Assembly: GCA_965215015.1 (NCBI GenBank)
Contig: OZ244042.1
Location: 4,032,001 to 4,096,000 of the forward strand
Direction of reading: 5' to 3'
DNA from: Candidatus Poribacteria bacterium
Lineage (GTDB): Bacteria > Poribacteria > WGA-4E > PCPOR2b
DNA length: 64,000 nucleotides
Of the stretch, positions 1 to 64,000 are shown piece after piece. The notes below the pieces were generated by a model. It searched no databases. It had not been told where the DNA came from and saw nothing but the letters and a program-made list of their open reading frames with translations. Both the position numbers and the translations under genes were made by a program. Position 1 is the stretch's first letter; each line of letters starts with the position of its first letter.

Positions 1-1035
1 AAAGGAATTCGCGGGTATCTCACAATCACCCGGGGAGATGGAACCCCAGTTGGGCACTTTAATGTGGGGATGCCCCTTCATTTTCGACTGGAGGACGCGG
101 ACTTGAATCTCGACTCCTTCAAGGTTGAATCGACAGATTTAACGGTTGTAACGGAAGCACAGGAGACGTCAATTATCCTCTATGAGGAAAACGTCAATTC
201 ACATATCTTCCGGGGACAGATTTCTACACAGTACGGACTAGCGATAATTGACGAATCAACGAACGGCACTTCCTCTTTGGAGGTAGAGGATAAATTACCA
301 ACCCTTGGATTGGTTGGCGGAGAAACTGTCAGGGTAATCTATAAAGACGTGCTCACGGATACCGGTGAAACCAACATTGAAATCAGCGCGAACTGTCGTG
401 CGAACTCCATCGCCTGGGCACCGTACACACATCGCCCTGTGTTGATTGATGGACATGAGGATGGTTGGCCCCTTGAGAAAGTTATCAAAACCTCTCAAGA
501 CGAGGGACTCCTCTGGTTACAGTGGGATCGAGATAACCTTTACGTTCTGGCACAGGTCTATGATGAAAATGTCGTTGTGCCGGATGTCATCGAATATTAT
601 CGCGGTGCAGATGCATTGGAACTGCACATAGATTTGCAACCGGATGCGGTCAAAAAGCCGAGCTACTTGCAACTGGAGAGCAACCTGAACCGATATGTCC
701 TCTGGATATGTCCAAAAGGCGGCGGTTTTCACGGCGACCGTCCCTATATTGGACAAGGGGCACCCGAATTTATCCCCAACTATCAAGCGGCGAATCTTGA
801 TGTGGCGGTGAGACAGCGGGCAAATTACTACCTTATCGAGGCACGTATTCCATTTTTCCCGGTGCTCCGCGGATTTCATCCCCTAAAAACCGGAGGGCAT
901 AACCGCATCGGCTTCAACTTTGTTATCCACCGATCCGACAATCAAGCAATTTACTGGGCAGCGCAGATGCCAGCGGCAGGTTCGGTGTTTCCAAGCGATT
1001 TGGGGATGCTGATTCTAGAATCGCCAGTGCCTTAG
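1..1035 (+). CDS. Partial (5'-truncated) protein with C-terminal CBM9/DOMON-like sugar-binding domain
   Basis: Frame 1 is open from base 1 (KGIRGYLTITRG...). Motifs IDGHEDGW, LQWDRDNLYVLAQVYD, DALELHID, YLIEARIP and IGFNFVI are typical of CBM9-like domains. Confidence 0.65.
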   Translation, partial: KGIRGYLTITRGDGTPVGHFNVGMPLHFRLEDADLNLDSFKVESTDLTVVTEAQETSIILYEENVNSHIFRGQISTQYGLAIIDESTNGTSSLEVEDKLPTLGLVGGETVRVIYKDVLTDTGETNIEISANCRANSIAWAPYTHRPVLIDGHEDGWPLEKVIKTSQDEGLLWLQWDRDNLYVLAQVYDENVVVPDVIEYYRGADALELHIDLQPDAVKKPSYLQLESNLNRYVLWICPKGGGFHGDRPYIGQGAPEFIPNYQAANLDVAVRQRANYYLIEARIPFFPVLRGFHPLKTGGHNRIGFNFVIHRSDNQAIYWAAQMPAAGSVFPSDLGMLILESPVP

Positions 1036-1337
1036 ATTGTGGACTGATAATTTATAGAAACCTCAGTTGCTAGTTGCGTTATAATACTACATACCTGTCG
1101 CCTCGCTGAGGCTATGTTGGTTCATTAGTACAATTAATGAACTTTTGAACGAATGAACTCTTGAGGTTAAGGCTACTAGCAACTTGCGTTATAGAAACAG
1201 ATGAGAATCAATACAATCCCGAAAAGATACCGTTCACCTCTTCCATCTGGACCTTCCTGTTTTTTGTTGACGTGCCTAACCCGAAGTGATATGATTGAGA
1301 AACAGTATTTTACCGTGTGAAAGGGCTCACAACTTAA

Positions 1338-2498
1338 TTGAAATTTGACGCTCAGCAAGCGTATCATCACATTGTCCAACTCGCTCATCCTAGGGCGGTT
1401 GGTAGTGCTGGAGAATCCAGAGCAAGAGCTTACATCGTTGCACAGTTTACAAGGCTTGGGTTGAACGTAGAGCAAGAACGATTCGACTTTAGCCTATTCC
1501 TCGCAGAGGTCTTGCCTCGTTTAATTTCCGTTGCCTACACCGTTGGCATAATAGCGGCCTGCTGGATGACCCCCAGACAGCCGCTATATGCGAGTTTTTT
1601 ATGCGTTGGTATGTTGCTGATTGCCCTGTCACTTACGCGCTGGCAAAAAAAATTGGAGTGGCTATATGGTGTCGGCAAAACACATAATTCAGAAAATATC
1701 GTTGCCACAAGTGCCTCACCAACCGGGGGGACCTCTGACCTTATCTTCGTCGCCCATTACGACTCTAAGTCGCAGGTGCTGCCGATTGGAGTAAGAGCAT
1801 TATGCTATTGTATTGCCATCGGAGGGTTAATCGGGTTGACGCTGCTGGTACTTATTCAGCATACTTTGAACGTTCAGGTGTCTCCGTTCTTGATTTGGGC
1901 GATTGGTGTTCCTATCTGTTCGTGCTTAACCCTCTTGCAGTTTAACTTCACACAAAACCGTTCCCCCGGCGCATTTGACAACGCTTCAGGGGTCGGTGTG
2001 TTGCTAGAGCTCGCCCGCTGCCTTACAGAGAATCCGTGGTCCCATATGATGCACCTAACTTTTCTATCGTCGGGAGCGGAGGAGTATGGGATGTGCGGTG
2101 CGCTGCGCTATGTTCAACAGCATGCAACAGATTACAATCCGAATCGGACCTACGTGGTCAACCTTGACGGTGTCGGTGCAGCCGGGAGGTTGACGCTTGT
2201 AACATCTTATGGGATCCCACCTGTGGTCACCAGTAGGAAGCTCGGTTCGGCGATAGTTGCATGTGGGCAGGAAATTGGCGTTGAAGTTTCGGAGGTCTAC
2301 TCACCGGCTGGCATTGGATCTGATCAACTCCCGATTGCCAGTCGAGGCTTTGAGACCGTTACGCTATCGTCAGGCGGCTTTGGCAAGGCTGCCTTCAAGA
2401 TTCATTCCAAACGGGATGGGATTGATTTAGTTCATCAAGATGCCTTACAACGGGTCGGGGATGTACTTGTGCGTTTTGTACAGAACACAGATTTTTAG
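1338..2498 (+). CDS. M28 family metallopeptidase with inserted transmembrane helices
   Basis: PRAVGSAGE, FVAHYDS, GAFDNASGV, GAEEYG, VNLDGVG, GSDQ and IHSKRD motifs; hydrophobic internal segments; TTG start. Confidence 0.85.
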   Translation: MKFDAQQAYHHIVQLAHPRAVGSAGESRARAYIVAQFTRLGLNVEQERFDFSLFLAEVLPRLISVAYTVGIIAACWMTPRQPLYASFLCVGMLLIALSLTRWQKKLEWLYGVGKTHNSENIVATSASPTGGTSDLIFVAHYDSKSQVLPIGVRALCYCIAIGGLIGLTLLVLIQHTLNVQVSPFLIWAIGVPICSCLTLLQFNFTQNRSPGAFDNASGVGVLLELARCLTENPWSHMMHLTFLSSGAEEYGMCGALRYVQQHATDYNPNRTYVVNLDGVGAAGRLTLVTSYGIPPVVTSRKLGSAIVACGQEIGVEVSEVYSPAGIGSDQLPIASRGFETVTLSSGGFGKAAFKIHSKRDGIDLVHQDALQRVGDVLVRFVQNTDF

Positions 2499-2514
2499 GC
2501 TTTCGCGGATTACC

Positions 2515-3144
2515 ATGGAAACCGTAGACACTCCAGTTACAGGTGTGATACTTGCTGGCGGTCAAAGCCGGCGAATGGGACAAAACAAAGCTCTGATGTT
2601 TTTAGGAGATGAGCCACTCATCGTACAGGTCGTCCGTCAGATGGAATTGGTCACAGATGAACTCCTGTTAATCACGAACGAACCAAATCTATACACAGGC
2701 TTGAAGGTGCCAATGTATACGGATATGCTGCCAGATATGGGAGCATTAGGAGGTCTCCAGACAGGATTAACTTACGCAACAAACAGTACTATACTCTGTG
2801 TCGGCTGCGATATGCCGCTGCTACAACCGAATCTCCTATCTCACCTAACTACCCTCCTCGGTAATTATGATGCTGTGGTCCCGTGTGTTGAAGCAGCAGA
2901 CCGGTCGACCATCGTATTTCAAACCTTGTCCGCTGTTTATTCCAAGGGGTGTTTGCCTGTCATCGATGGGATGCTGGCAGCAGGTGAATTGCGCGTTCAT
3001 GCACTGTATGATCGGATTGATACTCGTATTGTCCAACCGCATGAATGGCAGGCGTTCGATCCACAGGGCCTTTCGTTTTTTAACATTAACACACCTGAAG
3101 ATTTTGAAAAGGCTAACAGATATATTAGAGAGGGCTTACGTTAA
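2515..3144 (+). CDS. mobA: Molybdenum cofactor guanylyltransferase
   Basis: GVILAGGQSRRMGQNKA, GCDMPLL and FFNINTPEDF motifs; adjacent to moeA; in-frame ATG at 2515. Confidence 0.92.
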   Translation: METVDTPVTGVILAGGQSRRMGQNKALMFLGDEPLIVQVVRQMELVTDELLLITNEPNLYTGLKVPMYTDMLPDMGALGGLQTGLTYATNSTILCVGCDMPLLQPNLLSHLTTLLGNYDAVVPCVEAADRSTIVFQTLSAVYSKGCLPVIDGMLAAGELRVHALYDRIDTRIVQPHEWQAFDPQGLSFFNINTPEDFEKANRYIREGLR

Positions 3145-3291
3145 AAGAAAGTACAAAACGCCAAGAGGGTGAAAGGTAATGCCCCAATCGGGAGAACACC
3201 CGGAACATTTGCGGGACACACCGGGTATTGGGGGTGCCCCTACGGTGTCTTTTGCACGATTTTTTAACATGAGCCATTGGAGGAAATCATC

Positions 3292-4494
3292 ATGCTAACT
3301 GTTGAAGAAGCACGGCAGCGAATGTTAGATACCATCAGCACTTTACCCGCAGAAACGCGAGACATTTTAGACAGCCTCGGTGCAATCCTTGCTGAAGATG
3401 TTTATGCCAGCGAGAACATACCACCATTTCATAATTCAGCGATGGACGGCTTCGCTGTCGTTGCCGAAGATGTATCGCATGCTTCCAAAGCGCGGCCGGT
3501 CCGGCTTTCGGTCGTTGAGACAATTCAGGCGGGCTATGCACCCATAGCCTGTATCCAGCGTGGAAGTGCTGCACGCATCATGACAGGCGCGATGATGCCT
3601 GAAGGCGCGGATGCCGTTGTAATGAAGGAAGTGACCGAATTGGAAGGGGAGCAAGTCATAATCTTTGAGGGAGTGGAAACAAATGAGAATGTCCGGTTCA
3701 CCGGCGAAAGTGTGAAGCACGGCGATTTGGTCATGTCAAAAGGGAAACTTATCCGCCCGCAGGAAATCGCGATGTTTGCTTCGCTCAACCGATCTGAAGT
3801 CGAAGTTTACAAACGCCCGAAAGTTGCGGTGGTTTCCACAGGTGATGAGCTGACACCACTGGGAGAGCCCCTCGGGGCAGGCAAGATCCGGGACAGTAAC
3901 CGCTACGGTATCTGTGCCCAGATTGAGGAGGCCGGCTGCTATCCCATTGATATGGGAATTGCCCGCGACGATGAGGCAGAGACAGAGCATAAGTTCCGCG
4001 AAGCGTTGGATGGGGCGGATGCCCTTATTACCAGTGGTGGGGTCTCTGTCGGAGAGTTCGACGTTGTCAAAACGGTGCTATCTAAGCTCGGTGAAATCAA
4101 TTTTTGGCGGGTGGCAATGAAGCCGGGGAAACCGCAGGCTTACGGTATCGCTGATGGCAAGCCTATCTTTGGGCTACCGGGGAATCCGGTTTCCTCGTTG
4201 GTCGTGTTTGAGCTCTTTGTCCGTCCTGCTCTCCTCAAAATGGCGGGACATTTGGAGCTGCTCCGTCCGACCTTCGGGGCGATTTTGGAAGAAAATGTGT
4301 CCAACAGAGATGGGCGTGTCAGCTTTATGCGGTCAATTATCATCTCACGTGACGGAAAGTATTACGCGAAGACGACGGGGCCGCAGGGATCCGGTATCCT
4401 CCACTCACTTGTCTTAGCCAACGGTTTTATCGTTATTCCAGCAGGTGTAACAATAACCGCCGGAGAAACAGTAGAAGCACAGTTTATGGGGTAA
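3292..4494 (+). CDS. moeA: Molybdopterin molybdotransferase (gephyrin-like)
   Basis: PPFHNSAMDGFAV, IMTGAMMPEGADAVV, STGDEL, TSGGVSVGEFD and GLPGNPVS motifs; GGAGG RBS before ATG 3292. Confidence 0.95.
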   Translation: MLTVEEARQRMLDTISTLPAETRDILDSLGAILAEDVYASENIPPFHNSAMDGFAVVAEDVSHASKARPVRLSVVETIQAGYAPIACIQRGSAARIMTGAMMPEGADAVVMKEVTELEGEQVIIFEGVETNENVRFTGESVKHGDLVMSKGKLIRPQEIAMFASLNRSEVEVYKRPKVAVVSTGDELTPLGEPLGAGKIRDSNRYGICAQIEEAGCYPIDMGIARDDEAETEHKFREALDGADALITSGGVSVGEFDVVKTVLSKLGEINFWRVAMKPGKPQAYGIADGKPIFGLPGNPVSSLVVFELFVRPALLKMAGHLELLRPTFGAILEENVSNRDGRVSFMRSIIISRDGKYYAKTTGPQGSGILHSLVLANGFIVIPAGVTITAGETVEAQFMG

Positions 4495-4557
4495 GTAAAG
4501 GGTAAAGTTATTACTCCCTACTACAACATTCCCCATTTCCCCACAAATTGGATCGAA

Positions 4558-5703
4558 TCACCTGTCTATGCGGTTTGCTTCAATATAATCCCAATCGTAC
4601 TCTATACCCAGACCGGGTTTCTGCGAAACGATGACATTGCCTTGAGCGTCTATTGGATCTGTAATTGCCTTCAAATAGGGTGGGGGCTGCTCATAATTGA
4701 CGCCGGGGCGTAAGAGGCCTCGCTCATAATACCGGCAGGTGGCTTCGGGTGCCGCACAAGCCAGATGGACATGGGGGGCACCGGTGCCGTGCAGTTCACA
4801 CTGTATGCCGTAAGCCTGACAAAGATTAATCAACTTCCAGCAGCCTGTAATCCCCCCGTAGAAGATGTCGATGCGCATCATATCGGACGCTCCCTGTAGT
4901 ATCCATTCTGCTCGGCTAAACACGCCGCCCGGAACGTGTTCTGGGGAGCAAATAGCAATGTCCAACTCACGGGCGAGTCGCCGGTACGCTTCAACACGGG
5001 TTTCAATCATGGGATGCTCCAACCAGTAGTAATTGAGTTTCTCCAACTCCCGCCCTACCCAGATTGCTTCATCTAAGGTATAAACACCGAATGGGTCCAG
5101 CATCAGCACCATACCATCTCCTACCGCCTCGCGCACCGCTCTGCAGACTTCGACATCTTCTTTGGGAAAGCCCGGCAGTTGAGGTGCTGGCTCTTCGGTG
5201 TGCGGGTTCCAACAGATGTAGGCGTGGACCTTGTATGCCGTGTAACCCTCCGCTTTACAAGCAAGTGCATGTTCGGCATAAACCTCGGGACCGCCTAGGT
5301 TGGGGTAGGTGCTTGCATAGGCTTTGACCTGATCACGGGCACCGCCTAGCAGTTGGTAAACCGGGATACCTGCCTTGTTGCCCAATAGATCCCGCAGCGC
5401 GCAATCGATCACTCCCATTTCGCCTTCTGACGGCCTATGACTGAAAGTGGACATCTGATCCATCCAGTGCCAGATTTGTTCTCGATGCAACGGGTTTTCT
5501 CCGAGAAGGAGTGGCTTGATAACCCCCTCCATCGTGGCTTTGTCGCCTCCAAGCATATATCCGTTGATGCCTTCGTCAGTCGAAATCTTGGTGACTGTTC
5601 CCACGCTCTCCACTTCGTCTCCCCAGACCCCATATCCCCATTTGGTGGGGTGGCCCTGGGTCGTTGTCCGAAACTGAATGACTTCTACATCAGTTATTTT
5701 CAT
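4558..5703 (-). CDS. Mandelate racemase/muconate lactonizing enzyme family (enolase superfamily)
   Basis: MKITDV start, IDCALRDLLG..AGIPVYQLLGG, YKVH, LMLDP, WLEHP and KPGLGIE motifs. Confidence 0.88.
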   Translation of the reverse strand: MKITDVEVIQFRTTTQGHPTKWGYGVWGDEVESVGTVTKISTDEGINGYMLGGDKATMEGVIKPLLLGENPLHREQIWHWMDQMSTFSHRPSEGEMGVIDCALRDLLGNKAGIPVYQLLGGARDQVKAYASTYPNLGGPEVYAEHALACKAEGYTAYKVHAYICWNPHTEEPAPQLPGFPKEDVEVCRAVREAVGDGMVLMLDPFGVYTLDEAIWVGRELEKLNYYWLEHPMIETRVEAYRRLARELDIAICSPEHVPGGVFSRAEWILQGASDMMRIDIFYGGITGCWKLINLCQAYGIQCELHGTGAPHVHLACAAPEATCRYYERGLLRPGVNYEQPPPYLKAITDPIDAQGNVIVSQKPGLGIEYDWDYIEANRIDR

Positions 5704-5744
5704 AGTTCTTCTCCTGTATCAATATGGCGGTTAGTTGGTCAATC

Positions 5745-5771
5745 GTTGAGATATGAATCTCGACCTACAGG
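5745..5771. repeat. REP-like GTAG palindrome family (representative copy)
   Basis: GAGATATGAATCTCGACCTAC; near-identical copies near 7280, 14061 (inverted), 48024, 49712, 50175 and 53299. Confidence 0.6.
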
Positions 5772-6089
5772 ATTTTAGGTTATATCCTCTTGTGCTCATT
5801 GATACGAGTTTGCTGAAATGAAGGGGAACATAAATAGGTTCTGAATAGGTAGTCCCAACCCGTTAGACAAGGGAACCAAGTCCCTACGAAGGAGACAAGC
5901 ACCCCTACCCTAATCAAGTGATGACGCGCCTCGAATTATGTCCCCCACTGAAATGACCCCATCTACGAGATAAAAACGATAGATCGAATATAGGTTGTAT
6001 GATATACTAAAACGTACCGATTTGTCGACAAGAAACTTATCCCGATAAAATTGATATGTGTAGAATTGGCAATAGAGAAGGAGGTTCAA

Positions 6090-7115
6090 ATGGCAAAAAT
6101 AACTCCCCGTTTTTTGACTGCGGAACGTGGTGTCGAATACCTATTGAAGCAAACGCCCCCCCTGCATTTCGCCGGAACATCAAAGACAGAATGGCAGGAG
6201 TGGCGAAAAGCTTTTCGACGTAAGTTAGTCAAAGACCTCGGTCCAAAACCAGAAGCCATCCCCCTAGAAGTCGAAGTGTTAGAACGGACAGAGATGGACG
6301 GATATATGCGTGAAAAGATTATTTTCAATCCCGATCCTTTTTCTTCTATTCCTGCTTATGTTTTGAGCCCCGAGGGGGCAGATCCGGACAATCAGTGTCC
6401 GGCAGTACTTTGTGCACACGGACACGGAATTGGAAAGGATCCGCTCGCTGGGTTAGGTGAGGATTATCAGAAACAGTTTGCCGTCGAGTTGGCGCGGCAG
6501 GGATTCGTTACGATTGCACCCGACTGGCGCACTTTTGGTGAACGCAAAGATCGGGATGAATGGGTTCGCCATCCCGGACGTGACGGCTGCAATGTCGCCT
6601 ACATGGCATACGGCTACTTCGGATATCAACTGCTCCAACTCGATATCTGTGATGCACAACGATGTCTAGACTACCTACAATCTCGACCCGATGTGAATGG
6701 GAAAAAGCTTGGCTGCATGGGTTGTTCGTTTGGCGGGACAATGACAACCTACGTTTCTGCGTTGGATCAGCGAATCAGGGCAGCTGTTATCGTTTGCTAC
6801 CTCAGTACCTTGACCGATGCGCTTAATGACCGGGGACGTGGAAATACGTGCGGCTCCCAGTTCATGTTTGGGTTGCGTGGGCACGGTGACATCTCAGATG
6901 TTGCTGGCTTAATTGCACCACGTCCCTGCATGGCGCAAATAGCATCTGACGATAATTGCTTCATCGCGGCGGATGCCAAAAGTGCGTTCGACCATCTTGA
7001 GCAGATTTATGCTGCCTCTGGTCGTCCAGCTAACCTTGAACTGGATTACTTTGAAGGAGGACATGAGGTTGATGTTGCCCCGGGTCTCGCCTTTCTCAAG
7101 AACCATTTGATGTAG
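6090..7115 (+). CDS. Alpha/beta hydrolase (dienelactone hydrolase-like)
   Basis: PAVLCAHGHG, nucleophile elbow GCSFGG, C-terminal GGHE; AGGAGG RBS before ATG 6090. Confidence 0.85.
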   Translation: MAKITPRFLTAERGVEYLLKQTPPLHFAGTSKTEWQEWRKAFRRKLVKDLGPKPEAIPLEVEVLERTEMDGYMREKIIFNPDPFSSIPAYVLSPEGADPDNQCPAVLCAHGHGIGKDPLAGLGEDYQKQFAVELARQGFVTIAPDWRTFGERKDRDEWVRHPGRDGCNVAYMAYGYFGYQLLQLDICDAQRCLDYLQSRPDVNGKKLGCMGCSFGGTMTTYVSALDQRIRAAVIVCYLSTLTDALNDRGRGNTCGSQFMFGLRGHGDISDVAGLIAPRPCMAQIASDDNCFIAADAKSAFDHLEQIYAASGRPANLELDYFEGGHEVDVAPGLAFLKNHLM

Positions 7116-7400
7116 GCTCTTGAGATGAACCTTGTCGTCAAAGCTACGATTTAAGATAAATCTAGAAAGTTATTTTGAGTCGATCAATTTTCCAAAATCG
7201 AAAATATCGAGAACAGCGCGCTATAGTCCGGTATTTTCAATCTGCTCGGATTATTGCGCGGGGGTCCGGGTGTTTTGTCGAAATATGAATCTCGACCTAC
7301 GGGCTACCTACCGCTTGAGCGCGTAGGTCAGACTAGGAACCCCGCACTGGAATAGATGGCAACTTGAGTTATAATAATTGGTATTCTTTGGAAGGTTATC

Positions 7401-9020
7401 TTGACGAAATTACAAATTCGCCCGATGGTAATTATCATTCGGGATGGTTGGGGACATAATCCCTATCCGGAGTGGAACGGAGCCAATGCAATTCATCTCG
7501 CGAAAACGCCGGTCAATGATTGGCTCATTCGGGAATATCCACATGTACACATTCATACCTCCGGCGCAGATGTTGGTCTGCCACCGGGCGTAATAGGGAA
7601 TAGCGAGGTAGGGCACCAAAACATCGGTGCCGGTCGAATTGTCGACCAGGAACTTTTACGGATCAGCAAAATGGTTCACTCAGGTGAATTCGCACGAAAC
7701 CAATCGTTGGTTGCTGCGGTGAACCATGTCAAATCACAGGGGAGCAATCTCCATCTCATAGGGTTGGCAAGCGCATCCGGTGTGCATAGTTCACTAAATC
7801 ACCTTTATGCCCTGCTTGCACTAGCAAAGGAGACAGGCATTCCCGCTGCCCGTGTTTTGGTGCACAACTTCAGCGACGGCCGCGATAGCCTGCCCATGAG
7901 TGGCATCAACTTCTGTAGGCAAATCGAAGCCAAAATGAAGGAGATTGGTGTCGGACGGATCGCTTCAGTAGTGGGTCGATATTATGCTATGGATCGTGAT
8001 GATCGTTGGGATCGTGTGGAGAAGGCTTACCGGTTGTTGACCGAGGGAGAAGGACATCGCGTACCGTCCGCGGTCAAAGGTTACCAACGCTACTATGACA
8101 CCCCCGCCAAGAGCAGCCAAGTCGGGGACGAATTTATTGAGCCGACAGCTGTTACCGACGATCAAGGGCATCCGTTGCCGAGAATCTCCGATGGCGATGC
8201 AGTAATTTTCTATAATTTTCGTGGGGATAGACCGCGCCAACTCTGCAAGGCTTTCTGTCTCACAGAGTTTCCATTTGAAGCCACTGGCAAAGACGGGGTC
8301 ATCCAGCGAATGGGTTTTGAGCGTGGAAAGAAGTTGGAGATTAAGTTTGTCACAATGACTGAATACGAGCAGGGGCTTCCGGTAGAGGTGGCAATTCCCA
8401 AGCCCCCTAAGATGCATAACATTTTGGGGGCGTATGCGAGTGATGTTGGATTGACGCAATTTCGTTGCGCTGAAACGGAGAAATTCTCGCACGTTACCTT
8501 TTTCTTTAACGATTATCGTGACGGACCTTTTGATCGGGAAGATTGGCAAATTATTCCGTCGCCGCGCGATGTATTGACATATGATCAGAAGCCTGAAATG
8601 TCCGCGCCGGAAGTGACTGAAGAGATGTCCCGCCGGATAGCGTCGGACAAATATGACCTGTTCATTCTGAACTATGCAAACGGGGACATGGTTGGCCATA
8701 CAGGGTCGCTGCCAGCCTCGATTAAGGCAGTAGAAACAGTGGATGCCTGTGTTGGCAAAGTGGTTGATGCGGTGATAGCAAAGGGTGGTGCCTTAATCGT
8801 GACTGCCGATCACGGCAACTGTGAGCAGATGATTGATCCCGAGAGCGGCGGCCCGCACACCGCACACACAACATACCCTGTCAATCTCATCGTTGTTGAT
8901 GGTCGCTTTAAGGGTTGTCAATTAAGGACAGATGGCAGACTAGCGGATATCGCTCCGACTGCGCTAAAATTGCTGGGTTTAGATCAGCCGCCTGAAATGA
9001 CTGGACAATCACTGTTTTGA
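7401..9020 (+). CDS. gpmI: 2,3-bisphosphoglycerate-independent phosphoglycerate mutase
   Basis: DGWG, GNSEVGHQNIGAGR, GRYYAMDRDDRW, NFRGDR, AETEK, DMVGHTG, TADHGN and HTAHT motifs. Confidence 0.97.
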   Translation: MTKLQIRPMVIIIRDGWGHNPYPEWNGANAIHLAKTPVNDWLIREYPHVHIHTSGADVGLPPGVIGNSEVGHQNIGAGRIVDQELLRISKMVHSGEFARNQSLVAAVNHVKSQGSNLHLIGLASASGVHSSLNHLYALLALAKETGIPAARVLVHNFSDGRDSLPMSGINFCRQIEAKMKEIGVGRIASVVGRYYAMDRDDRWDRVEKAYRLLTEGEGHRVPSAVKGYQRYYDTPAKSSQVGDEFIEPTAVTDDQGHPLPRISDGDAVIFYNFRGDRPRQLCKAFCLTEFPFEATGKDGVIQRMGFERGKKLEIKFVTMTEYEQGLPVEVAIPKPPKMHNILGAYASDVGLTQFRCAETEKFSHVTFFFNDYRDGPFDREDWQIIPSPRDVLTYDQKPEMSAPEVTEEMSRRIASDKYDLFILNYANGDMVGHTGSLPASIKAVETVDACVGKVVDAVIAKGGALIVTADHGNCEQMIDPESGGPHTAHTTYPVNLIVVDGRFKGCQLRTDGRLADIAPTALKLLGLDQPPEMTGQSLF

Positions 9021-9365
9021 AAATTCAGATTAGAATCTAAAAAGAAAAGGATGCCCCAAGAGTTGATGTTCAGAACTTGTTTTAAGAAGCAAGAAATTGT
9101 CCCAGAGTGCTGTGGATTTGTCAATACAGCGAGCCGCAGCACGGGCTAGGGGTTGGGGGGGGCAACTCGTCGAACCTGGATACCAAGCCCCTACTATTGA
9201 ATATAGTGATAATATACGGTTGAATCCTGTAGATCCTTCTGGATAGGGGAAGGAACCGAGTTTTGAAGAAAAAACTCGGTTTCAGGGCAAATCACTTTAC
9301 CCAAAATGACTTTCCCAACAGGTTCTTAGGACTTCCTCACCTTTGCTGCTTCATATTTTACGACG

Positions 9366-10451
9366 ATGACGCACATTCCGCTGATAACCACAACTGGACG
9401 AACGAACGATAATCCGGGTGATACCTTCATTGGGGTAGGGCTTCAATATCTGTTTGAACAGGCGTTGGGACCTCAGGTGTGGGTACTCATTGACCGTTTC
9501 AGTCCGAAGGGTTTCCGTGACTATGAAGCTGTTGTTCGGGAGGCACCGTTTCTGGTTTATGGTGGGATGCCGCAATATAATAATTACGACGCTTGGAAGC
9601 ATTGGTACGATGACGCGATGTGGCGTGATTTTATTATTCGTTGGGGGCTAAAAATCTTTACAATGGCGGGGGGGGCAGGTTTTTCCCACCCGGACATTAG
9701 CATTGATGCGTATGTCGCCTACTGCGTGAAAAGTAAAAAAACAGAGCGGATTATCCGTCAACGGATTGAACCCAGTCTCTGCTTCGCTGTCCGCGATGCC
9801 TATGCACATGCACTGCTGAATGCGCTCGATATACCGAATAGCTACCTCCCATGCTCCGCGGTTTGGGCGTGTAAAATGTGGAATATTGAACCGGCGCAGC
9901 AGAGACCCTACCTCATACTTGTTCCACCCTCACCGCGCCACACACCGAAGCGGATTGGACGCAGACGCATTCCCCGCCCTAGAAGACTCCAACAATTCGC
10001 GGAGGGTTGGAAGAATTTCTACGAAGTGCTCAAGCAAAATGATTACGATGTTCGGGTGCTCTGTCATGCTTATAGGGAGTACGCTGCCCTCCGCGAGACA
10101 ATTCCGCCCGAAGCCCTTTGGTTTCACGGAGATCCCTATACGCTACTGCGCCAATACGCCTCCGCTCATACGGTTGTGTCCGCACGTCTGCATGGCAGCC
10201 TGCCGGCTTATGGAATCTGTGGGACACGGGTGTTAAATCTCTCTGTGGATGTGCGCGGTTCCACTGTCGAGGTTTTTCCAAAGATACACAACCTCCGCAT
10301 TAACGATGCAACGCCCGATGTGCTCTTATCGGCGATAGACCAGCTCAAGCCTTCAACATCGGAAGATTTCCAACGTCCAGCGGAGGCATATCAGGAGCTA
10401 ATTCAATTGTCGCTGCCCAACGGGATAAAATTAAGAAGGGACAAGTACTAG
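9366..10451 (+). CDS. Polysaccharide pyruvyltransferase family protein
   Basis: NPGDTFI, GG, AVRDAY and VVSARLHG motifs. Confidence 0.75.
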   Translation: MTHIPLITTTGRTNDNPGDTFIGVGLQYLFEQALGPQVWVLIDRFSPKGFRDYEAVVREAPFLVYGGMPQYNNYDAWKHWYDDAMWRDFIIRWGLKIFTMAGGAGFSHPDISIDAYVAYCVKSKKTERIIRQRIEPSLCFAVRDAYAHALLNALDIPNSYLPCSAVWACKMWNIEPAQQRPYLILVPPSPRHTPKRIGRRRIPRPRRLQQFAEGWKNFYEVLKQNDYDVRVLCHAYREYAALRETIPPEALWFHGDPYTLLRQYASAHTVVSARLHGSLPAYGICGTRVLNLSVDVRGSTVEVFPKIHNLRINDATPDVLLSAIDQLKPSTSEDFQRPAEAYQELIQLSLPNGIKLRRDKY

Positions 10452-10564
10452 GACATGTTGACATTTTATTGTGGTCAATTCCGCAAACGCTGTAAAATCA
10501 ACCTACAAATTGAAAACTCTCGGAATGGAGAGTGGCTCAATTTGTCAAATGTCAACAGCCCCTA
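10449..10564. repeat. 116-bp element with imperfect terminal inverted repeats (MITE-like)
   Basis: Left end TAGGACATGTTGACATTT; the right end reads TAGGGGCTGTTGACATTT on the opposite strand; TA at both ends. Confidence 0.55.
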
Positions 10565-10635
10565 AACTTGCCCCTTCGTAATCACATGATTTGATTTTCA
10601 CTTATTCTTTCGTAAGGATACAAATCAGATGCCGC

Positions 10636-11076
10636 TTACCCTGTTAGGGCAGCATGCCAGTCGCTCCAATCCTCAAGGTTGTTGAGGTTCACGGCGTCCA
10701 AGATTGAACCATCATCAGCAACTCCGGCTGCGCCTAAAATAGCACCGCGTGTGTCGTCATCGTGATTATAGCCTGTGATAGCTGCGTTCAGTTCAGCGAC
10801 TGCCGCACTATCCAGACTTCCGCCTTTTTTGTCCAAAATCCATGTTTCAAACTCAGTATAACTTGGCCGGTTGTCATGGATATATGCCAATGTCTCTTCT
10901 TTATCCAGACCGAGTCCATCGAGAACCATCTGATCGAAGCCTGCACCGCATGCCGGATAGTCCGAATGCAGTTGGCCTGCTGCGTCCAATGTGACCTTGC
11001 TCCAAAATCTTGGTAGATGAAGAACACCCAGGGGACCAGCAACACCTGAACTGATTGTCGGAATAACTCCTGCCAT
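10636..11076 (-). CDS. DUF5069-like small acidic protein
   Basis: LGVLHLPRFWSK...DY...GFDQMVLDGLGLD pattern; AGGAG RBS. Confidence 0.7.
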   Translation of the reverse strand: MAGVIPTISSGVAGPLGVLHLPRFWSKVTLDAAGQLHSDYPACGAGFDQMVLDGLGLDKEETLAYIHDNRPSYTEFETWILDKKGGSLDSAAVAELNAAITGYNHDDDTRGAILGAAGVADDGSILDAVNLNNLEDWSDWHAALTG

Positions 11077-11212
11077 TTTATTTTCTCCTTGTCGTCTATA
11101 GTATTGATGAAACTACAAGCCCAGCCCATCTGGATTTGCAGTCAATTTATTATAGCACACCTTAAAAAAACTAAAAAGCATAAAATGATGCCCCCTAGGG
11201 TCATTTATTTAA

Positions 11213-11722
11213 GGGGTGCTCATAATTATTGTCTGAATCGCGGATGGAAACTGATGAAGCAGATGGCCCGGATTCTTGCCCCGAAAATACCCTATATGTT
11301 GCACGACACGCCGGGCTCATTTAGCCTAGAACCGTAGCGCAATAGTGTGGATATCCTCGGGATTCAAAGCCATCTGAATCAGGATTTTCAGGATCCTGTG
11401 AGATAGATCTGAGAAAGGGGCCTCCTTATTGTCTGAATCACGGATTAAACAGAGGACACGGAGAACATGGATGGGGCACCCTCCGTGACCTCCAAAAAGT
11501 AGTAGGCACACTCCGCGTGCCGTAAACCACACAATCGTTATGGCACCGGCATGGCTAACACGCAACTTCTATTAAACTTCCAACCCGAATAGGAAAAAAC
11601 AAATATCCCCAACCCCGTCGGTAGGGCGTCTTGCCCCATCTCCCGCCGAGCCCCCTATCTGTATCCGATTCATCTGCGTCCTCTGCTGCATCCACGATTC
11701 AGACTATAATTATAAGCACCTC
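11213..11722. mobile_element. MITE-like element, family B (GGTGCTCATAATTATTGTCTGAATC ends)
   Basis: Inverted termini GGGGTGCTCATAATTATTGTCTGAATCGCGGAT and ATCCACGATTCAGACTATAATTATAAGCACCTC; related copies near 20485, 34869 and 46333-46441. Confidence 0.65.
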
Positions 11723-11893
11723 TCATTTAGTTTTCGATTTTCTAACCATTTTGTTTGAAAAGTCGCAACCGGGAGATTGGTCCCCGATAGATCGGGATGC
11801 AAGTTGAAAGCTCGCGGAACGGAGTGCCTACAGTGAGGTGTCGGGATTCGGAGATCTCTTCTGCAGAACTAAATGACCCTAAATGCCCACTTA

Positions 11894-13822
11894 TTAGTCT
11901 CGTCCGTAAATTGCATTGGTGTCTATCTTAGCAAGTCCATCAGCCGTGCCGATCCAAGCAGTGCTGGCACCTAGTGCAATGCAACTAACGATAGGCTCAT
12001 TGAGCCGACTGGAAGGAAAGTCGACGGGGTCTCGCCAACCCTCTGCGGTTTTGATCCACACACCACCATTGGTCGCAATCCATACTTTGGGTCCATCTGT
12101 GTTGCTTGGGCTTTTGGTAACAGCGATGTAAATGTTTTGATATGGTACTAGATCGACAAAGCGAAGGACCTCTTCAACTGTACTGCTCAAGTCATTGAGT
12201 TGAATTTCACCATATCCGTTGGCTTTGTCCGCATAATAATTCCATGTAAAGAAGACCTGATCGCTGCTGACATCAAAACTCACGATGGCACTACCGGGTG
12301 TCAAGTCAAGGTCAAGGATGCCAAAGTTTTGCCAATTGTCGAACTGTCGATTGTAGACTGCCATGCCGTTTTGAGAGGTGCCAATCCAACTCCTTTCCGG
12401 TGTGACAGCCAGTGCAACGATATCGTCGGCTGGTAATCCATGGCTTCCTTTGCTATAAGTCCTCCACTCTTCGGTTGACCGCAGATAACGGGCAACCCCT
12501 GCAAAAGTTCCGATCCAAACCTCATCATTAACGCTATCAATTTTGATGTCATATATTGTGTTATCCGGAAGCCCATTACGTATATCGAAAATGTCGGGAA
12601 ATGTTGTCAGCTTATTATAACGAATTATTCCGTGATTCAGCGTTCCAATCCACAATTCCTGTTCATCGACTGCGAGTGCCCGAACATCAATCGGCTTCTC
12701 TTCGTTAAACAGGGTGTTGATGTGGCCGGTTATGTCCGTCACCGGCTGCCACGTTCCCATATGGAGGTCAATTTGTGCTAACCCTTTTGGTGTACCAATC
12801 CATAGCGTTTCTCCGTCAACAGCAATCGCTTGGATCTGGTTGCTTGGTATCCCATCAGAGATAGTGTAGATTGTCCATGCACTTTCGCTTCTTTTCTTTC
12901 GCGCTTCATTCTTCAGTTTGAGATTTGATGTGTAAGAAATAGCAGAATTATAATCAGCGATTGCGTCTGTACTCTGCCGCAACTGTACATGAGCATCCCC
13001 CCGCGCGATATAAGCCTTGGCAAGCCACTGGCTTTGCGGATAATTTAGGATAAAATTACTTAATATTTCCACTGCAATCTCAGCACCCCCTAGTTTGGAC
13101 TGTAGGGCTCCGATAAGGTATAAAGCGCGTTCTATATGTTGACTGACCGGGAAGTATGCCACGGCTTCCTGGAGGATTTTGAGTCCCTCTTGGGGTTCAT
13201 CCAACTCCTCTGCCAACAGAAAGCCTGCGGTGTAAGCTGCGGCCTCTGCACCGTAGCGATCGGGATAAATTTGAAATAACAGCAGGTAGGTATTAACCGC
13301 TTTGCGGTATTCTTCAGCAGCGAGGTAAGCATCGCCTGCTTCCTTAAACTTATCTTCTAGACCGTATGCGTTGGGATTAATCTTCACAACGTGCCCAAAA
13401 TATCGCAGTGCCTCATCTTTGTTCCCTTCCGCTTGGAAGAGGAGAGCGAGCTGATAGTGTGCGTCAGTATATTTGGGATATTCGTCAATTGCCTTCATAA
13501 AATTTGCTTTCGCTCTCTCGTACATATCTAATTGTAGGAACGTCTGACCGTTGAGAAAGTGTTTTTCAGCAGCCTCACTGGGGATAGCACGCGAATCATC
13601 GAAAGCTGTGATATAGACGATTTCATCGAAGGGGATTGAGAGTCTCTGATCGTAGACTTCAATCTGGATCGATTTTTCGTCACCACCTAGCCAACGCCCC
13701 TTGAGATGATCCCCGTTTTCGAGGTAAATTGATATGTGGTATTGTCCATAACCGATGTGTGCACATAAAAGAACTGGGATGAGCCAGATTAGTAGGTGTT
13801 TAAAGTTAAATATCTGTTTCAT
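11894..13822 (-). CDS. Secreted TPR-repeat protein with C-terminal beta-propeller (two-component regulator propeller-like repeats)
   Basis: N-terminal signal peptide; TPR helices (AHYQLA, ALYLIG, AYIARGDAH); repeated LWIGT/VWIGT/GLPxxxI blades. Confidence 0.8.
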   Translation of the reverse strand: MKQIFNFKHLLIWLIPVLLCAHIGYGQYHISIYLENGDHLKGRWLGGDEKSIQIEVYDQRLSIPFDEIVYITAFDDSRAIPSEAAEKHFLNGQTFLQLDMYERAKANFMKAIDEYPKYTDAHYQLALLFQAEGNKDEALRYFGHVVKINPNAYGLEDKFKEAGDAYLAAEEYRKAVNTYLLLFQIYPDRYGAEAAAYTAGFLLAEELDEPQEGLKILQEAVAYFPVSQHIERALYLIGALQSKLGGAEIAVEILSNFILNYPQSQWLAKAYIARGDAHVQLRQSTDAIADYNSAISYTSNLKLKNEARKKRSESAWTIYTISDGIPSNQIQAIAVDGETLWIGTPKGLAQIDLHMGTWQPVTDITGHINTLFNEEKPIDVRALAVDEQELWIGTLNHGIIRYNKLTTFPDIFDIRNGLPDNTIYDIKIDSVNDEVWIGTFAGVARYLRSTEEWRTYSKGSHGLPADDIVALAVTPERSWIGTSQNGMAVYNRQFDNWQNFGILDLDLTPGSAIVSFDVSSDQVFFTWNYYADKANGYGEIQLNDLSSTVEEVLRFVDLVPYQNIYIAVTKSPSNTDGPKVWIATNGGVWIKTAEGWRDPVDFPSSRLNEPIVSCIALGASTAWIGTADGLAKIDTNAIYGRD

Positions 13823-14241
13823 TTGATTTCCTCACGCGATTACAAAGTTGTGATGAACGTATTACGTTATCTTGCCCTCTAGCGGTTGTAGGCATATGGT
13901 CTGTCACCGTTTATTTTATTAGGTGTCATTATCTTTTAGCCAACTGACCAGAACTGGCAGCCCAAATCTGCTTATATCGGGTTGCCGTTTGCCGTTATAG
14001 TATACAGTAGCCCCCAATAGCTGTCAAGACGCAGAAATAACGCAAGTTGATACTATCCCAGTAGGTTGAGATTCATATCCCGACGCTCAAATGTCAATTT
14101 TGGAAAATCAACCTACTATCTAAAACGGCCTTGGGGTGCACTGAGTGCCTATTGCACGTCGGAACCTTCATTACTTGACAAATCAGGGCTGTTTTGATAA
14201 TATCTACTAAGTTTTTAGAAATAACGTTGCCCGACTTGATT

Positions 14242-15087
14242 CTAGTTCCCAATTTTATAAAATTGTTTCGCGTTCTCGTGAAAGAGTTTTTGCCTGTCCA
14301 TATCGGTGGCTTCCTGTACTGCCCACAGCAAGGCTTCTACCCACTGTTGGTAGTCAGCGGCTAACGTGCAGACGGGCCAATCGCTGCCGAACATGAGACG
14401 GTCATAGCCAAACGCCGTTACGAGGCGATCGATATACGGCTTTAGCTCTGCTTTCGTCCAGTTCTGGCTAGCAGTTGTTACGATCCCTGAAACTTTGCAA
14501 TGCACGTTATCAAACGAAGCAAGCTCGCTGATATGGTCAGCCCATGGCTGAAATTGTTTCCCTTTTATATCGGGTCCCCCGCAGTGGTTGACTGCGTGTC
14601 GCACATTTGGTGTTGCCTTCACTAAATCGATAGCCGCAGGCAGCTGTTGATGATTGGCACAAAGGTCAAAAGAGAGGTCAAACTTCTCAAGCAGTTGCAC
14701 TCCTTTGGTGAGCTCGGGGCTTCGATAGAACTGGTCATCGGGATGGTGCCACGCCATACGACGAATCGCAACTACGTGCTCGTACTCAACGAGTTGCTTG
14801 AGGATTTCCTCAGTATTTGGGGCTTCAAGCGGTGCAGATGCAACGATGGCACCAATCATACTATCTGTTTGCACAATCTGTGCCAACCACTTGACCTCCT
14901 CAACGATGTGCGCGGGTGCCACATCTGCTTCGACATGGACGGATCGGACAACATTGATTCCCTCGCAGGCTTGACGATAATCCTCGATTAGATAGCGTTT
15001 GCCAAGAGCATCGAAACCGTCCAACCAGGGGTAACTCAAGTTTGAGGTATCCCAGAGATGCTGATGTGTGTCAATGATTTTTAGCAT
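14242..15087 (-). CDS. Amidohydrolase family protein (L-fuconolactone hydrolase-like)
   Basis: IIDTHQHLWD, NHCGGP, CKVSG and RLMFGSDWPV motifs. Confidence 0.88.
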   Translation of the reverse strand: MLKIIDTHQHLWDTSNLSYPWLDGFDALGKRYLIEDYRQACEGINVVRSVHVEADVAPAHIVEEVKWLAQIVQTDSMIGAIVASAPLEAPNTEEILKQLVEYEHVVAIRRMAWHHPDDQFYRSPELTKGVQLLEKFDLSFDLCANHQQLPAAIDLVKATPNVRHAVNHCGGPDIKGKQFQPWADHISELASFDNVHCKVSGIVTTASQNWTKAELKPYIDRLVTAFGYDRLMFGSDWPVCTLAADYQQWVEALLWAVQEATDMDRQKLFHENAKQFYKIGN

Positions 15088-15289
15088 TTGTGTCCACCTT
15101 TTCTGATTGTTCAATTATCTGCGGGGTGCTCATAAACATGTGTCTCGAATTATGCACACTCCTCAAGTATCTTTGCTAAGGTTTTATCACGGCGTAACCC
15201 CTTGAATGTGTGCGAGGTGTGTATTTTTTACTACATCTCTACTATGACGTTAAAATCGCTTTTTCACCTCCTTTCTTAGGTCCGGTACT

Positions 15290-16354
15290 ATGTCCAATCG
15301 TCGCCTTCCCAATATTCGCAAAATTTTAATCATCCGCAACGATGGCATTGGTGACCTGCTCAATTCAACGCCCGCTATCGCGTTATTGCGTCAAAATTAC
15401 GCCGATGCAGAAATCACGGTGCTCGTCCAACCGTTAAATGCCCCAATCCTGGTTGGCAACCCGGATGTTGATCGGGTGCTGATTTTTGGCAGGGAAGGCG
15501 AACATCGCCGATTGCGAGATCGATTGCGATTTTACCAAAGTTTACGACATGAGGAGTATGACCTTGCCGTTGCGATGCGGACCACCTCATGGTGTAACCT
15601 TGTCACATTCCTATCAGGCGCGAGGTATCGGTTGGGACGCTATCAAAAGCGATTCAAAAGTTTCCTGACACACCCTTGGCGGGGACAGTACAAGAAAGGA
15701 GAGGTCCACGAAGTCGATCGAAATCTTGGTTTGGTGCGGTTGATTTGCGATGGGGCCGAGCATCGTCAGCTAGTGTTAAATCTGCTGGATAATGAAATTA
15801 TAGGCACACAACAACTGTTAGCAGATTGGGAAATCGCGCCGCAAGACTTCGTTGTAGGCATCCATCCGGGGGGTAGTTCGTTTGATAAGCGATGGCCCGA
15901 AGAAAACTACGCCCAAATTGCCGATGGGCTTGCACACGAATACGGTGCGAAGATTTTGATTCTTCGAGGGCCTGACGAGGCGGAGTTGGCTCGAAACCTC
16001 CAGAAAGCCGCACAATCCGAGTCCATTGCCTACGCCCCGAAGTCGATACGTGAGCTGGCTGCTTTGATTAAACGTTGCGATTTCTTTGTGTGTAACGATT
16101 CAGGCCCCATGCACATCGCTGCGGCTTTGGATGTGCGAACTGTTGCGATTTTTGGTCCGACCGATCATGTCGCTTGGAGGCCACTCAGTGAGGAAGCAAC
16201 GATTGTCAGACGGGATATGCCCTGTTGGCCCTGTAGTGCCCACAAATGCAAGATTGGCTGGGAATGTACGAAGAGATTGCCGGTTGATACTGTATGGGGT
16301 CGGGTGGAGGAGTGGACAAAGAATACAATAGACGCTATCGACCAAAAGCAGTGA
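15290..16354 (+). CDS. Glycosyltransferase family 9 (LPS heptosyltransferase-like)
   Basis: KILIIRNDGIGDLL, IHPGG..KRWP and NDSGPMHIAAAL..VAIFGPT motifs. Confidence 0.9.
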   Translation: MSNRRLPNIRKILIIRNDGIGDLLNSTPAIALLRQNYADAEITVLVQPLNAPILVGNPDVDRVLIFGREGEHRRLRDRLRFYQSLRHEEYDLAVAMRTTSWCNLVTFLSGARYRLGRYQKRFKSFLTHPWRGQYKKGEVHEVDRNLGLVRLICDGAEHRQLVLNLLDNEIIGTQQLLADWEIAPQDFVVGIHPGGSSFDKRWPEENYAQIADGLAHEYGAKILILRGPDEAELARNLQKAAQSESIAYAPKSIRELAALIKRCDFFVCNDSGPMHIAAALDVRTVAIFGPTDHVAWRPLSEEATIVRRDMPCWPCSAHKCKIGWECTKRLPVDTVWGRVEEWTKNTIDAIDQKQ

Positions 16355-16416
16355 TATGGGTGCCCTATTACATGCAGTCAATACGAAGATTCACTCAACT
16401 CCTGTTATTATCGCCC

Positions 16417-17190
16417 CTAAATGAATAGCTCACACACCGTATCGGCACATTTCAAAACGGTGCGATCATCAATCCTCACGGCACCTCGACGGAGATACCC
16501 CTCAATGGATTGCCCTTCAAGGACACGGATTTCCTGTTTATAAGGAGGCTCGATTTTCAGCGGTGTAATCCGGTTAATATTTTTGCACGCTTCAGCCACT
16601 GTTTTTCGGATGGATTCCCTCGATTTCTGGGGAGATAGGTGCAAAGCGAGCTCTTGCCCAAGCCCTTGTTTCGTTTCTACGGCGTATATGTTGGAAATTA
16701 GTTGTTGGGCTTCAACAACCGCTTTATCATCGCCTGAAATGAATGCTGTCGGCACGTCAAATTCCCCTGCCATCGCTGCACGGCAACCAAACTCCCCAAT
16801 CAACCTCTCATTGAGTTTATAGTGTTCGATGGCTCTTGACGAGTAGGTGTGGCTCAATGGTGCGTTCGGTGTGCCCGCCATCGCATGCTGTCCAACGAAA
16901 AGAAGTGCGTCATAGGTTTCATCGAGGTAGTAGGGCGGACCGATGGGCCCTCTCGCAATCAATTTCGCTTCCGGATGAAATTCTAACACATCAATCCCAC
17001 CGTTGCCGTGTCCATCCCAAACAACAATCTCTGCTGCCGGATCCACCGCCAAGATTCCATCAACAGCCGCATTGACTTCCCATGTTAGTAGTTTCATGGC
17101 GGTTTGTTTTTGTGGTCCCTCTTCGCGGGTTTGACTAAATCGGGACACCATCGCAGGGCCTTCTAAATCAGTGAGAATATAGATTTTCAT
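16417..17190 (-). CDS. M55 family D-aminopeptidase (DppA-like)
   Basis: MKIYILTDLEG, EVNAA, DGHG, GQHA, LSHTY, GEFG and ISGDD motifs. Confidence 0.9.
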   Translation of the reverse strand: MKIYILTDLEGPAMVSRFSQTREEGPQKQTAMKLLTWEVNAAVDGILAVDPAAEIVVWDGHGNGGIDVLEFHPEAKLIARGPIGPPYYLDETYDALLFVGQHAMAGTPNAPLSHTYSSRAIEHYKLNERLIGEFGCRAAMAGEFDVPTAFISGDDKAVVEAQQLISNIYAVETKQGLGQELALHLSPQKSRESIRKTVAEACKNINRITPLKIEPPYKQEIRVLEGQSIEGYLRRGAVRIDDRTVLKCADTVCELFI

Positions 17191-17224
17191 CAAACCCTCT
17201 TTTTATGCTTGGCACATTTTGTTG

Positions 17225-17635
17225 TCATTTCTTCTTGAGATAGGGAAGCAGTAACTCATGAGCAGTCACCACATTGACCGCAAGAGAATCCAAAGCGAGC
17301 AGCAGTTCGTTCGCATCCATGTTTTCTGTTGCAAGGCTATCCACTAGGACGATGTGTTGGTCATCGGGATCACTTGAATCAATTCCAAAACAGGTTGGCA
17401 GGATTTCAGTGTTTTGATCAAGGATTTTTCCGTAGATTTCCACAAGTTTCGACATATCAAGATCGTTGAGGCTGCACAGATCTACCATAAATTCAATCTG
17501 CGTATCATCAACCACGGCAAACATATTGAGTCCATCTTCATCTTGGATGATAAGGATACTATCCTCTGTAGTAATGCTATATCCCTGTTCGTCTAGGAAT
17601 ACGGTGATGTCTACCGGTGTGTTTAATTTTGCCAT
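17225..17635 (-). CDS. YjfI/DUF2170-like (CesT-fold) PspA-associated protein
   Basis: Acidic 136-aa protein with a ...LDQNTEILPTCFGI...LVDSL...E...LDSLAVN pattern, directly downstream of pspA. Confidence 0.55.
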   Translation of the reverse strand: MAKLNTPVDITVFLDEQGYSITTEDSILIIQDEDGLNMFAVVDDTQIEFMVDLCSLNDLDMSKLVEIYGKILDQNTEILPTCFGIDSSDPDDQHIVLVDSLATENMDANELLLALDSLAVNVVTAHELLLPYLKKK

Positions 17636-17706
17636 CGCTCTTCTCCTTCACTGCAACATTTCAAAGATACTTCAGCCGGATCTATCGGTATATCAGGAGC
17701 CTGTTT

Positions 17707-18384
17707 TTAGGCATTTTTACTTTCGCCCATCTTGGCTTTCAAGGCTGCCAGGTCATCGTCCACATTCCCCGTCTCAAGGGCAGCAAATTCCTCCTCAAGC
17801 GGGTCACGGCTTAATTCAGACATCTCCGAGGCGGCGTCAGCTCGCGCTTCCATATCTCCAACTTTCTGCTCCATGCGATCGAAGGTTGCAAAAGCACTAT
17901 TATCCTTCATACCTGCCATTGTTTCATGGATTGCTTTCTGCGCCTTCGCCCGTTTTTGTCGCGCAATCAGCAGGTTTTTCTTACGGGCTGCTTCATCAAT
18001 TTTTCGCTCAAGGGTTCGGAGATTATCCTTGAGCATGGTAACGGCTTGCTTCTGCTTATCCCACTGTTCCTTATAACCCTGGGCAACACTCGCATGCTCA
18101 TTGCGCCGTGTCAATGCTTCCCGTGCAAGGTCTTCGTTCTCTCTCTGGAGGGCAATTGTCGCTTTCTGTTCCCAACCGTCTGCTTGCTCCTGCTCATTTT
18201 CATAGTCCTTTTGGAGCCGCTTTTCCTGTGCAATAGCGGTGGCAACTTGCTGTTTGACGTTTACCAGCTGCTCCTGCATCTCATTCGTTATCTGGTTCAA
18301 CATCTTTTCCGGATCTTCTGCTTGGTCCAACGCGGCATTCACATTGGATTTGAAGATGGTGGATATACGATTAAAAAATCCCAT
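17707..18384 (-). CDS. pspA: PspA/IM30 family protein
   Basis: MGFFNRISTIFKSNVNAALDQAEDPEKML start; coiled coil; EDLAREAL; FDRMEQKV; VDDDLAALKAKM end. Confidence 0.93.
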   Translation of the reverse strand: MGFFNRISTIFKSNVNAALDQAEDPEKMLNQITNEMQEQLVNVKQQVATAIAQEKRLQKDYENEQEQADGWEQKATIALQRENEDLAREALTRRNEHASVAQGYKEQWDKQKQAVTMLKDNLRTLERKIDEAARKKNLLIARQKRAKAQKAIHETMAGMKDNSAFATFDRMEQKVGDMEARADAASEMSELSRDPLEEEFAALETGNVDDDLAALKAKMGESKNA

Positions 18385-18456
18385 TTTATGCCTCCTAAGA
18401 ATATATAATATAGTGGTTAGTGTAGGTTCCGAAATTTAATCTGCTAAAACTGAAGT

Positions 18457-18488
18457 TCAATTATAACCGAAAATTTTGCCATTGCCAA
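18457..18488 (-). promoter_or_regulatory. Putative sigma70 promoter of the pspA operon
   Basis: Minus strand reads TTGGCA-N17-TATAAT; coordinates approximate. Confidence 0.5.
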
Positions 18489-18543
18489 CCAAAAAATTAG
18501 GAATCTATGTCTGGCTTGATAAATGATACCTCCCTATTAGGTA

Positions 18544-20436
18544 TCATTCCAGCAAAATCATCTTCCGGGTATCGCTTTCCCCTTGGAATTCTAGGGTGTA
18601 GAAATAGGTGCCGCTTGCTGCGCGCTCACCGTCAAAATTGCGCCCATCCCAATAAGCGGCACGATGTTTGTCAGAATAATCTCCAGAAGCAAGTTTTCCG
18701 AGTTCAAGAAGGTTAATTAAGTGTCCATCAGCGTTGTAAACCCGAATGGTTACTTGACCGGGGGCTGCCAACTTAAAGGGCATCCACGTTTCCGCATTGA
18801 ACGGGTTAGGGTAATTCGGAAAAAGTTCGCCTTGTTTCAATATGCCCCAAGTCGTTGATAGCAGATTCGGAGCTAGATCGACCGCAATGGGTTTTGGAAA
18901 TCCCGTGTGTCCAAACTGATCGATTAATCTGTTATAGGCGGCTTGTGCACGAATAATGCCGTAACCGGCGATATTATCGGGCTTGTTCGATTGCGAAGCT
19001 GTCATGCGAAGCGCATTGACAATATCCTGCACCGTTGCAAGAGGAAAGGCTTGCATCAGCAACGCAACAACACCAGCAGCGAGAGGCGTCGCAGATGATG
19101 TGCCGCGATAGTCGCTAGAAAAGCCTCCACGCGTGGCTGGATTGATGCTTGTGACGCCTTCACCCATTGCCATCAAATCTGGTTTAATCCGTCGATCAAA
19201 CGTAGGGCCTCGTGAACTAAATGGTAACACCTGTCCATCGCGGTCCACAGCCCCGATTGCAAGAACGTCAAACCCATCTGCGGGGGGAGTAATTCGTCCT
19301 GGCAGTCCACACGCATCGTTTGGCGGCTGGGCACCAAGATTGCCAGCAGCGATAACGACAGGCAGCCCTTTTTGAACGGCGAGGTTTGCAGCAACCGTAA
19401 CTTTTGCGGTTTTCCCATCCAAGTCTGCGAAACGATACCAATCAAAATAACCGAGCGAACTGCTTACCAGATCTGCGCCCATCTCCTCAAGCCACTCAAC
19501 CCCCTCAATCCACCAGTCTTCTTCGATTTTCTCCTCAAACAGGAAACCATTCTGTGAAACTTTCTCCGTTTTTCCGAAGAGGTAGCGGGCCCGGGGGGCG
19601 ACACCGATGAGTTGACCTGGCGCGTCGCCAGCGAGGAGACCCAATATCACTGACCCGTGGTCATCCTGATTTGGATTATCCTGATCCACCTCATCGGCAG
19701 TATTAACGTCATTGTTGACAAAATCGCGTTGGGCAATAACATCTACACGCTCAAGGGCGGTATGTTCCAGATTGAACCCTGTATCCAGTAATCCGATAAC
19801 GATATTCTCCCCGAAAAATCCTTCTTGGTGTAGGAAATCTGCTTGGATTTGTGTAATTTGTGTCCGAGCGGCCCCGTAGTCCAGGGACTGGCCTGGGGAA
19901 GGGGCACTGGGGGACAACGAACCATCAACTGGAAACCTAACAGTCGCTGTGTACCGACGGATGGGATCAATGGCGCGGACACATGGCAGAAGGGCAATCG
20001 CACGAATCTCCTGTGCTGTTGTCTCCAACCCAATGCCATTTAGCCATCGGCTCTTACTGCGGAGTTTTCCTCCCAACCTAAGCACCATCTCAATATAGCG
20101 AGGTTCAATGGGCAAATCTGTGAAGTCCGGACGACTGAGATGTGTACGCAACTCGCGCCGACGCTTTGCCTGACTTGACATTTGGTCTTGATACTGATCT
20201 AACCCCCTTTGTAGGTCTGCCCTCGTCGAAATGCCTTTGTCAGCAAACAGCACCCACACCTTTAGCGTTTCACTAGGAGTATGAAAACGAATGGATGGGG
20301 AAATCTTAAGGTATGGGTTGGGATTCGCTATTGTAGGAGGGGCTGCCATGAATAAGAAGAATGTGAGAATAGAATAAATTAATTGGCAAAGTAGGATTCG
20401 CCGCAGATTCCTAGATTCTTGGGTGCCTATATCCAT
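18544..20436 (-). CDS. S8 subtilisin-like serine peptidase with C-terminal FlgD-Ig/secretion-tail domain
   Basis: Triad motifs LDTG, HGS and GTSSATP; AAGN; C-terminal NYPNPFN...WDGRN..GE..ASGTYFY...RKMILL. Confidence 0.92.
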   Translation of the reverse strand: MDIGTQESRNLRRILLCQLIYSILTFFLFMAAPPTIANPNPYLKISPSIRFHTPSETLKVWVLFADKGISTRADLQRGLDQYQDQMSSQAKRRRELRTHLSRPDFTDLPIEPRYIEMVLRLGGKLRSKSRWLNGIGLETTAQEIRAIALLPCVRAIDPIRRYTATVRFPVDGSLSPSAPSPGQSLDYGAARTQITQIQADFLHQEGFFGENIVIGLLDTGFNLEHTALERVDVIAQRDFVNNDVNTADEVDQDNPNQDDHGSVILGLLAGDAPGQLIGVAPRARYLFGKTEKVSQNGFLFEEKIEEDWWIEGVEWLEEMGADLVSSSLGYFDWYRFADLDGKTAKVTVAANLAVQKGLPVVIAAGNLGAQPPNDACGLPGRITPPADGFDVLAIGAVDRDGQVLPFSSRGPTFDRRIKPDLMAMGEGVTSINPATRGGFSSDYRGTSSATPLAAGVVALLMQAFPLATVQDIVNALRMTASQSNKPDNIAGYGIIRAQAAYNRLIDQFGHTGFPKPIAVDLAPNLLSTTWGILKQGELFPNYPNPFNAETWMPFKLAAPGQVTIRVYNADGHLINLLELGKLASGDYSDKHRAAYWDGRNFDGERAASGTYFYTLEFQGESDTRKMILLE

Positions 20437-20618
20437 TGTTGTTTAAGGGAACATCTTTATGTCTGCTGCATCTACTTAACCCCCGATTCAGACAATTATT
20501 ATGAGGTCTTAAGGAATCTCTACAAGCGTTTAGCCTTTCGGTGCATCCCACGGCGAGGTTTCCCAAATTTTATTCTATCATATTTATCGGGGAAAAATCA
20601 ACAAAATTAACCCATTGG

Positions 20619-20645
20619 CCCCAAGCATAAATGCTTGGGCTTGCC
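20619..20645. repeat. IS200/IS605-type end hairpin
   Basis: CCCAAGCATAAATGCTTGGG perfect hairpin followed by CTTG. Confidence 0.45.
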
Positions 20646-20760
20646 TAGATGTTGGTCAAAACAGTGGCAACTCCCGGTAACATTCTTGGGTTATCAAAAT
20701 CTTCCAATCTAAAACCCCGTCATTCGTGGCGAATAAGCGTGTTATAAAGACAAAAAACTA

Positions 20761-20790
20761 TTGAATTCATAGGCAAACATAGTGTATACT
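20761..20790 (+). promoter_or_regulatory. Putative sigma70 promoter driving the non-coding element at 20797
   Basis: TTGAAT-N18-TATACT; the predicted start 7 nt downstream coincides with the start of homology to the second copy. Confidence 0.5.
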
Positions 20791-20796
20791 TCTGCT

Positions 20797-21106
20797 GTCC
20801 ACGGGTTGAGAGGATGAAACATCGGACCCCCTCAATGCTCTCAGCTCTCAACTGCCCGTTGCATTGGGTTGCGTGAATGTGGAAAACACGAGATACCCCA
20901 AAAATATACGCTGAATTGGACTCACTCCTGTGAAAAACCGGTATTCCGATACGGCGTTAAGTTTTGACACAGCATGTGGCTTTGCAGTATCGGTCGCTCT
21001 CACCGGTTTCAGAGCGTTTCCGTAGGGCGCGATGGCCTACGCCGCCGGGTTTGCACGCTGCATTGCCCCCAAAAGAATCCCCGTCTTTAGTGCGGGGAAC
21101 GGTCAA
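20797..21106 (+). ncRNA. Putative structured RNA / non-autonomous IS200-IS605 derivative, copy A
   Basis: Block homology to the reverse complement of 23936-24247; ends in a GAATCCCCG...CGGGGAACGGTCAA right-end-type hairpin. Confidence 0.55.
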
Positions 21107-21118
21107 GCCCATAAAAAC

Positions 21119-21148
21119 TTGACACACATTTATTATCTGAAGTAGGAT
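21119..21148 (+). promoter_or_regulatory. Putative sigma70 promoter of the TonB receptor gene
   Basis: TTGACA-N18-TAGGAT. Confidence 0.4.
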
Positions 21149-21295
21149 ATTTAGCCATCTTAACAGATACCCAGCAACGCGGGTTGCGATTGACAAGTAC
21201 CCAATTCCAGGTAAACGGACCTGTCAATTCTCCGCTGCTGGAGCAGTTCTCAAATACCTAACCTAACACCACCAACTTAGTTAAGGAGTTTAACC

Positions 21296-23893
21296 ATGTA
21301 TCAAACAGGAAAACCGATGCTAATTGCCTGTGCGTTTAGTGTTATTGTGTTACTTCTCGTCCTGTCCACTGCCGTGGCACAGGAATCAACTGAAGCAGAT
21401 ATGTCATCTGAAATGGAAGCTGAAGAAGAGGTTATCGAGCTCGAAGAACAGGTAGTGGTTGGTTCTCGTGGGAAACCGCGTTCTGTCATTGACTCAGCGG
21501 TGCCGATTGATGTTCTCAGCAGCGGTGAGTTCGTCAAGCAAGGAGGTACGGATTTACCGGACCTTCTGAGAAATATTGTTCCCTCTTACAACGTCAATGC
21601 ACAACCTATCAGCGATGCAGCAACCGTCGTGCGCCCTGCGAATTTGCGGGGATTGGCACCCGATCACACCTTGCTACTCGTTAACGGCAAGCGTCGTCAT
21701 CGCGCCTCCGTGATTTCTTGGCTCGGAAATGGATTGGCTGATGGTGCTCAAGGTGCAGATCTATCGCCTATTCCATCCATCGCACTGAAACAGATGGAGG
21801 TACTTCGAGACGGTGCCTCGGCGCAGTACGGGTCCGATGCCATCGCGGGCGTGATGAATTTGCAACTGAAAGATAGCTACAAAGGTGGTTCTTTGCAAAT
21901 CAAACCGGGGGTTTACCAAGCGGGTGATGGTCTATCATATTCTATTGCTGGTAACATCGGTTTAGGGCGAGAGGATCTCTGGACTAACCTCAGCTTGGAA
22001 TACGGTAACGCAGATGAGACGGACCGTTCCGTACAGCGAGATGATGCTGCCGCGCTCATCAAGGCAGGCAATAAAGATGTTGCAAATCCTGCCCAACCTT
22101 GGGGCCATCCGATTATAAGAAACGACCTTAAATTTTTTGGTAACTACGGCGCAGACCTTACTGATGAGATCGAGTTCTACGGGCATGCGAACTACGCACA
22201 GAAGGAGGTCGAAGGCGGGTTTTACTTCCGAAATCCTAATACCCGTGGTGCCGTATTTAGTAACGATGAGGGAGAAACCTTGCTTATCGGGCGTTTGGCA
22301 GGTGATGGGGATATTCCTGAGGTCAAGATAACCGATAATGTCCCAGATCCGGTCGCTTTGCAACAGGTCATTGATGACGAGAATCTTTTTACATTCCAAG
22401 AGATTTTTCCCGGTGGATTCACACCTCGCTTCGGTGCCAATACACAGGATGCTTCTCTCCTCGTTGGACTGAGAGGAACAGTCGCGGAGCAGCTCGGTTG
22501 GGATTTGAGTGGCTCTTACGGACGGCATGCCTCCGATTTCTTTATCAGGAATACCGTCAACGCTTCTCTGGGACCCGAGACCCCCACCGAATTTGATCCG
22601 GGCGATTATATTCAAGCAGATACCAACGTTAATCTTGACCTAACCTACCCACTACATGACATGGTATTCCTTGCTTCAGGAGTAGAATACCGAACAGAAA
22701 GGTTTGAAATTGTGCAGGGACAGGTTGAGTCTTGGGAAATCGGCCCGTTGGCTAGCCAAGGGTTTAGTTCGGGATCGAACGGTTTCCCCGGCTTCAGTGA
22801 TATTGCCGAAGGCACCTGGACTCGGTCTAACTTTGCTGGCTATTTGGAAACTGAGTTGAGGCCGCTTACTTTCTGGCTGGTAGGTGCTGCAGTCCGCGGT
22901 GAATACTTCGACGATTTCGGGAGCACACTCAACTATAAAGTTGCAACGAACTACGGGATAACCGACTCGCTAGCAGAGCTTCTGTCCATTGACTCTATTG
23001 TTAATCTGAGAGTGCGTGGAAGTTACAACACTGGGTTCAGGGCACCGACTCCTGGGCAACAAAACGCCTTTAACGTCACAACTGAATTCGGTGAAAACAA
23101 CACATTGATCAATAGAGGAACCATTCCGTCTACGCATGCTGCAGCGAGTCTGGTAGGTGGCAAGGCACTTGAGCCAGAAAAGTCAAAGAACTTCACTGTT
23201 GGAGCGGTTATCAGCCACAGTCTTGTCAGTCTTACTGTAGACTATTTCAACATCACGGTGGAGGATCGGTTGGCACCTTCCAGAGACTTCACTCGCGGCG
23301 AAGATATAACGGAGGAACAGATTCAGCAGCTGGTGGAGGAAGGTATCACGAGCGCGGCGAACCTTCAAGAGTTCCGATTTTTTACCAATGAGTTTGAAAC
23401 TAGCACCCAAGGTATCGATTTGGTTATCACGGCACCGATAGCGAGAGGTGCGCTGAGTCTCGCTTATAACTACACAGGAACCGAGGTGACCGAATGGAAC
23501 CCGGATATTTTGAACGATGTCCGTGTCAAACTCTTGGAGGAAGGCCTCCCCCGGCACCGCGGCAATGTAACTTTGACACAATCCATTCTCAATAATTTGG
23601 GGGTATTAGGGCGGGTCAATTATTATGGTCCGTGGTATGAGGATGCTGTAGGCGCACAAACCTATGGTAGCGCGTTTTTGGTGGATTTGGAAACGAACTA
23701 CGCAGTTGTCGAAAATGTGTCAGTCACGATGGGTGTTAGCAATGTTCTCAACGTGGAACCGGATAATGTTACCTCCTCTGATCCTGATATTGAAGACTTT
23801 ACTGCTGGAATCGTTGGCAGACCCTTTGGCGAGTACAGTCCATACGGATTTGGTGGTGCGTTCTGGTATGCCAAATGTAACTATAACTTTTAG
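21296..23893 (+). CDS. TonB-dependent outer-membrane receptor
   Basis: Signal peptide; TonB-box-like VVVGSR; plug motifs NLRGL..TLLLVNGKRRH and EVLRDGASAQYGSDAIAGVMN; C-terminal Phe; AAGGAG RBS. Confidence 0.95.
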   Translation: MYQTGKPMLIACAFSVIVLLLVLSTAVAQESTEADMSSEMEAEEEVIELEEQVVVGSRGKPRSVIDSAVPIDVLSSGEFVKQGGTDLPDLLRNIVPSYNVNAQPISDAATVVRPANLRGLAPDHTLLLVNGKRRHRASVISWLGNGLADGAQGADLSPIPSIALKQMEVLRDGASAQYGSDAIAGVMNLQLKDSYKGGSLQIKPGVYQAGDGLSYSIAGNIGLGREDLWTNLSLEYGNADETDRSVQRDDAAALIKAGNKDVANPAQPWGHPIIRNDLKFFGNYGADLTDEIEFYGHANYAQKEVEGGFYFRNPNTRGAVFSNDEGETLLIGRLAGDGDIPEVKITDNVPDPVALQQVIDDENLFTFQEIFPGGFTPRFGANTQDASLLVGLRGTVAEQLGWDLSGSYGRHASDFFIRNTVNASLGPETPTEFDPGDYIQADTNVNLDLTYPLHDMVFLASGVEYRTERFEIVQGQVESWEIGPLASQGFSSGSNGFPGFSDIAEGTWTRSNFAGYLETELRPLTFWLVGAAVRGEYFDDFGSTLNYKVATNYGITDSLAELLSIDSIVNLRVRGSYNTGFRAPTPGQQNAFNVTTEFGENNTLINRGTIPSTHAAASLVGGKALEPEKSKNFTVGAVISHSLVSLTVDYFNITVEDRLAPSRDFTRGEDITEEQIQQLVEEGITSAANLQEFRFFTNEFETSTQGIDLVITAPIARGALSLAYNYTGTEVTEWNPDILNDVRVKLLEEGLPRHRGNVTLTQSILNNLGVLGRVNYYGPWYEDAVGAQTYGSAFLVDLETNYAVVENVSVTMGVSNVLNVEPDNVTSSDPDIEDFTAGIVGRPFGEYSPYGFGGAFWYAKCNYNF

Positions 23894-23935
23894 GATTTTG
23901 TCAATGACAGCACGCGGAGGCGTGCCTACTACTAT

Positions 23936-24247
23936 TTGACGTACTCCCAACCCGAAAGGATTGGGATTCCTTTGAATGTCTCCCCGTCCTGGTTTCTTAG
24001 GGGTTACCGTATCTGGTATGGAGCTATTTTCCGGGCCTCGTGGGCGGTTCTTGCGTCAACTCAATAGGCAACACCGAGTGCAAACTCGGCGGCGCAAGCC
24101 ATTTGGCACCCTACGGAAACGTCTGAAACCGGTGAGACCGCCCGATATTGCAAACCCATCCCAATCCTAGACCACGTTTCCCGATGCGATGGGCAGTTGA
24201 GAGCATCGGCGAGGATGTCCGATGTTTTATCCTCTCGACCCGTGGAC
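23936..24247 (-). ncRNA. Putative structured RNA / non-autonomous IS200-IS605 derivative, copy B
   Basis: Minus strand reads GTCCACGGGTCGAGAGGATAAAACATCGGAC...TCTCACCGGTTTCAGACGTTTCCGTAGGG...GGAATCCCAATCCTTTCGGGTTGGGAGTACGTCAA. Confidence 0.55.
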
Positions 24248-24316
24248 ACAACAAGTGAAACCCAACACTAATAATCAGCGGGTTGGTTGAATTAGGGGTG
24301 TTGGGTTTCACTTTTT

Positions 24317-24350
24317 TTGACGTACTCCACCCCCTGAAGGGTGGAGATTG
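24317..24350 (-). repeat. Additional IS200/IS605-type right-end hairpin
   Basis: Minus strand AATCTCCACCCTTCAGGGGGTGGAGTACGTCAA has the same architecture as 23936 and 34659. Confidence 0.55.
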
Positions 24351-24493
24351 TTATCTGTTAGGGTATCGAATTTATGAGCACCCCTCATTTATGTGAGGGG
24401 TGTCCGTCATTCAAGGCCCGGCATCCAATGGGTTGGGAGCACAACTCCCTACGCATGGAGAGGTGTTAAGAAATAAATACATCAAAAGCTATT

Positions 24494-24843
24494 TAGGAGT
24501 TACGCACTTGAGTTTGTCGTAAGGTAATTCAACCCGCATCACGATAGACCATAAATTGCCCGATAGTAGTAGGCATAAGGGGTATGCCGTACCCCCTAAG
24601 CCCTCCCTCAGTCCCGAATATCCACACGGTATCTCTTCCCCCTGCTTGCGGGGGGACTAAGGGGGGTAGGCTCAATGAGCCAGGACCTGACGGACAACCC
24701 ACCGGATATTTAGCAGGGGGAGGGTACGCGGAGCGTGCCCACTCCTTTGGGATTCTCTGTCGCTGTCCGATTCATCGAGCAACGATGAACATTAGGCACC
24801 CTTTTCTGGTGTTGGCTTCGAGGGTTCAACGGCGTAAGCCCTA
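24494..24843. mobile_element. MITE-like element, family A (TAGGA[CG]TTACGC...GCGTAAG[TC]CCTA)
   Basis: Terminal inverted repeats bounded by TA; related copies at 30181, 47853, 48497, 50137, 50653 and 55888. Confidence 0.65.
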
Positions 24844-24984
24844 TCATAATAAAAACTGGGTGCAATGATTGAATAAATGTGCTAAACTCTTAGGTGTGGA
24901 TTTCCCTATACTCAATCTAATTGATAGAGGTGAACTCAACCCAAGGATTGATAACCGGACCTCGCTTAAGGGGGTTTGTAGCAA

Positions 24985-26235
24985 ATGTCAACTAAAAATA
25001 ACAAAGCCGAACCCCAAGCCCATCACCACGATGATTTACACACCCGTCTAGCCTTCCTGAAGTTCAGTCAACAGGACGAAGAGCATCTCAAAGCCCTCTC
25101 AGAAGTTTTTGCTCCCTACATTCCCGATATCGTGCGTAGTTTCTATCAACATCTACAAAAGTTTGAAGAAACCGCTTCGCTGCTGACCGACGAATTGATT
25201 ACAACGCGGTTACTCGATGCACAACAACACTATCTTGAGAGATTGACGGAAGGAAATTATGATCAACAGTATGCAGCGGAACGCTCCCAAATCGGATATG
25301 CCCACAATCGTGTTGGACTTGCACCGAGGTGGTATATTGGGACGTACAATTTGTATATCCATCTCCTTATCCCGTTGATATGTCAGGCGTACTGCGATGA
25401 ACCAGAGCGGGCTCAGAATGCTATCCTCGCCCTGACGAAGGTGCTGATGCTGGATATGCAACTAGCAATCGAAACGTATATCGAACGGCAGGAGTTGGAA
25501 GCAGAGATTATTCAATCCGAGAGATTCGCTGCAATCGGGCAACTGGCAGCCCGCGTCGCCCACGAGCTTCGCAACCCGCTATCTTCGGTGGAGCTGAATT
25601 TGGATTTGCTCGCCGATGAAGTCGCCGATGGTCCAGAGATGGATGTCGCAGAAGCGAAGGATTTGCTTAAATCTATTCACAATGAAGTCGAACGGTTGGC
25701 TAACATTGTCTCAGAATATCTAGTGTTTGCAAGATTGCCCCGTTTTGAATTTGAGCGTGAATCGCTCAATACTGTCATACAGACCTTTTGTAACTTTATT
25801 GAACCACAGCTGCAGCAAGCCCAAATCACCTTTGCGATAGAACTCGCTGAGAACTTGCCTTTTACCTTACTGGATGCCGAACAGATTCAATGTGTCTTGC
25901 ATAACTTGCTCAAAAACGCCATCGAAGCCATGTCTTCAGGTGGCGAATTTTCAATCCGCACTAGCGTTGAATCCTCTTGGATTGTGCTGCGAATTTCCGA
26001 CACCGGCGTGGGCATCCCGCTGCCGGATCAGAGACGAATCTTTGCTCCCTTTTTCACTACCAAGAAAGGGGGGACCGGTTTGGGACTTTCGCTTGCCGGG
26101 GAAATCATCAAGCATCATCAAGGGACAATTCTTTGTAAGAGTGTTGTTGGTCAGGGAACACAGTTTACTATCACGTTTCCAATACGGGACGAGGAACCGA
26201 GCGAAAGTGGAATAATGGAACAAGCCGCCACCTAG
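24985..26235 (+). CDS. Globin-coupled (protoglobin-domain) sensor histidine kinase
   Basis: Sensor globin motifs (RLAFLKF, SFYQHL, IGYAHNRVGLAPRWYIGTY with proximal His); H-box AHELRNPL; N box NLLKNA; DTGVGI, FFTTK and GTGLGL; no transmembrane helix. Confidence 0.92.
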   Translation: MSTKNNKAEPQAHHHDDLHTRLAFLKFSQQDEEHLKALSEVFAPYIPDIVRSFYQHLQKFEETASLLTDELITTRLLDAQQHYLERLTEGNYDQQYAAERSQIGYAHNRVGLAPRWYIGTYNLYIHLLIPLICQAYCDEPERAQNAILALTKVLMLDMQLAIETYIERQELEAEIIQSERFAAIGQLAARVAHELRNPLSSVELNLDLLADEVADGPEMDVAEAKDLLKSIHNEVERLANIVSEYLVFARLPRFEFERESLNTVIQTFCNFIEPQLQQAQITFAIELAENLPFTLLDAEQIQCVLHNLLKNAIEAMSSGGEFSIRTSVESSWIVLRISDTGVGIPLPDQRRIFAPFFTTKKGGTGLGLSLAGEIIKHHQGTILCKSVVGQGTQFTITFPIRDEEPSESGIMEQAAT

Positions 26236-26273
26236 ATCACCAAAATACATCACATGCTGGAGGGGCGATAATC

Positions 26274-27638
26274 ATGAATGAAGATAAATTAGTTCTAGTG
26301 GTCGATGATGATGCGCCTATTCGAGACTCCCTTGAAAAGATTTTAAAACGAGATGGCTACGCTATCCAAACTGCCGCGGATGGCGAATCCGCTCTAGAAG
26401 TGATTCGTCACCAACCGGTCAATCTGATTCTTGCCGATTTGAGAATGCCCAACATGGATGGATTACGATTACTCAAAGCTGCCAAAATACTTTCCCCTGA
26501 AATCGAGGTCATTCTCATGACGGCCTACGGTGAAGTGGATACAGCTGTTGAAGCGATGCAAGCAGGGGCGTATCACTTTATCCAAAAACCGTTGAAGCGT
26601 TCTGAAATTCTGCTCACCATCGCCCGCGCCCTTGAAAAACAGATGTTGGCTATCGAAGTCAAATCTTTACGCGAACAGATGGGGGCCGAACATTCTTTGG
26701 GCAACATCATCGGAAAAAGTCCCGCCATGCGTCAATTGATTACGAAAACGCAGCAGGTTGCGTCAAGCACTGCGACTATCCTAATCACCGGTGAAAGTGG
26801 GACCGGCAAAGAGGTGTTTGCCAACGCAATCCACGCTTTAAGCCCAAGAACGAATAAACCGATGATTAAAATCAATTGCGGCGCGTTCCCGGACACCCTG
26901 TTGGAGTCTGAGCTTTTTGGGTATGAAAAAGGGGCATTCACAGACGCCAAATCGAGTAAGCCTGGACGTTTTGAACTTGCGGATGAGGGAACGCTCTTTT
27001 TAGACGAAATTGGTGAAATGCCTAAACCGCTGCAGGTTAAGTTGTTACGGGTTCTACAAGATGGTAAATTCGAGCGACTTGGTGGAACGAAGCCTCTCTG
27101 CGTGGACGTGCGCTTAATCGCCGCCACAAATAAAAATTTAACGATGGCAGTCGAAGCTGGCAATTTTCGGGATGACCTGTTTTATCGGCTCAATGTGATT
27201 ACCCTCGACCTTCCCCCGCTACGCGCTCGAAGAGAGGATATTCCACTGTTTGTAGACTGTTTCCTAAAAAAATATAGTGAAAAGGCGGGGAAACCGATTC
27301 GGGGCATTTCTCGTCAAGCGTTGGAAGCACTTGAAGCCTATTATTGGCCGGGCAATATCCGTGAATTGGAAAACGCGATTGAACAAGCGGTGGTGTTGAC
27401 ACAATCCAATACCATCGAACGGATGAATCTTCCAGCATCGATTCACCAGGGGAGCAAGGACTCGACTTATCCCCACGACCCGAAGTCGATTGTTGTTCCC
27501 TTGGGTACACCTATGGAAGAAATCGAGCAGAAAGTGATAACTGGGGTGCTTTCGATGACTTCTGGAGACAAGGAATTGACTGCGAAGTTACTTGGACTCT
27601 CGGCACGAACCATCTATCGCAAGTTGGAAAAGGGTTAG
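26274..27638 (+). CDS. Sigma54-dependent NtrC/Fis-family response regulator (bEBP)
   Basis: REC domain (VVDDD, DLRMP); GESGTGKE, ESELFG.EKGAFTDA, FLDEIGE and WPGNIREL; C-terminal HTH (LLGLSARTIYRKL). Confidence 0.95.
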   Translation: MNEDKLVLVVDDDAPIRDSLEKILKRDGYAIQTAADGESALEVIRHQPVNLILADLRMPNMDGLRLLKAAKILSPEIEVILMTAYGEVDTAVEAMQAGAYHFIQKPLKRSEILLTIARALEKQMLAIEVKSLREQMGAEHSLGNIIGKSPAMRQLITKTQQVASSTATILITGESGTGKEVFANAIHALSPRTNKPMIKINCGAFPDTLLESELFGYEKGAFTDAKSSKPGRFELADEGTLFLDEIGEMPKPLQVKLLRVLQDGKFERLGGTKPLCVDVRLIAATNKNLTMAVEAGNFRDDLFYRLNVITLDLPPLRARREDIPLFVDCFLKKYSEKAGKPIRGISRQALEALEAYYWPGNIRELENAIEQAVVLTQSNTIERMNLPASIHQGSKDSTYPHDPKSIVVPLGTPMEEIEQKVITGVLSMTSGDKELTAKLLGLSARTIYRKLEKG

Positions 27639-27682
27639 AGGTACTAGTACGATAAGGATAATCCCCCGAAGGAGGAAACACG

Positions 27683-28444
27683 ATGATTCAAAACGTTCTC
27701 GTCGCGATTGGCGACACCCCCCACGAAAAAAATGCCTTTGAATATGCCGGGCATTTAGCTGTCCTGTTAGACGCCCACCTTTCGTGCGTCCACTTTGCCG
27801 ATGAAACACATCACGGTCAGGAAGACATTGCCGCCAGAATTTTCGACAACATAGACTCGGCACTCGCTGAGTTCGAGTTTTTATCCGCACACGTTGATAC
27901 CATCACTGGCAATCCTGTAAGAAACCTCTGTGAAAAGGCACATACTGCCGATCTCGTCGTGGTCGGTATCCCTGAATCAATTAAGAGGCAGGGATTGCGA
28001 TTGATCCACGACAGGATTGACGATATTTTGTCCCACATTACAAAGCCGACGATTGTTGTCCATGAGCAATGTACAATTCTGAAGAAAATCTTAACAGTCC
28101 ATCACGGCGATGCGGCATCCGACCACGTCCTTGAATTGGCAGCGGAATTGGCAAAGCGAACCAAGGCAAGCTTACTCAATTTGGCACTGGCGAATACACA
28201 GATAAGGGCCGCTGAGATTTCTGGACAGATGCGTGAGTATTTGCAATACCACAACGTGGAAACAGAGTTCAGAGCACAGGTAGGTTTCACCGTAACCAAC
28301 ATTCTGGAAACAGCATCGAAAGAGGACTGTGACCTAATCGCGCTGAGTGCAAATTATCATGGGCGGTTGTATGAGCTGATTTTTCAGGACACGACGGAGA
28401 TGGTTGTGAAACTCGCGGATCGAGCGGTACTTGTCACTCGGTAG
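27683..28444 (+). CDS. Universal stress protein (tandem USP domains)
   Basis: MIQNVLVAI, ADLVVVG, KKILTV, CDLIAL and AVLVTR motifs. Confidence 0.8.
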   Translation: MIQNVLVAIGDTPHEKNAFEYAGHLAVLLDAHLSCVHFADETHHGQEDIAARIFDNIDSALAEFEFLSAHVDTITGNPVRNLCEKAHTADLVVVGIPESIKRQGLRLIHDRIDDILSHITKPTIVVHEQCTILKKILTVHHGDAASDHVLELAAELAKRTKASLLNLALANTQIRAAEISGQMREYLQYHNVETEFRAQVGFTVTNILETASKEDCDLIALSANYHGRLYELIFQDTTEMVVKLADRAVLVTR

Positions 28445-28655
28445 TGTATCGATGTTACGGTTTTGGCGGTGCTCGTTGCTTTTCCCTTCATCCCCGCACC
28501 GTTCAAAGACCGAGAGTGAAACGTGAAGCGTAACACGTGAAAGCAATTGGTTCACGGGGGCATCAACGAATCCATGAGCACTTGGCGGATAAGATCAAAG
28601 CCAACCTGAAGGACGACCTCTTGGAAATTCACTTGTCGCAGAAGGGTGAGGTGAT

Positions 28656-29900
28656 ATGATGGGGCTCGGGCTATTTGAACCGCTAGCGATTGCGCTCGGC
28701 GTGGGGTTGTTAGTTGGCATGCAGCGGGAGAGGAAGACGTCTTCTATTGCGGGCATCCGCACCTTTCCACTTATCACCATACTGGGCTCGCTTTCGGCCC
28801 TACTTGCGGACGCGTTCAACGGTTGGGTTCTCGCGGCGGGGTTTCTCGCTGTGAGCACGATGCTGTTGGTTGGCGATCTAGAACAATTTGGCAAGGGAGA
28901 GATTAATCTTGGCCTGACGACGGAGATGGCGGGGTTAGTCATGTTCGGCGTTGGGGCTGCGCTCATTAAAGGCTACACGGCTCCAGCGATTGCGGTCAGC
29001 GGCGTGGTGGTGGTGCTACTACACTGGAAGCAGCCTCTCCAGAACTTCGTCAACAAGATTAGTGAGAGCGATTTCAAGGCAATTATCCAGCTGGTGCTGA
29101 TTGGGCTAGTCGTCCTGCCCGTGCTGCCGAACCAGACATATGGCTGGTACAACGTTCTCAACCCCTACAAGATTTGGTTGATGGTAGTTCTGATTTCGGG
29201 TATCAGTCTGATTGCCTATGTCGCATACAAACTTCTGGGGGCTCGGGTCGGTGCGATTCTCGGTGGTGCGCTGGGTGGGTTTATCTCTAGTACTGCGACG
29301 ACCGTCAGCTTTTCACGACAAACCAAGACACATTCTGATGCCGCGCCGATGGCCTCCCTGGTTATCCTGATTGCGTCTACGACTGTATTTGGACGTATCC
29401 TGTTGGAAATTGGCATCGTCGCTCCCGAATTTTTGCCAAGTGCCGCCGCCCCGCTTGGAATTGTAATGGGACTAATGGCGATACTCTGCGTCATCTGCTT
29501 TCTGCGAGTAGGGGGAAATAGTATAGACAATCCGACACACAACAACCCAGCGCAATTGAAAGTGGCAATAATCTTTGGGGGCTTATACGCGGTCATTCTC
29601 CTCGCTGTTGCCGCAGCCAAAGTGCACTTCGGCACTGGGGGTATGTATCTCGTGGCGATGCTGTCGGGCCTGACTGACATGGACGCGATTACGCTTTCAA
29701 CCGCAGAATTGGTGAAGACAGGGCGCGTCACCACTGACACCGGTTGGCGGGTGATTCTCCTAGCGGCACTATCTAATCTGGTGTTTAAAGGGGGGGCGGT
29801 CGCCGTGCTTGGCAGCCGCAGCCTTCTGATTTCTATTTCAATTCTATTTTCCATAGCACTGACCGGCGGCGGATTGTTGTTGGCATTTTGGCCGTATTGA
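28656..29900 (+). CDS. MgtC/SapB family membrane protein with DUF4010 domain
   Basis: GLLVGMQRE..AGIRTF, GLTTE, NPYKIWLMVVLI, GGFISSTATT and GLTDMDA motifs. Confidence 0.9.
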   Translation: MMGLGLFEPLAIALGVGLLVGMQRERKTSSIAGIRTFPLITILGSLSALLADAFNGWVLAAGFLAVSTMLLVGDLEQFGKGEINLGLTTEMAGLVMFGVGAALIKGYTAPAIAVSGVVVVLLHWKQPLQNFVNKISESDFKAIIQLVLIGLVVLPVLPNQTYGWYNVLNPYKIWLMVVLISGISLIAYVAYKLLGARVGAILGGALGGFISSTATTVSFSRQTKTHSDAAPMASLVILIASTTVFGRILLEIGIVAPEFLPSAAAPLGIVMGLMAILCVICFLRVGGNSIDNPTHNNPAQLKVAIIFGGLYAVILLAVAAAKVHFGTGGMYLVAMLSGLTDMDAITLSTAELVKTGRVTTDTGWRVILLAALSNLVFKGGAVAVLGSRSLLISISILFSIALTGGGLLLAFWPY

Positions 29901-30180
29901 GAGAGGCACTTTGTCTCGTAGGGAGAAACAACCCGTTAGGCAGGCAAAACTCTTACCACGCTTGAGTAAAGAAACCAGGGCCATGTGAAAAGAAAGTGCA
30001 AAAGGCGAGGCGCGTGAAAGGTGAAAACAGTTGGCTCATGGGTGCGGTCGGGCTTGGAAGCCCGACCTACGGGGCTCAGAAAAAAAGAAAATGCAAAGCC
30101 TGCAGAGAAACTGTAGAGGCAGGTTGCCCCGCCCCTCCTTGCCAAAAACTCGGTTGCTGTTGCACGATTTCTTAATATGA

Positions 30181-30524
30181 TAGGACTTACGCAGTTGAAC
30201 GTTCAAACCCGCGTATTTCGGTGTCTCATCAAATACTGAGTGTGTCCCTCGACAGTTCACGACGCCCGATGAATCGGGCAACTCCAGTTCAGCCGACAGG
30301 AGTCGGCCCGCTCCGCGTGCCATCCCCTTGCTTGCGGGAGGAAGCCCCCCCTAACCCCCCCGCAAGCGGAGGGGAAAGAACGCAGGCGAGGGGGATAGAG
30401 GGGGGACACCCCACCACCGGGTATTTAGCGGGGGGAAGGGGGGACGGCATACGATGGCGTATACCTACTCCCTTAAAGACGCTGGTTGAATTGCGCGGCT
30501 ACAAACTCAAGTGTGTAACTCCTA
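30181..30524. mobile_element. MITE-like element, family A (opposite orientation to 24494)
   Basis: Starts TAGGACTTACGCAGTTGAAC and ends ACAAACTCAAGTGTGTAACTCCTA. Confidence 0.65.
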
Positions 30525-30654
30525 ACATGCGCCAGAAGCAAAAAGCCTATACTCTTGGGACGATAAAATGAACAGATGAACAAATGACGCAATATGCAAT
30601 ACGTCACACATATTACGCATGAGGTGCTCTCGCGGTAACTGGAGAAGATTACAC

Positions 30655-33198
30655 ATGACACAAGTAACCCGAACTGAATTATCCCCAGATCAGCTCCGTT
30701 TCACATGCGACGAGGCGCAATTCGACTTCGCGTCCACGGCGGAGGTGCTGTCGCTCCCCGAAAGAATGGTAGGACAAGATAGGGCGCTCCGGGCGGTCAA
30801 CTTCGGCGTGTCGATGCCCAATGAAGGGTACAATATTTATGCCATGGGCCCGCCGGGGGCTGGGAAAATGTCATCTATTACCGAATTTCTGTACAGACGT
30901 GCCCGTGAGATGCCACGCCCCGACGATTGGTGCTATGTCATGAATTTTGCCAATCCGGATCGGCCGCACTATCTCAAGCTGCCTTCGGGAGAGGGAGCAG
31001 CGTTCCAAAAGGATATGGAAGGCCTGATTGAGGAATTGCGTCAGGACATCCCCCGCGCCTTGGAAAGCGAGGATTACGAGAACGAGCGAAATCGCATTAT
31101 GCAGGAGGTTCAGCGCAAACAGAATGCCCAATTTTCCCAATTAGACCAAACTGCCCAAGAACAAGGCTTTGTGATCCAAAGGGGGCAGTTCGGCGTGTTC
31201 TTCGTGCCGCTCGTTGATGGCGAGCCAGCAACCGCCCCGGAGCAGTTGACCCAGTTATCTCTCGAACAACGTCATGAGATGGAAAGGCGGGGTGAACAAC
31301 TGCAAACCGAATTGAACCAAACCATGCGAGCGGTGCAGACCATCGTCAAGGAGGGACGAAGCCAACTGGCAGAACTGGAACGGAACATTGTAATGTCTGC
31401 CATTGGTCCCCATATTGAAGAATTAAAAGAAAAATACGCCGCCCGTGTGCCCGTTGTCAGCTATCTGAACGATATGCAGCGGGACATCATCGATCACGGC
31501 AACGCATTTCACGCCAGCAAGGAAGGCGAGCAACAGGCCCCCACCCCCTCTGGGATATTGCAATCCGAAATCTCATTTGACCGCTACAAAGTGAATCTAA
31601 TCGTTGACCATTCCCAGACGGAAGGTGCACCCGTTAAAATCCTAAACAACCCGACGTATCAGAACCTGATTGGACAGGTGGAACGACAGGCACAATTTGG
31701 GGCGTTGATTACCGATTTCACACTGATCAAAGCGGGGGCGTTGCACCGAGCGAATGGTGGCTATCTAGTGGTGGAAGCCTCCCATCTGCTGCGACAGCCG
31801 TTTGCTTATGAAGTATTGAAACGCGCCTTGCACGCCCGGGCGATTCACATCACCGAACTCGGACAGGAGTATAGCCTGATGAGCACGGTTTCCATTGAAC
31901 CGGAGGCAATACCTTTAGATGTCAAGGTGGTGATAATTGGTAACCCGATGTACTATTATCTGTTGCAGGCGTATGACGAGGAATTCGGCGAGCTTTTTAA
32001 GGTGCAGGCGGACTTCGACAGTGTCATGGATCGCACGCCAGAAAACATTGCGAGCTACGTGCAATTTCTCAAAGCAAGATGTGACGATGAAGGTCTGAAG
32101 CATTTTGCGCCTTCGGGTGTGGCGCGGTTGGTCGAGTACAGTGTTGAATTAACCGGCGATCAGGAGAAGTTGAGCACGCAGTTTGCCGAGATTTGTGACC
32201 TTGCCCGCGAAGCCAGCTTTTACGCGGGACAGAACGGGCATTCAGAGGTGCCCCGCGATGCGGTGCAACAGGCTATTACCGAGAAAATCTATCGGTCAAA
32301 CCGTATTGAACAACGCCTCGCTGAAATGATTGAAAAGGGACACATCTTCATTTCAACTGAGGGCGAGGTAGTCGGTCAGGTCAATGGCCTCTCTGTCCTC
32401 GGCCTGGGGAATTATTCCTTCGGTAAGCCATCCCGTATCACAGCTCGAACCTACATGGGCAGCGGTGGGGTAGTTAGCATCGAACGGGAGGTGCGAACTT
32501 CAGGCCCGATTCATAACAAGGGTGTCATGACGTTGACCGGCTACATCAACGGGAAGTACGGTCAGGATCAACCGATTTCGATGTCTGCCCAACTCAGTTT
32601 TGAGCAGTTGTATGAAGGTGTTGAAGGTGATAGCGCGTCATCAACAGAACTGTACGCGCTCTTGTCATCGCTTTCCGGTTTTCCAATCAAGCAAGGGTTC
32701 GCCGTCACCGGATCCGTGAATCAACACGGCGAGATCCAGCCTATCGGCGGTGCGACGGAGAAGATTACCGGCTTTTATGAAGTTTGCAAAACCTTCGGAT
32801 TCACCAGCGACCAGGGCGTGTTGATTCCGCGGACTAATATAAAAAATCTGATGCTCAAAGCAGAGATTGTTGAAGCGGTGCGCGCAGGGAAATTCCATAT
32901 CTATCCGGTCGAAACCATTGATGTGGGCATCGAAATCCTAACAGGGGTACCGGCAGGGGCACGCGATGAAGATGGTAATTACCCAGCAGGTACGGTCAAT
33001 TGGGCGGTAGAAAAACGCTTAAACCAATTCGCCGCAGGGTGGAAGGCGTTCCAGTCGGATAAGGAGACAGCGGCGGAGAAATCCGACAATGAGGAAGAAG
33101 AAACCAATATACCTGAACCACCCAAAGAAGATGCCGGCATTCTCAGGAAGGTGTTTTCTTGGTGGGGCCGCGAGAAGGGAGACACCCGATGCGAATAA
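30655..33198 (+). CDS. Lon-like protease (LonC/AAA_32 type)
   Basis: GQDRA, GPPGAGK, DWCYVMNF, GALHRANGGYL, GQVNGL, catalytic EGDSAS, TGSVNQ.GEIQPIGG.TEKI motifs. Confidence 0.93.
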   Translation: MTQVTRTELSPDQLRFTCDEAQFDFASTAEVLSLPERMVGQDRALRAVNFGVSMPNEGYNIYAMGPPGAGKMSSITEFLYRRAREMPRPDDWCYVMNFANPDRPHYLKLPSGEGAAFQKDMEGLIEELRQDIPRALESEDYENERNRIMQEVQRKQNAQFSQLDQTAQEQGFVIQRGQFGVFFVPLVDGEPATAPEQLTQLSLEQRHEMERRGEQLQTELNQTMRAVQTIVKEGRSQLAELERNIVMSAIGPHIEELKEKYAARVPVVSYLNDMQRDIIDHGNAFHASKEGEQQAPTPSGILQSEISFDRYKVNLIVDHSQTEGAPVKILNNPTYQNLIGQVERQAQFGALITDFTLIKAGALHRANGGYLVVEASHLLRQPFAYEVLKRALHARAIHITELGQEYSLMSTVSIEPEAIPLDVKVVIIGNPMYYYLLQAYDEEFGELFKVQADFDSVMDRTPENIASYVQFLKARCDDEGLKHFAPSGVARLVEYSVELTGDQEKLSTQFAEICDLAREASFYAGQNGHSEVPRDAVQQAITEKIYRSNRIEQRLAEMIEKGHIFISTEGEVVGQVNGLSVLGLGNYSFGKPSRITARTYMGSGGVVSIEREVRTSGPIHNKGVMTLTGYINGKYGQDQPISMSAQLSFEQLYEGVEGDSASSTELYALLSSLSGFPIKQGFAVTGSVNQHGEIQPIGGATEKITGFYEVCKTFGFTSDQGVLIPRTNIKNLMLKAEIVEAVRAGKFHIYPVETIDVGIEILTGVPAGARDEDGNYPAGTVNWAVEKRLNQFAAGWKAFQSDKETAAEKSDNEEEETNIPEPPKEDAGILRKVFSWWGREKGDTRCE

Positions 33199-33602
33199 AG
33201 TTGTGGGACCCGTTGCAGGAATTGGCTGAATTTGAGCGGACCGTCGACCGGCTGTTGGGCCGAGGTCGCCACCGGATGAGTTACGGCTATCCGCCGATTG
33301 ATCTCATGGATACCGGAGCCGCATTTGTGCTGTCGGCGCGCCTGCCCGGCGTCTCGACAGACCAGATTCGCCTCTCGGTTTCCGGCACGACGGTCACACT
33401 TGAGGGACAGCGTGAGCCGATGGTCATGGAAGGCGCAACCCCGATTTTGCGTGAACGCCTCTACGGGCAGTTTCGCAAAAGCATTGACTTACCCGAACCG
33501 GTACACGAGGAAGAAGTCAAGGCACAATACACCGATGGCATCTTGCAGGTGACGCTACCCAAAGGCCGTCAGCTTCAGCCGAAAACCATCCCAATCCAGT
33601 AA
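33189..33602 (+). CDS. Hsp20/alpha-crystallin small heat-shock protein
   Basis: PPIDL, LPGV, RERLYGQFRKSIDLP and AQYTDGILQVTLPK motifs. Confidence 0.9.
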   Translation: MRIKLWDPLQELAEFERTVDRLLGRGRHRMSYGYPPIDLMDTGAAFVLSARLPGVSTDQIRLSVSGTTVTLEGQREPMVMEGATPILRERLYGQFRKSIDLPEPVHEEEVKAQYTDGILQVTLPKGRQLQPKTIPIQ

Positions 33603-33630
33603 TACTAAATACGTACAAGGAGAACTAAAG

Positions 33631-33999
33631 ATGCTGACTTTCAATCTCTCGAGGGAACCGGCGCGACAGTCCCTGACACCGTTTGTTGATATTTACGAGC
33701 TGCCCAACCGCGTGGTCGTGCTAGCGGATATGCCTGGCGTTTCCAAAGCAGGTGTGGATATTCGGGTGATTGATAACCGCCTGATGATTCGTGGGCAATG
33801 CCCTATGAGAAGGGATGGGGTTTGCCTAATTGGGGAATGCGCCCACTACGACTATTATCGCTCCATAAAACTGTCCGCCGCCATTGATGCCGAAAACATA
33901 CAGGCGGAGATGAAGGATGGCGTCCTCACATCGATCTTACCCAAACGGCGGTTGGGCAGGTCGGTCGAGGCGTCAATTTCCATTGAGGACGAGCTTTAA
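33631..33999 (+). CDS. Hsp20/alpha-crystallin small heat-shock protein
   Basis: PFVDIYE, ADMPGV and IQAEMKDGVLT.ILPK motifs. Confidence 0.88.
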   Translation: MLTFNLSREPARQSLTPFVDIYELPNRVVVLADMPGVSKAGVDIRVIDNRLMIRGQCPMRRDGVCLIGECAHYDYYRSIKLSAAIDAENIQAEMKDGVLTSILPKRRLGRSVEASISIEDEL

Positions 34000-34107
34000 T
34001 GCTTTAATGACGACAAGCATTGGAGCTTGGCACAAGAGGAATCAAAACTCAATAACGCTTCGTGCATCGGCGGTGTCCCAAAAGCTGATACCATATTTTT
34101 GGAATGC

Positions 34108-34566
34108 TTATTTACGTGGCAAATGGATCAAACCGTGTCGTCGTGTTGACCATTCCTGGGCAACAATACGGAAAATATCGGATTCTGTAATGATACCAAC
34201 AAGGCTTCCACCTTCGGGGTCAACAACAGGTAGACCGCTAATCTTGTTTTCAAGCATCTTCTGCGCTGCCTTGCCAATCGTCGCATCCTCAGCAATCGTT
34301 ATTGGATTAGGTGTCATTACTTCCTCCACCGTGATCTGTTCCAGCTTTTGAGAGAGCGTCTGTTCCCTATCGGTTAATAAATCAAACGGTTTCACTCGAT
34401 ATAGATCGCTCAAAGTCAGGATGCCAACGAGCTGACGGGAAGCAACGACCGGCAGCCGCCGAACACGGTCACCAATCATCAATTGATATGCTTCGATAAT
34501 CTCTGTTTCCGGGTTGACTGTGCTCAAGTCTTGCGACATCCAATTCCGAACCAATGTATGAATCAT
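34108..34566 (-). CDS. CBS-domain pair protein
   Basis: VRNWMS, VRRLPVV..LVGILT.SD, VEEVMTPNPITI and ISGLPVVD..LVGIITESDI motifs. Confidence 0.92.
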   Translation of the reverse strand: MIHTLVRNWMSQDLSTVNPETEIIEAYQLMIGDRVRRLPVVASRQLVGILTLSDLYRVKPFDLLTDREQTLSQKLEQITVEEVMTPNPITIAEDATIGKAAQKMLENKISGLPVVDPEGGSLVGIITESDIFRIVAQEWSTRRHGLIHLPRK

Positions 34567-34635
34567 TTTGAAACTCCTTTCTCGCCATTGCTATCGTACC
34601 GAGTCGGTTGCGGTTTCCTACCTTCCTAATGATTG

Positions 34636-34651
34636 AGCAAAAGTGATGCCA
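34636..34651 (-). promoter_or_regulatory. Sigma54 (-24/-12) promoter of the CBS gene
   Basis: Minus strand reads TGGCATCACTTTTGCT, an exact GG-N10-GC, ~70 bp upstream of the ATG. Confidence 0.75.
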
Positions 34652-34658
34652 GTCAAGA

Positions 34659-34864
34659 TTGCCGTACTCCCAACCCTAAAGGCTTGGGATTCTTACTTGT
34701 TTCTTTAGAGTGGAATTGCTCTATCCTGTCTGTTAGGTTTCACCTAACGAACAGTCTGACAACCGTCAAAGTGAGCCATTGGAAGATGGGCTTACTACTT
34801 CTCCTGAGAGGGTGAACGCCTCCACCCGAAAGATATTGACCTCGGCGTTGCAACCTCTATCTAA
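34659..34864 (-). mobile_element. Remnant of an IS200/IS605 element: tnpB 3' end, omega-RNA region and right end
   Basis: Minus strand translates LDRGCNAEVNIFRVEAFTL (cf. TnpB RuvC-III DRDxNAAxNI) and ends GAATCCCAAGCCTTTAGGGTTGGGAGTACGGCAA. Confidence 0.7.
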
Positions 34865-34868
34865 CTGA

Positions 34869-35021
34869 GAGGTGCTCATAATTATTGTATGAATCACGGA
34901 TTAAACTGATGAAGCGGATGGCACGGATACAGATATTGGTTTCAGACGGTAGATGGGGCAAGATGCCCCACCTATGGGGTCGGGTATATTTTGTTGTTCC
35001 CTATTCGGGGTGGGAGTTTAA
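34869..35021. repeat. Family B repeat, truncating the tnpB remnant
   Basis: ~150 bp homologous to the reverse complement of ~11572-11722. Confidence 0.65.
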
Positions 35022-35512
35022 TCGGATTGTCTTTCTGTTTTTCATATTTGTCTGACTGGAATGTGGGAGACCCTATTGTGTGATAGGGATCAGATTCTCC
35101 CACGAAAGACAAAAGAAGTATACCCTATTTAGCCTGCAAATTCAACCGTTTTTGCTTAACAACACGCTTTGGCTGACTACAAAGATTATTAGGTACCACC
35201 TAACAATCTTTTCCCGCCTAAAGGTTTGGGCTGCGGGGACTTGTCAGCAAGATTTGATAATTTTGGCTAAAAGCCATGTCGAATTTACATCACTACTTGG
35301 GAGGTAACATCAATCAAGAGGCGGAGATAGCAGCGAAACGGGTTTTAAGTAATCCCAAAATACTGGTCTTCAGATATGGTCACTCTGTCTGCATTTATAA
35401 CGATTAGACTCTGCATTAAAATGCCGGTCTTAGGCAGCCCTTGTGTTACTGGACTCAATCCCTATTTGGGCTAGTACCACCTGTATTATGCCCTCGACGT
35501 TTCATGTTCCAA

Positions 35513-35610
35513 TTTTGACAAAATGTCAATCTGATTTTGGAAAAATCGAGGGTTTTTGACAAAATGTCAGATGAAAATGTGGATATATTGCTATTTTTGA
35601 CAAAATGTCA
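35513..35610. promoter_or_regulatory. Three identical sites TTTTGACAAAATGTCA with palindromic core; putative enhancer (UAS) for the sigma54 activator
   Basis: Exact 16-mers at 35513, 35554 and 35595 (41-bp period), about 135-230 bp upstream of a sigma54 promoter. Confidence 0.75.
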
Positions 35611-35745
35611 ATTTTGGCGGATTTTCTCCTGACTTTTTCCAGTATCTGAAACGTTCAGCGCGAGAAGTTGAAATGTCCGATGAAGCCTTACGGTTTTTAC
35701 CTTCCTCGCCTCATTCTCTCCCTCCACTTTATCAATCCACTATCA

Positions 35746-35761
35746 TGGCATAGTGATTGCA
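35746..35761 (+). promoter_or_regulatory. Sigma54 (-24/-12) promoter of the nos operon
   Basis: TGGCATAGTGATTGCA, an exact GG-N10-GC. Confidence 0.8.
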
Positions 35762-36010
35762 CATATTACACACTAGGGACCTATGCCCGGAGCACGGTTC
35801 AAAATGCGCTGGGGCATATTAATCTCCACAATGAGTAGATAGGGGCTTTTTTCTGAATTTAACGCAAGGACGCGGGGTCACAAGCCTCCCCTTACAAAAT
35901 GGAAAACCGGAAGACACTTCTCTGGTTTTCCCGTTTTCTTTGCGTCCAAGCGTCTTATTAAAAGCCTGTAACGACTTATTCCGTTAATCTTTACAAAGGA
36001 GAAAATCACC

Positions 36011-38005
36011 ATGCAACACACAATTCAGCGACACCCGCTTTCAATGCTAGGACTTGCAATACTTGGCGTGATTCTATACTTGGGCAGCTCCCAGTCTTTA
36101 CATGCACAGCTTCCCGCCGATGCGATGCGCATCGCGCAGGAACGTAGTTTAACCCCTGATGACATCAAAGCTGCCTTGGCAACCTATACTCCCACCGGCA
36201 GGCATGATGAGTATGTGATGTTTTCTTCGGGGGGGCATAGTGGGCAGGTCATTGTTGTTGGTTTGCCCTCAATGCGTATCCTGAAGGTCATTGCGGTCTT
36301 TACGCCTGATCCGTGGCAGGGGTACGGTTACGGAGTGAAGGATTCGCCCTTAGACACTTCAAGCGAGGGGGTGACTGTCGATGGACAATCCCTGACTTGG
36401 GCGGATACCCACCATCCCGCATTAAGTGAAACTCAGGGTGATTACGACGGTGAGTACCTGTTCATCAACGACAAAGCCAATGGCCGGATTGCGGTCATTG
36501 ATTTGAAGGATTTTGAAACAAAACAGATTATCAAGAACCCAATCTTCCTCAACGATCACGGTGCAACAATGGTAACCCCGGATACTGAGTATGTGGTGGA
36601 AGGCTCACAGTACGCCATGCCGCTAGGTAATGAATATGCTCCCATTGCCAACTACAAAGAAAAGTATCGAGGGTTGATGACCTTCTGGAAATTTGACCGT
36701 AGCAAAGGGCGTGTTGTCAAAGATGAGTCGTTTGGAGTTGAACTTCCACCTTACTGGCAAGACCTCGCAGATGCTGGAAAGTTGACGAGCGATGGTTGGG
36801 TCTTCTGCGGTTCGTTTAACTCTGAGTTAGCAACCGGGGGCATCGAAAATGGAAATCCTCCCTTTGAGGCAGGCACAGCTGAACGGGATATGGATTATCT
36901 GCATCTCATCAATTGGCGCAAAGCCGAGGCGGCCTTTAAGGCAAGTAAGGTCAAGAAAATTAAGGGCTTCCCGGTGATTACAATAGAGACTGCCGTTGCT
37001 GAAGGTATTCTTTATCTGACGCCTGAACCCAAGAGCCCACACGGTGTTGATGTTAGCCCCAGTGGAAACTACATTATTGTTTCGGGCAAGCTGGATCCGC
37101 ACGTCACAGTATATCACATTGATAAAATTAAGAAGGCCATTACCGACAAAGATTATGAAGGTATAGATGAGTACGGTATACCAATCTTACGATTTGATGC
37201 AGTCAAGGAAGCGCAGATAGAGGTTGGATTGGGCCCCCTTCATACCCAATTCGATAATAAGGGGTATGCCTACACCAGTCTGTTTCTTGACAGTGCGGTT
37301 GCACGATGGACATTGGGTCCAGATGCGAAATATAAAGCTCCGGAGCGTCCATGGAGACTTATCCAGCAGCTGCCCGTCCATTACAACATAGGACATCTCG
37401 TGGCTGCAGAGGGTGACACGGTTGACCCGGATGGAAAGTATCTCGTTTCTCTTAACAAATGGGCGGTAGACCGTTTCCTGAATGTGGGACCGCTACTTCC
37501 ACAGAACCTTCAATTGGTTGATATATCCCAAGAGGGCGATGGCATGGGCTTGCTCTATGACATGCCACTGGGCATTGGTGAACCTCACTATGCACAAATT
37601 ATCAAAGCGGATAAGCTGAAGGCATGGGAGGTTTATCCTGAAGTTGGCTGGGATACTATCAAGCAACAGAAGCATCCGAAAGCATCGCTCAAAGGTTCAA
37701 TTCAGCGGAATGGAGACACAGTGGAAGTCTTCATGACCGCTATTCGTAGTCACTATGAACCTGAGATTGTAGAGGTCAACAAAGGCGATCGCGTGATATT
37801 GAATCTCACCAATCTTGAACGAACCTACGATGCGACGCACGGCTTCGCCCTACCCGGCTATAATATCACCTCAAGTATTGAGGCTGGTGAGACCGTCACG
37901 CTCGATTTTGTTGCCAATAAGGAGGGCGTCTTTTCCTTTTACTGTACCGAGTTCTGCTCAGCACTCCATCTGGAAATGGCAGGATATTTCCTTGTCAAAC
38001 CGTGA
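36011..38005 (+). CDS. nosZ: Nitrous-oxide reductase, clade II (Sec-dependent)
   Basis: FSSGGHSGQ, DTHHP, INDKAN.RIA, KSPHGVDV, LGPLHTQF, HYNIGH and EPHY motifs; CuA site THGF...CTEFCSALHLEM; signal peptide lacks twin arginines. Confidence 0.97.
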   Translation: MQHTIQRHPLSMLGLAILGVILYLGSSQSLHAQLPADAMRIAQERSLTPDDIKAALATYTPTGRHDEYVMFSSGGHSGQVIVVGLPSMRILKVIAVFTPDPWQGYGYGVKDSPLDTSSEGVTVDGQSLTWADTHHPALSETQGDYDGEYLFINDKANGRIAVIDLKDFETKQIIKNPIFLNDHGATMVTPDTEYVVEGSQYAMPLGNEYAPIANYKEKYRGLMTFWKFDRSKGRVVKDESFGVELPPYWQDLADAGKLTSDGWVFCGSFNSELATGGIENGNPPFEAGTAERDMDYLHLINWRKAEAAFKASKVKKIKGFPVITIETAVAEGILYLTPEPKSPHGVDVSPSGNYIIVSGKLDPHVTVYHIDKIKKAITDKDYEGIDEYGIPILRFDAVKEAQIEVGLGPLHTQFDNKGYAYTSLFLDSAVARWTLGPDAKYKAPERPWRLIQQLPVHYNIGHLVAAEGDTVDPDGKYLVSLNKWAVDRFLNVGPLLPQNLQLVDISQEGDGMGLLYDMPLGIGEPHYAQIIKADKLKAWEVYPEVGWDTIKQQKHPKASLKGSIQRNGDTVEVFMTAIRSHYEPEIVEVNKGDRVILNLTNLERTYDATHGFALPGYNITSSIEAGETVTLDFVANKEGVFSFYCTEFCSALHLEMAGYFLVKP

Positions 38006-38069
38006 GAACGAACCGTGAAGTATGTAATCATGCTTCACGGTTCACATTTCATGTATAGGGGAAGTGATT

Positions 38070-41000
38070 ATGCTTCTAAGAGTTGAACGCCCCCGGCGCG
38101 AGTGGTTGGTAAGTGCGTTGCTAATTGTCGCAGGTATCCTGCTGCTCGTTTCGTTGCTTTTTCCCTACTGGCGCGTAGATCTTGAAGCGGGCATTTATCC
38201 GAAAGGATTAACGCTCCAACTTCGTCCCTACCGTCTTGAGGGAGATATCACAGAAATCGATGAACTGAACCATTATATCGGGATGCGAGCGCTAGAGTCC
38301 GCGGGAAAACTGGAGCGAACGATTGCTATTCCCTTAATCATCACTGCGGGCTTATGCCTGCTAATTGCGGGCTTGGTTCCCCGGAAATGGTCAATGTGGC
38401 TGACACTCCCCGGCTTAGTGTTCCCGGTTGTTTTTTTAGGTGAATTGTATTGGTGGTTGGCAGATAGTGGTCTACATCTTGATCCAAAGGCACCACTCAA
38501 CCAATCAATAAAACCGTTCATCCCACCTATTTTTGGGGAGGGACGAATCGCACAGTTCAACGCAAATGCTTCCTTTCAGATTGGATTTTACCTTGCGCTG
38601 CTTGGGGCGGTATTATCAAGGGCGGCATTCTATCTGAAAAAGCCAGAATGGTTAGCAAAAGGATTAATAATTGATGCATCAGTGCTGTTAGTTATTTCGC
38701 TGCTTTTCCCTTACTGGCGCGTAGATTTTGAGTCGCGAAAATTTCCGAAAGGCGCTATACTTCAGATTCGACCGAACCGTATAGAAGGAAATATCCGAGA
38801 AGTGGACAAGCTGAATCGCGATATTGGAATGCGGGATATTGAATCGGCGGGACAATTTGAACGGAAGATTGCCATTCCATCTATTGTAGTTGTGGCATTA
38901 TGTTTGTTGAGTTCAGTCTTTGTGCCGCGAAAATGGTCATCTTGGTTGGCGTTACCCGCCCTAATTTTCCCAATCGTTTTTGTTGGCGCGCTCTATGGGT
39001 GGCTGCGCGACAGTGGACTCAATCTTGATCCCGAAGTCGCGCTCTACCCGGACATCGAACCCTTCATCCCTCCAGTCGTCGGCACGAAAACAGTCAAATC
39101 GGTCACCACGACCTCGACATTTCAGATTGGGTTTTACTTCACCATTTTGACCGCTCTGCTATCTATCTTTGCACTTCTACTCAAAAGAAGATACCGAGTC
39201 TTTCATCCCAAGCAAACGATGATAGGAATTGCTTTGGCCATATCTCTACTTTTAGCCCCTTCAGCTTCCATCGCTGCAACTCTTACAATTGACGCAAGCT
39301 CCAGCATTAGCGACACGATAAAACGTGCTGCACATGGCGATACAATTATTGTGAAAGGTGGGGTTTATAATGAGCGATTCGCCCTCAATAAATCCGTAAC
39401 CCTCCGCGGAGAAGATGGAGCAGTCATTGACGGAGGGGGAGTTGGTAGTGTCATTACAGTCAGTGCACCAGCCACGGTTGTCCGTGGATTCACAATTCGG
39501 AATACCGGCGACCGGCTCTCTGAAGGTGATGCCGGGATTATGATTAAAAAAGCGAAGGGCGTAATTATTGAAGGAAACCGAGTTGAGGATGCTTTATTCG
39601 GGGTTCAAGTGCGAAATGCCCCGGATAGCATCGTCCGAAATAATACCTTCTACGGTAAGGACCTGGATGTAGGACGTCGGGGCGATCTGATTCGTGTCTG
39701 GTATAGCAGTGGTGCGGTGGTCGAAGATAACCGTGTCTTTGATGGTCGTGATGTCGTCATCTGGTATTCAAAAGGCGTCACAGTTCGTAGGAATGAGGTT
39801 CGCAACGGACGTTACGGCATTCACTTCATGTATTGCGACGATGCGACGATTGAAGATAATCGTCTGATCGGCAACTCGGTTGGGGTTTATTTAATGTATA
39901 GTTACCGTTTGCAGCTCCAGAAAAACTGGGTGATAACCAATCGTGGTGCTAGTGGCTACGGGATTGGGCAGAAGGATATGTACGACGGGCTTATCGCTGA
40001 CAATTTCGTTGCAGACAATCGGGCGGGAATGTTCATGGACAATTCGACGAACACTTTTCGCAATAACCTAATCGCTTTTAATGATTTTGGAATGCTTGCA
40101 CTCCCGTCCGCTCGGAAGAACACTTTTGCTGGGAATAGTTTTGTTGACAACGGCGAACAGGTGACTATTGAGGGGCAGGGACGGCTTGGCACCAACCAAT
40201 GGATTGGCAATTACTGGAGTGATTACAACGGTTACGATGCAAATGGGGATGGAGTCGGGGACATGCCCTATCGGTCAGTACATCTTTTTGAGAAGCTAAC
40301 CGAGCAGTATCGCGCGTTACGAATTTTCACCTATAGCCCATCAGTGCAGGCACTTGATTTTGCCTCCCGGCTCTTTCCTGTTTTTATGCCTCAACCGAAG
40401 CTGGTGGATGACAGTCCGCGTATGCGTCCCGTGATGCCCAATCTCAAAGCACCGAAAGGGAAGCTATCATCGGCATGGCTGTTGGGGGCTTCGGCGTTAT
40501 TTCTTTCGGCTCTATCCATCGCCGGTCACTTGAACAGATGGTTACAGCCTCTTGTGGATCGCTTCCTATACCTTACCAGGCCTCAAGACTCAAAACACAA
40601 AGCACCATGTGAATCGTATAACACGCGACTAGTTCCGACTATATCCGTCGATCATTTGACTAAACGTTTTGGTAAAGCGACTGCGGTAGAACGATTGAGT
40701 TTCGATATATCCCCCGGAGAAACGGTAGCGTTGTGGGGTCCAAACGGTGCCGGTAAAACAACTGCCTTGCGTTGTGTGTTGGGAGTATTGCCTTTCGATG
40801 GAACGATTACAGTTGGTGGCAATTCGTCGCGTACCGAAGGCAAAATGGTTCGCCAACAGATTGGTTACGTTCCACAGGAGGTCCGTCTCCACAGCGACTT
40901 GACAGTGCAGGGAACAGTTTCATTTTATGCCCGCCTGCGAAATGTTTCTAGAGATCGGTTGACAACCTTGATGGCTGAGTGGAATTTAGCAGGGATTGCG

Positions 41001-41507
41001 GATAAACGGGTTGGAAATCTTTCCGGTGGCATGAAGCAACGTTTGGCGTTGGCGATCGCGCTGCTTTCAGATCCACCGATTCTGTTGCTAGACGAACCGA
41101 CGAGTAACCTAGATGTTCATACCCGCCATGAGTTCTGGGCAGCACTCGAAAATCTCAAGAAATCAGGTAAGACCTTAATCTTCTGTACCCATAGACTTGA
41201 TGAAATTTTCAGACTGGCGGACCGTGTTATTGTCATGGAGGAAGGAAAGAAGATTGCCGAGGGTCCTCCGATGCGCCTTGACGGTCATCTTTCACGAGAT
41301 GTGGTGCTGCACCTGTCAATCCCCGAATCGTTCCATAAGATAGCAGCGAACCTGCTTGAGCAGCAGGGTTTTTCCACAAAATGTAACGGTGTGAAAATCT
41401 CAGTGCAAGCACCACATGACAGAAAAGCTGAACCGTTCCGCGTATTGGCGGAATCTGCCATCCCCATCGACGATTTTGAATTAGCCGACACCCCAGATAA
41501 GGAGTAA
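38070..41507 (+). CDS. Fusion protein NosB-like x2 + NosD (beta-helix) + NosF (ABC ATPase)
   Basis: One uninterrupted ORF: two LFPYWRV..PKG..LN(HY/RD)IGM..PFIPP units; NosD motifs (GRYGIHFMY, NYWSDY.GYD.NGDGVGD.PY); a TM helix; Walker A GPNGAGKTT, LSGGMKQ, LLLDEPT and H-loop CTH. Confidence 0.9.
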   Translation: MLLRVERPRREWLVSALLIVAGILLLVSLLFPYWRVDLEAGIYPKGLTLQLRPYRLEGDITEIDELNHYIGMRALESAGKLERTIAIPLIITAGLCLLIAGLVPRKWSMWLTLPGLVFPVVFLGELYWWLADSGLHLDPKAPLNQSIKPFIPPIFGEGRIAQFNANASFQIGFYLALLGAVLSRAAFYLKKPEWLAKGLIIDASVLLVISLLFPYWRVDFESRKFPKGAILQIRPNRIEGNIREVDKLNRDIGMRDIESAGQFERKIAIPSIVVVALCLLSSVFVPRKWSSWLALPALIFPIVFVGALYGWLRDSGLNLDPEVALYPDIEPFIPPVVGTKTVKSVTTTSTFQIGFYFTILTALLSIFALLLKRRYRVFHPKQTMIGIALAISLLLAPSASIAATLTIDASSSISDTIKRAAHGDTIIVKGGVYNERFALNKSVTLRGEDGAVIDGGGVGSVITVSAPATVVRGFTIRNTGDRLSEGDAGIMIKKAKGVIIEGNRVEDALFGVQVRNAPDSIVRNNTFYGKDLDVGRRGDLIRVWYSSGAVVEDNRVFDGRDVVIWYSKGVTVRRNEVRNGRYGIHFMYCDDATIEDNRLIGNSVGVYLMYSYRLQLQKNWVITNRGASGYGIGQKDMYDGLIADNFVADNRAGMFMDNSTNTFRNNLIAFNDFGMLALPSARKNTFAGNSFVDNGEQVTIEGQGRLGTNQWIGNYWSDYNGYDANGDGVGDMPYRSVHLFEKLTEQYRALRIFTYSPSVQALDFASRLFPVFMPQPKLVDDSPRMRPVMPNLKAPKGKLSSAWLLGASALFLSALSIAGHLNRWLQPLVDRFLYLTRPQDSKHKAPCESYNTRLVPTISVDHLTKRFGKATAVERLSFDISPGETVALWGPNGAGKTTALRCVLGVLPFDGTITVGGNSSRTEGKMVRQQIGYVPQEVRLHSDLTVQGTVSFYARLRNVSRDRLTTLMAEWNLAGIADKRVGNLSGGMKQRLALAIALLSDPPILLLDEPTSNLDVHTRHEFWAALENLKKSGKTLIFCTHRLDEIFRLADRVIVMEEGKKIAEGPPMRLDGHLSRDVVLHLSIPESFHKIAANLLEQQGFSTKCNGVKISVQAPHDRKAEPFRVLAESAIPIDDFELADTPDKE

Positions 41508-41510
41508 GCC

Positions 41511-42347
41511 ACGACCACTGCAATTTCTAACATCTTTGTTATAATGGGCAAAGAGATACAAGATTCTCGGCGCAACCGATGGTTTCTACTGTTTGCGGTT
41601 GTTTTTACCGGACTAGCACTCGGATTAAGTACGCTCGGATTTTCGGGGCTAGGGACTTTCGGCGTAGCAGGCTTTGGGCGCACTGTTGCCAGCCTCATCA
41701 ATCTTGTTGTACTGATTGCGCCACTGATGGGTTTACTGCTCGGTGCCATCAGTATATCGGGTGAACGGGAACGGGGAAGTTTACTTCCGATTCTAGCGCA
41801 GCCTGTGACGCCAACGGAAGTATTGCTCGGAAAGTTTTTCGGAACAGCATCCGCACTCACTGCAGCAATCCTTTTCGGATTCGGACTGAGCGGATTTGTG
41901 ATTGCGTGGCGAGGCGGCTTCGCCCAACTGGATGACTACCTGATGCTGGTGGGGTTGACCTTGCTGCTCGGTCTTGTCCATCTCAGCATTGGCTTCTGTT
42001 TATCTGTTCTCACATCAAAAAGCGCGACAACATTGAGCCTTGCCCTAATCCTATGGTTGTCAATTGTGTTTCTGAGTGATCTCGGGCTCATTGGGACAGC
42101 AATTGTGTTAAAATTATCTCCGGAAATATTGCTCGCAGCGGTGCTGCTAAATCCGGTACAGGTTTTCAAATTGGCGGCGATTCAGATGATACAGGGGAAC
42201 TTAGAATTACTCGGCACTGCAGGACGCTACGCTGCGGATGTGCTAGGGGATTTCTTGCTGCCGGTACTGATGACATTCCTTATTTTCTGGATGCTTATCC
42301 CACTCGGAATTGCAATTTACATCTTTCCACGAAGGGGTGCACAATGA
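41511..42347 (+). CDS. nosY: ABC transporter permease NosY
   Basis: KEIQDSRRNRW, ISGERERGSL..ILAQPV..EVLLGKF and LLNPVQVFK motifs; six hydrophobic segments. Start uncertain: ACG 41511 behind the RBS, or ATG 41544. Confidence 0.88.
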   Translation, partial: TTTAISNIFVIMGKEIQDSRRNRWFLLFAVVFTGLALGLSTLGFSGLGTFGVAGFGRTVASLINLVVLIAPLMGLLLGAISISGERERGSLLPILAQPVTPTEVLLGKFFGTASALTAAILFGFGLSGFVIAWRGGFAQLDDYLMLVGLTLLLGLVHLSIGFCLSVLTSKSATTLSLALILWLSIVFLSDLGLIGTAIVLKLSPEILLAAVLLNPVQVFKLAAIQMIQGNLELLGTAGRYAADVLGDFLLPVLMTFLIFWMLIPLGIAIYIFPRRGAQ

Positions 42348-42817
42348 AATTGATGAAGATGGAAGGTAGGGAAACACCCGTTACTGGTTTCGTATCTATT
42401 CTACTTATCATCGGATTAATCATGACCGGATGCGGGTTTCAAGATAACGGTGCCCCCCGCATCCGATACGGTGAAGAAACCTGCGATCGATGCCGCATGA
42501 TTATCAGTGAAAAGCGGTTCGCCGCTGCATATCGAACCGAATCCGGTGTATTGCGAAAGTTCGACGATTTGGGTTGTGCAGTGCTCCACCCTAAAGAACA
42601 AAGGGAAACGGTAACGCAATTTTGGGGATATGACTACGAAGAAACCGATTGGTTAGAGGTAAAACAAGCGTTTTTGGTACATAGTTCAGAGCTATTGACC
42701 CCGATGGGGTATGGAATTGTTGCCCTTACAACCGCTGAAAAAGCCACAACACTAGCAAAAAAGGTAAATGGTCAGATAGTGCAGTTTGACCAGCTTTATC
42801 CAATTTTACAACCGTAA
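42344..42817 (+). CDS. nosL: Copper chaperone lipoprotein NosL
   Basis: Lipobox MTGC; CDRCRMII; KFDDLGC; TPMGYG. Confidence 0.9.
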   Translation: MKLMKMEGRETPVTGFVSILLIIGLIMTGCGFQDNGAPRIRYGEETCDRCRMIISEKRFAAAYRTESGVLRKFDDLGCAVLHPKEQRETVTQFWGYDYEETDWLEVKQAFLVHSSELLTPMGYGIVALTTAEKATTLAKKVNGQIVQFDQLYPILQP

Positions 42818-42832
42818 ATGAGAGGAGAATGA

Positions 42833-43609
42833 ATGATGTTACTCAAACGAACCGTATACATCGGATTGGTACTAACCTCGGTTTTATGTACTGTAGCTGT
42901 TGTCCAGTTGGGTTGGACGACGGAACAGGAAAAAGTTGACCCTTCCATATCGCAAACCGAAGCAACACCGGATACCGCTACCATCATTGGCACGGTGAAA
43001 TTTGAAGGGGAGGCACCTTTCCGGCGTGCAATTAATTTCGGTGCCAATTTGGACTGCAAACGGCTACACGATGGCAAAGTTTATTACGAGGATGTTATCA
43101 TCAATCAGAATGAGACCCTCAAGGATACGCTTGTTTATGTCAGAGGGAAACCGAAAGGTGACTACAAGCCATCGAGTAAACCTTTTGTAGTCGATCAGAT
43201 AGGTTGTATATTTATCCCACACGTTGCGGCGGTAATGGTCGGTCAACCGATGGAGTTCCTCAATAGCGATCCGGCACTTCATAATATCCGAACTGAATCC
43301 AAGAAGCAGACTCCGTTTAACATTTCCCAGCCGAATAAAGGTATGAAATACACGCACCAATTTGAGGCAGCCGAAATTGGCATTCCGCTCCGGTGCGATG
43401 TGCATCACTGGATGGTCGCTTACGCTCATGTCCTATCTCACCCATTCTTTGCCGTTACCGGCGAGAAAGGCACTTTCAAGATTCAAGGGCTGGTGCCTCG
43501 TACTTACAACATCGAGGCATGGCATAGTAAGCTGGGCAAACAGGTACAGAAAATTAAGTTGGAGGCAGGAGAAACCAAGAGGGTGGATTTTGTATTTACT
43601 AGCGAGTGA
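42833..43609 (+). CDS. Exported cupredoxin-like / carboxypeptidase-regulatory-like domain protein
   Basis: DQIGCIFIPHV, NSDPALHNI, CDVHHWM, HPFFAVT..GTFKI and YNIEAWH motifs. Confidence 0.75.
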   Translation: MMLLKRTVYIGLVLTSVLCTVAVVQLGWTTEQEKVDPSISQTEATPDTATIIGTVKFEGEAPFRRAINFGANLDCKRLHDGKVYYEDVIINQNETLKDTLVYVRGKPKGDYKPSSKPFVVDQIGCIFIPHVAAVMVGQPMEFLNSDPALHNIRTESKKQTPFNISQPNKGMKYTHQFEAAEIGIPLRCDVHHWMVAYAHVLSHPFFAVTGEKGTFKIQGLVPRTYNIEAWHSKLGKQVQKIKLEAGETKRVDFVFTSE

Positions 43610-43789
43610 CAGGTTCAACGGTCACGAATACTGCCTCCGGCATCGTTTAGGAATTTATTGGTTCATGAGTTCGTTGGGTCATTGCACCATAACGAGACGA
43701 CCAAAAATGAGCATTTTCCCGTCTTTCCGTTTTCTGGCCTTCACCTTTCACACATCGCGTTATCAACAGTTGCAAAGTCGCACCATTGG

Positions 43790-46246
43790 TTACATCCCAA
43801 ACCAATACCGACATTTTATGAGGTAGATATTTGACCCGACATCGGTGAAACTGGTTCTCAAGCGGTGAAACGGACGGAATTCGAGGTCTGCTTCTCCCAC
43901 ATGGGCTAAATCCACTTCCCGCGATTGAGACCAAACCAAAAATAGGGTGCTGCCGGGGCGGAATTCCCAGCGCAGCACGGTGTTGCCGCGCAAAGATCGT
44001 CGATGGAAGTCCCGGTTCTCATTCAGGGGGTACGGCTTGAACTGATATGACTTCGGTTCGAGCAACTCCTTGAAACCCGTATAGTCTCCGATGGTGATGA
44101 AGGGCTGCACGTAGAACTGAAGGCTCAACGTCGGGGTAAAGCTGATGCTTGCACGGGTGGTGAAGTCGAGCGTTCGATTCGTCAACTCCCCGTAGATGTA
44201 GTGTTTTTCAACCTGCCCGTTGATCTGCTTTTCAACCATCTCTACCCACTGTGCATCCTTTACCTGATAGGCGTAACTTGGCCCAACGCTCAGTTCAATG
44301 TTGGAGGTTGGTTGAATACGCAGGAGTAGATCTACATCGTAGTCATACGAACGTCTATCGTCATTCCATGCGAAAACGGGATTTAACTCCAACCGAATCA
44401 TCTTGCGACTATCGGTAGAGAGCTGCGTATAAATCCACCAACCTGCGGGATTTTTGATTAGCGTTCCCCCCCGCCTAACATCGTGATCACTAAACGACTC
44501 GAGGTTGCGTCCCACCCAGAGGTCATAATCCCAATAGTTCTTGAAACGCCCGGCTGTCCATATCTCGACATAGCCGCTGATATGGGTCCTGTCATAATTC
44601 CACGTCTGCCAGCCGTAAAGCCCTAGGATGGCACGTCGGAAAATGCTAAACGGCTTCTCCTTCCGCGCCGTGAGGTCGTAACCCCATTCTAGCATGTCTG
44701 CGCGACGATTGAAACCAAGGTCGTTGATCTCCAGGTCCGGCGAGAGCATTCTAAAACTGGTCTCCCCTCTTAACCAGCCGCCCCGTTTGTCGAACTCAAT
44801 GTGTGCAAGGTAGCCCGATTGGCGTGCCACCTGCTTTCCTGCCTGACTTGCCGCCAACGTGCCGGTCAATTGAAATCGCTCTTCGGCAAACTTTACATCC
44901 CAATCGACCCCACCGACATAGGCGGCGTTGGAATCCTGTCGATTCACGGCAGTCATTATCAACCCAACGACCGAATTTCCTTTCAGCACGTCTTGATTGA
45001 TTCGTCCGACAAAGTAGTTGGTTAACGGTTCGATGAGGAACTCGCGTTGAATTTTCTGACCATCGACCTTCTCCTCAATTTGCGCGTACTCCGGCGCAGT
45101 GACCGCCTCCATGATACCAAAATGGGTGTTGCCTTGGGTTTTCCCAACAATTTTGGCGGCACCGAGAATCGTGGTCGACTCCGGGCGGCTCAGTTCGAGG
45201 GCTCCGTTGGGAAGTTCAAAGTGCCCCGGCCGCCGCCCGATTCGCCGTGAATAAAAGAAGCTATAGTCCAAGTTTTCAAAAATCCTTGCACCTTTCACAA
45301 AGAAGGGGCGACGCTCATTAAAATACTCCTCATAAGCTGAGAGATTTAAGCTCGCAGGGTCCGCTTCCACCTGTCCGAAGTCGGGGTTAATCGTGGCATT
45401 GAGCGAAATCCCGGAGCTAATCCCATATTGAACATCGGTGCCAAAATTGCCCCACAACTCGGTGTCATCGTTGAGGCGTGTGCGTCCCATGGCGTAAGGT
45501 ACAAGCTCCAAATGACGGGAGGGGTGGATATCTTTGATACCAGTGAGGTCCCCAAAGCGAGATGCCCAGCCGGGCTCATCGCGCTTGATGAAACGCCAGT
45601 GATCTTGCTCTTTTTTGCGGCTGATGTATCGTTCGACCTGTAGCCCCCAAGTGTATTCATTTTTCGGGGAAAAACGCAATATATGAAACGGGATTTTATA
45701 TTCTGCCACCCATCCATTGTCGTGTATCTGGGTTTTCACTTCCCAAACGCCGTCCCATGTGCTGTCCCACCAGCCGGTCTCAGGCGCGATACCGTCGGTC
45801 ACGGAGCCGGAGGGATAAGCAGTAAACCAGAATGCGCTCTGCCGGTTGTAGTGCGGATCCAGGCTGAGGGTGACTTTATCCGATTCAACGTGATTGTCTC
45901 GCCTGACCAGTCGGGAGACAATTTTATCGGGTTCATTCTCATAACACATGACTGCAAAATAGACCGCTTCGTCATCGTAGGCAATCTGGAACGTGGTGCG
46001 TTCCGTTGCCGGTTTTCCTTCATCCGGGTCACGCTGCCGAAAGCCTTCGTGGAGGGGGGCACTTTTCCATATCTCGTCGTCCAAAACGCCATCTAACTGC
46101 GGCGGCACACCGTTAATTTGGATGGCGGTCGCGGTTCTGTGATGTAAGTCCTTATCATCTGCAGCATGTATGTCGCCTGGGGATTGAACCGCTAAAACGA
46201 TGGGGAGAAGCACCCAGACGACCCAAAAGTTAAAACCAATTTTCAC
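43790..46246 (-). CDS. CBM9-like + DUF5916 outer-membrane beta-barrel protein
   Basis: PQLDGVLDDEIW, FRQRDP, NATINPDFGQVEAD, ERRPFF, FYSRRIG and VLRWEFRPGSTLFLVW motifs; GTG 46246 follows AAGGAG. Confidence 0.85.
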   Translation of the reverse strand: MKIGFNFWVVWVLLPIVLAVQSPGDIHAADDKDLHHRTATAIQINGVPPQLDGVLDDEIWKSAPLHEGFRQRDPDEGKPATERTTFQIAYDDEAVYFAVMCYENEPDKIVSRLVRRDNHVESDKVTLSLDPHYNRQSAFWFTAYPSGSVTDGIAPETGWWDSTWDGVWEVKTQIHDNGWVAEYKIPFHILRFSPKNEYTWGLQVERYISRKKEQDHWRFIKRDEPGWASRFGDLTGIKDIHPSRHLELVPYAMGRTRLNDDTELWGNFGTDVQYGISSGISLNATINPDFGQVEADPASLNLSAYEEYFNERRPFFVKGARIFENLDYSFFYSRRIGRRPGHFELPNGALELSRPESTTILGAAKIVGKTQGNTHFGIMEAVTAPEYAQIEEKVDGQKIQREFLIEPLTNYFVGRINQDVLKGNSVVGLIMTAVNRQDSNAAYVGGVDWDVKFAEERFQLTGTLAASQAGKQVARQSGYLAHIEFDKRGGWLRGETSFRMLSPDLEINDLGFNRRADMLEWGYDLTARKEKPFSIFRRAILGLYGWQTWNYDRTHISGYVEIWTAGRFKNYWDYDLWVGRNLESFSDHDVRRGGTLIKNPAGWWIYTQLSTDSRKMIRLELNPVFAWNDDRRSYDYDVDLLLRIQPTSNIELSVGPSYAYQVKDAQWVEMVEKQINGQVEKHYIYGELTNRTLDFTTRASISFTPTLSLQFYVQPFITIGDYTGFKELLEPKSYQFKPYPLNENRDFHRRSLRGNTVLRWEFRPGSTLFLVWSQSREVDLAHVGEADLEFRPFHRLRTSFTDVGSNIYLIKCRYWFGM

Positions 46247-46332
46247 AGTTGTTTTCTCTCCTTTGCGTAGTTGTTTGTCCATTGAAACCCGGTTTCTGCG
46301 ATAGAATTCAAATTTTCTCGATTCATACCACC

Positions 46333-46441
46333 GATAGGTGGGGCATCTTGCCTCATCTGCCGCCTGAGCCTCCTATCTGTATCCGTGTTTTCTGTGCCCT
46401 CTGTTTCAGCCGTGATTCAGACAATAATTATGAGCACCCCT
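46333..46441. repeat. Family B repeat
   Basis: Ends CGTGATTCAGACAATAATTATGAGCACCCCT. Confidence 0.6.
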
Positions 46442-46693
46442 CAACTAAATAACCTTGGCGAAGGGTATGTTTTTTCTTGACAAGTATACTCACCACTGAT
46501 AAGATGCACCTGTTGTTTACATCATTTTTCGGGGTGGGACACTTGGGTTGTCCCTTAACTTCGCTTAGGATTTACGCCTATACGCGGCTTGAACTCTATC
46601 ACAACAATACCCCCATCCCAGAGCCGAACGGCGCAGTGCGAAAGGTCGAAGCGTATTCCACCCCATTTACTCCCGCAGACTAGGAGAGGAACT

Positions 46694-47671
46694 ATGCGAT
46701 TCTCGATTCTTACCCTCAGCCTTTGGCTGGTCGCGAGCCCCCTTTGGGGCAAAATTGTGTTTCACTCCAAGCGAGATGGAAACTTTGAAATCTACGTGAT
46801 GGAATCGGACGGGAGTAACCCAACGCGGCTGACACATAACGAGGCGGCTGATTTTTTCCCCGTCTGGTCTCCTAACAGGAGACAGATTGCTTTCGGGAGC
46901 AGGTGGGATGGCAACGAGGATATTTATGTGATGGATGCCGATGGGAACAACCAACGCAACCTGACCCTTCATCCCGCGTTTGAGGGTTCACCCACCTGGT
47001 CGCCTGATGGGTCGCAGATTGCCTTTATTAGCAGTCGGGATGGCGGTGTGACCCACGATTCCAACATTTACGTGATGGATGCCGATGGAGGCAACATCCG
47101 GCCGATTACACGAGGACTGAGTTTTGTTGGAAAAGTGGAGTGGTCTCCGGACGGTAGATATATCGCCTTTGAAGGCCACATCAATAACCCCTTTAAGGTC
47201 AACGAGCCTCGGACAGTCTACGCGATTGACCCCGATGGGACGAGCCGCTGGCAGGTGAGCGAGCCGGTGGCCGGTAAGGTGATGTTTTTGGAGGGGTGGT
47301 CGCCGGATGGGAAAAAGATTTTGTATGCCGAGACCATCAACAATTCGGTAAAAGGTGCCCTCCTGATTATCGCCACCCTCCATCCGATAAGGAATGTGCG
47401 TCAGGTCGTGAAGTATGAACGGGTGCCGCTCCCTAAGATGGATATGGCGTATGCTACATGGGGTGCCGATGGGGAGTCGATTCTCGTTACCCTGAGAAAA
47501 GAGGGTGGTGCCTGGAATATCTATCGTTTTCGTCTTGGCAACCGTCAGCTTATCCAGTTGACAGATCATCCCGTTACGGATAGTGGTGCCCGGGAATGGA
47601 ATCCGCGCTTGCCGGTTTCAGGGCAGGGGTTGGCTCCAAAGCGTTGGGGGGAAATCAGATCTAACTCATGA
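46694..47671 (+). CDS. TolB-like PD40 beta-propeller secreted protein
   Basis: Repeated P.WSPDG..IAF.S.RDG..IYVMDADG; signal peptide; AGGAGAGG RBS. Confidence 0.88.
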   Translation: MRFSILTLSLWLVASPLWGKIVFHSKRDGNFEIYVMESDGSNPTRLTHNEAADFFPVWSPNRRQIAFGSRWDGNEDIYVMDADGNNQRNLTLHPAFEGSPTWSPDGSQIAFISSRDGGVTHDSNIYVMDADGGNIRPITRGLSFVGKVEWSPDGRYIAFEGHINNPFKVNEPRTVYAIDPDGTSRWQVSEPVAGKVMFLEGWSPDGKKILYAETINNSVKGALLIIATLHPIRNVRQVVKYERVPLPKMDMAYATWGADGESILVTLRKEGGAWNIYRFRLGNRQLIQLTDHPVTDSGAREWNPRLPVSGQGLAPKRWGEIRSNS

Positions 47672-47809
47672 CGTAACTGAGGGATTGGGTTGCCCCAATC
47701 CCTCAACCTTTCAACCCCTGTTGACACCCCTTTACATAAAAACGGTGATCGTAGGCGACATATTCTTGCCCGACTTCTCACCTATAAACTTCGCAGCCGA
47801 TTAAAAAAG

Positions 47810-47839
47810 TTGTCAAAACCGGGTGGTTTGTGCTATAAT
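47810..47839 (+). promoter_or_regulatory. Putative sigma70 promoter with extended -10
   Basis: TTGTCA-N18-TATAAT with TG at -15/-14; retained in copy 2. Confidence 0.6.
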
Positions 47840-47852
47840 CTCTTATCAATTA

Positions 47853-48077
47853 TAGGAGTTACGCCCTTGGGTGTGTAGCCAGTTCATCCAACCCGCGTCC
47901 CGATAGCGGATAGATCGGAGGACCTGTCGCGCCCCGATGAATCGGGTGTTGCGAGGCATGTTCGCCGAATTTGTAATCGTGGGACAGACCGACCCACCCT
48001 TGATGGAATTGACGTTTCGGTGTCGAGATATGAATATAGACCGCCAAGGCTTCGAGGGTTCAACGGCGTAAGTCCTA
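47853..48077. mobile_element. MITE-like element, family A
   Basis: TAGGAGTTACGC...GCGTAAGTCCTA. Confidence 0.65.
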
Positions 48078-48102
48078 AATTATTTGGAAGAGGGACAGGT
48101 TT

Positions 48103-48399
48103 TTGCCAAACAATCGAATCCGCATCAATCCAACCGGCTGGGTAATTGGGGTTTTTTATGCTCTGATGGCAATTGGGTTGGTTGGAGTGGCACATGAACA
48201 CGACCATACTATCCTCGGTTCGACAGATTGTTCTGCTTGCTTCTTCAATGTCAGCCACGTTGGTGTCGAGCTTGATGTTGTTGAAATTACTAATCTTGAT
48301 ACCTGCCTCTTAATTCCCCCCCCTTTCGGCTTCACTTTCATTTCCCCGATACTTGACAACAGTATCCAAAGTCGTGCCCCGCCAGTTTTCTCCGTTTAA
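48103..48399 (+). CDS. DUF2946-like leader peptide (TM/signal, His-rich, CxxC, C-terminal RAPP), copy 1
   Basis: Hydrophobic N-terminus, HEHDH, CSAC and SRAPP; frame preserved in copy 2, including an in-frame 6-nt indel. Confidence 0.75.
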   Translation: MPNNRIRINPTGWVIGVFYALMAIGLVGVAHEHDHTILGSTDCSACFFNVSHVGVELDVVEITNLDTCLLIPPPFGFTFISPILDNSIQSRAPPVFSV

Positions 48400-48496
48400 T
48401 CTCCTCGTTTCACCCATATCTCTGTTTTTTTAATCTAATCAATTTCTGCCTTTTTCCGGCTGATTTGACTTTGGTGATAGTCTACCTATATTTCCT

Positions 48497-48611
48497 TAGG
48501 ACTTACGCACTTCAGTAGGGCCCACAGATCGGTGTCCCCTACGAGTTCCTTCTGGCACATGGTGCACTCTTTTCTGGTGTTAGCATTGAGCCTTCAACGG
48601 CGTCGGTCTCA
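48497..48611. mobile_element. Short family A MITE (degenerate right end)
   Basis: TAGGACTTACGCACTT...TTCAACGGCGTCGGTCTCA; counterpart at 50653-50767. Confidence 0.55.
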
Positions 48612-48670
48612 TTACTATTTCATCAGTTGTGATGCTGGGAAAAACAATCTATCTATATTTGGAGGACATT

Positions 48671-49255
48671 ATGTTTACGCATTTCTTTAGATTCACGCTA
48701 TTGCTATTCGCATTTGTTGTGTTGTTCGCCGCTTGTGGCGAAGATGATAATCCCGTTGCTGACGCGGACGGTGGTCATGCCGAGCATGCCGATGCTGACG
48801 GCTTTACCCTCAAGGTTGACGGGAGGGAGATCTACCGTCAGTTTCAGGGAACTCATGAGGGAAATATCACCCTTAAAGTTGGGGAGGAATTAGAGATTCT
48901 CGCTGCATTCCTTGACCATGATGAAGATGAATTTTTCCCTGAAAGCGCTGAAGAGGAGGAAGATCATGACGATCATGACCATGATGAGGAAGAGGTATAT
49001 GCCTTATCTGTCAGTGAATTTGATTCGTCAATCATTGAAATCCACCTTTACGAAGGTGAGGGCGATCATCATGAAGATGAGCACAATGACCATCATGAAG
49101 ATGAGGAACACCACGATGATGAGCTCGCCGAGCAATTCACTTTTGAGGTGAAAGGCCTTAAAAGTGGTGAGACAGAGATTAAGTTCCAGCTCTGGCATGG
49201 CGATCATGCAGATTTTACGGCGGCACTCCTGATTCCAGTAACGGTTACACCGTAG
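48671..49255 (+). CDS. His/Asp/Glu-rich lipoprotein, putative metal-binding
   Basis: Lipobox FAAC; DHDDHDHD and DHHEDEHNDHHEDEEHHDD tracts; HGDHADF; GGAGG RBS. Confidence 0.75.
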   Translation: MFTHFFRFTLLLFAFVVLFAACGEDDNPVADADGGHAEHADADGFTLKVDGREIYRQFQGTHEGNITLKVGEELEILAAFLDHDEDEFFPESAEEEEDHDDHDHDEEEVYALSVSEFDSSIIEIHLYEGEGDHHEDEHNDHHEDEEHHDDELAEQFTFEVKGLKSGETEIKFQLWHGDHADFTAALLIPVTVTP

Positions 49256-49362
49256 GGGAATTTACTTTGGGAATTGCAGTGTTGGTTCATTCGCTCAAAG
49301 GTGTATTGAGCTGATGGGCTCTATACATTGCGCTCCCCTGGAACGCGGGTATTAGGGATATA

Positions 49363-49397
49363 GGCAGTTGAGCCATCAGAACCTTGGTTCAACTGCC
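49363..49397. terminator. Stem-loop downstream of the lipoprotein gene
   Basis: GGCAGTTGAGCCA...TGGTTCAACTGCC followed by a T-rich tract. Confidence 0.4.
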
Positions 49398-50094
49398 ATT
49401 GTTTATGTCCTATAGTCATAGGTATACGCCTTCTTCTCGCCGTTTACGGGGCCGGGTGTAAGGATTTTCCCCCCGTAACGAAGCCTCCATCTATCCCCCC
49501 GCAAGCAGGGGGAGGGGCGCGAGATCAAGTGTATCAGTCCTACACAATATTTAGATGCGATTACCCCATCTGTTGGCATTTGACAAATTGAACCCATCTC
49601 CGTTCCGAGAGTTTTCCATTAGTGTTTTGGGCAAGCACAAGGCCTGCTCTTACATTTAGGTGATTTTCTAAAATCGAAAATACCAAAAACATTGCGCTAT
49701 AGTGTTTTGTCAAAATATGAATATAGACTTACAGGAGCGTGGACCTTCTATAGTATGGTGTTGGGTTTCACAGTTCCCGTTCAATCCAATCTACACCACT
49801 GAGAATTGGGGCAGGCTTCCTCGCCTGACCTCAACCTAGCTTGATAAACAGAACACAATGCAAAACACCACACTGGAGAACTAAATAACTCTAAACTAAG
49901 ATATAAGAACGATTGAATGTGTAAGTAAATCGGTGTAAAATCCGCGACGGTTTTCCCACGCTTCAATGGGAACATGTTGTCATGGGTTCCGTCTCTTCAA
50001 ATAGACTGGGATTGTGTCTTTAGCACCGCAATATCGTAGGCGGCATATTCCTGCCCGACTTCTCAACTATAAACTTCGCAGCCGATTAAAAAAG

Positions 50095-50123
50095 TTGTTA
50101 AAACCAGGGGGTTGTGCTATAAT
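50095..50123 (+). promoter_or_regulatory. Putative sigma70 promoter with extended -10, copy 2
   Basis: TTGTTA-N17-TATAAT with TG. Confidence 0.55.
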
Positions 50124-50253
50124 CTCTTATCAATTATAGGAGTTACGCCCTTGATGGAATTGACGTTTCGGTGTCGAGATATGAATATAGACCGCCAAGG
50201 CTTCGAGGGTTCAACGGCGTAAGTCCTAAATTATTTGGAAGAGGGACAGGTTT

Positions 50254-50556
50254 TTGCAAAACAATCGAATCCACATCAATCCAACCGGCTGGGTAATTGG
50301 GATTTTTTATGCTCTGATGGCAATTGGGCTGGTTGGAGTGGCACATGAACATGAACACGACCACACTGTCCACTGTTCGACAGATTGTTCTGCTTGCTTC
50401 TTCAATATCAACCACGTTGGTGTTGAGCTTGATGTTGTTGAAATTACCAATCTTGATACCTGCCTCTCAATTCACCCCCCTTTCAGTTTCACTTTCATTT
50501 TCACGATACTTGACAACAGTATCCACAGTCGTGCCCCGCCAGTGTCCTCCGTTTAA
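50254..50556 (+). CDS. DUF2946-like leader peptide, copy 2
   Basis: HEHEHDHTVHC, CSAC and SRAPP motifs. Confidence 0.75.
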   Translation: MQNNRIHINPTGWVIGIFYALMAIGLVGVAHEHEHDHTVHCSTDCSACFFNINHVGVELDVVEITNLDTCLSIHPPFSFTFIFTILDNSIHSRAPPVSSV

Positions 50557-50826
50557 TCTCATCGCTTAACCCATATCTCTGTTTTTTTATCTAATCAATT
50601 TCTGCCTTTTTCTGGCTGATTTGACCTTGGTGATAGTCTGCCTATATTTCCTTAAGACTTACGCACTTTAGTAGGGCCCACGGATCGGTGTCCCCTACGA
50701 GTTCCTTCTGGCACCTGGTGCACTCTTTTCTGGTGTTGGCATTGAGCCTTCAACGGCGTCGGTCTTATTACTATTTCATTAGTCGTGATGCTGGGAAAAA
50801 CAATCTATCTATATTTGGAGGACATT

Positions 50827-53259
50827 ATGTTTACGCATTTCTTTAGATTCACGCTATTGCTATTCGCATTTGTTGTGTTGTTCGCTGCTTATGGCGAAGA
50901 TGATAATCCTGTTGCCGACGCGGACGGTGGTCATGCCGAGCATGCCGATGCTGACGGCTTTACCCTCAAGGTTGACGGGAGGGAGATCTACCGTCAGTTT
51001 CAAGGAACTCATGAGGGCAATATCACCCTTAAAGTTGAAGAGGTATTAGATGTTCTCGCTGCGTTCCTTGACCATGCCATTTTCTCGATTTATACTGTAG
51101 AAGGAACAGCCTTTGCCAGCAGCACCTCCATTTCCGGGCAGGTGATTGATGCTGAGTCGGGAACTTCCCTCGTGGATGTTCATGTATCCTTGTTACATAA
51201 AACAGAAAACATATCTTTATTCCGAACGGATAGAACTGGGCAGTTTCGGTTTGAAGATATTGTGTCGGGGACATATACACTTCGATTCGAGCGCGTTGGT
51301 TATGAACCGTTAGATCAAGAAATCGTTGTCGAAACAGATTCGAGGCCGCTGACAATCAAATTGAAACGCAACCCCCTCCAACTCGGAGAGGTTGTTGTGA
51401 CATCGGACGATGAGGAGCTCGCTCAGTTTGAGAAAACAACCGACCTGAACCTTTCAGCGCAGCAGCTTGATCAACAGATGGGAGCGACGATAGCCGAGAC
51501 GCTTAGCGGAGAGGTGGGGATTGCCCAGCGGACGATGGGGCGAGCGGCTGCGCGTCCGATTATTCGGGGCATGGGTGGTGATCGACTGCTTATCCTTGAA
51601 GATGGTGGACGCACCGGCGATAAATCAGCGTCCGCAGCAGATCACGCGGTTGCAATTGACCCCACCACCGCGACAAACATCGAGATTACGCGCGGCCCGG
51701 CGTCGCTAATTTATAGCTCAGGCACACTCGGTGGTGTCATCAATGTCAAGCGCGAGATCATCCCGCAAGCTCTTCCCAACCGTCCAACGATGAATCTCAC
51801 CTTTCAGGGTGAGTCGGTCAACTCAGGGTTGACTGGGACGACAGGGGTGACAATCCCAATCGGGGACCTGGCGTGGCGACTGGAGTTGAACCGTCGCCAC
51901 ACCGACGATACGCACACCCCTATCGGTATTTTAGAGAATACGTCGCTATCGCAAACCAATTTTGCGACTGGAATCTCAATGGTCAAGGATTGGGGGCACG
52001 TTGGGCTTTCAGGTAGTGATTACCGTTCAGACTACGGGATTCCCGGTTCGCCGGAAGGACACATCCAAGGCGTTACCATCAACCTTAGTCGCCAACGGTA
52101 TGAGGGCGATTTTGAGTATGGGTTTCAGCAGTCGTTTCTTGAGAAGCTGAAGCTACACTCGACCTATACGCGCTATCAGCATCAGGAGATTGAATCGAAC
52201 AACAGACTCGGTGTTGAGTTTGGTTTATTGACATACAATGCGTCCGCGTTGGCTTATTTGCATGGCGATGCAGTTATGGGAGTGTGGGGTGAGTATCGTG
52301 ACCATGCGACAGGCGGATTTTACTGGACGCCGCACACGCGGGAAATATCTTTGGCGGGTTTCTATCTCAAACAGAAGCACCTCAACGACGAATTAACGCT
52401 ACAAGGTGCAATTCGCTACGATATCAGACGGGTTGAACCGTTTGTGGAAGGTGCTGTCACGCGTGGGGGAGCGGTGGAGCAACGGGACTTCGGCGGTGTG
52501 TCGAGTGCCGTTTCGGGCATCTATCACTGGAACGACAATTTGGGGACCGGTGCTACCTTAATGAAGACGTTTCGCACCCCGGGGATTGAGGAACTCTTTT
52601 CAGATGGCCCACATCTGGCAACCTACTCCTATGAAATTGGTAATGCCAAACTCGGTTCAGAAGATGGCTTCGGGACAGAGGCGTTTGTGCGCTATTCGGC
52701 AAAGCGTATGAAACTGAATATCACCGTTTATCGCAACCAGATTTATAGTTACGTGATTCCGACAAACACAGGTGAAAAGGAATGGGGAAGCGGTGCGGCG
52801 GGATGGCTGTGGATATATCAATACAAAGGACAGAACACCCTGCTTGACGGTGCAGAATTTAGCGTTGATACCGAAATTATCCCTCGATTTCAGGCACAAG
52901 TGCGGATGAGTTATGCCAGAGGAACTTTGACAGATAGTGGATCCCCGCTTGAACGTATCCCACCGCTCAACGGAAAAGTGGCACTGCGATACGTTACGCA
53001 GCCGTTAAACCTTCATTTCACGGCGCGATTTTCAGATGATCAACACCGACTTGGCGAATTTGAAGAGGCGACCGACGGGTATATCGTCTATGATGCAGGT
53101 ATCCAATTAATGTTCCCCGTATGGCAACTTCAGCATCAAGCAGTTGTTACGGTCGAGAACATCTTCGATACCGAATACCGCCAACACCTTTCGAGAATCA
53201 AATTGGTGATGCCGGAGCCGGGCCGGAATATAAAGCTTTTATATCGACTGAATTTTTAG
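50827..53259 (+). CDS. TonB-dependent receptor (ZnuD-like metal uptake) with carboxypeptidase-regulatory-like N-domain and lipoprotein-derived N-terminus
   Basis: ISGQVIDAESG..TD..GQF, EVVVTS, RPIIRG.GGDR, SAADHAV, IEITRGPASLIY, ELFSDGPH..YEIGN, HLSR.K..PGRN motifs; C-terminal Phe. Confidence 0.9.
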   Translation: MFTHFFRFTLLLFAFVVLFAAYGEDDNPVADADGGHAEHADADGFTLKVDGREIYRQFQGTHEGNITLKVEEVLDVLAAFLDHAIFSIYTVEGTAFASSTSISGQVIDAESGTSLVDVHVSLLHKTENISLFRTDRTGQFRFEDIVSGTYTLRFERVGYEPLDQEIVVETDSRPLTIKLKRNPLQLGEVVVTSDDEELAQFEKTTDLNLSAQQLDQQMGATIAETLSGEVGIAQRTMGRAAARPIIRGMGGDRLLILEDGGRTGDKSASAADHAVAIDPTTATNIEITRGPASLIYSSGTLGGVINVKREIIPQALPNRPTMNLTFQGESVNSGLTGTTGVTIPIGDLAWRLELNRRHTDDTHTPIGILENTSLSQTNFATGISMVKDWGHVGLSGSDYRSDYGIPGSPEGHIQGVTINLSRQRYEGDFEYGFQQSFLEKLKLHSTYTRYQHQEIESNNRLGVEFGLLTYNASALAYLHGDAVMGVWGEYRDHATGGFYWTPHTREISLAGFYLKQKHLNDELTLQGAIRYDIRRVEPFVEGAVTRGGAVEQRDFGGVSSAVSGIYHWNDNLGTGATLMKTFRTPGIEELFSDGPHLATYSYEIGNAKLGSEDGFGTEAFVRYSAKRMKLNITVYRNQIYSYVIPTNTGEKEWGSGAAGWLWIYQYKGQNTLLDGAEFSVDTEIIPRFQAQVRMSYARGTLTDSGSPLERIPPLNGKVALRYVTQPLNLHFTARFSDDQHRLGEFEEATDGYIVYDAGIQLMFPVWQLQHQAVVTVENIFDTEYRQHLSRIKLVMPEPGRNIKLLYRLNF

Positions 53260-53373
53260 ATTCGCTGCTTGGCTGGATTAGGGAGTAAGTATTTATATCG
53301 AGATATGAATCTTGACCTACGGGAATAGATGACAACCTGAGTGATTAGTAGTGAAAGCTGGGAAAACGTCGGA

Positions 53374-53817
53374 TCAGTCAACGCGGAAATTCTGTTCCAC
53401 ACCGTTGACGATGACTTTATAATCTCCCGTCGGGAGTGTCCCAATAAAAACCTGCTCTTGGTACTCTGTTATGACCGCCGCGCAAGCAATCTCTTTCGGA
53501 CGTATGGTTGTGGTCTGGATGGTGATAGTGTTTCCTTCCTGTGCTTGATGTGTCTCATGGGGTGCGGTACAACTATCTGGTAGATACCCGGTCACCTCAA
53601 CGCTAACTTGAAGGGGTTGGCTTTCCGCAAGCAGCACTTCTATCTGTACGATAGGCATATCTGCAATGATCGACTGATTATCGCCGACATCACTATCTGT
53701 GCTCGATGGCTCACCGATGTCCCTGAGAATATCATCAATGAGGTTTGTGCAACTGATACAACATATAGCACTGATGATTGTGGCGAACTGTGCCATACGA
53801 CGGGCTAATTTCTTCAT
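53374..53817 (-). CDS. Hypothetical lipoprotein
   Basis: Lipobox-like CISC; GYLPDSC..CAAV..GDYKVIVNG; AAGGAG RBS overlapping the upstream stop. Confidence 0.65.
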   Translation of the reverse strand: MKKLARRMAQFATIISAICCISCTNLIDDILRDIGEPSSTDSDVGDNQSIIADMPIVQIEVLLAESQPLQVSVEVTGYLPDSCTAPHETHQAQEGNTITIQTTTIRPKEIACAAVITEYQEQVFIGTLPTGDYKVIVNGVEQNFRVD

Positions 53818-53826
53818 AATAACTCC

Positions 53827-55776
53827 TTAACCGAAGTAAAAGGTGTACGTAGGTCTTTTAAGGAAGATGCCTACCAGACTCCAAAAACTCCCCAAGACAA
53901 AATCGCCCAGTGCCAACCCGAGAAACAGTGGGATGGCTCTCCGATAAAGCCCTATCCCCCCGTACTTCAGCAGGCTCCATTTGGCGACGCCACTGATGAT
54001 GAACGGTGCCCAAAACATAAACATGTGGGATGATAACGAAATGCCGTAGCCCAGTGGATGGATGGGCCACCAGAAAAACCGGGCGCGAACGATTCCCAGT
54101 ATCAGCGTAAAACAGAACCCGAAGCTCATTGCCGCAATATGTCCATTCTGTGGATCGCGCGGGGTAGTCAGCCAACCATGAAGAAAGCGATAGGCCCGTC
54201 CTCCAAAGCTGTTGATCTGCCCACCTATGTTACCGGTGTCTACACCGAGCCTGAAAAAGGTCTCCAGCAACATCAGGAGACACATTGGCATTGCAACTAT
54301 AAGTATCAGAAGCATCCAACGGGATAACCCTTTGACATCAAGGTGTCCCCGTTCAGAGAGCTTGAACGCTTCCAATTGATGCGGCATTGGGTGGCTGCGG
54401 TTGTCCCGATTGAACCAGAAAAAGAGCGAGAACCATGTCAGGTTTTGTGCGCCGATTTGCCGAGTGCCTAGCAGACTAACCAGACTATGGTGGGGTCCGA
54501 TGAATGTGGTCGAATGGATTGGAAAACCGATTTGTGCGCGGAGGCGTGTGAGAGGAATTGCAATCGTCGCAAAATGTGCGGCGAAAAATAGCACAGCAAT
54601 CTTGAATCCCATCCCTCCTCGCATCCCAAACCCGACAAGGAAAAGCCCTCCCAACAACACCCCCAAAAAAGCGGTTCGATATCGCATGGGTTCATCCGCA
54701 TCTTCTTCTTTTCGGTGTGGTCTGATGGCAGCTTTCAAAGCCCGCCAAATTTGTCGGCGTGTCGCCCATAGCGCAATCACACATATTCCCGTATATGCTC
54801 CGGTTTGCTGCTCATAAGGGTAAGGGAAGCCGGGTATCTGTTCCATGCCTGTTACGCTTGCAAAGAAAAACTGCATCTTGTAGAAGAAAAAAAAGAGGAG
54901 ACACGACATTAACAAGTCCATCGGCATAAGAAAGAAAAGCCCCACGGCAAAGGGATATATGACAATGGTGCTTCCGCCGCGCAGCAAGGCGTTCCACGGT
55001 TTTTCGGTGAACAATGGAGCTAAGGAGATGGTCTTGGTCGGGATTGCCGGGATAATCGGGAACAGGACGTGCAGCCCGTTGATAAGGCTAATCCCCCCCG
55101 CGATGGCAAATCCCCACCACATGACCTGACTGCGGAAGAAGCTGTTGGCGTTGTAGGCAATCTGGTAAGGGAGTTCGACGACTGGATAGGTGAGTCGCTC
55201 CTGTTCCACCCACGCTTTTCTGATGATGACGTTGATACACTGCGTAACAAAGAGCAAGACGAACGCGAAAGAACACCACCAAAATATGGGCTTCAGCCAA
55301 ACCAGGAAATATTGGGGCTCGAAAAAGGGTTTATCCCCCCGATAAAAGGCACGTCCTATCTCCGGATTGCTGATTGTTAACCAGTCGGGGAGGTAATGGA
55401 AGAAGAGATCGCGCCACTCATTTTCTGGGGTAGCGAAGTAGAAGGCGTGCACGACAATAGAGACCAAGGGGAGGAACATGTCGTAGGACATGAAGATCAG
55501 TGACATCGACATCAAAACGTAAAGGGTGATTAATTCTCCGCCAGTCAGGGCATGTTTGGGGTAAAATTTTTTCACGAGTAGGTTGGATGATGCCAATACC
55601 AGCAAGGCAAGAACGACAGTATAAAGTGGTGCCATCAGGGTTGGAGGTGGACCAAAGGAAGGAAGGGCTTCACACTCGATATGCCACCAATAGAAAACGG
55701 GCAGGAGGAGCAGCGTAATCAGAATGGGCCGCCAGCTAATAGGTTCGGGGTGAGTCGCGGAAAATTGAGTTTGCAT
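53827..55776 (-). CDS. DUF6785/DUF6784-type multi-pass membrane protein (putative peptide transporter)
   Basis: ELITLY, ATPENEW, WVEQERLTYP, PMPHQLEAFK, WWPIHPLGY, LKYGG..YR and GLALGDF motifs; many TM helices. Confidence 0.7.
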   Translation of the reverse strand: MQTQFSATHPEPISWRPILITLLLLPVFYWWHIECEALPSFGPPPTLMAPLYTVVLALLVLASSNLLVKKFYPKHALTGGELITLYVLMSMSLIFMSYDMFLPLVSIVVHAFYFATPENEWRDLFFHYLPDWLTISNPEIGRAFYRGDKPFFEPQYFLVWLKPIFWWCSFAFVLLFVTQCINVIIRKAWVEQERLTYPVVELPYQIAYNANSFFRSQVMWWGFAIAGGISLINGLHVLFPIIPAIPTKTISLAPLFTEKPWNALLRGGSTIVIYPFAVGLFFLMPMDLLMSCLLFFFFYKMQFFFASVTGMEQIPGFPYPYEQQTGAYTGICVIALWATRRQIWRALKAAIRPHRKEEDADEPMRYRTAFLGVLLGGLFLVGFGMRGGMGFKIAVLFFAAHFATIAIPLTRLRAQIGFPIHSTTFIGPHHSLVSLLGTRQIGAQNLTWFSLFFWFNRDNRSHPMPHQLEAFKLSERGHLDVKGLSRWMLLILIVAMPMCLLMLLETFFRLGVDTGNIGGQINSFGGRAYRFLHGWLTTPRDPQNGHIAAMSFGFCFTLILGIVRARFFWWPIHPLGYGISLSSHMFMFWAPFIISGVAKWSLLKYGGIGLYRRAIPLFLGLALGDFVLGSFWSLVGIFLKRPTYTFYFG

Positions 55777-56114
55777 TATTGGAATCCTGTCGAAGGATTG
55801 CGGGTGCTGCCCATTGAGAAGGTTACACAACTTCGGCTTGAGTCAATTATTATAGAATGTCTCCTGTTTTTTGTCAAACAGATTCAATAGGGCTTACGCG
55901 CTTCAGTTCTACAAGTAACTGTAAATAGAGGCGTAGGTTTTCGCAGAAAAAAAACGAGGGGAAGCTGGAAAAGATTGATAGCGGTCCCATTTGTGGTGAG
56001 ATTGACGCGGCGTTGGAGGTATGGTATAATAAATGTAATGTCACGCAAAACCAACACAGTGGATTTTAACCTTATTTTGGATGCAAGAGCGATTACTAAA
56101 ATGGAGGATGCAAA

Positions 56115-57509
56115 ATGAAGAAACATCAAGTCCTTTTTGTCTCCCTATCCCTGATTGGACTGATAATCATTAGGGGGGCATGGGCACTGCAACCACCACG
56201 AGCTATCGGAGAAAATTGGCCACAATGGCGGGGGCCCTACCAAACCGGCGTTAGCGATGCCGAGAACCTGCCCACCACCTGGAGTGGATCGGAAAACATT
56301 GTCTGGAAGACGCCGCTACCCGCATGGAGCGGCGGTACGCCCATCGTCTGGAACGATAAAATCTTCCTTACCTCGCCAACGAAAGTCACCGGTGAATCCA
56401 CAACGCCGCCCCCGGAACAACGGCGCGAGCGAAGAGGACGACGTGGGCGTCGGGGCGGAGGCGGACGCTCCCCCGGCGGCGATGAACTGCTGCTCATCTG
56501 TATATCTAGGACGAACGGGGACCTCCTCTGGCAACGCGAACTTGACACAGGAAATCAACTACACCGCAAAGGAAACGATTCATCGCCTTCGCCGGTGACA
56601 GACGGGGAGCATGTCTGGGTCGTTACTGGTACAGGTGTTGTGGCTGCCTTCAATATGGAAGGAAAGGAGATTTGGAAGCGGAACCTTCAGGATGATTACG
56701 GCAGGTTTGGTCTTAATTGGGGGTATGCCTCCTCCCCGTTGCTTCACAAGGGAACGCTCATTATTGAAGTGCTTCACGGGTACAGGACGGACGATCCATC
56801 CTATATCGTCGCCTTTAATGCCACCACCGGCGCGGAGGTGTGGAGACAGGAACGACCGACCGACGCTTTCGCTGAGTCGCCCGACGCCTACACAACGCCC
56901 GCACTGCTTGAACATAACGGGGTCACTCAGATTGTGATTTCAGGTGGGGACTATGTCACTGGTCATAGTCCGGAGACCGGCAAAGAGATTTGGCGTTCTG
57001 GTGGGTTGAATCCGTATCAGGAAGGTAATTATCGGGTTGTCGGATCACCACTCGTAGTGGAGGGGATCATCTACGCACCAACTCGAAAGAAGCCGTTGTT
57101 AGCCCTGCGTGCGGGCGGCACCGGAGATATAACGGACAGCCATCTGCTCTGGAAATGGGAGGGTGCCGGTGCCCCGGATGTTCCGACACCCGTCTGTGAT
57201 GGAACCTATTTTTATATGGTGGACGACAGAGGCTTGGCGACCTGTCTTGATGCAAAAACAGGTGAGGTAGTCTGGGGCCCGGAGCGTACCGGACAGGGAA
57301 CGGTGAGTGGTTCACCGATTCTTGCAGATGGTAAGCTCTATATCACCAACGAGTACGCGGTGACAACAGTTATTGCTGCCGGTCCAACGTTCAAAATCTT
57401 GGCGACCAATGAACTGGATGGCAGTTATACTTTGTCCTCCCCTGCTGCTTCCGGTTCCCAGCTCTTCATACGGACCGGGGCGCATCTGTACTGTATTGGG
57501 GCGGAATAG
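56115..57509 (+). CDS. PQQ-binding-like (BamB-type) beta-propeller secreted protein
   Basis: NWPQWRGP, WKTPLP, SPSPVTDG, YASSPLL, YTTPA, SPILADGKLY and LFIRT..LYCIG motifs. Confidence 0.9.
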   Translation: MKKHQVLFVSLSLIGLIIIRGAWALQPPRAIGENWPQWRGPYQTGVSDAENLPTTWSGSENIVWKTPLPAWSGGTPIVWNDKIFLTSPTKVTGESTTPPPEQRRERRGRRGRRGGGGRSPGGDELLLICISRTNGDLLWQRELDTGNQLHRKGNDSSPSPVTDGEHVWVVTGTGVVAAFNMEGKEIWKRNLQDDYGRFGLNWGYASSPLLHKGTLIIEVLHGYRTDDPSYIVAFNATTGAEVWRQERPTDAFAESPDAYTTPALLEHNGVTQIVISGGDYVTGHSPETGKEIWRSGGLNPYQEGNYRVVGSPLVVEGIIYAPTRKKPLLALRAGGTGDITDSHLLWKWEGAGAPDVPTPVCDGTYFYMVDDRGLATCLDAKTGEVVWGPERTGQGTVSGSPILADGKLYITNEYAVTTVIAAGPTFKILATNELDGSYTLSSPAASGSQLFIRTGAHLYCIGAE

Positions 57510-57595
57510 TACCGCTAGTGGGTACGTGCGGAATTTAGAGCATCCGGCAGCAATGCCCCTCTTAGGGGTGATGCTGCATCAGTTGTCGAGTGGCA

Positions 57596-58471
57596 TTACG
57601 GATAAATCAGATAGCCCTTGCGCTCCGTCCGGGTGCAATAGAGGCAGCCTCCCGCAGTCACATAGAGCGTTTGCAGGTCAGAATCTCCAAAGGTGCAGTT
57701 GGTCGGACGGTCTGTCGGGAGCGGATGTGTTTCTAGCACACGCCCGTTCGGCGCAAAGACATAGATCATGGGCCCCGGGCCGCTCTGCTCCCAACCCGCA
57801 GTCGCAACGATATTCCCCTCCGTATCGAGACACATGCCATCAATGCCCCGATGTGGAAAGAAGTTGTGCAGCACCTCACATTCCCCAACCGTTCCATCGG
57901 CGGCGATCGGATACCGGCGTAGTTCCCGCTTCTTGTCGTCGCCGTAGTGGCTTTGGGCAACATAGAGCCACCTTCCATCAGCCGAAATCAGGAGTCCATT
58001 CGGCTTCGTTGTGTCATACGTGATTCGGTTGATTTCCCATGTGTTATCTGATTGTGGATCTAGCCGGAATACAGATTCGTGCCCAAGTTCCATATCATCA
58101 AATATTTCGCCGTAACGCGGGTCGGTAAACCAGATCCGTCCCTGTGCATCGAAAGCCAGGTCATTCGGGCTGTTGAGGCGTTTTCCTTCATAATGCTCCA
58201 CGAGCACATCAGTTGTACCGTCTGCATTGTAACGCACCATCCGCCTGCCTTCGCTTCCACCTTCGCAGGCGTACAGGTATCCTGCTTTATCAAACATCAG
58301 ACCGTTTGCTTCATTCGTCCCTGTGCGAAACTCCGTACATTCGCCGCTGCTCGGATTATAACGCATGATACGGTTGTTCGGAATATCAGTAAATAACACC
58401 ACTTCCCCATCCCATGCGGGTCCTTCTGTAAAATCAAATGGGCCCGCGACCAATTCAAAATCCCAACTCAT
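57596..58471 (-). CDS. SMP-30/gluconolactonase/LRE family protein
   Basis: FTEGPAW, LFTDIP, NGL, LNSPNDL, WFTDP, PNGL, DGMCLD and PTNCTFG motifs. Confidence 0.92.
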   Translation of the reverse strand: MSWDFELVAGPFDFTEGPAWDGEVVLFTDIPNNRIMRYNPSSGECTEFRTGTNEANGLMFDKAGYLYACEGGSEGRRMVRYNADGTTDVLVEHYEGKRLNSPNDLAFDAQGRIWFTDPRYGEIFDDMELGHESVFRLDPQSDNTWEINRITYDTTKPNGLLISADGRWLYVAQSHYGDDKKRELRRYPIAADGTVGECEVLHNFFPHRGIDGMCLDTEGNIVATAGWEQSGPGPMIYVFAPNGRVLETHPLPTDRPTNCTFGDSDLQTLYVTAGGCLYCTRTERKGYLIYP

Positions 58472-58829
58472 AGTTTACCTCCTAAAAAAATAATGTAGTG
58501 TACAACAGCTTTTATAACACGGATTCGCAATCTAAGTCAAGCGGAGAGCTCACCGCTTTTTTGTTGGCAAGTGCACGGATTTCGGTTATAATAATTTAGT
58601 TGTAATTGTTGGGTTTCACTCTCGCTATCTGTAAGAATATAGTGTTGGGGGGCAGAAACTTTACTGTCTGCAATAGCGAGGCATTTTCAAGCGTTCAACC
58701 CAACCTACGATACCTGTATTCTCGATGCCCGGTAGTATGCACGTTCCACCATGCCGTAATTTGCACAAAGGCTATGGCATACGGCGTATGCCTACTACTA
58801 TACGGGCGATTTTTAGGAGGAATATCAAG

Positions 58830-59243
58830 ATGGCATTTCTGAGACATGTCGCATTACGAGTCAAAGACAAGGAAGAGACACGCCGATTTTATGAGATGAT
58901 CGGGTTCAAATTTGTGGGGTATCGCGGTCCAGATAACATCAGCAGCATCGATCTTACCGATGGAACGCTCAACATGACAATCCTCCAGTACGATGGCAAA
59001 GAACGTCAACCCTTGGAGGAGCTCACCGAGTTTATGCACATTGGGGTTATTGTGGAAGATTTGGGGGACATCTATAAAAAACTCCTAGATGGTGGGGCTA
59101 ACCTATTGCGTGATGATGTCAAACAGCGCAATGAGATTGATTGGGAAAAACCGCCGACCCGATCTTTCAAGGTCTCTGATCCGGATGGCAATGTGATTGA
59201 CATCACGTGTGCAAAGGATGAATGGCGTGGGGTTACGATTTGA
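58830..59243 (+). CDS. VOC/glyoxalase family protein
   Basis: LRHVALRV, FMHIGVIVED and DPDGNVIDI motifs; AGGAGG RBS before ATG 58830. Confidence 0.88.
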   Translation: MAFLRHVALRVKDKEETRRFYEMIGFKFVGYRGPDNISSIDLTDGTLNMTILQYDGKERQPLEELTEFMHIGVIVEDLGDIYKKLLDGGANLLRDDVKQRNEIDWEKPPTRSFKVSDPDGNVIDITCAKDEWRGVTI

Positions 59244-59503
59244 TTCTGTAGGTGAAACGTAAAAATCATTAGTTGATTGGTGCAGTCGGGCTAGGAAGTC
59301 CAACCTATGAGCTATGAGGTCAATCAAAAAAAGGTCCAAAACGCTAATAGAACCCGAGTTTTCCGAAAAAACTCGGGTTCTGTTGCACGATTTCTTAATC
59401 TGAACCATCAATTTTAACGACAACCTGATGGATTTTCAACGGCTAGAAACTTGGATTAATGTAATAAAATGAACCAGCCAGAAAGGGCAGGTAGGAGATA
59501 TCG

Positions 59504-60295
59504 TTGACTTGGAGGCTTATCCACACCGATAAAAATAACGCCGCCATAAACATGGCAATTGATGAGGCGATGCTTTTGACACAGAAAGATGGCTTCCAAC
59601 CGACGCTGCGGTTTTATGACTGGCTGCAACCGGCGTTTAGCTTCGGCTATTTCCAGCAGATTTCAGAGGAGGTAGATGTCGCAGCGTGTGCCGCGCATGG
59701 CCTCGAGCTGGTTCGACGAATGACCGGCGGCGGCACAGTCATACACGGTTGGGATGTGACCTATACCATTGTCGTCCCTCACGGTTCTGGGAAATTTCCG
59801 AAGGATGTTTCGGCGGCATACTGTGCCATTAGCGACTGCCTAATCAACGGATTACAGCGATTAAACATTGACGTCGCACCCCAGATCGAAAAACCGACAG
59901 GGGGGAATGCTCCCAATATTTGCCTCACCCATCCAGTCCAGTACGATATTTTGCTCAACGGAAGAAAGATTGCGGGCGTTTCCCAGCGCCGCAATCAAAC
60001 AGGCGTGATGTACCAAGGATACATCGCTCTTGATCTTCCCGCCTCAGATACCTTAGCCCTCGCTTCAAGACGAGTCAGCTTTAATCAGGTAACAGTGGGG
60101 AAATCCACTGCGATCAACCGGGACCGATCTGCCCCAATTTATCGGAAACAGCTTGAAGATGCAGTTGCCGTTGGATTTGAGGAAACGCTCGGCGTCCGAT
60201 TCGCTGAAACCGAACTGTCTCCTCAAGAGCAAGAGACCACTGAATCTCTCGCACAGACAAAGTACGGGTCCGCCGCATGGAATTTCTGTCGATAA
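59504..60295 (+). CDS. Lipoate-protein ligase / octanoyltransferase (LipM/LplA-like catalytic domain)
   Basis: NMAIDEA, PTLRFY.W, GYFQ, RRMTGGGTVIH and KIAG.SQ motifs. Confidence 0.9.
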   Translation: MTWRLIHTDKNNAAINMAIDEAMLLTQKDGFQPTLRFYDWLQPAFSFGYFQQISEEVDVAACAAHGLELVRRMTGGGTVIHGWDVTYTIVVPHGSGKFPKDVSAAYCAISDCLINGLQRLNIDVAPQIEKPTGGNAPNICLTHPVQYDILLNGRKIAGVSQRRNQTGVMYQGYIALDLPASDTLALASRRVSFNQVTVGKSTAINRDRSAPIYRKQLEDAVAVGFEETLGVRFAETELSPQEQETTESLAQTKYGSAAWNFCR

Positions 60296-61383
60296 ACCAA
60301 AGTGGTGCCCGTTCAAATGCATCACGGGATTGGGATGATGTTCTTATTCCACAGAGCGCGTTCATTATGGGCACCGACATCGAGCCGTTCTACGGCACAA
60401 TTTTAGTACAGTCTCGGTATGCTAAACTGGATGAGGGACCGATACATGTTCGGTTTCTTGAGCCGTATCGGATCGCTCGCTATCCGGTCACAAATGCAGA
60501 ATATGAAGTCTTTGTGAATGAGACAGGGCATACACCGCCACCCCACTGGAAAGCTAGGAAAGTTCCCCCGGCCGAAGCGACCTTACCCGTTGTTCACATC
60601 AATTGGCATGATGCAAATGCCTATGCCCAATGGGCGCAAGGACGGCTTCCAACCGAAGCAGAATGGGAGAAGGCGGCCAGGGGTGCCGATGGTCGTATTT
60701 ACCCGTGGGGAAATGAATTTGAGCCTGCCGCGAATCAGGGGGCGAGCATTCTTACAGGTCAACTTACACCGGTAGGGAATTGTCCTGCTGCTGTAAGTCC
60801 CTACGGCGTGGAAGAGGTCGCCGGAAATGTGTGGGAGTGGACCGCCGACTGGTATCAACCGTATGAGGGAAACCCCCATCGAGATGGTGACTATGGAGAA
60901 AAACATAAGGTCTTGCGGGGAGGTTCATGGTTGGAGGTTCGGGACGAGACCGCCAATCGATATTTCCGATGTGCCAACCGTTTGCACGCCCCCCCCAATT
61001 ATAACGCAAGCAATATCGGTTTTCGATGTGTCCGAGATGTCGCGCCAGTCCGTTTGAACCCCGATGCTACCGGGAAGGGGTCACCGGCCTATTCAACGCA
61101 AATATCCGCTGAACTGTTGAACAAATATGTCAGACAGGAGAGGCAGAAGAATTTGCAGAGGATTCGCAAACGTGCCCGAGGCCGCTGCCTCAGTGACTTT
61201 AGTATTGCCTCCCTCGCAATTGGCATTGGCTACTACGGCATGATGACATCGAAGTTCGTAATAGGCGGGTTTACATTGGGAATGATTGGTCTCGGTTTTT
61301 TGTTCAGCGCAGGCGTGAATTTCTGGCGCCAGTGGAAGGCGAGAAATCTCCTAAATTCACACAAAATGAAAAGACAATCCTGA
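60277..61383 (+). CDS. FGE-sulfatase (SUMF1/EgtB/PvdO) domain protein with C-terminal TM helices
   Basis: PVTNAEY, RLPTEAEWEKAARG, YPWG, GNVWEW, VLRGGSW and IGFRC motifs. Confidence 0.88.
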   Translation: MEFLSINQSGARSNASRDWDDVLIPQSAFIMGTDIEPFYGTILVQSRYAKLDEGPIHVRFLEPYRIARYPVTNAEYEVFVNETGHTPPPHWKARKVPPAEATLPVVHINWHDANAYAQWAQGRLPTEAEWEKAARGADGRIYPWGNEFEPAANQGASILTGQLTPVGNCPAAVSPYGVEEVAGNVWEWTADWYQPYEGNPHRDGDYGEKHKVLRGGSWLEVRDETANRYFRCANRLHAPPNYNASNIGFRCVRDVAPVRLNPDATGKGSPAYSTQISAELLNKYVRQERQKNLQRIRKRARGRCLSDFSIASLAIGIGYYGMMTSKFVIGGFTLGMIGLGFLFSAGVNFWRQWKARNLLNSHKMKRQS

Positions 61384-61420
61384 TGCTGTTTAGGGGCTTG
61401 GCGGGGGCTTTTGGGTTGAG

Positions 61421-62956
61421 ATGAATGCAAATGATACGGATCGGCGTCTCAAGTCACGTGGTGTTATACTGCTGCTCTCGGTTTCGATTATTGCAATTTG
61501 TGCGATTGTTTATGAACTGGGAATCGGGAGTTTATCTTCTTACCTTTTGGGCAACAGCATCTATCAATTTTCGATTACAATCGGGCTGTTTATGACAGCG
61601 ATGGGGATTGGATCGTATCTATCGAAATATATCACCCGTCAACTTATCACAGCGTTTATTCGGGTTGAGCTGGTAATTGGATGCATCGGCGGTTTTTCCT
61701 GCCCTATTCTTTTTGCGGCGTACAGCTTCAAGTTCTTCTACGTCCCGATTATGTGGATATTGATTATTCTCATTGGGACGCTGATTGGCTTGGAACTTCC
61801 GCTGCTGACCCGAATCTTTCGCGAATATACAACCCTACGAATTGCCCTAGCCAATGCCCTCACCTTTGATTATCTGGGCGGCTTAATCGGTTCCCTTGCG
61901 TTTCCGCTGCTGTTGTTACCCCTGTTGGGAATTTTTGAGACTTCGCTGGTCATGGGGCTTACTAACATAGCTGTTGTGATTGCCAACTTGATTCTGTTTC
62001 GGCGCGAAATTCAGCACTTCAAGCAGACTGTTGCGGTGGCTGTGTTGGTAACAATGGGCTTGATTGTAGCTCTGGTGATTAGCGATCCGGTGAGCGGCTA
62101 TCTTGAGCAGCGTGTCTACACCGACCGGATCATCCTATCGACGGACTCTAAATATCAACGGATTGTGGTGACACGCTGGAAGGACGATATTCGCCTCTAC
62201 ATCAATGGGCGTTTGCAGTTCAGCGCGCTCGACGAGTATCGTTATCATGAAGCACTGATTCATCCGGCAGCTTCGCTGGTTCCTTCGCGGGCGCGGGTGC
62301 TTGTTCTTGGCGGTGGCGATGGACTTGCGGCGCGCGAAATCTTGAAATATGACGATGTGGACGAAATCACGGTGGTTGACCTTGACCCGATGATAACGGA
62401 ACTTGCATCTACAGACAGCGCACTGCGCCGCCTCAACCAAGACGCACTCCACAATCCAAAGGTGAAGATGATTAATCAGGATGCCCAGCAGTTTCTCCAA
62501 GCAACTCATCAACGCTATAATTTAATTATCATCGACCTCCCGGATCCCGGCGATGAGTCGCTCGTGTCGCTTTATTCAGATACATTCTATCGCCTCGTCA
62601 AACGTCATCTCGCCAAAGATGGGCTCGCGGTGACGCAGAGCAGCTCTCCCTTTTTTGCACAACATGCGTTCTGGTGTATCCATCAGACGATCGAATTCGC
62701 CGGATTGTATACGACCGCTTACCATGTGAATGTGCCGAGTTTCGGTGAATGGGGATTTAATCTTTTTGGTGAATGGCAAATCGATCCACAGAAGATTACG
62801 ATAACGGTGCCAACTCGTTTCCTATCCAACGAATCGCTCCCGCCACTATTCATCTTCGATAAAGATATCGATGAGGTTGACACGCAAATCAATACCCTTT
62901 TGACGCCAATTCTACTTTTCTATCATCGGGAGGGGTGGGAGTCGTGGGGGTTATAG
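61421..62956 (+). CDS. speE: Membrane-fused polyamine aminopropyltransferase (spermidine synthase)
   Basis: About 7 N-terminal TM helices; YQRI, LQFS.LDEYRYHE, LVLGGGDG, IIDLPDP and VPSFGEWGF motifs. Confidence 0.92.
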   Translation: MNANDTDRRLKSRGVILLLSVSIIAICAIVYELGIGSLSSYLLGNSIYQFSITIGLFMTAMGIGSYLSKYITRQLITAFIRVELVIGCIGGFSCPILFAAYSFKFFYVPIMWILIILIGTLIGLELPLLTRIFREYTTLRIALANALTFDYLGGLIGSLAFPLLLLPLLGIFETSLVMGLTNIAVVIANLILFRREIQHFKQTVAVAVLVTMGLIVALVISDPVSGYLEQRVYTDRIILSTDSKYQRIVVTRWKDDIRLYINGRLQFSALDEYRYHEALIHPAASLVPSRARVLVLGGGDGLAAREILKYDDVDEITVVDLDPMITELASTDSALRRLNQDALHNPKVKMINQDAQQFLQATHQRYNLIIIDLPDPGDESLVSLYSDTFYRLVKRHLAKDGLAVTQSSSPFFAQHAFWCIHQTIEFAGLYTTAYHVNVPSFGEWGFNLFGEWQIDPQKITITVPTRFLSNESLPPLFIFDKDIDEVDTQINTLLTPILLFYHREGWESWGL

Positions 62957-63008
62957 AAAAATCCTGCTTGGCAACCGTGACATCATCTCTTTCTGATAGG
63001 AGCCTTAA

Positions 63009-64000
63009 ATGCAAATTGAAACGTTAATTGACAACATACAAACCAATACGTTGCACAAAACCCTCGAGACCCTGCTGCCGCAAAGTGTCAGTTTAGATAT
63101 TGCGACTGGAACGTTTGAAATTGGCGCGTTTCTATCGCTCGGAGAAACATGGCAACATTTAGATGGAATCCGCCTCCTTATGGGCGACGAGACCACGCGG
63201 CGGACAAAAGAACAGATTGTCAAGGCTTTGCAAGAAATGACCAATAACAGTCTTGAATCCGAAAAAGAAAGGGACGATACCCTCCAAGGGCTTGCCGCTG
63301 TACGGGCGGCGATTCGCTGCGGACAGATTAAGGTTCGTGTTTATGACAGAGCCAAGTTTCACGCGAAACTTAACCTGATGTGTGCTCAACAGCCAAGCCC
63401 TGTCAACTTTGCTACTGTTGGCAGCTCTAACTTTACCCGCCCAGGCCTCACCCAAAATGTCGAATTAAACTGTTTCATCACCGATGCTACGCATATCGCT
63501 AAGCTTCGCGATTGGTACGAGGCACGCTGGACGGAAGCCTCTGAGGTCCAAGCAGAACTCCTGCGTGTCATTGAACGGCATCTCAAGCAGTATAGTCCGT
63601 TTACCGTCTACGCGAAAGCACTTCACGCGCACTTTAAGGGACGTGAAAAACCTGTTGATGAGTGGGAAGAAAACGAATCGGTTATCTATTCGACACTTTC
63701 ACAATACCAAAAGGATGGGTACCATGCTGCGCTCCAAATAGCAGATACCTGGAATGGAGCTCTTATCTGCGATGGTGTCGGAAGTGGAAAAACCTACATC
63801 GGCCTAATGTTACTCGAACGCTGTCTAAGAGATGGCAAGCGTGTTTTGCTCATCACCCCAAAGTCGGTTGCCGAGAGCGTTTGGAACAGCCGGATTGAAC
63901 ACCACTTTCGATTCAAATACGGTCGCCTGCTCCGCGAACACTACGATATCAAACTGCATACCGATTTCAGCCGCCAAGGCGGAATCACCGATGAAGATTA
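63009..64000 (+). CDS. Partial (3'-truncated) PLD-nuclease domain + SF2/SNF2-like helicase
   Basis: Not in the ORF track because it has no stop in the window. Translated by hand from ATG 63009 (AGGAG RBS): MQIETLIDN..DIATGTFEIG..KFHAKL..VGSSNFT.PGL..NVELN..ICDGVGSGKTYIG. Confidence 0.85.
   Translation, partial: MQIETLIDNIQTNTLHKTLETLLPQSVSLDIATGTFEIGAFLSLGETWQHLDGIRLLMGDETTRRTKEQIVKALQEMTNNSLESEKERDDTLQGLAAVRAAIRCGQIKVRVYDRAKFHAKLNLMCAQQPSPVNFATVGSSNFTRPGLTQNVELNCFITDATHIAKLRDWYEARWTEASEVQAELLRVIERHLKQYSPFTVYAKALHAHFKGREKPVDEWEENESVIYSTLSQYQKDGYHAALQIADTWNGALICDGVGSGKTYIGLMLLERCLRDGKRVLLITPKSVAESVWNSRIEHHFRFKYGRLLREHYDIKLHTDFSRQGGITDED

Follow-up and report, generated by a model that had tools for sequence, protein, structure and literature searches.

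The window, by which we mean the whole stretch of 64,000 nucleotides that was analysed (contig OZ244042.1, positions 4,032,001 to 4,096,000, forward strand), comes from a Candidatus Poribacteria genome, G000, one of 20 genomes of its genus. Positions 24985 to 43609 hold the following features.

24985..26235, + strand: globin-coupled histidine kinase gene, 416 aa (Protoglobin, HisKA and HATPase_c domains)
26274..27638, + strand: NtrC-family sigma-54 activator gene (REC-AAA+-HTH_8), 454 aa, 38 bp 3' of the kinase gene
27683..28444, + strand: tandem universal stress protein (usp) gene, Usp domain, 45 bp 3' of the activator gene
28656..33999, + strand: variable stress-gene block (MgtC/DUF4010, Lon-like protease, two Hsp20 genes)
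34108..34566, - strand: CBS-pair protein gene (two CBS domains), divergent from nosZ
34637..34651, - strand: sigma-54 promoter of the CBS gene, TGGCATCACTTTTGC, an exact match
34660..35440, no strand: dispersed repeat elements between CBS promoter and enhancer, specific to this genome
35516..35610, no strand: enhancer of three palindromic sites, TGACAAAATGTCA, at 35516, 35557 and 35598 (41-bp steps)
35746..35761, + strand: sigma-54 promoter of nosZ, TGGCATAGTGATTGCA (GG at 35747-8, GC at 35759-60)
35830..36000, + strand: repeat element in the nosZ leader, 165 bp, specific to this genome
36011..38005, + strand: nosZ, Sec-dependent (clade II) N2O reductase (TIGR04246)
38064..41507, + strand: fused maturation gene, 1147 aa (two membrane repeats, NosD and a NosF-like ABC ATPase)
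41544..42817, + strand: nosY (ABC-2 permease) and nosL
42833..43609, + strand: 258-aa secreted protein with a cupredoxin-like H...C-x2-H-x2-M pattern, the last gene of the cluster

The kinase appeared to be soluble, with no membrane segment evident by eye. Its globin part matched Protoglobin (PF11563) on residues 15-169 (138.9 bits, 1.9e-40), and the protein also matched HisKA (PF00512), with the H-box AHELRNPL, and HATPase_c (PF02518). Two globin residues, Tyr54 and His107, occupy positions that we take to be those of the heme ligands, the distal Tyr and the proximal His. The globin matches in the PDB were the HemAT, GsGCS and AfGcHK globins, and the two residues aligned gap-free with 70/123 of HemAT (1or4) and 45/99 of AfGcHK (5ohe).

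The adjoining activator contained Response_reg (PF00072), Sigma54_activat (PF00158; 244 bits, 8.7e-73), AAA_lid_14 and HTH_8 (PF02954) domains, with Asp55 in LADLRMP, the Walker A motif GESGTGKE and the loop GAFTDA, which has one change from the GAFTGA consensus. These domain matches and the loop motif confirmed the sequence-only reading, made before this analysis, of a soluble globin-HisKA-HATPase kinase directly upstream of a REC-AAA+(GAFTDA)-HTH activator. The best NCBIfam matches were AtoS/ZraS for the kinase and AtoC/NtrC/ZraR, all under their cut-offs, for the activator, so that the classes of the two proteins match (AtoS/ZraS with AtoC/ZraR). The genome also encodes an rpoN-type DNA-binding domain (PF04552, 201 bits, 2521280-2521753). 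The usp gene was directly 3' of the activator gene in 8/8 genomes with the pair and probably belongs to the same operon. The gene content of the stress-gene block that follows varied among relatives, and a scan of the window found neither an exact sigma-54 promoter nor an enhancer site within the block.

NosZ was assigned to clade II because it scored over the cut-off with the Sec-type model TIGR04246 (844.7 bits, cut-off 625) and higher than with the Tat-type model TIGR04244 (405.6 bits); by eye, its N-terminus had no twin-arginine motif. The gene order after nosZ was corrected to a single fused 1147-aa gene, then nosY, nosL and the 258-aa gene. In the fused gene product TIGR04247 matched residues 416-788 and ABC_tran residues 876-1014. 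The 258-aa protein resembled a blue-copper protein weakly (E = 0.12), and homologues of it are encoded downstream of nosZ in other phyla.

Two sigma-54 promoters and the tandem enhancer lie between the CBS gene and nosZ. Across the 64-kb window the pattern TGACA-N3-TGTCA has exactly three matches, each of them the palindrome listed above, against an expected 0.06 and with 0/100 shuffles reaching three, which bears out the earlier claim of three identical sites upstream of nosZ. The exact -24/-12 promoter that had been placed at 35746 before a clade II nosZ was also recovered by the window scan, as TGGCA-N6-TTGCA, and its transcript would be expected to start near 35772, some 12 nt past the GC. 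There were only two exact matches to TGGCA-N6-TTGC in the window, at 35746 (+) and 34651 (-). The second is the CBS-gene promoter, which was missing from the earlier list of features; it was exact and in the same place in 10/11 loci holding the CBS gene, and in every relative that gene adjoins the control region of nosZ. No sigma-70-like site was found on the + strand from 35423 to nosZ. The reported lack of an FNR/DNR box before nosZ also held, as TTGAT-N4-ATCAA at up to two mismatches was absent from 35094-36011, and the 47 matches in the window were at chance level (42.6 expected). The FNR-independence of nosZ suggested on this ground would have the missing box as its sole basis.

Repeat insertions set this genome apart from its relatives. 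The elements at 34660..35440 had 137 blastn hits across the genome, and the spacing from the CBS promoter to the nosZ promoter was 1095 bp compared with 413-542 bp in relatives. The leader repeat had 51 genome hits (copies or fragments) and was absent in 7 relatives; because of this insertion the distance from the sigma-54 promoter to the nosZ ATG is 265 bp rather than the 95-116 bp of relatives. The 242-nt nosZ leader gave a folding z of -3.9, and it includes a GC-containing stem of 8 bp, after which comes a U-rich run. Repeats also fill 23894-24984, before the kinase gene, where they have replaced a cmk-like gene, a sigma-54 promoter and sites; neither a sigma-54 promoter nor a site was found upstream of the kinase operon of G000. 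Still in place ahead of the kinase gene is a sigma-70-like stretch, which by eye is conserved in G000, G005, G015 and G008.

These insertions could mean that the circuit is decaying in this genome. The loss of the autoregulatory promoter and the hairpin in the leader would then leave nosZ poorly expressed or uncoupled from the sensor, and the roughly 550 extra bp between CBS promoter and enhancer, the strong fold of the leader and the repeated losses of the island within the genus all fit such a course. We nevertheless regard decay as very improbable, given that every reading frame from the kinase gene through the 258-aa gene is intact, the three sites are perfect, the nosZ promoter is exact, the sigma-70-like stretch persists before the kinase gene and a terminator scan found none.

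The nosZ upstream regions of 8 same-genus genomes were aligned (54% mean column identity), and the three sites and the -24/-12 promoter stood out as conserved islands. By hand count, 43/55 positions in the sites and promoter were invariant (30/39 in the enhancer sites and 13/16 in the promoter) versus 58/519 elsewhere. The nosZ sites of G005, G015 and G007 had one mismatch each. A further 80 nosZ loci of other genomes were scanned, and a promoter (within ~120 bp) with a site triplet was present in only six, whose NosZ is at least 91% identical; four other Poribacteria loci (NosZ 83-85%) had no sites, and no TCS within 10 kb. The PWM for the site scans of the relatives, of the G000 genome and of the 80 nosZ loci was derived from the strict sites themselves, which makes its scores on them circular.

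Orthologues of the kinase (79-88% identity) were found in 7/19 other genomes of the genus and full-length orthologues of the activator in 8/20. The two genes co-occur in 8/20 genomes and are adjacent in 8/8. Seven of these 8 genomes also have a linked nosZ, 4.8-17.8 kb from the pair, so that the synteny of GCS-kinase, bEBP and nosZ holds in 7/20 genomes of the genus. The coupling of TCS and nosZ is not obligatory, since G018 has kept the TCS without nos, and in G012 nosZ persists beside a truncated activator, the kinase being absent.

The sites are also found before the regulatory genes themselves. In G007, G018 and G012 a triplet in 40-43 bp steps, followed by an exact sigma-54 promoter, precedes the operon of the cmk-like gene, kinase and activator (G007, locus L005, sites 2769/2810/2851 and promoter 2976; G018, locus L007, sites 3052/3093/3135 and promoter 3414; G012, locus L013), and in G009 the operon and its sigma-54 promoter have just a pair of sites before them, at 1966868. 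Such triplets and promoters additionally precede an hsp20-led gene group in the island in G007, G009 and G018. G005, G015 and G008 have kept the sigma-54 promoter before the kinase gene, with no detectable enhancer site there. The triplets before the kinase/activator operon point to autoregulation and tie the motif to the activator. As the G000 operon has neither promoter nor sites, the autoregulation argument rests on the relatives only.

We also considered whether another sigma-54 activator binds the three sites, the linkage of the globin pair to nos being synteny without regulation. The genome has about 20 further sigma-54 activators, and the end of the activator gene is 7.9 kb from the first site. 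A search of the whole G000 genome found site pairs spaced 39-44 bp apart only before nosZ and one other sigma-54 promoter, the latter ~1.6 Mb away (five local shuffles gave 0 pairs), and in G014 and G016 sites have been kept although the kinase and an orthologous activator are absent. Those last sites, however, sit in what is left of the island after visible deletions, with NosL, DUF5916 and TBDR fragments fused next to usp, and are thus relics. The strict tandem pattern was present in 9/20 genomes of the genus, always in the island or its remains with the exception of the second locus of G000; it was missing from the 9 genomes in which the island is lacking altogether, and reversed-pattern controls gave 0. 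In addition, the HTH tail of the activator was unlike those of the 19 other bEBPs in the genome (at most 19 identical positions), and the same site architecture stands before the activator's own operon in four relatives, as a pair only in G009. We judge the involvement of another activator to be improbable.

Taken together, and as judged from genome sequence, a single circuit very likely links the sensor kinase and activator through enhancer and promoter to the nos operon in this Poribacteria genus. From the domains, heme-pocket residues, promoters, sites, conservation and co-distribution we infer that the kinase is the partner of the activator and that the activator binds the sites. The whole is best explained by a two-component heme-globin switch on nosZ, to which we assign a probability of about 0.62. 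The heme-globin kinase would phosphorylate the adjoining activator, one dimer of which would bind each palindrome, giving three dimers on 35516-35610 at sites about four helical turns apart. The bound dimers would form an AAA+ hexamer that opens the promoter at 35746, and transcription would then run from nosZ through the fused nosD/F gene, nosY and nosL to the cupredoxin-like gene. The divergent CBS promoter is probably served by this enhancer as well.

The earlier proposal of a sensor-to-nos circuit thus stood as regards its wiring, given the conserved footprint, the triplets in relatives and the 7/20 linkage. Its description as self-contained was too strong. A sigma-54 promoter precedes the CBS gene too, G000 has its distant second site pair, the TCS of G018 occurs without nos, and in relatives the regulon also takes in the hsp20-led group and the TCS operon.

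The signal would be a heme ligand, and in our preferred reading it is O2, with the operon switched on as O2 falls. N2O reductase is generally produced when O2 is scarce. Heme kinases of both polarities exist, and FixL and DosS/T are active in the deoxy state. The same wiring might instead follow another logic, with a kinase that is active with O2 bound (nos on in oxic or micro-oxic conditions) or one whose ligand is NO or CO. The kinase shares its distal Tyr and proximal His with AfGcHK, and PMC11841059 describes both AfGcHK and NmpU, the characterised relatives, as active with O2 bound, the Myxococcus signal being inverted by the hybrid kinase NmpS. No inverter kinase adjoins the kinase/activator pair, which is directly arranged in 8/8 genomes, and together with the O2-active relatives this makes induction of nos in oxic or micro-oxic conditions possible. 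Against this, the co-regulated usp, hsp20 and CBS genes are typical of hypoxia regulons as portrayed in PMC11841059. The genome contained no nirS, and no nirK above the cut-off; any NO would come from outside, which weighs against NO as the ligand. We consider a logic other than induction by falling O2 unlikely, if a serious contender.

Among the closest known systems is NmpRSTU of Myxococcus xanthus (PMC11841059; see also PMC6211767), in which, according to PMC11841059, a soluble protoglobin kinase (NmpU) stands on top of a relay with an NtrC-like output, NmpR. From dyad-symmetric enhancer sites 5' of sigma-54 promoters, NmpR under hypoxia turns on a CBS protein gene, a USP gene and, by autoregulation, the operons of the system itself (PMC11841059). 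Nmp is, however, a four-protein relay with the inverting hybrid NmpS and the double-receiver protein NmpT (PMC11841059), whereas here kinase and activator adjoin, and no NmpS-like hybrid REC-HisKA kinase or NmpT-like double-receiver gene lay between them at the locus in 8 genomes. The NmpR site given in PMC11841059 is GCGCA-N5-TGCGC, mostly in two copies 14-15 bp apart, unlike the three TGACA-N3-TGTCA sites ~41 bp apart here, and the Nmp targets named there are cbb3 oxidase, hemN-hemerythrin and pilR rather than nosZ; the word "nitrous" has 0 occurrences in PMC11841059. AfGcHK (Anaeromyxobacter sp. Fw109-5) shares the order of sensor globin, HisKA and HATPase with the kinase here (globin match E = 7.6e-11), but identity is low. 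For AfGcHK, PMC11841059 gives no known output genes.

NorR with norVW or hmp resembles the nosZ region in its three tandem activator sites, sigma-54 promoter and nitrogen-oxide enzyme gene, with a core site GT-N7-AC whose half-site order is opposite to that found here (PMC1274295). NorR differs in having an NO-sensing GAF domain where this activator has a receiver domain, and it controls genes for NO detoxification rather than nosZ. To our knowledge, the partner of AfGcHK is not an adjacent sigma-54 activator. The Wolinella NssABC system controls clade II nos. The DosS/DosT-DosR heme kinases of Mycobacterium activate a hypoxia regulon in which usp, hsp20 (alpha-crystallin) and CBS-protein genes abound, and FixLJ of rhizobia is a heme kinase system that switches on micro-oxic respiration genes; DosS/DosT and FixL carry their heme in GAF or PAS domains instead of a globin, and the regulators are of the NarL/FixJ type with sigma-70. 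DNR, NnrR and FNR likewise tie nosZ transcription to O2 or NO status, but they are sigma-70 class activators with a box, CTTGATnnnnATCAAG, upstream of nosZ (PMC1274295), and no such box at up to two mismatches precedes the nosZ studied here.

The sequence-only reading had held this wiring to be undescribed. The general scheme of a globin kinase, an NtrC-like activator and a hypoxia regulon is already published for Myxococcus NmpRSTU; no account with nosZ as the target was found in the literature searched. New here are the direct coupling of two components, an enhancer motif of another kind and the choice of nosZ as target. The circuit would be part of a hypoxia-type stress island (usp, hsp20, Lon-like, MgtC and CBS genes), into whose regulon the nos cluster would have been recruited in this genus, and its output would be the enzyme that breaks down N2O, a greenhouse gas.

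The open reading frames between 23000 and 46000 of the window were annotated by their Pfam and NCBIfam matches. The domain matches upheld the sequence-only reading, in which a kinase gene lies directly upstream of a gene for a REC-AAA+(GAFTDA)-HTH activator. The genes of the locus, a two-component pair followed by stress genes and a nos cluster, are as follows.

21296–23893, + strand: TonB-dependent receptor gene
24985–26235, + strand: kinase gene, 416 aa, with Protoglobin, HisKA and HATPase_c domains
26274–27638, + strand: response regulator (activator) gene, 454 aa, with Sigma54_activat, AAA_lid_14 and HTH_8 domains, 38 bp after the kinase gene
27683–28444, + strand: tandem Usp gene
28656–29900, + strand: MgtC/DUF4010 gene
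30619–33198, + strand: Lon-like protease gene
33159–33999, + strand: two Hsp20 genes
34108–34566, − strand: CBS-pair gene, followed by a 1.4-kb gap to nosZ
36011–38005, + strand: nosZ
downstream of nosZ to the cluster end at 43609, + strand: 1147-aa gene, nosY, nosL and 258-aa gene

The globin domain of the kinase matched the solved sensor globins HemAT (E = 3.8e-14), GsGCS and AfGcHK (E = 7.6e-11). Tyr54 and His107 of the kinase aligned without gaps to chain positions 70 and 123 of HemAT and 45 and 99 of AfGcHK, which we take to be the positions of the distal tyrosine and proximal histidine of the heme pocket. The activator has the Walker A sequence GESGTGKE, the loop GAFTDA and a helix-turn-helix at its C-terminus.

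NosZ scored 844.7 bits against TIGR04246, the Sec-dependent model with a cut-off of 625, and 405.6 against the Tat-type model, and was therefore assigned to clade II. The 1147-aa ORF (38064–41507) is a fusion of two repeated membrane modules, NosD and an ABC ATPase, with the membrane repeats in residues 1–415 (for which there was no Pfam match), NosD (TIGR04247) in residues 416–788 and a NosF-like ATPase in residues ~850–1139. The fusion is maintained at 85–89% identity among same-genus loci. The 258-aa secreted protein (42833–43609) carries the pattern H...C-x2-H-x2-M and weakly matches the blue copper protein 5fc9 (E = 0.12); homologues with 41–62% identity are encoded ~5–8 kb 3' of nosZ in loci from Planctomycetota, Omnitrophota and other Poribacteria. 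This cupredoxin-like protein may be the electron donor for this NosZ. No nosC-, nosG- or nosH-type genes were seen within the nos cluster. In the source genome (G000) there was no match for nirS, and the only hit of the nirK model was a multicopper match below its cut-off, so that the organism seems to reduce N2O as a non-denitrifier, with no nitrite reductase of its own.

The pattern TGGCA-N6-TTGC had two exact matches in the window, the first of which was absent from the list of the sequence-only reading.

34651, − strand: sigma-54 promoter of the CBS gene, ~70 nt 5' of that gene
35746, + strand: sigma-54 promoter of nosZ, 136 bp after the third of the upstream sites

The window contains three copies of the palindrome TGACA-N3-TGTCA, at 35516, 35557 and 35598, each reading TGACAAAATGTCA; 0.06 matches were expected by chance, and at least three occurred in 0 of 100 shuffles. 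Motif scans therefore agreed with the earlier proposal of an exact −24/−12 promoter and three identical sites before nosZ, and also with the reported lack of an FNR/DNR box, as no such box with up to two mismatches was found within 35094–36011. No sigma-70-like site was found on the + strand from 35423 to nosZ, and neither the FNR-box nor the sigma-70 scan gave anything above chance before nosZ. A terminator scan of 34400–36100 found none; with loops limited to 8 nt it would not detect the nosZ leader hairpin. G000 has a gene for a sigma-54 DNA-binding domain and about 20 genes for sigma-54 activators; among the other 19, none has an HTH tail like that of this activator.

To determine the distribution of the system, orthologues of the kinase were sought in 60 related genomes, 19 of the same genus and 41 outside it. 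Full-length kinase orthologues (79–88% identity) were present in 7 of the 19 same-genus genomes, and the activator was full-length in G000 and the same seven. NosZ was encoded in 7/19 same-genus genomes and 0/41 outside the genus. Kinase, activator and nosZ lie 4.8–17.8 kb apart in G000, G005, G006, G007, G008, G009 and G015, so the linkage of the three was found in 7 of the 20 genus genomes. G018 has the kinase/activator pair without nosZ, and G012 has nosZ and a truncated activator without the kinase. The activator of G012 (L013, 301–2075) is cut to residues 205–453 and lies directly after a cmk-like gene. A globin kinase with 44% identity in G020, a genome of another genus, has a cmk-like gene nearby and no adjacent activator, so that the kinase-activator pairing was not traceable past the genus.

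The region from the CBS promoter to the nosZ start was aligned across eight genomes, with a mean column identity of 54%. By hand count, 43 of 55 columns in the three sites and the promoter were invariant, versus 58 of 519 elsewhere. G005, G015 and G007 have one mismatch per site and retain three sites at 41–42 bp steps. The strict tandem pattern was present in 9/20 genus genomes (reversed control, 0). G014 and G016 lack the kinase and activator, and their sites sit in deleted island remains that include a NosL fragment; we therefore regard these sites as relics and not as counter-examples. G014 (L011, 1–11000) has lost the two-component pair and nosZ to nosL, while usp, CBS and three sites remain, and a receptor fragment is fused next to usp. 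What remains in G016 (L012, 2500–4700) is part of the CBS gene with its promoter, and two sites.

The decisive point for the predicted assignment of the motif to this activator is the location of further triplets. Triplets at 40–43 bp steps with an exact sigma-54 promoter after them precede the kinase/activator operon in G007, G018 and G012, and a site pair precedes it in G009; in all four genomes the operon is headed by a cytidylate-kinase-like gene. The same triplets precede an hsp20-led gene group of the island in G007, G009 and G018, with mgtC downstream in G007 and G009. Motif and regulator thus co-occur in relatives, as would be expected from the sequence-only reading, both before the regulator's own operon and in the conserved sites of nosZ. 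Autoregulation of the kinase/activator operon is the simplest reading of these triplets. The Myxococcus system autoregulates its own operons (PMC11841059).

Across the 5.94-Mb G000 genome there were 10 matches to the strict motif. Weight-matrix site pairs at 39–44 bp occurred only before nosZ and at 5683192/5683233, and five local shuffles of the genome gave 0 pairs. The second pair (41-bp step) is ~250 bp 5' of an exact sigma-54 promoter at 5682943 on the − strand, which is followed by an unknown 172-aa gene and then by two paralogous genes for PD40 beta-propellers (L001 6293–9250 = G000:C1:5680292–5683249). The promoter and site region of this locus was not conserved among the genus genomes. 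Partial matches to the gene alone were found in G017, G018 and G006; for the site part, the only matches were the kinase-upstream sites in G012 and G018. The PD40 locus remains a single-genome candidate target. A near-identical sigma-54 promoter family, TGGCATAGGT[CT]TTGCT, was observed at G000:C1 907476, 909875, 917524, 4947540 and 5669362; some of its members resemble the promoter part of the PD40 operon, and one group adjoins another activator gene at ~918355.

Rfam gave 0 matches at the gathering threshold between 24000 and 44000 of the window, so the long non-coding stretches are not known RNAs; blastn proved them to be dispersed repeats. Of the four sequencing runs listed, all from one study, none is recorded as RNA.

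23894–24984: 1.1-kb dispersed repeat before the kinase gene, 332 blastn hits in G000
34660–35440: dispersed repeat that lengthens the stretch from the CBS promoter to the enhancer by ~550 bp, 137 blastn hits in G000
35830–36000: dispersed repeat, 165 bp in the nosZ leader, 51 blastn hits in G000

The first repeat replaced the cmk-like gene and putative autoregulatory promoter of the relatives. No site and no exact sigma-54 match is left before the kinase gene in G000, and a sigma-70-like stretch there, recognized by eye, is common to G000, G005, G015 and G008. The nosZ leader is 239 nt in G000 versus about 75 nt in relatives, and has a stable fold (z = −3.9). Mobile genes were seen inside the island in two relatives: G008 has an IS605 OrfB/TnpB-like gene that separates the enhancer from the CBS gene (L004 5457–6623), and G009 has a DDE transposase gene after the activator gene (L006 3689–4684). 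Beside the CBS gene of G015 (L003 8641–10050) and G007 (L005 13801–15201) is a gene for a 466–469-aa membrane protein that weakly resembles heme-copper oxidase subunit I, scoring below the cut-off. This gene is absent from G000; ORFs judged similar by size only occupy the same place in G006, G009, G018, G014 and G016.

A NosZ scan of other genomes returned 80 loci, of which only the six with NosZ at least 91% identical had both a sigma-54 promoter within ~120 bp and a triplet. Four other Candidatus Poribacteria loci (NosZ 83–85%) had no sigma-54 promoter or sites, and no such two-component pair within 10 kb. Upstream genes were annotated for three of the four (L024, L077 and L079), where the nosZ context comprises an FAA hydrolase and a D-Ser-dehydratase-like gene, with an APS kinase in L077 and L079. 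Based on this difference between the two groups of loci, we infer that it was within one genus that the nos cluster joined the heme-sensor island and gained its promoter and enhancer. Two Acidobacteriota MAG loci (L021 5485–11992; L022 7628–11968) have a GAF-AAA+ NorR-like activator gene divergent from a hemerythrin-nosZ pair, and a TGGCAC-N5-TTGCA sigma-54 match ~690 bp 5' of nosZ. They show another, different way of placing clade II nosZ under sigma-54.

NmpRSTU comprises a globin kinase, an NtrC-like activator and an autoregulated hypoxia regulon that works with sigma-54 and includes CBS and USP genes (PMC11841059). In NmpRSTU, further components form a relay from sensor to activator, whereas here kinase and activator are adjacent; its site is GCGCA-N5-TGCGC and not TGACA-N3-TGTCA; and its targets differ, the word "nitrous" occurring 0 times in that paper. 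NorR likewise has three tandem sites before a sigma-54 promoter (PMC1274295), but it has a GAF sensor and GT-N7-AC sites, unlike this activator and its sites. The same paper gives characterised DNR-controlled nosZ genes an FNR-like box, which is absent before this nosZ. In PMC6446978 sigma-54 is merely a qPCR reference gene. The literature searched, to which subscription journals and supplements may add, described no nosZ gene controlled by a globin kinase or by a sigma-54 activator. The statement that this wiring had not been described therefore has to be narrowed: the general scheme is published for NmpRSTU, and nosZ as its target is the part for which the searches gave no precedent.

We give a probability of roughly 0.6–0.7 to the reading in which this activator would drive nosZ through these sites. 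A heme ligand would set the activity of the kinase, which would phosphorylate the adjacent activator; three dimers on the three in-phase palindromes would then nucleate a hexamer, and this would open the sigma-54 promoter of nosZ and, probably, that of the CBS gene. The switch from sensor to nosZ that was first proposed is partly supported, in that its parts and their conservation were found, whereas its steps are predicted.

Falling O2 is a tentative choice of cue, to which we give less than even odds. The Anaeromyxobacter homologue is reported to be active with oxygen, and in Myxococcus the hybrid kinase NmpS is inserted so that output comes on in hypoxia (PMC11841059). No NmpS-like hybrid kinase gene was found at the locus. 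It is conceivable, if unlikely, that the nos operon is switched ON by oxygen: the kinase would keep the polarity of its relatives and feed the activator directly, without an inverter, in a heme-sensor regulon that captured nos via a three-site enhancer and sigma-54 promoter within a single genus.

The locus offers a complete testable circuit of a soluble heme sensor, an activator, a sigma-54 promoter and three copies of one precisely defined 13-bp site, whose parts are small enough for rebuilding in a laboratory host although the Poribacteria organism is uncultured. It would also be an example of regulon capture at short evolutionary range, as other Poribacteria nosZ genes (83–85%) lie in another context without the promoter and sites. 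Non-denitrifying N2O consumers are potential sinks of a strong greenhouse gas and, to our knowledge, the control of their clade II nosZ is largely unknown. The direct kinase-to-activator form poses a sharp question of sign, namely whether heme polarity makes N2O reduction an anoxic or an oxic trait; if activation by oxygen is true, a non-denitrifier would here have an N2O sink dedicated to oxic or micro-oxic conditions.

Follow-up and report, generated by a model that had tools for sequence, protein, structure and literature searches.

NosD and NosF belong to the machinery that inserts copper into the enzyme that destroys N2O, a greenhouse gas for which clade II organisms are regarded as major sinks. 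For NosB we know of no function, Pfam family or structure; the protein is reportedly needed for N2O respiration in Wolinella succinogenes, the one clade II organism tested. In Pseudomonas stutzeri, a clade I organism without NosB, the NosDFY complex drives an ATP-dependent relay of Cu(I) from NosL to NosD to NosZ, and its components are three separate polypeptides assembled as D1F2Y2 (PDB 7O0Y, NosDFY-NosL); both the relay and the NosDF2Y2 stoichiometry, rightly treated as established by the original prediction, are described in PMC13685413. In the literature NosB is defined by adjoining, and typically lying directly downstream of, clade II nosZ (PMC11409646, bioRxiv 10.1101/2024.05.17.594689), and LNHYIGM and YGHN are named as its motifs (PMC9697520, citing van Spanning 2011). 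Published proposals give NosB a role in electron transfer as well as in copper handling (PMC9697520, PMC11539149), and assign a NosB-NosC2 module to the electron route of clusters of the Wolinella type (PMC11409646, PMC11539149, both citing Hein 2017). The known clade II NosB proteins (W. succinogenes, Gemmatimonas, flavobacterial) have one unit each, which either stands alone or is joined to NosL or NosC2.

The window analysed here (the whole stretch of DNA, 64,000 nucleotides) carries a compact clade II nos operon on the + strand, in the order nosZ, nosB-B'-D-F, nosY, nosL. The nosZ gene (36011..38005) encodes a Sec-dependent (clade II) nitrous-oxide reductase of 664 aa, which scores 844.7 bits with TIGR04246 (cut-off 625) against 405.6 bits with the Tat-type model TIGR04244, and whose translation begins with a hydrophobic signal without twin arginine. 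The fused gene (38070..41507) follows as a single open frame that can start at an in-frame GTG (38064) or at ATG 38070, giving 1147 or 1145 aa; the ATG has AGGGGAA 7 nt upstream. Beyond it lie nosY (41544..42347), for an ABC-2 type permease of 267 aa (PF12679, E 1.7e-26), and nosL (42344..42817), for a copper chaperone of 157 aa (PF05573, E 4.5e-11) in whose translation a lipobox-like MTGC is read. No nosG, nosH or nosC gene was found in the operon. A scan for promoters and terminators returned counts at chance level, and an Rfam search of the 1.45-kb gap upstream of nosZ gave nothing near threshold. The closest named relatives of the bacterium carry the label Candidatus Poribacteria.

In the fused chain, two tandem four-helix NosB units are followed by a signal-peptide-like helix, NosD, one membrane helix and the NosF ATPase. 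The NosD and NosF parts match their P. stutzeri counterparts by sequence, and nosY and nosL adjoin here as well; the difference is that NosD and NosF form one chain through a membrane helix, at 1:1, with two NosB units placed ahead of them. Hydropathy gives four plus four helices, then a helix at 384-411 ending in APSASIA and another at 801-823. Helix count and the positive-inside rule agree on a predicted, self-consistent topology with the N-terminus inside, eight helices, helix 9 running outward, NosD in the periplasm, helix 10 running inward and the ATPase in the cytoplasm. In placing NosD outside and the ATPase inside, it agrees with what had been proposed for the locus, and the module boundaries given then were all correct to within about 40 nt.

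NosB unit 1 (38103..38642, residues 14-193) and unit 2 (38649..39188, residues 196-375) are 56% identical over 180 residues without a gap (BLASTP E 1e-71). Each is a four-helix membrane domain with its conserved residues on two periplasmic loops; the helix number, obtained from hydropathy and from AlphaFold2 models, is one of those given for NosB in the literature (4 or 6). Residues 1-410 match no Pfam or NCBIfam model, residues 1-409 drew only chance-level rows from both at E up to 10, a PDB sequence search found nothing for that part, and an Atlas search with the NosB part returned unnamed single-unit clusters only. The assignment comes from elsewhere. The fused frame begins at 38070, just past the end of a Sec-type nosZ at 38005, and LNHYIGM occurs exactly in unit 1, at 68-74. 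A protein of 339 aa with Pfam NosL at its C-terminus (P0299), a NosB-NosL fusion of the type known from the literature, is hit by the two-unit query with E 1.3e-11, the identity being 31%. Position after nosZ, four helices and LNHYIGM are thus shared with the clade II NosB proteins; the tandem units, the degenerate second copy and the fusion to NosD-NosF set the protein apart, as do SGLH (unit 1) and SGLN (unit 2) at the positions aligned with YGHN, around which only Gly136 and the subsequent LDP are kept. P0299 carries YGHNLDP, but 76 of 88 single-unit fused homologues have Leu in place of the His of YGHN, so that YGHN as written marks a subfamily rather than the whole NosB family.

The two units differ in what they have retained. 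Twenty-one positions are each conserved in at least 90% of 113 single-unit family members; all of them fall on periplasmic loops or the ends of helices, none is a Cys, just one is a His, and no heme, Fe-S or quinone motif was seen. Unit 1 keeps 19 of the 21, having lost Pro43 and Gln44, and retains the near-invariant His70, Tyr71, Met74, Gln164 and Phe165. Unit 2 keeps 12; its motif reads LNRDIGM, with His70 replaced by Arg, Tyr71 by Asp and Phe165 by Val.

The idea that the whole architecture is rare did not hold: among the best 120 full-length database hits, 92 are NosB::NosD::NosF proteins with one NosB unit and 25 have two. The original prediction had taken an architecture both common and described as grounds for giving the idea up; common it is in databases, while no description of NosB::NosD::NosF was found in the full-text literature searched. 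At 42-53% identity, the single-unit fusions, annotated only as 'NosD' and found in MAGs labelled Isosphaeraceae, Gemmataceae, Planctomycetes and Omnitrophica, agree in the order of the modules and in having both the internal signal peptide and the tethering helix, but have one NosB with all the family residues where the studied clade has two units. In 78 of 80 of their loci nosZ lies directly upstream, the order being Z-B-D-F-Y-L. Separate genes, D::F, B::D, B::D::F and B::D::F::Y (P0084, P0094, P0111) were all seen. The gene is a lineage-specific elaboration of this widespread nosB::nosD::nosF fusion, and what is new in it is the doubled NosB with a degenerate yet constrained second copy, the one-unit form being already common in databases. 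The two-unit hits are 59-98% identical to the studied protein. The tree recovers unit 1 and unit 2 each as monophyletic (support 0.87 and 0.999, respectively) and the two jointly as a clade (0.997); from the duplication node the mean distance is 0.36 to unit 1 and 0.73 to unit 2. On this topology the tandem duplication is one old event in the ancestor of the Poribacteria-labelled clade.

That the fusion is a real, conserved gene, as had been argued from its topology, is borne out by an open frame across relatives, indel-free contigs and purifying selection. A 98% identical protein of 1145 aa (P0006) is encoded in another assembly. Among the 176 species genomes of the phylum, 12 have a NosD above cut-off and the same 12 carry the double NosB unit; in 11 of these 12 the whole forms one open frame of 1150 aa or more. 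A check of the junctions against reads had been called for, and contigs from other studies show substitutions only, without indels or joints (X5, 11 identical pieces; X6, 3 contigs with 57 substitutions; X8, covering 16 of 30 bins only), the D-to-F junction (about 40440-40640) being bridged, among the runs used, only by X2, possibly the source sample. A search for sequencing runs that contain this DNA listed none of RNA; one further run (share 0.26) bears the label 'sponge metagenome', from which we draw no habitat. An assembly or sequencing artefact joining separate genes could appeal to the genome being a single 5.94-Mb contig, closed assemblies of that kind being, we guess, often long-read, and to the breaks in the frame seen in one relative (G042) and in two database proteins (P0126, P0247). 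Against the same frame in 11 other assemblies, contigs of three further runs free of indels and purifying selection throughout (dN/dS over 21 genome pairs: unit 1, 0.079; unit 2, 0.104; the N-terminal part of NosD, 0.072), the chance of such an artefact is vanishingly small. Nor does unit 2 look like a functionless remnant decaying after a recent duplication. As such a remnant would, it has shed 9 of the 21 family-conserved residues and evolves at about double the rate of unit 1, but its dN/dS is low, 68 of its 180 columns are invariant over 11 species, and it has conserved residues of its own, such as Asp22, Lys44 and Asp71, in 26 of 26 sequences. It is moreover present in every member of a clade diverged to 59% identity, and its loss, by the reasoning applied here, would invert the topology of everything downstream; decay is accordingly very improbable. 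With a probability of about 0.8, the locus is a real fused gene, with a doubled NosB whose second copy is degenerate but functional, and it acts in NosZ maturation.

The NosD beta-helix (39309..40427, residues 416-788) scores 413 bits with TIGR04247 (cut-off 300) and covers the whole model (positions 2-377 of 377); Pfam NosD (PF05048) gives E 5.5e-44 and P. stutzeri NosD (7o0y_A) E 6.2e-38. Its pLDDT is mostly above 90. A single membrane helix (40464..40565; 801-823 by hydropathy, 803-834 in the model) tethers it to the NosF ABC ATPase (40641..41480, residues 860-1139), which has all catalytic motifs and matches 7o0y_B at E 7.8e-36 and ABC_tran (PF00005) with 113.7 bits over residues 876-1014. 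An alignment of 106 homologues shows no variation in Walker A (G892-T900), Q938, the signature S987-Q992, D1010/E1011 or H1043. No NosF-specific NCBIfam model reached its cut-off, the best rows being generic ABC families, and the ATPase is named NosF from its complete motifs and from the adjoining nosY in a nos cluster. The genome was found to hold no second NosD, NosB or close NosF elsewhere, so that a D:F ratio of 1:1 is imposed at translation. This conflicts with the solved NosDF2Y2 ratio as given in PMC13685413, and the tether challenges the generality of the Pseudomonas 1:2:2 stoichiometry.

AlphaFold2 models reproduced the helices predicted from hydropathy. For residues 1-409 the pLDDT was 87.6 and the pTM 0.84, a value that may be inflated by the tendency of AlphaFold to pack membrane helices across a 3-residue linker, with unit 2 supported by 24 homologous rows only. 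The full-length model has a pTM of 0.48 and does not predict how the domains are arranged relative to each other, and a complex prediction for two copies of free-standing NosB scored 0.00, which gives no verdict. The modelled units bear some resemblance, in fold and nothing more, to claudin/TARP-like tetraspans. Like proteins of the claudin/TARP/PMP22 type, the units would have four membrane helices and an outward beta-sheet built from both loops; matches are 9s41_J (Z 11.9, rmsd 3.2 over 150 residues), a designed claudin fold (8oyv_B, Z 10.9), claudin-4 (Z 10.7) and, on unit 2, claudin-19 (Z 10.4), and by the guidance of the tool Z values of 10-12 over 130-153 residues are within reach of chance for helical bundles. 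Sequence identity to claudin-type proteins is 9-14%, and the likeness implies no function. Foldseek found no PDB match to the units at E <=0.001, the best E being at least 1.5e-3. LetA (9n8w_A), the sole Foldseek match across both units, had a TM-score of 0.20 and was discounted.

Between the second NosB unit and NosD lies a segment resembling a signal peptide (39183..39275, residues 374-404), with the basic n-region KRRYRVFHPKQ, a 14-residue h-region, Pro399 and S-I-A before Ala405. A (-3,-1) site follows this helix in 115 of 115 homologues, three others having been skipped for want of a GDx anchor, and in 117 of 272 control outward helices (43%); with the site restricted to [AVS]-x-A, the counts are 58 of 115 and 39 of 272. 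The rule applied is a crude home-made one and the sequences counted are related, and the contrast between homologues and controls is therefore overstated. A natural variant is split at the same place. In a Poribacteria-labelled locus (L097) whose NosB is likewise doubled, at 65% identity and with unit 2 degenerate, and which keeps the order Z, B-B', D-F, Y, L, the fusion consists of two genes overlapping in TTGA: the TGA stop of the B-B' gene (386 aa; cluster P0246, 43 members) overlaps the TTG start of a D::F gene (P0118/P0125), which opens with the signal peptide that the fused protein carries internally. The B-to-D junction thus appears to keep a cleavable-looking Sec signal peptide, and the natural split falls exactly there. 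A precedent is FbcH, the cytochrome b/c1 precursor of Bradyrhizobium japonicum, a polyprotein cut at an internal signal peptide. In both cases one gene encodes a membrane domain, then a signal peptide, then a periplasmic domain; cleavage has been shown for FbcH and is here a conjecture. The physical link of NosB to the Cu/S maturation machine, which the original prediction read from the fusion, may accordingly be transient.

Whether signal peptidase I cuts between B' and D is, judging from these features, a question with slightly less than even odds. Much the same standing, a little short of a coin toss, is given to a chain that is never cleaved, in which helix 9 (residues 385-404) would be a permanent anchor and a dimer of the 126-kDa chain with NosY2 the working unit, each transporter then having two NosD and four NosB units. 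Internal signal-like helices often remain uncut after a large membrane domain. Some benefit of linkage is suggested by a frame that has stayed fused in 11 of the 12 NosD-bearing species and in the 92 single-unit homologues; in the B::D::F::Y forms, full covalent assembly seems intended. An anchor sits less well with an h-region of only about 14 residues followed by Pro and small-x-small, with the excess of such sites over controls, with the variant split at this junction, and with a junction helix that is the least confident of the full-length model (pLDDT 41-51). A separate question is what NosB does. Were it to serve electron delivery to NosZ, quinol- or cytochrome-linked, and not copper loading, the fusion would secure co-expression only. 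The NosB-NosC2 module proposed in PMC11409646 and PMC11539149 speaks for such a role, as does an operon without nosG/H/C, for which some other route to NosZ is needed. The conserved positions, with no Cys, one His and no recognizable cofactor motif, speak against it, and the recurrent fusion partners of NosB are NosL, NosD and NosD-NosF, all of them copper-delivery parts. These partners alone do not settle electron transfer versus copper handling; gene fusions are, however, natural evidence of physical partnership, and the tie of NosB to NosD-NosF here and to NosL elsewhere favours copper delivery. An electron-delivery role is quite unlikely.

Units 1 and 2 may form a covalent, asymmetric pseudo-dimer that requires only one of its two periplasmic sites. 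NosD would be periplasmic, held to cytoplasmic NosF by one helix, and two fused chains with two NosY would make up the ABC engine, Cu(I) presumably passing from NosL to NosD to NosZ as in P. stutzeri, with NosB as a built-in auxiliary membrane subunit. Were the chain cut, the gene would be a polyprotein yielding B-B' and D-F in equimolar amounts at the same place. A fuller version, which we advance tentatively and consider rather unlikely as a whole, makes NosB a claudin/TARP-like tetraspan auxiliary subunit of the NosDFY machine, acting as a dimer that engages one partner asymmetrically, in a polyprotein cut at the signal peptide. If true, it would explain why covalent NosB tandems have arisen twice, each with the periplasmic His-Tyr...Gln-Phe site retained in the first copy alone; it would also parallel the way a single NosD is known to sit, asymmetrically, on a symmetric F2Y2 engine, and cutting would deliver the parts in fixed proportion. 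Taken as a lead, the doubled form suggests that NosB probably pairs, that one intact periplasmic site per pair may be enough, with His70, Tyr71, Gln164 and Phe165 as the key residues, and that the junction is probably a processing site.

The other tandem NosB is P0392, a protein of 383 aa whose units are 37% identical to each other. It was placed in another subfamily, in a clade of 12 (support 0.977), and is, by its sequence, a seemingly independent tandem with the same asymmetry: of the 21 family positions its first unit keeps 20 and its second 14.

The nos operon in the window is compact. The nosZ gene occupies positions 36011-38005, and its product scores 845 bits against the Sec-type clade II model TIGR04246 as compared with 406 bits against the Tat-type model. 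After a gap of 64 nt, a single open frame extends on the forward strand from 38064 (GTG) or 38070 (ATG) to 41507, joining nosB, a second nosB, nosD and nosF. The ATG was taken as the start because AGGGGAA lies 7 nt 5' of it and because a database protein 98% identical to the product is 1145 residues long. The fused gene is followed by nosY (41544-42347), nosL (42344-42817) and, as the last gene of the operon, a forward-strand ORF for a 258-aa secreted protein of unknown family (42833-43609). In the fused protein, NosD spans residues 416-788 (TIGR04247, 413 bits; cut-off 300), and the NosF ABC ATPase occupies residues about 860-1139, all its motifs being unchanged across 106 aligned homologues. 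No Pfam or NCBIfam model matched residues 1-410 at E values up to 10; this region holds an internal repeat whose two units (residues 14-193 and 196-375) are 56% identical without gaps (E 1e-71). Hydropathy and two AlphaFold2 models gave the same order, namely four plus four helices, a short helix ending in APSASIA, NosD, one further helix and the ATPase, and every element listed in the original prediction was found in its place.

NosB has been described as a membrane protein of four or six helices encoded beside clade II nosZ (PMC11409646; bioRxiv 10.1101/2024.05.17.594689), with LNHYIGM and YGHN given as conserved stretches (PMC9697520, citing van Spanning 2011). Both repeat units agree with this description in position and helix number. 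LNHYIGM is exact in unit 1 and reads LNRDIGM in unit 2; YGHN is absent from both, being aligned with SGLH in unit 1 and SGLN in unit 2, where the Gly and the following LDP alone are retained. A 339-aa NosB-NosL fusion protein that has YGHNLDP (P0299) matches the units with an E value of 1.3e-11. Unit 1 shares 44-54% identity with free-standing relatives about 220 residues long, and in 78 of their 80 best genomic loci nosZ lies directly upstream, the order being always Z-B-D-F-Y-L. Position, helices, the LNHYIGM stretch, the P0299 match and the loci of the relatives therefore class the units as NosB, and YGHN as written marks a NosB subfamily only. An exhaustive search at E values up to 0.001 assigned 758 representative proteins to the family. 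Public databases name the free NosB proteins (P0145, P0153, P0182, P0150, P0163 and others), which carry no Pfam domain, "cytochrome C" (NCBI), "copper chaperone NosL" (JGI) or "hypothetical"; the first two names were probably inherited from NosB-NosC2 and NosB-NosL fusions.

The fused gene is real, as confirmed by four independent lines of evidence: database proteins, related genomes, contigs from other sequencing runs and selection. Both NosB units are present in 25 of the 120 best full-length database matches, which come from many assemblies and are 59-98% identical. Among 176 species genomes of the phylum, a NosD scoring over the family cut-off and the doubled unit occur in the same 12, of which 11 hold everything in one open frame of at least 1150 residues. 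In the twelfth, the same-genus genome G042, the region encoding NosB is collapsed and frameshifted (locus L016, G042:C57:2327-5767; 1504-3440). Here, a 175-aa ORF consisting of unit-1 residues 1-147 and an out-of-frame tail overlaps a separate NosD-NosF ORF, and about one unit length is missing. The collapse reflects either a deletion between the repeats, together with a frameshift, or a misassembly of this 130-contig MAG. Contigs of other public runs differ from this stretch by substitutions only, without an indel or joint in any run: one run from another study gave 11 identical pieces, and one from a third study gave three contigs with 57 substitutions. Among the runs compared, only X2, possibly the source sample, bridges the linker from NosD to NosF; for that junction the evidence comes from the related genomes. 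Values of dN/dS over 21 pairs of same-genus genomes are low: unit 1 has 0.079, unit 2 has 0.104 and NosD has 0.072. The genome contains no second NosD, no second copy of the NosB units and no close second NosF, the nearest other ATPase being 39% identical.

The fusion seen in the original prediction is thus confirmed and its interpretation partly supported; the three-way fusion as such is by no means rare. A fusion of NosD and NosF to a single NosB makes up 92 of the 120 best database matches, in MAGs labelled Isosphaeraceae, Gemmataceae, Planctomycetes and Omnitrophica, under no other name than "NosD"; three of the 92 also include NosY. Of 80 loci picked for their likeness to free NosB, 63 keep all the genes present separate (52 complete for B, D, F and Y, and 11 shortened by contig ends), 16 have a NosD-NosF fusion and one a NosB-NosD fusion. 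Proteins of the last type, about 600-650 residues long, were also found in the databases. These counts make fusion among the B, D, F and Y genes frequent and graded. NosB-NosL and NosB-NosC2 fusions are described in the literature (PMC9697520, PMC11409646). A full-text search found no description of NosB fused with NosD or NosF, a provisional result as key older sources and supplements lay outside its reach. The three-way fusion is a common variant, apparently undescribed. What is new is the doubled NosB with a degenerate but constrained second copy, the independent case of P0392 (see below), the claudin-like model, and a retained signal peptide at a junction that is either split or fused.

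A tree built from 213 units resolves unit 1 and unit 2 as two monophyletic groups (support 0.87 and 0.999) that jointly form one clade (0.997), which places one old duplication before the diversification of the clade. All named members of the doubled clade are labelled Candidatus Poribacteria, except one "Dehalococcoidia". The two copies have fared unequally. Measured from the node of the duplication, the change in unit 2 is double that in unit 1 (0.73 versus 0.36). Of 21 positions that are each at least 90% conserved in 113 diverse single-unit members, unit 1 retains 19, having lost Pro43 and Gln44, and unit 2 retains 12, its losses including His70, Tyr71 and Phe165. Unit 2 is nevertheless constrained (dN/dS 0.10), and some residues peculiar to it are the same in all of 26 sequences. 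The exhaustive family search also returned P0392, a 383-residue protein found full-length on two contigs and made of two NosB units 37% identical to each other. Both belong to the NosB-NosL-type subfamily, distant from the clade of the window, and therefore stem from a second, independent duplication. Its first unit is canonical (20 of 21 positions) and its second degenerate (14 of 21), with the losses of Ala42, Pro43, Leu49, Tyr71 and Phe165 shared with unit 2 of the window. Two independent tandems that share this asymmetry would fit a NosB that usually acts in pairs, each pair requiring only a single periplasmic site, and this is our inference.

The AlphaFold2 model of the two-unit region has a pLDDT of 87.6 and a pTM of 0.84, a value which, for two equal domains, indicates a confidently predicted mutual packing, to be read with the linker of only 3 residues and the mere 24 supporting rows for unit 2 in mind. 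Each unit is modelled as a four-helix bundle, with two outward loops forming a five-stranded sheet and a short helix that bears LNHYIGM. In an exhaustive structural comparison, claudin-fold proteins ranked at the top with 130-153 residues aligned: TARP gamma-7 (Z 11.9, with 150 residues superposed at an rmsd of 3.2), a designed claudin fold (Z 10.9), and further claudin-4, claudin-19 (to unit 2), claudin-15, MP20 and GARLH4; according to the guidance of the tool, Z values of this size are easily reached by helical proteins. Plain four-helix bundles aligned over about 100 residues only. Foldseek gave the same ranking, with no E value passing 0.001. The predicted unit thus resembles the claudin/TARP tetraspan architecture in its four helices with an outward sheet, a likeness at the level of fold that we report as such and not as membership.

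The segment leading from unit 2 to NosD reads KRRYRVFHPKQ-TMIGIALAISLLLA-PSASIA/A. A basic run precedes a hydrophobic core of 14 residues, which is followed by a proline and a small-x-small site, so that the segment is laid out like a cleavable Sec signal peptide. The core has a (-3,-1) site after it in 115 of 115 anchored homologues versus 117 of 272 control outward-going helices, and the strict [AVS]-x-A form in 58 of 115 versus 39 of 272; with 3 homologues left out for want of an anchor, a crude rule and related sequences, the direction of the contrast alone counts. The junction helix is the least confident helix of the full-length model (pLDDT 41-51), whose overall pTM of 0.48 makes the domain arrangement unreadable. 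A split variant breaks exactly at this junction. The two NosB units alone form a cluster of 43 proteins of 365-380 residues, some labelled Poribacteria, and the NosD-NosF proteins P0118 and P0125 begin with the junction signal peptide. At a metagenome locus (L097) with the order Z, B-B', D-F, Y, L, the stop codon TGA of the doubled nosB overlaps the start codon TTG of the nosD-nosF gene as TTGA (1449-1452), a form typical of translational coupling. The trees of both units place the split form beside the fused protein P0029 in a basal position within the clade (support 0.58 and 0.875); the fusion or fission event, in whichever direction, therefore postdates the duplication. Our reading is that the covalent linkage of the NosB pair to NosD-NosF would be dispensable for function. 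Cleavage of the fused form at the junction may well occur, at slightly under even odds.

In P. stutzeri, as described in PMC13685413, NosF2Y2 is an ABC engine bearing one periplasmic NosD; Cu(I) is passed from NosL to NosD, NosL is exchanged for NosZ on ATP binding, NosZ is freed on ATP hydrolysis, and sulfur transport was not seen. Since NosD, NosF, NosY and NosL are homologous to the P. stutzeri parts, our best guess is that the same Cu(I) cycle would operate here. The tether imposes one NosD per NosF in a genome with no spare copy of either, as opposed to the single NosD on the P. stutzeri engine, so that the engine might carry two NosD, or one might be idle or removed. This stoichiometric difficulty, raised in the original prediction, stands, although it is not specific to this gene and holds for all NosD-NosF fusions. 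As for NosB, it carries no cofactor motif, the residues conserved in the family are on the periplasmic side in the models, and the parts to which it is repeatedly fused are NosL, NosD and NosD-NosF. For these reasons we favour a place for NosB in the machine for copper delivery, as an auxiliary subunit in the membrane that possibly bears a His/Met copper site. That NosB instead serves electron transfer seems improbable, the missing motif and the choice of partners both speaking against it.

The 258-aa secreted protein has a C-terminal CarboxypepD_reg-like domain and, in its middle part, a His...Cys-x2-His-x2-Met arrangement like that of a type 1 copper site. Its sole PDB sequence match is the blue copper domain protein 5fc9 (E 0.12, residues 127-197); in the Atlas it falls in unnamed families of about 250 aa, commonest in Acidobacteriota. 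In an operon without nosG, nosH or nosC, this protein could be the electron donor to NosZ. On the other side of the operon, nosZ is preceded by an unusually long intergenic region of 1.45 kb (34567-36010), which lacks ORFs longer than 75 aa and Rfam matches close to threshold and has a G+C content of 0.41-0.46 versus about 0.48-0.52 in its surroundings. Farther upstream (24985-34566) lie genes for a protoglobin-domain histidine kinase, a sigma-54 response regulator, a universal stress protein, an MgtC/DUF4010 membrane protein, a LonC-like protease and two Hsp20 proteins; the opposite strand encodes a CBS-pair protein. The protoglobin sensor pair may regulate nos in response to O2/NO.
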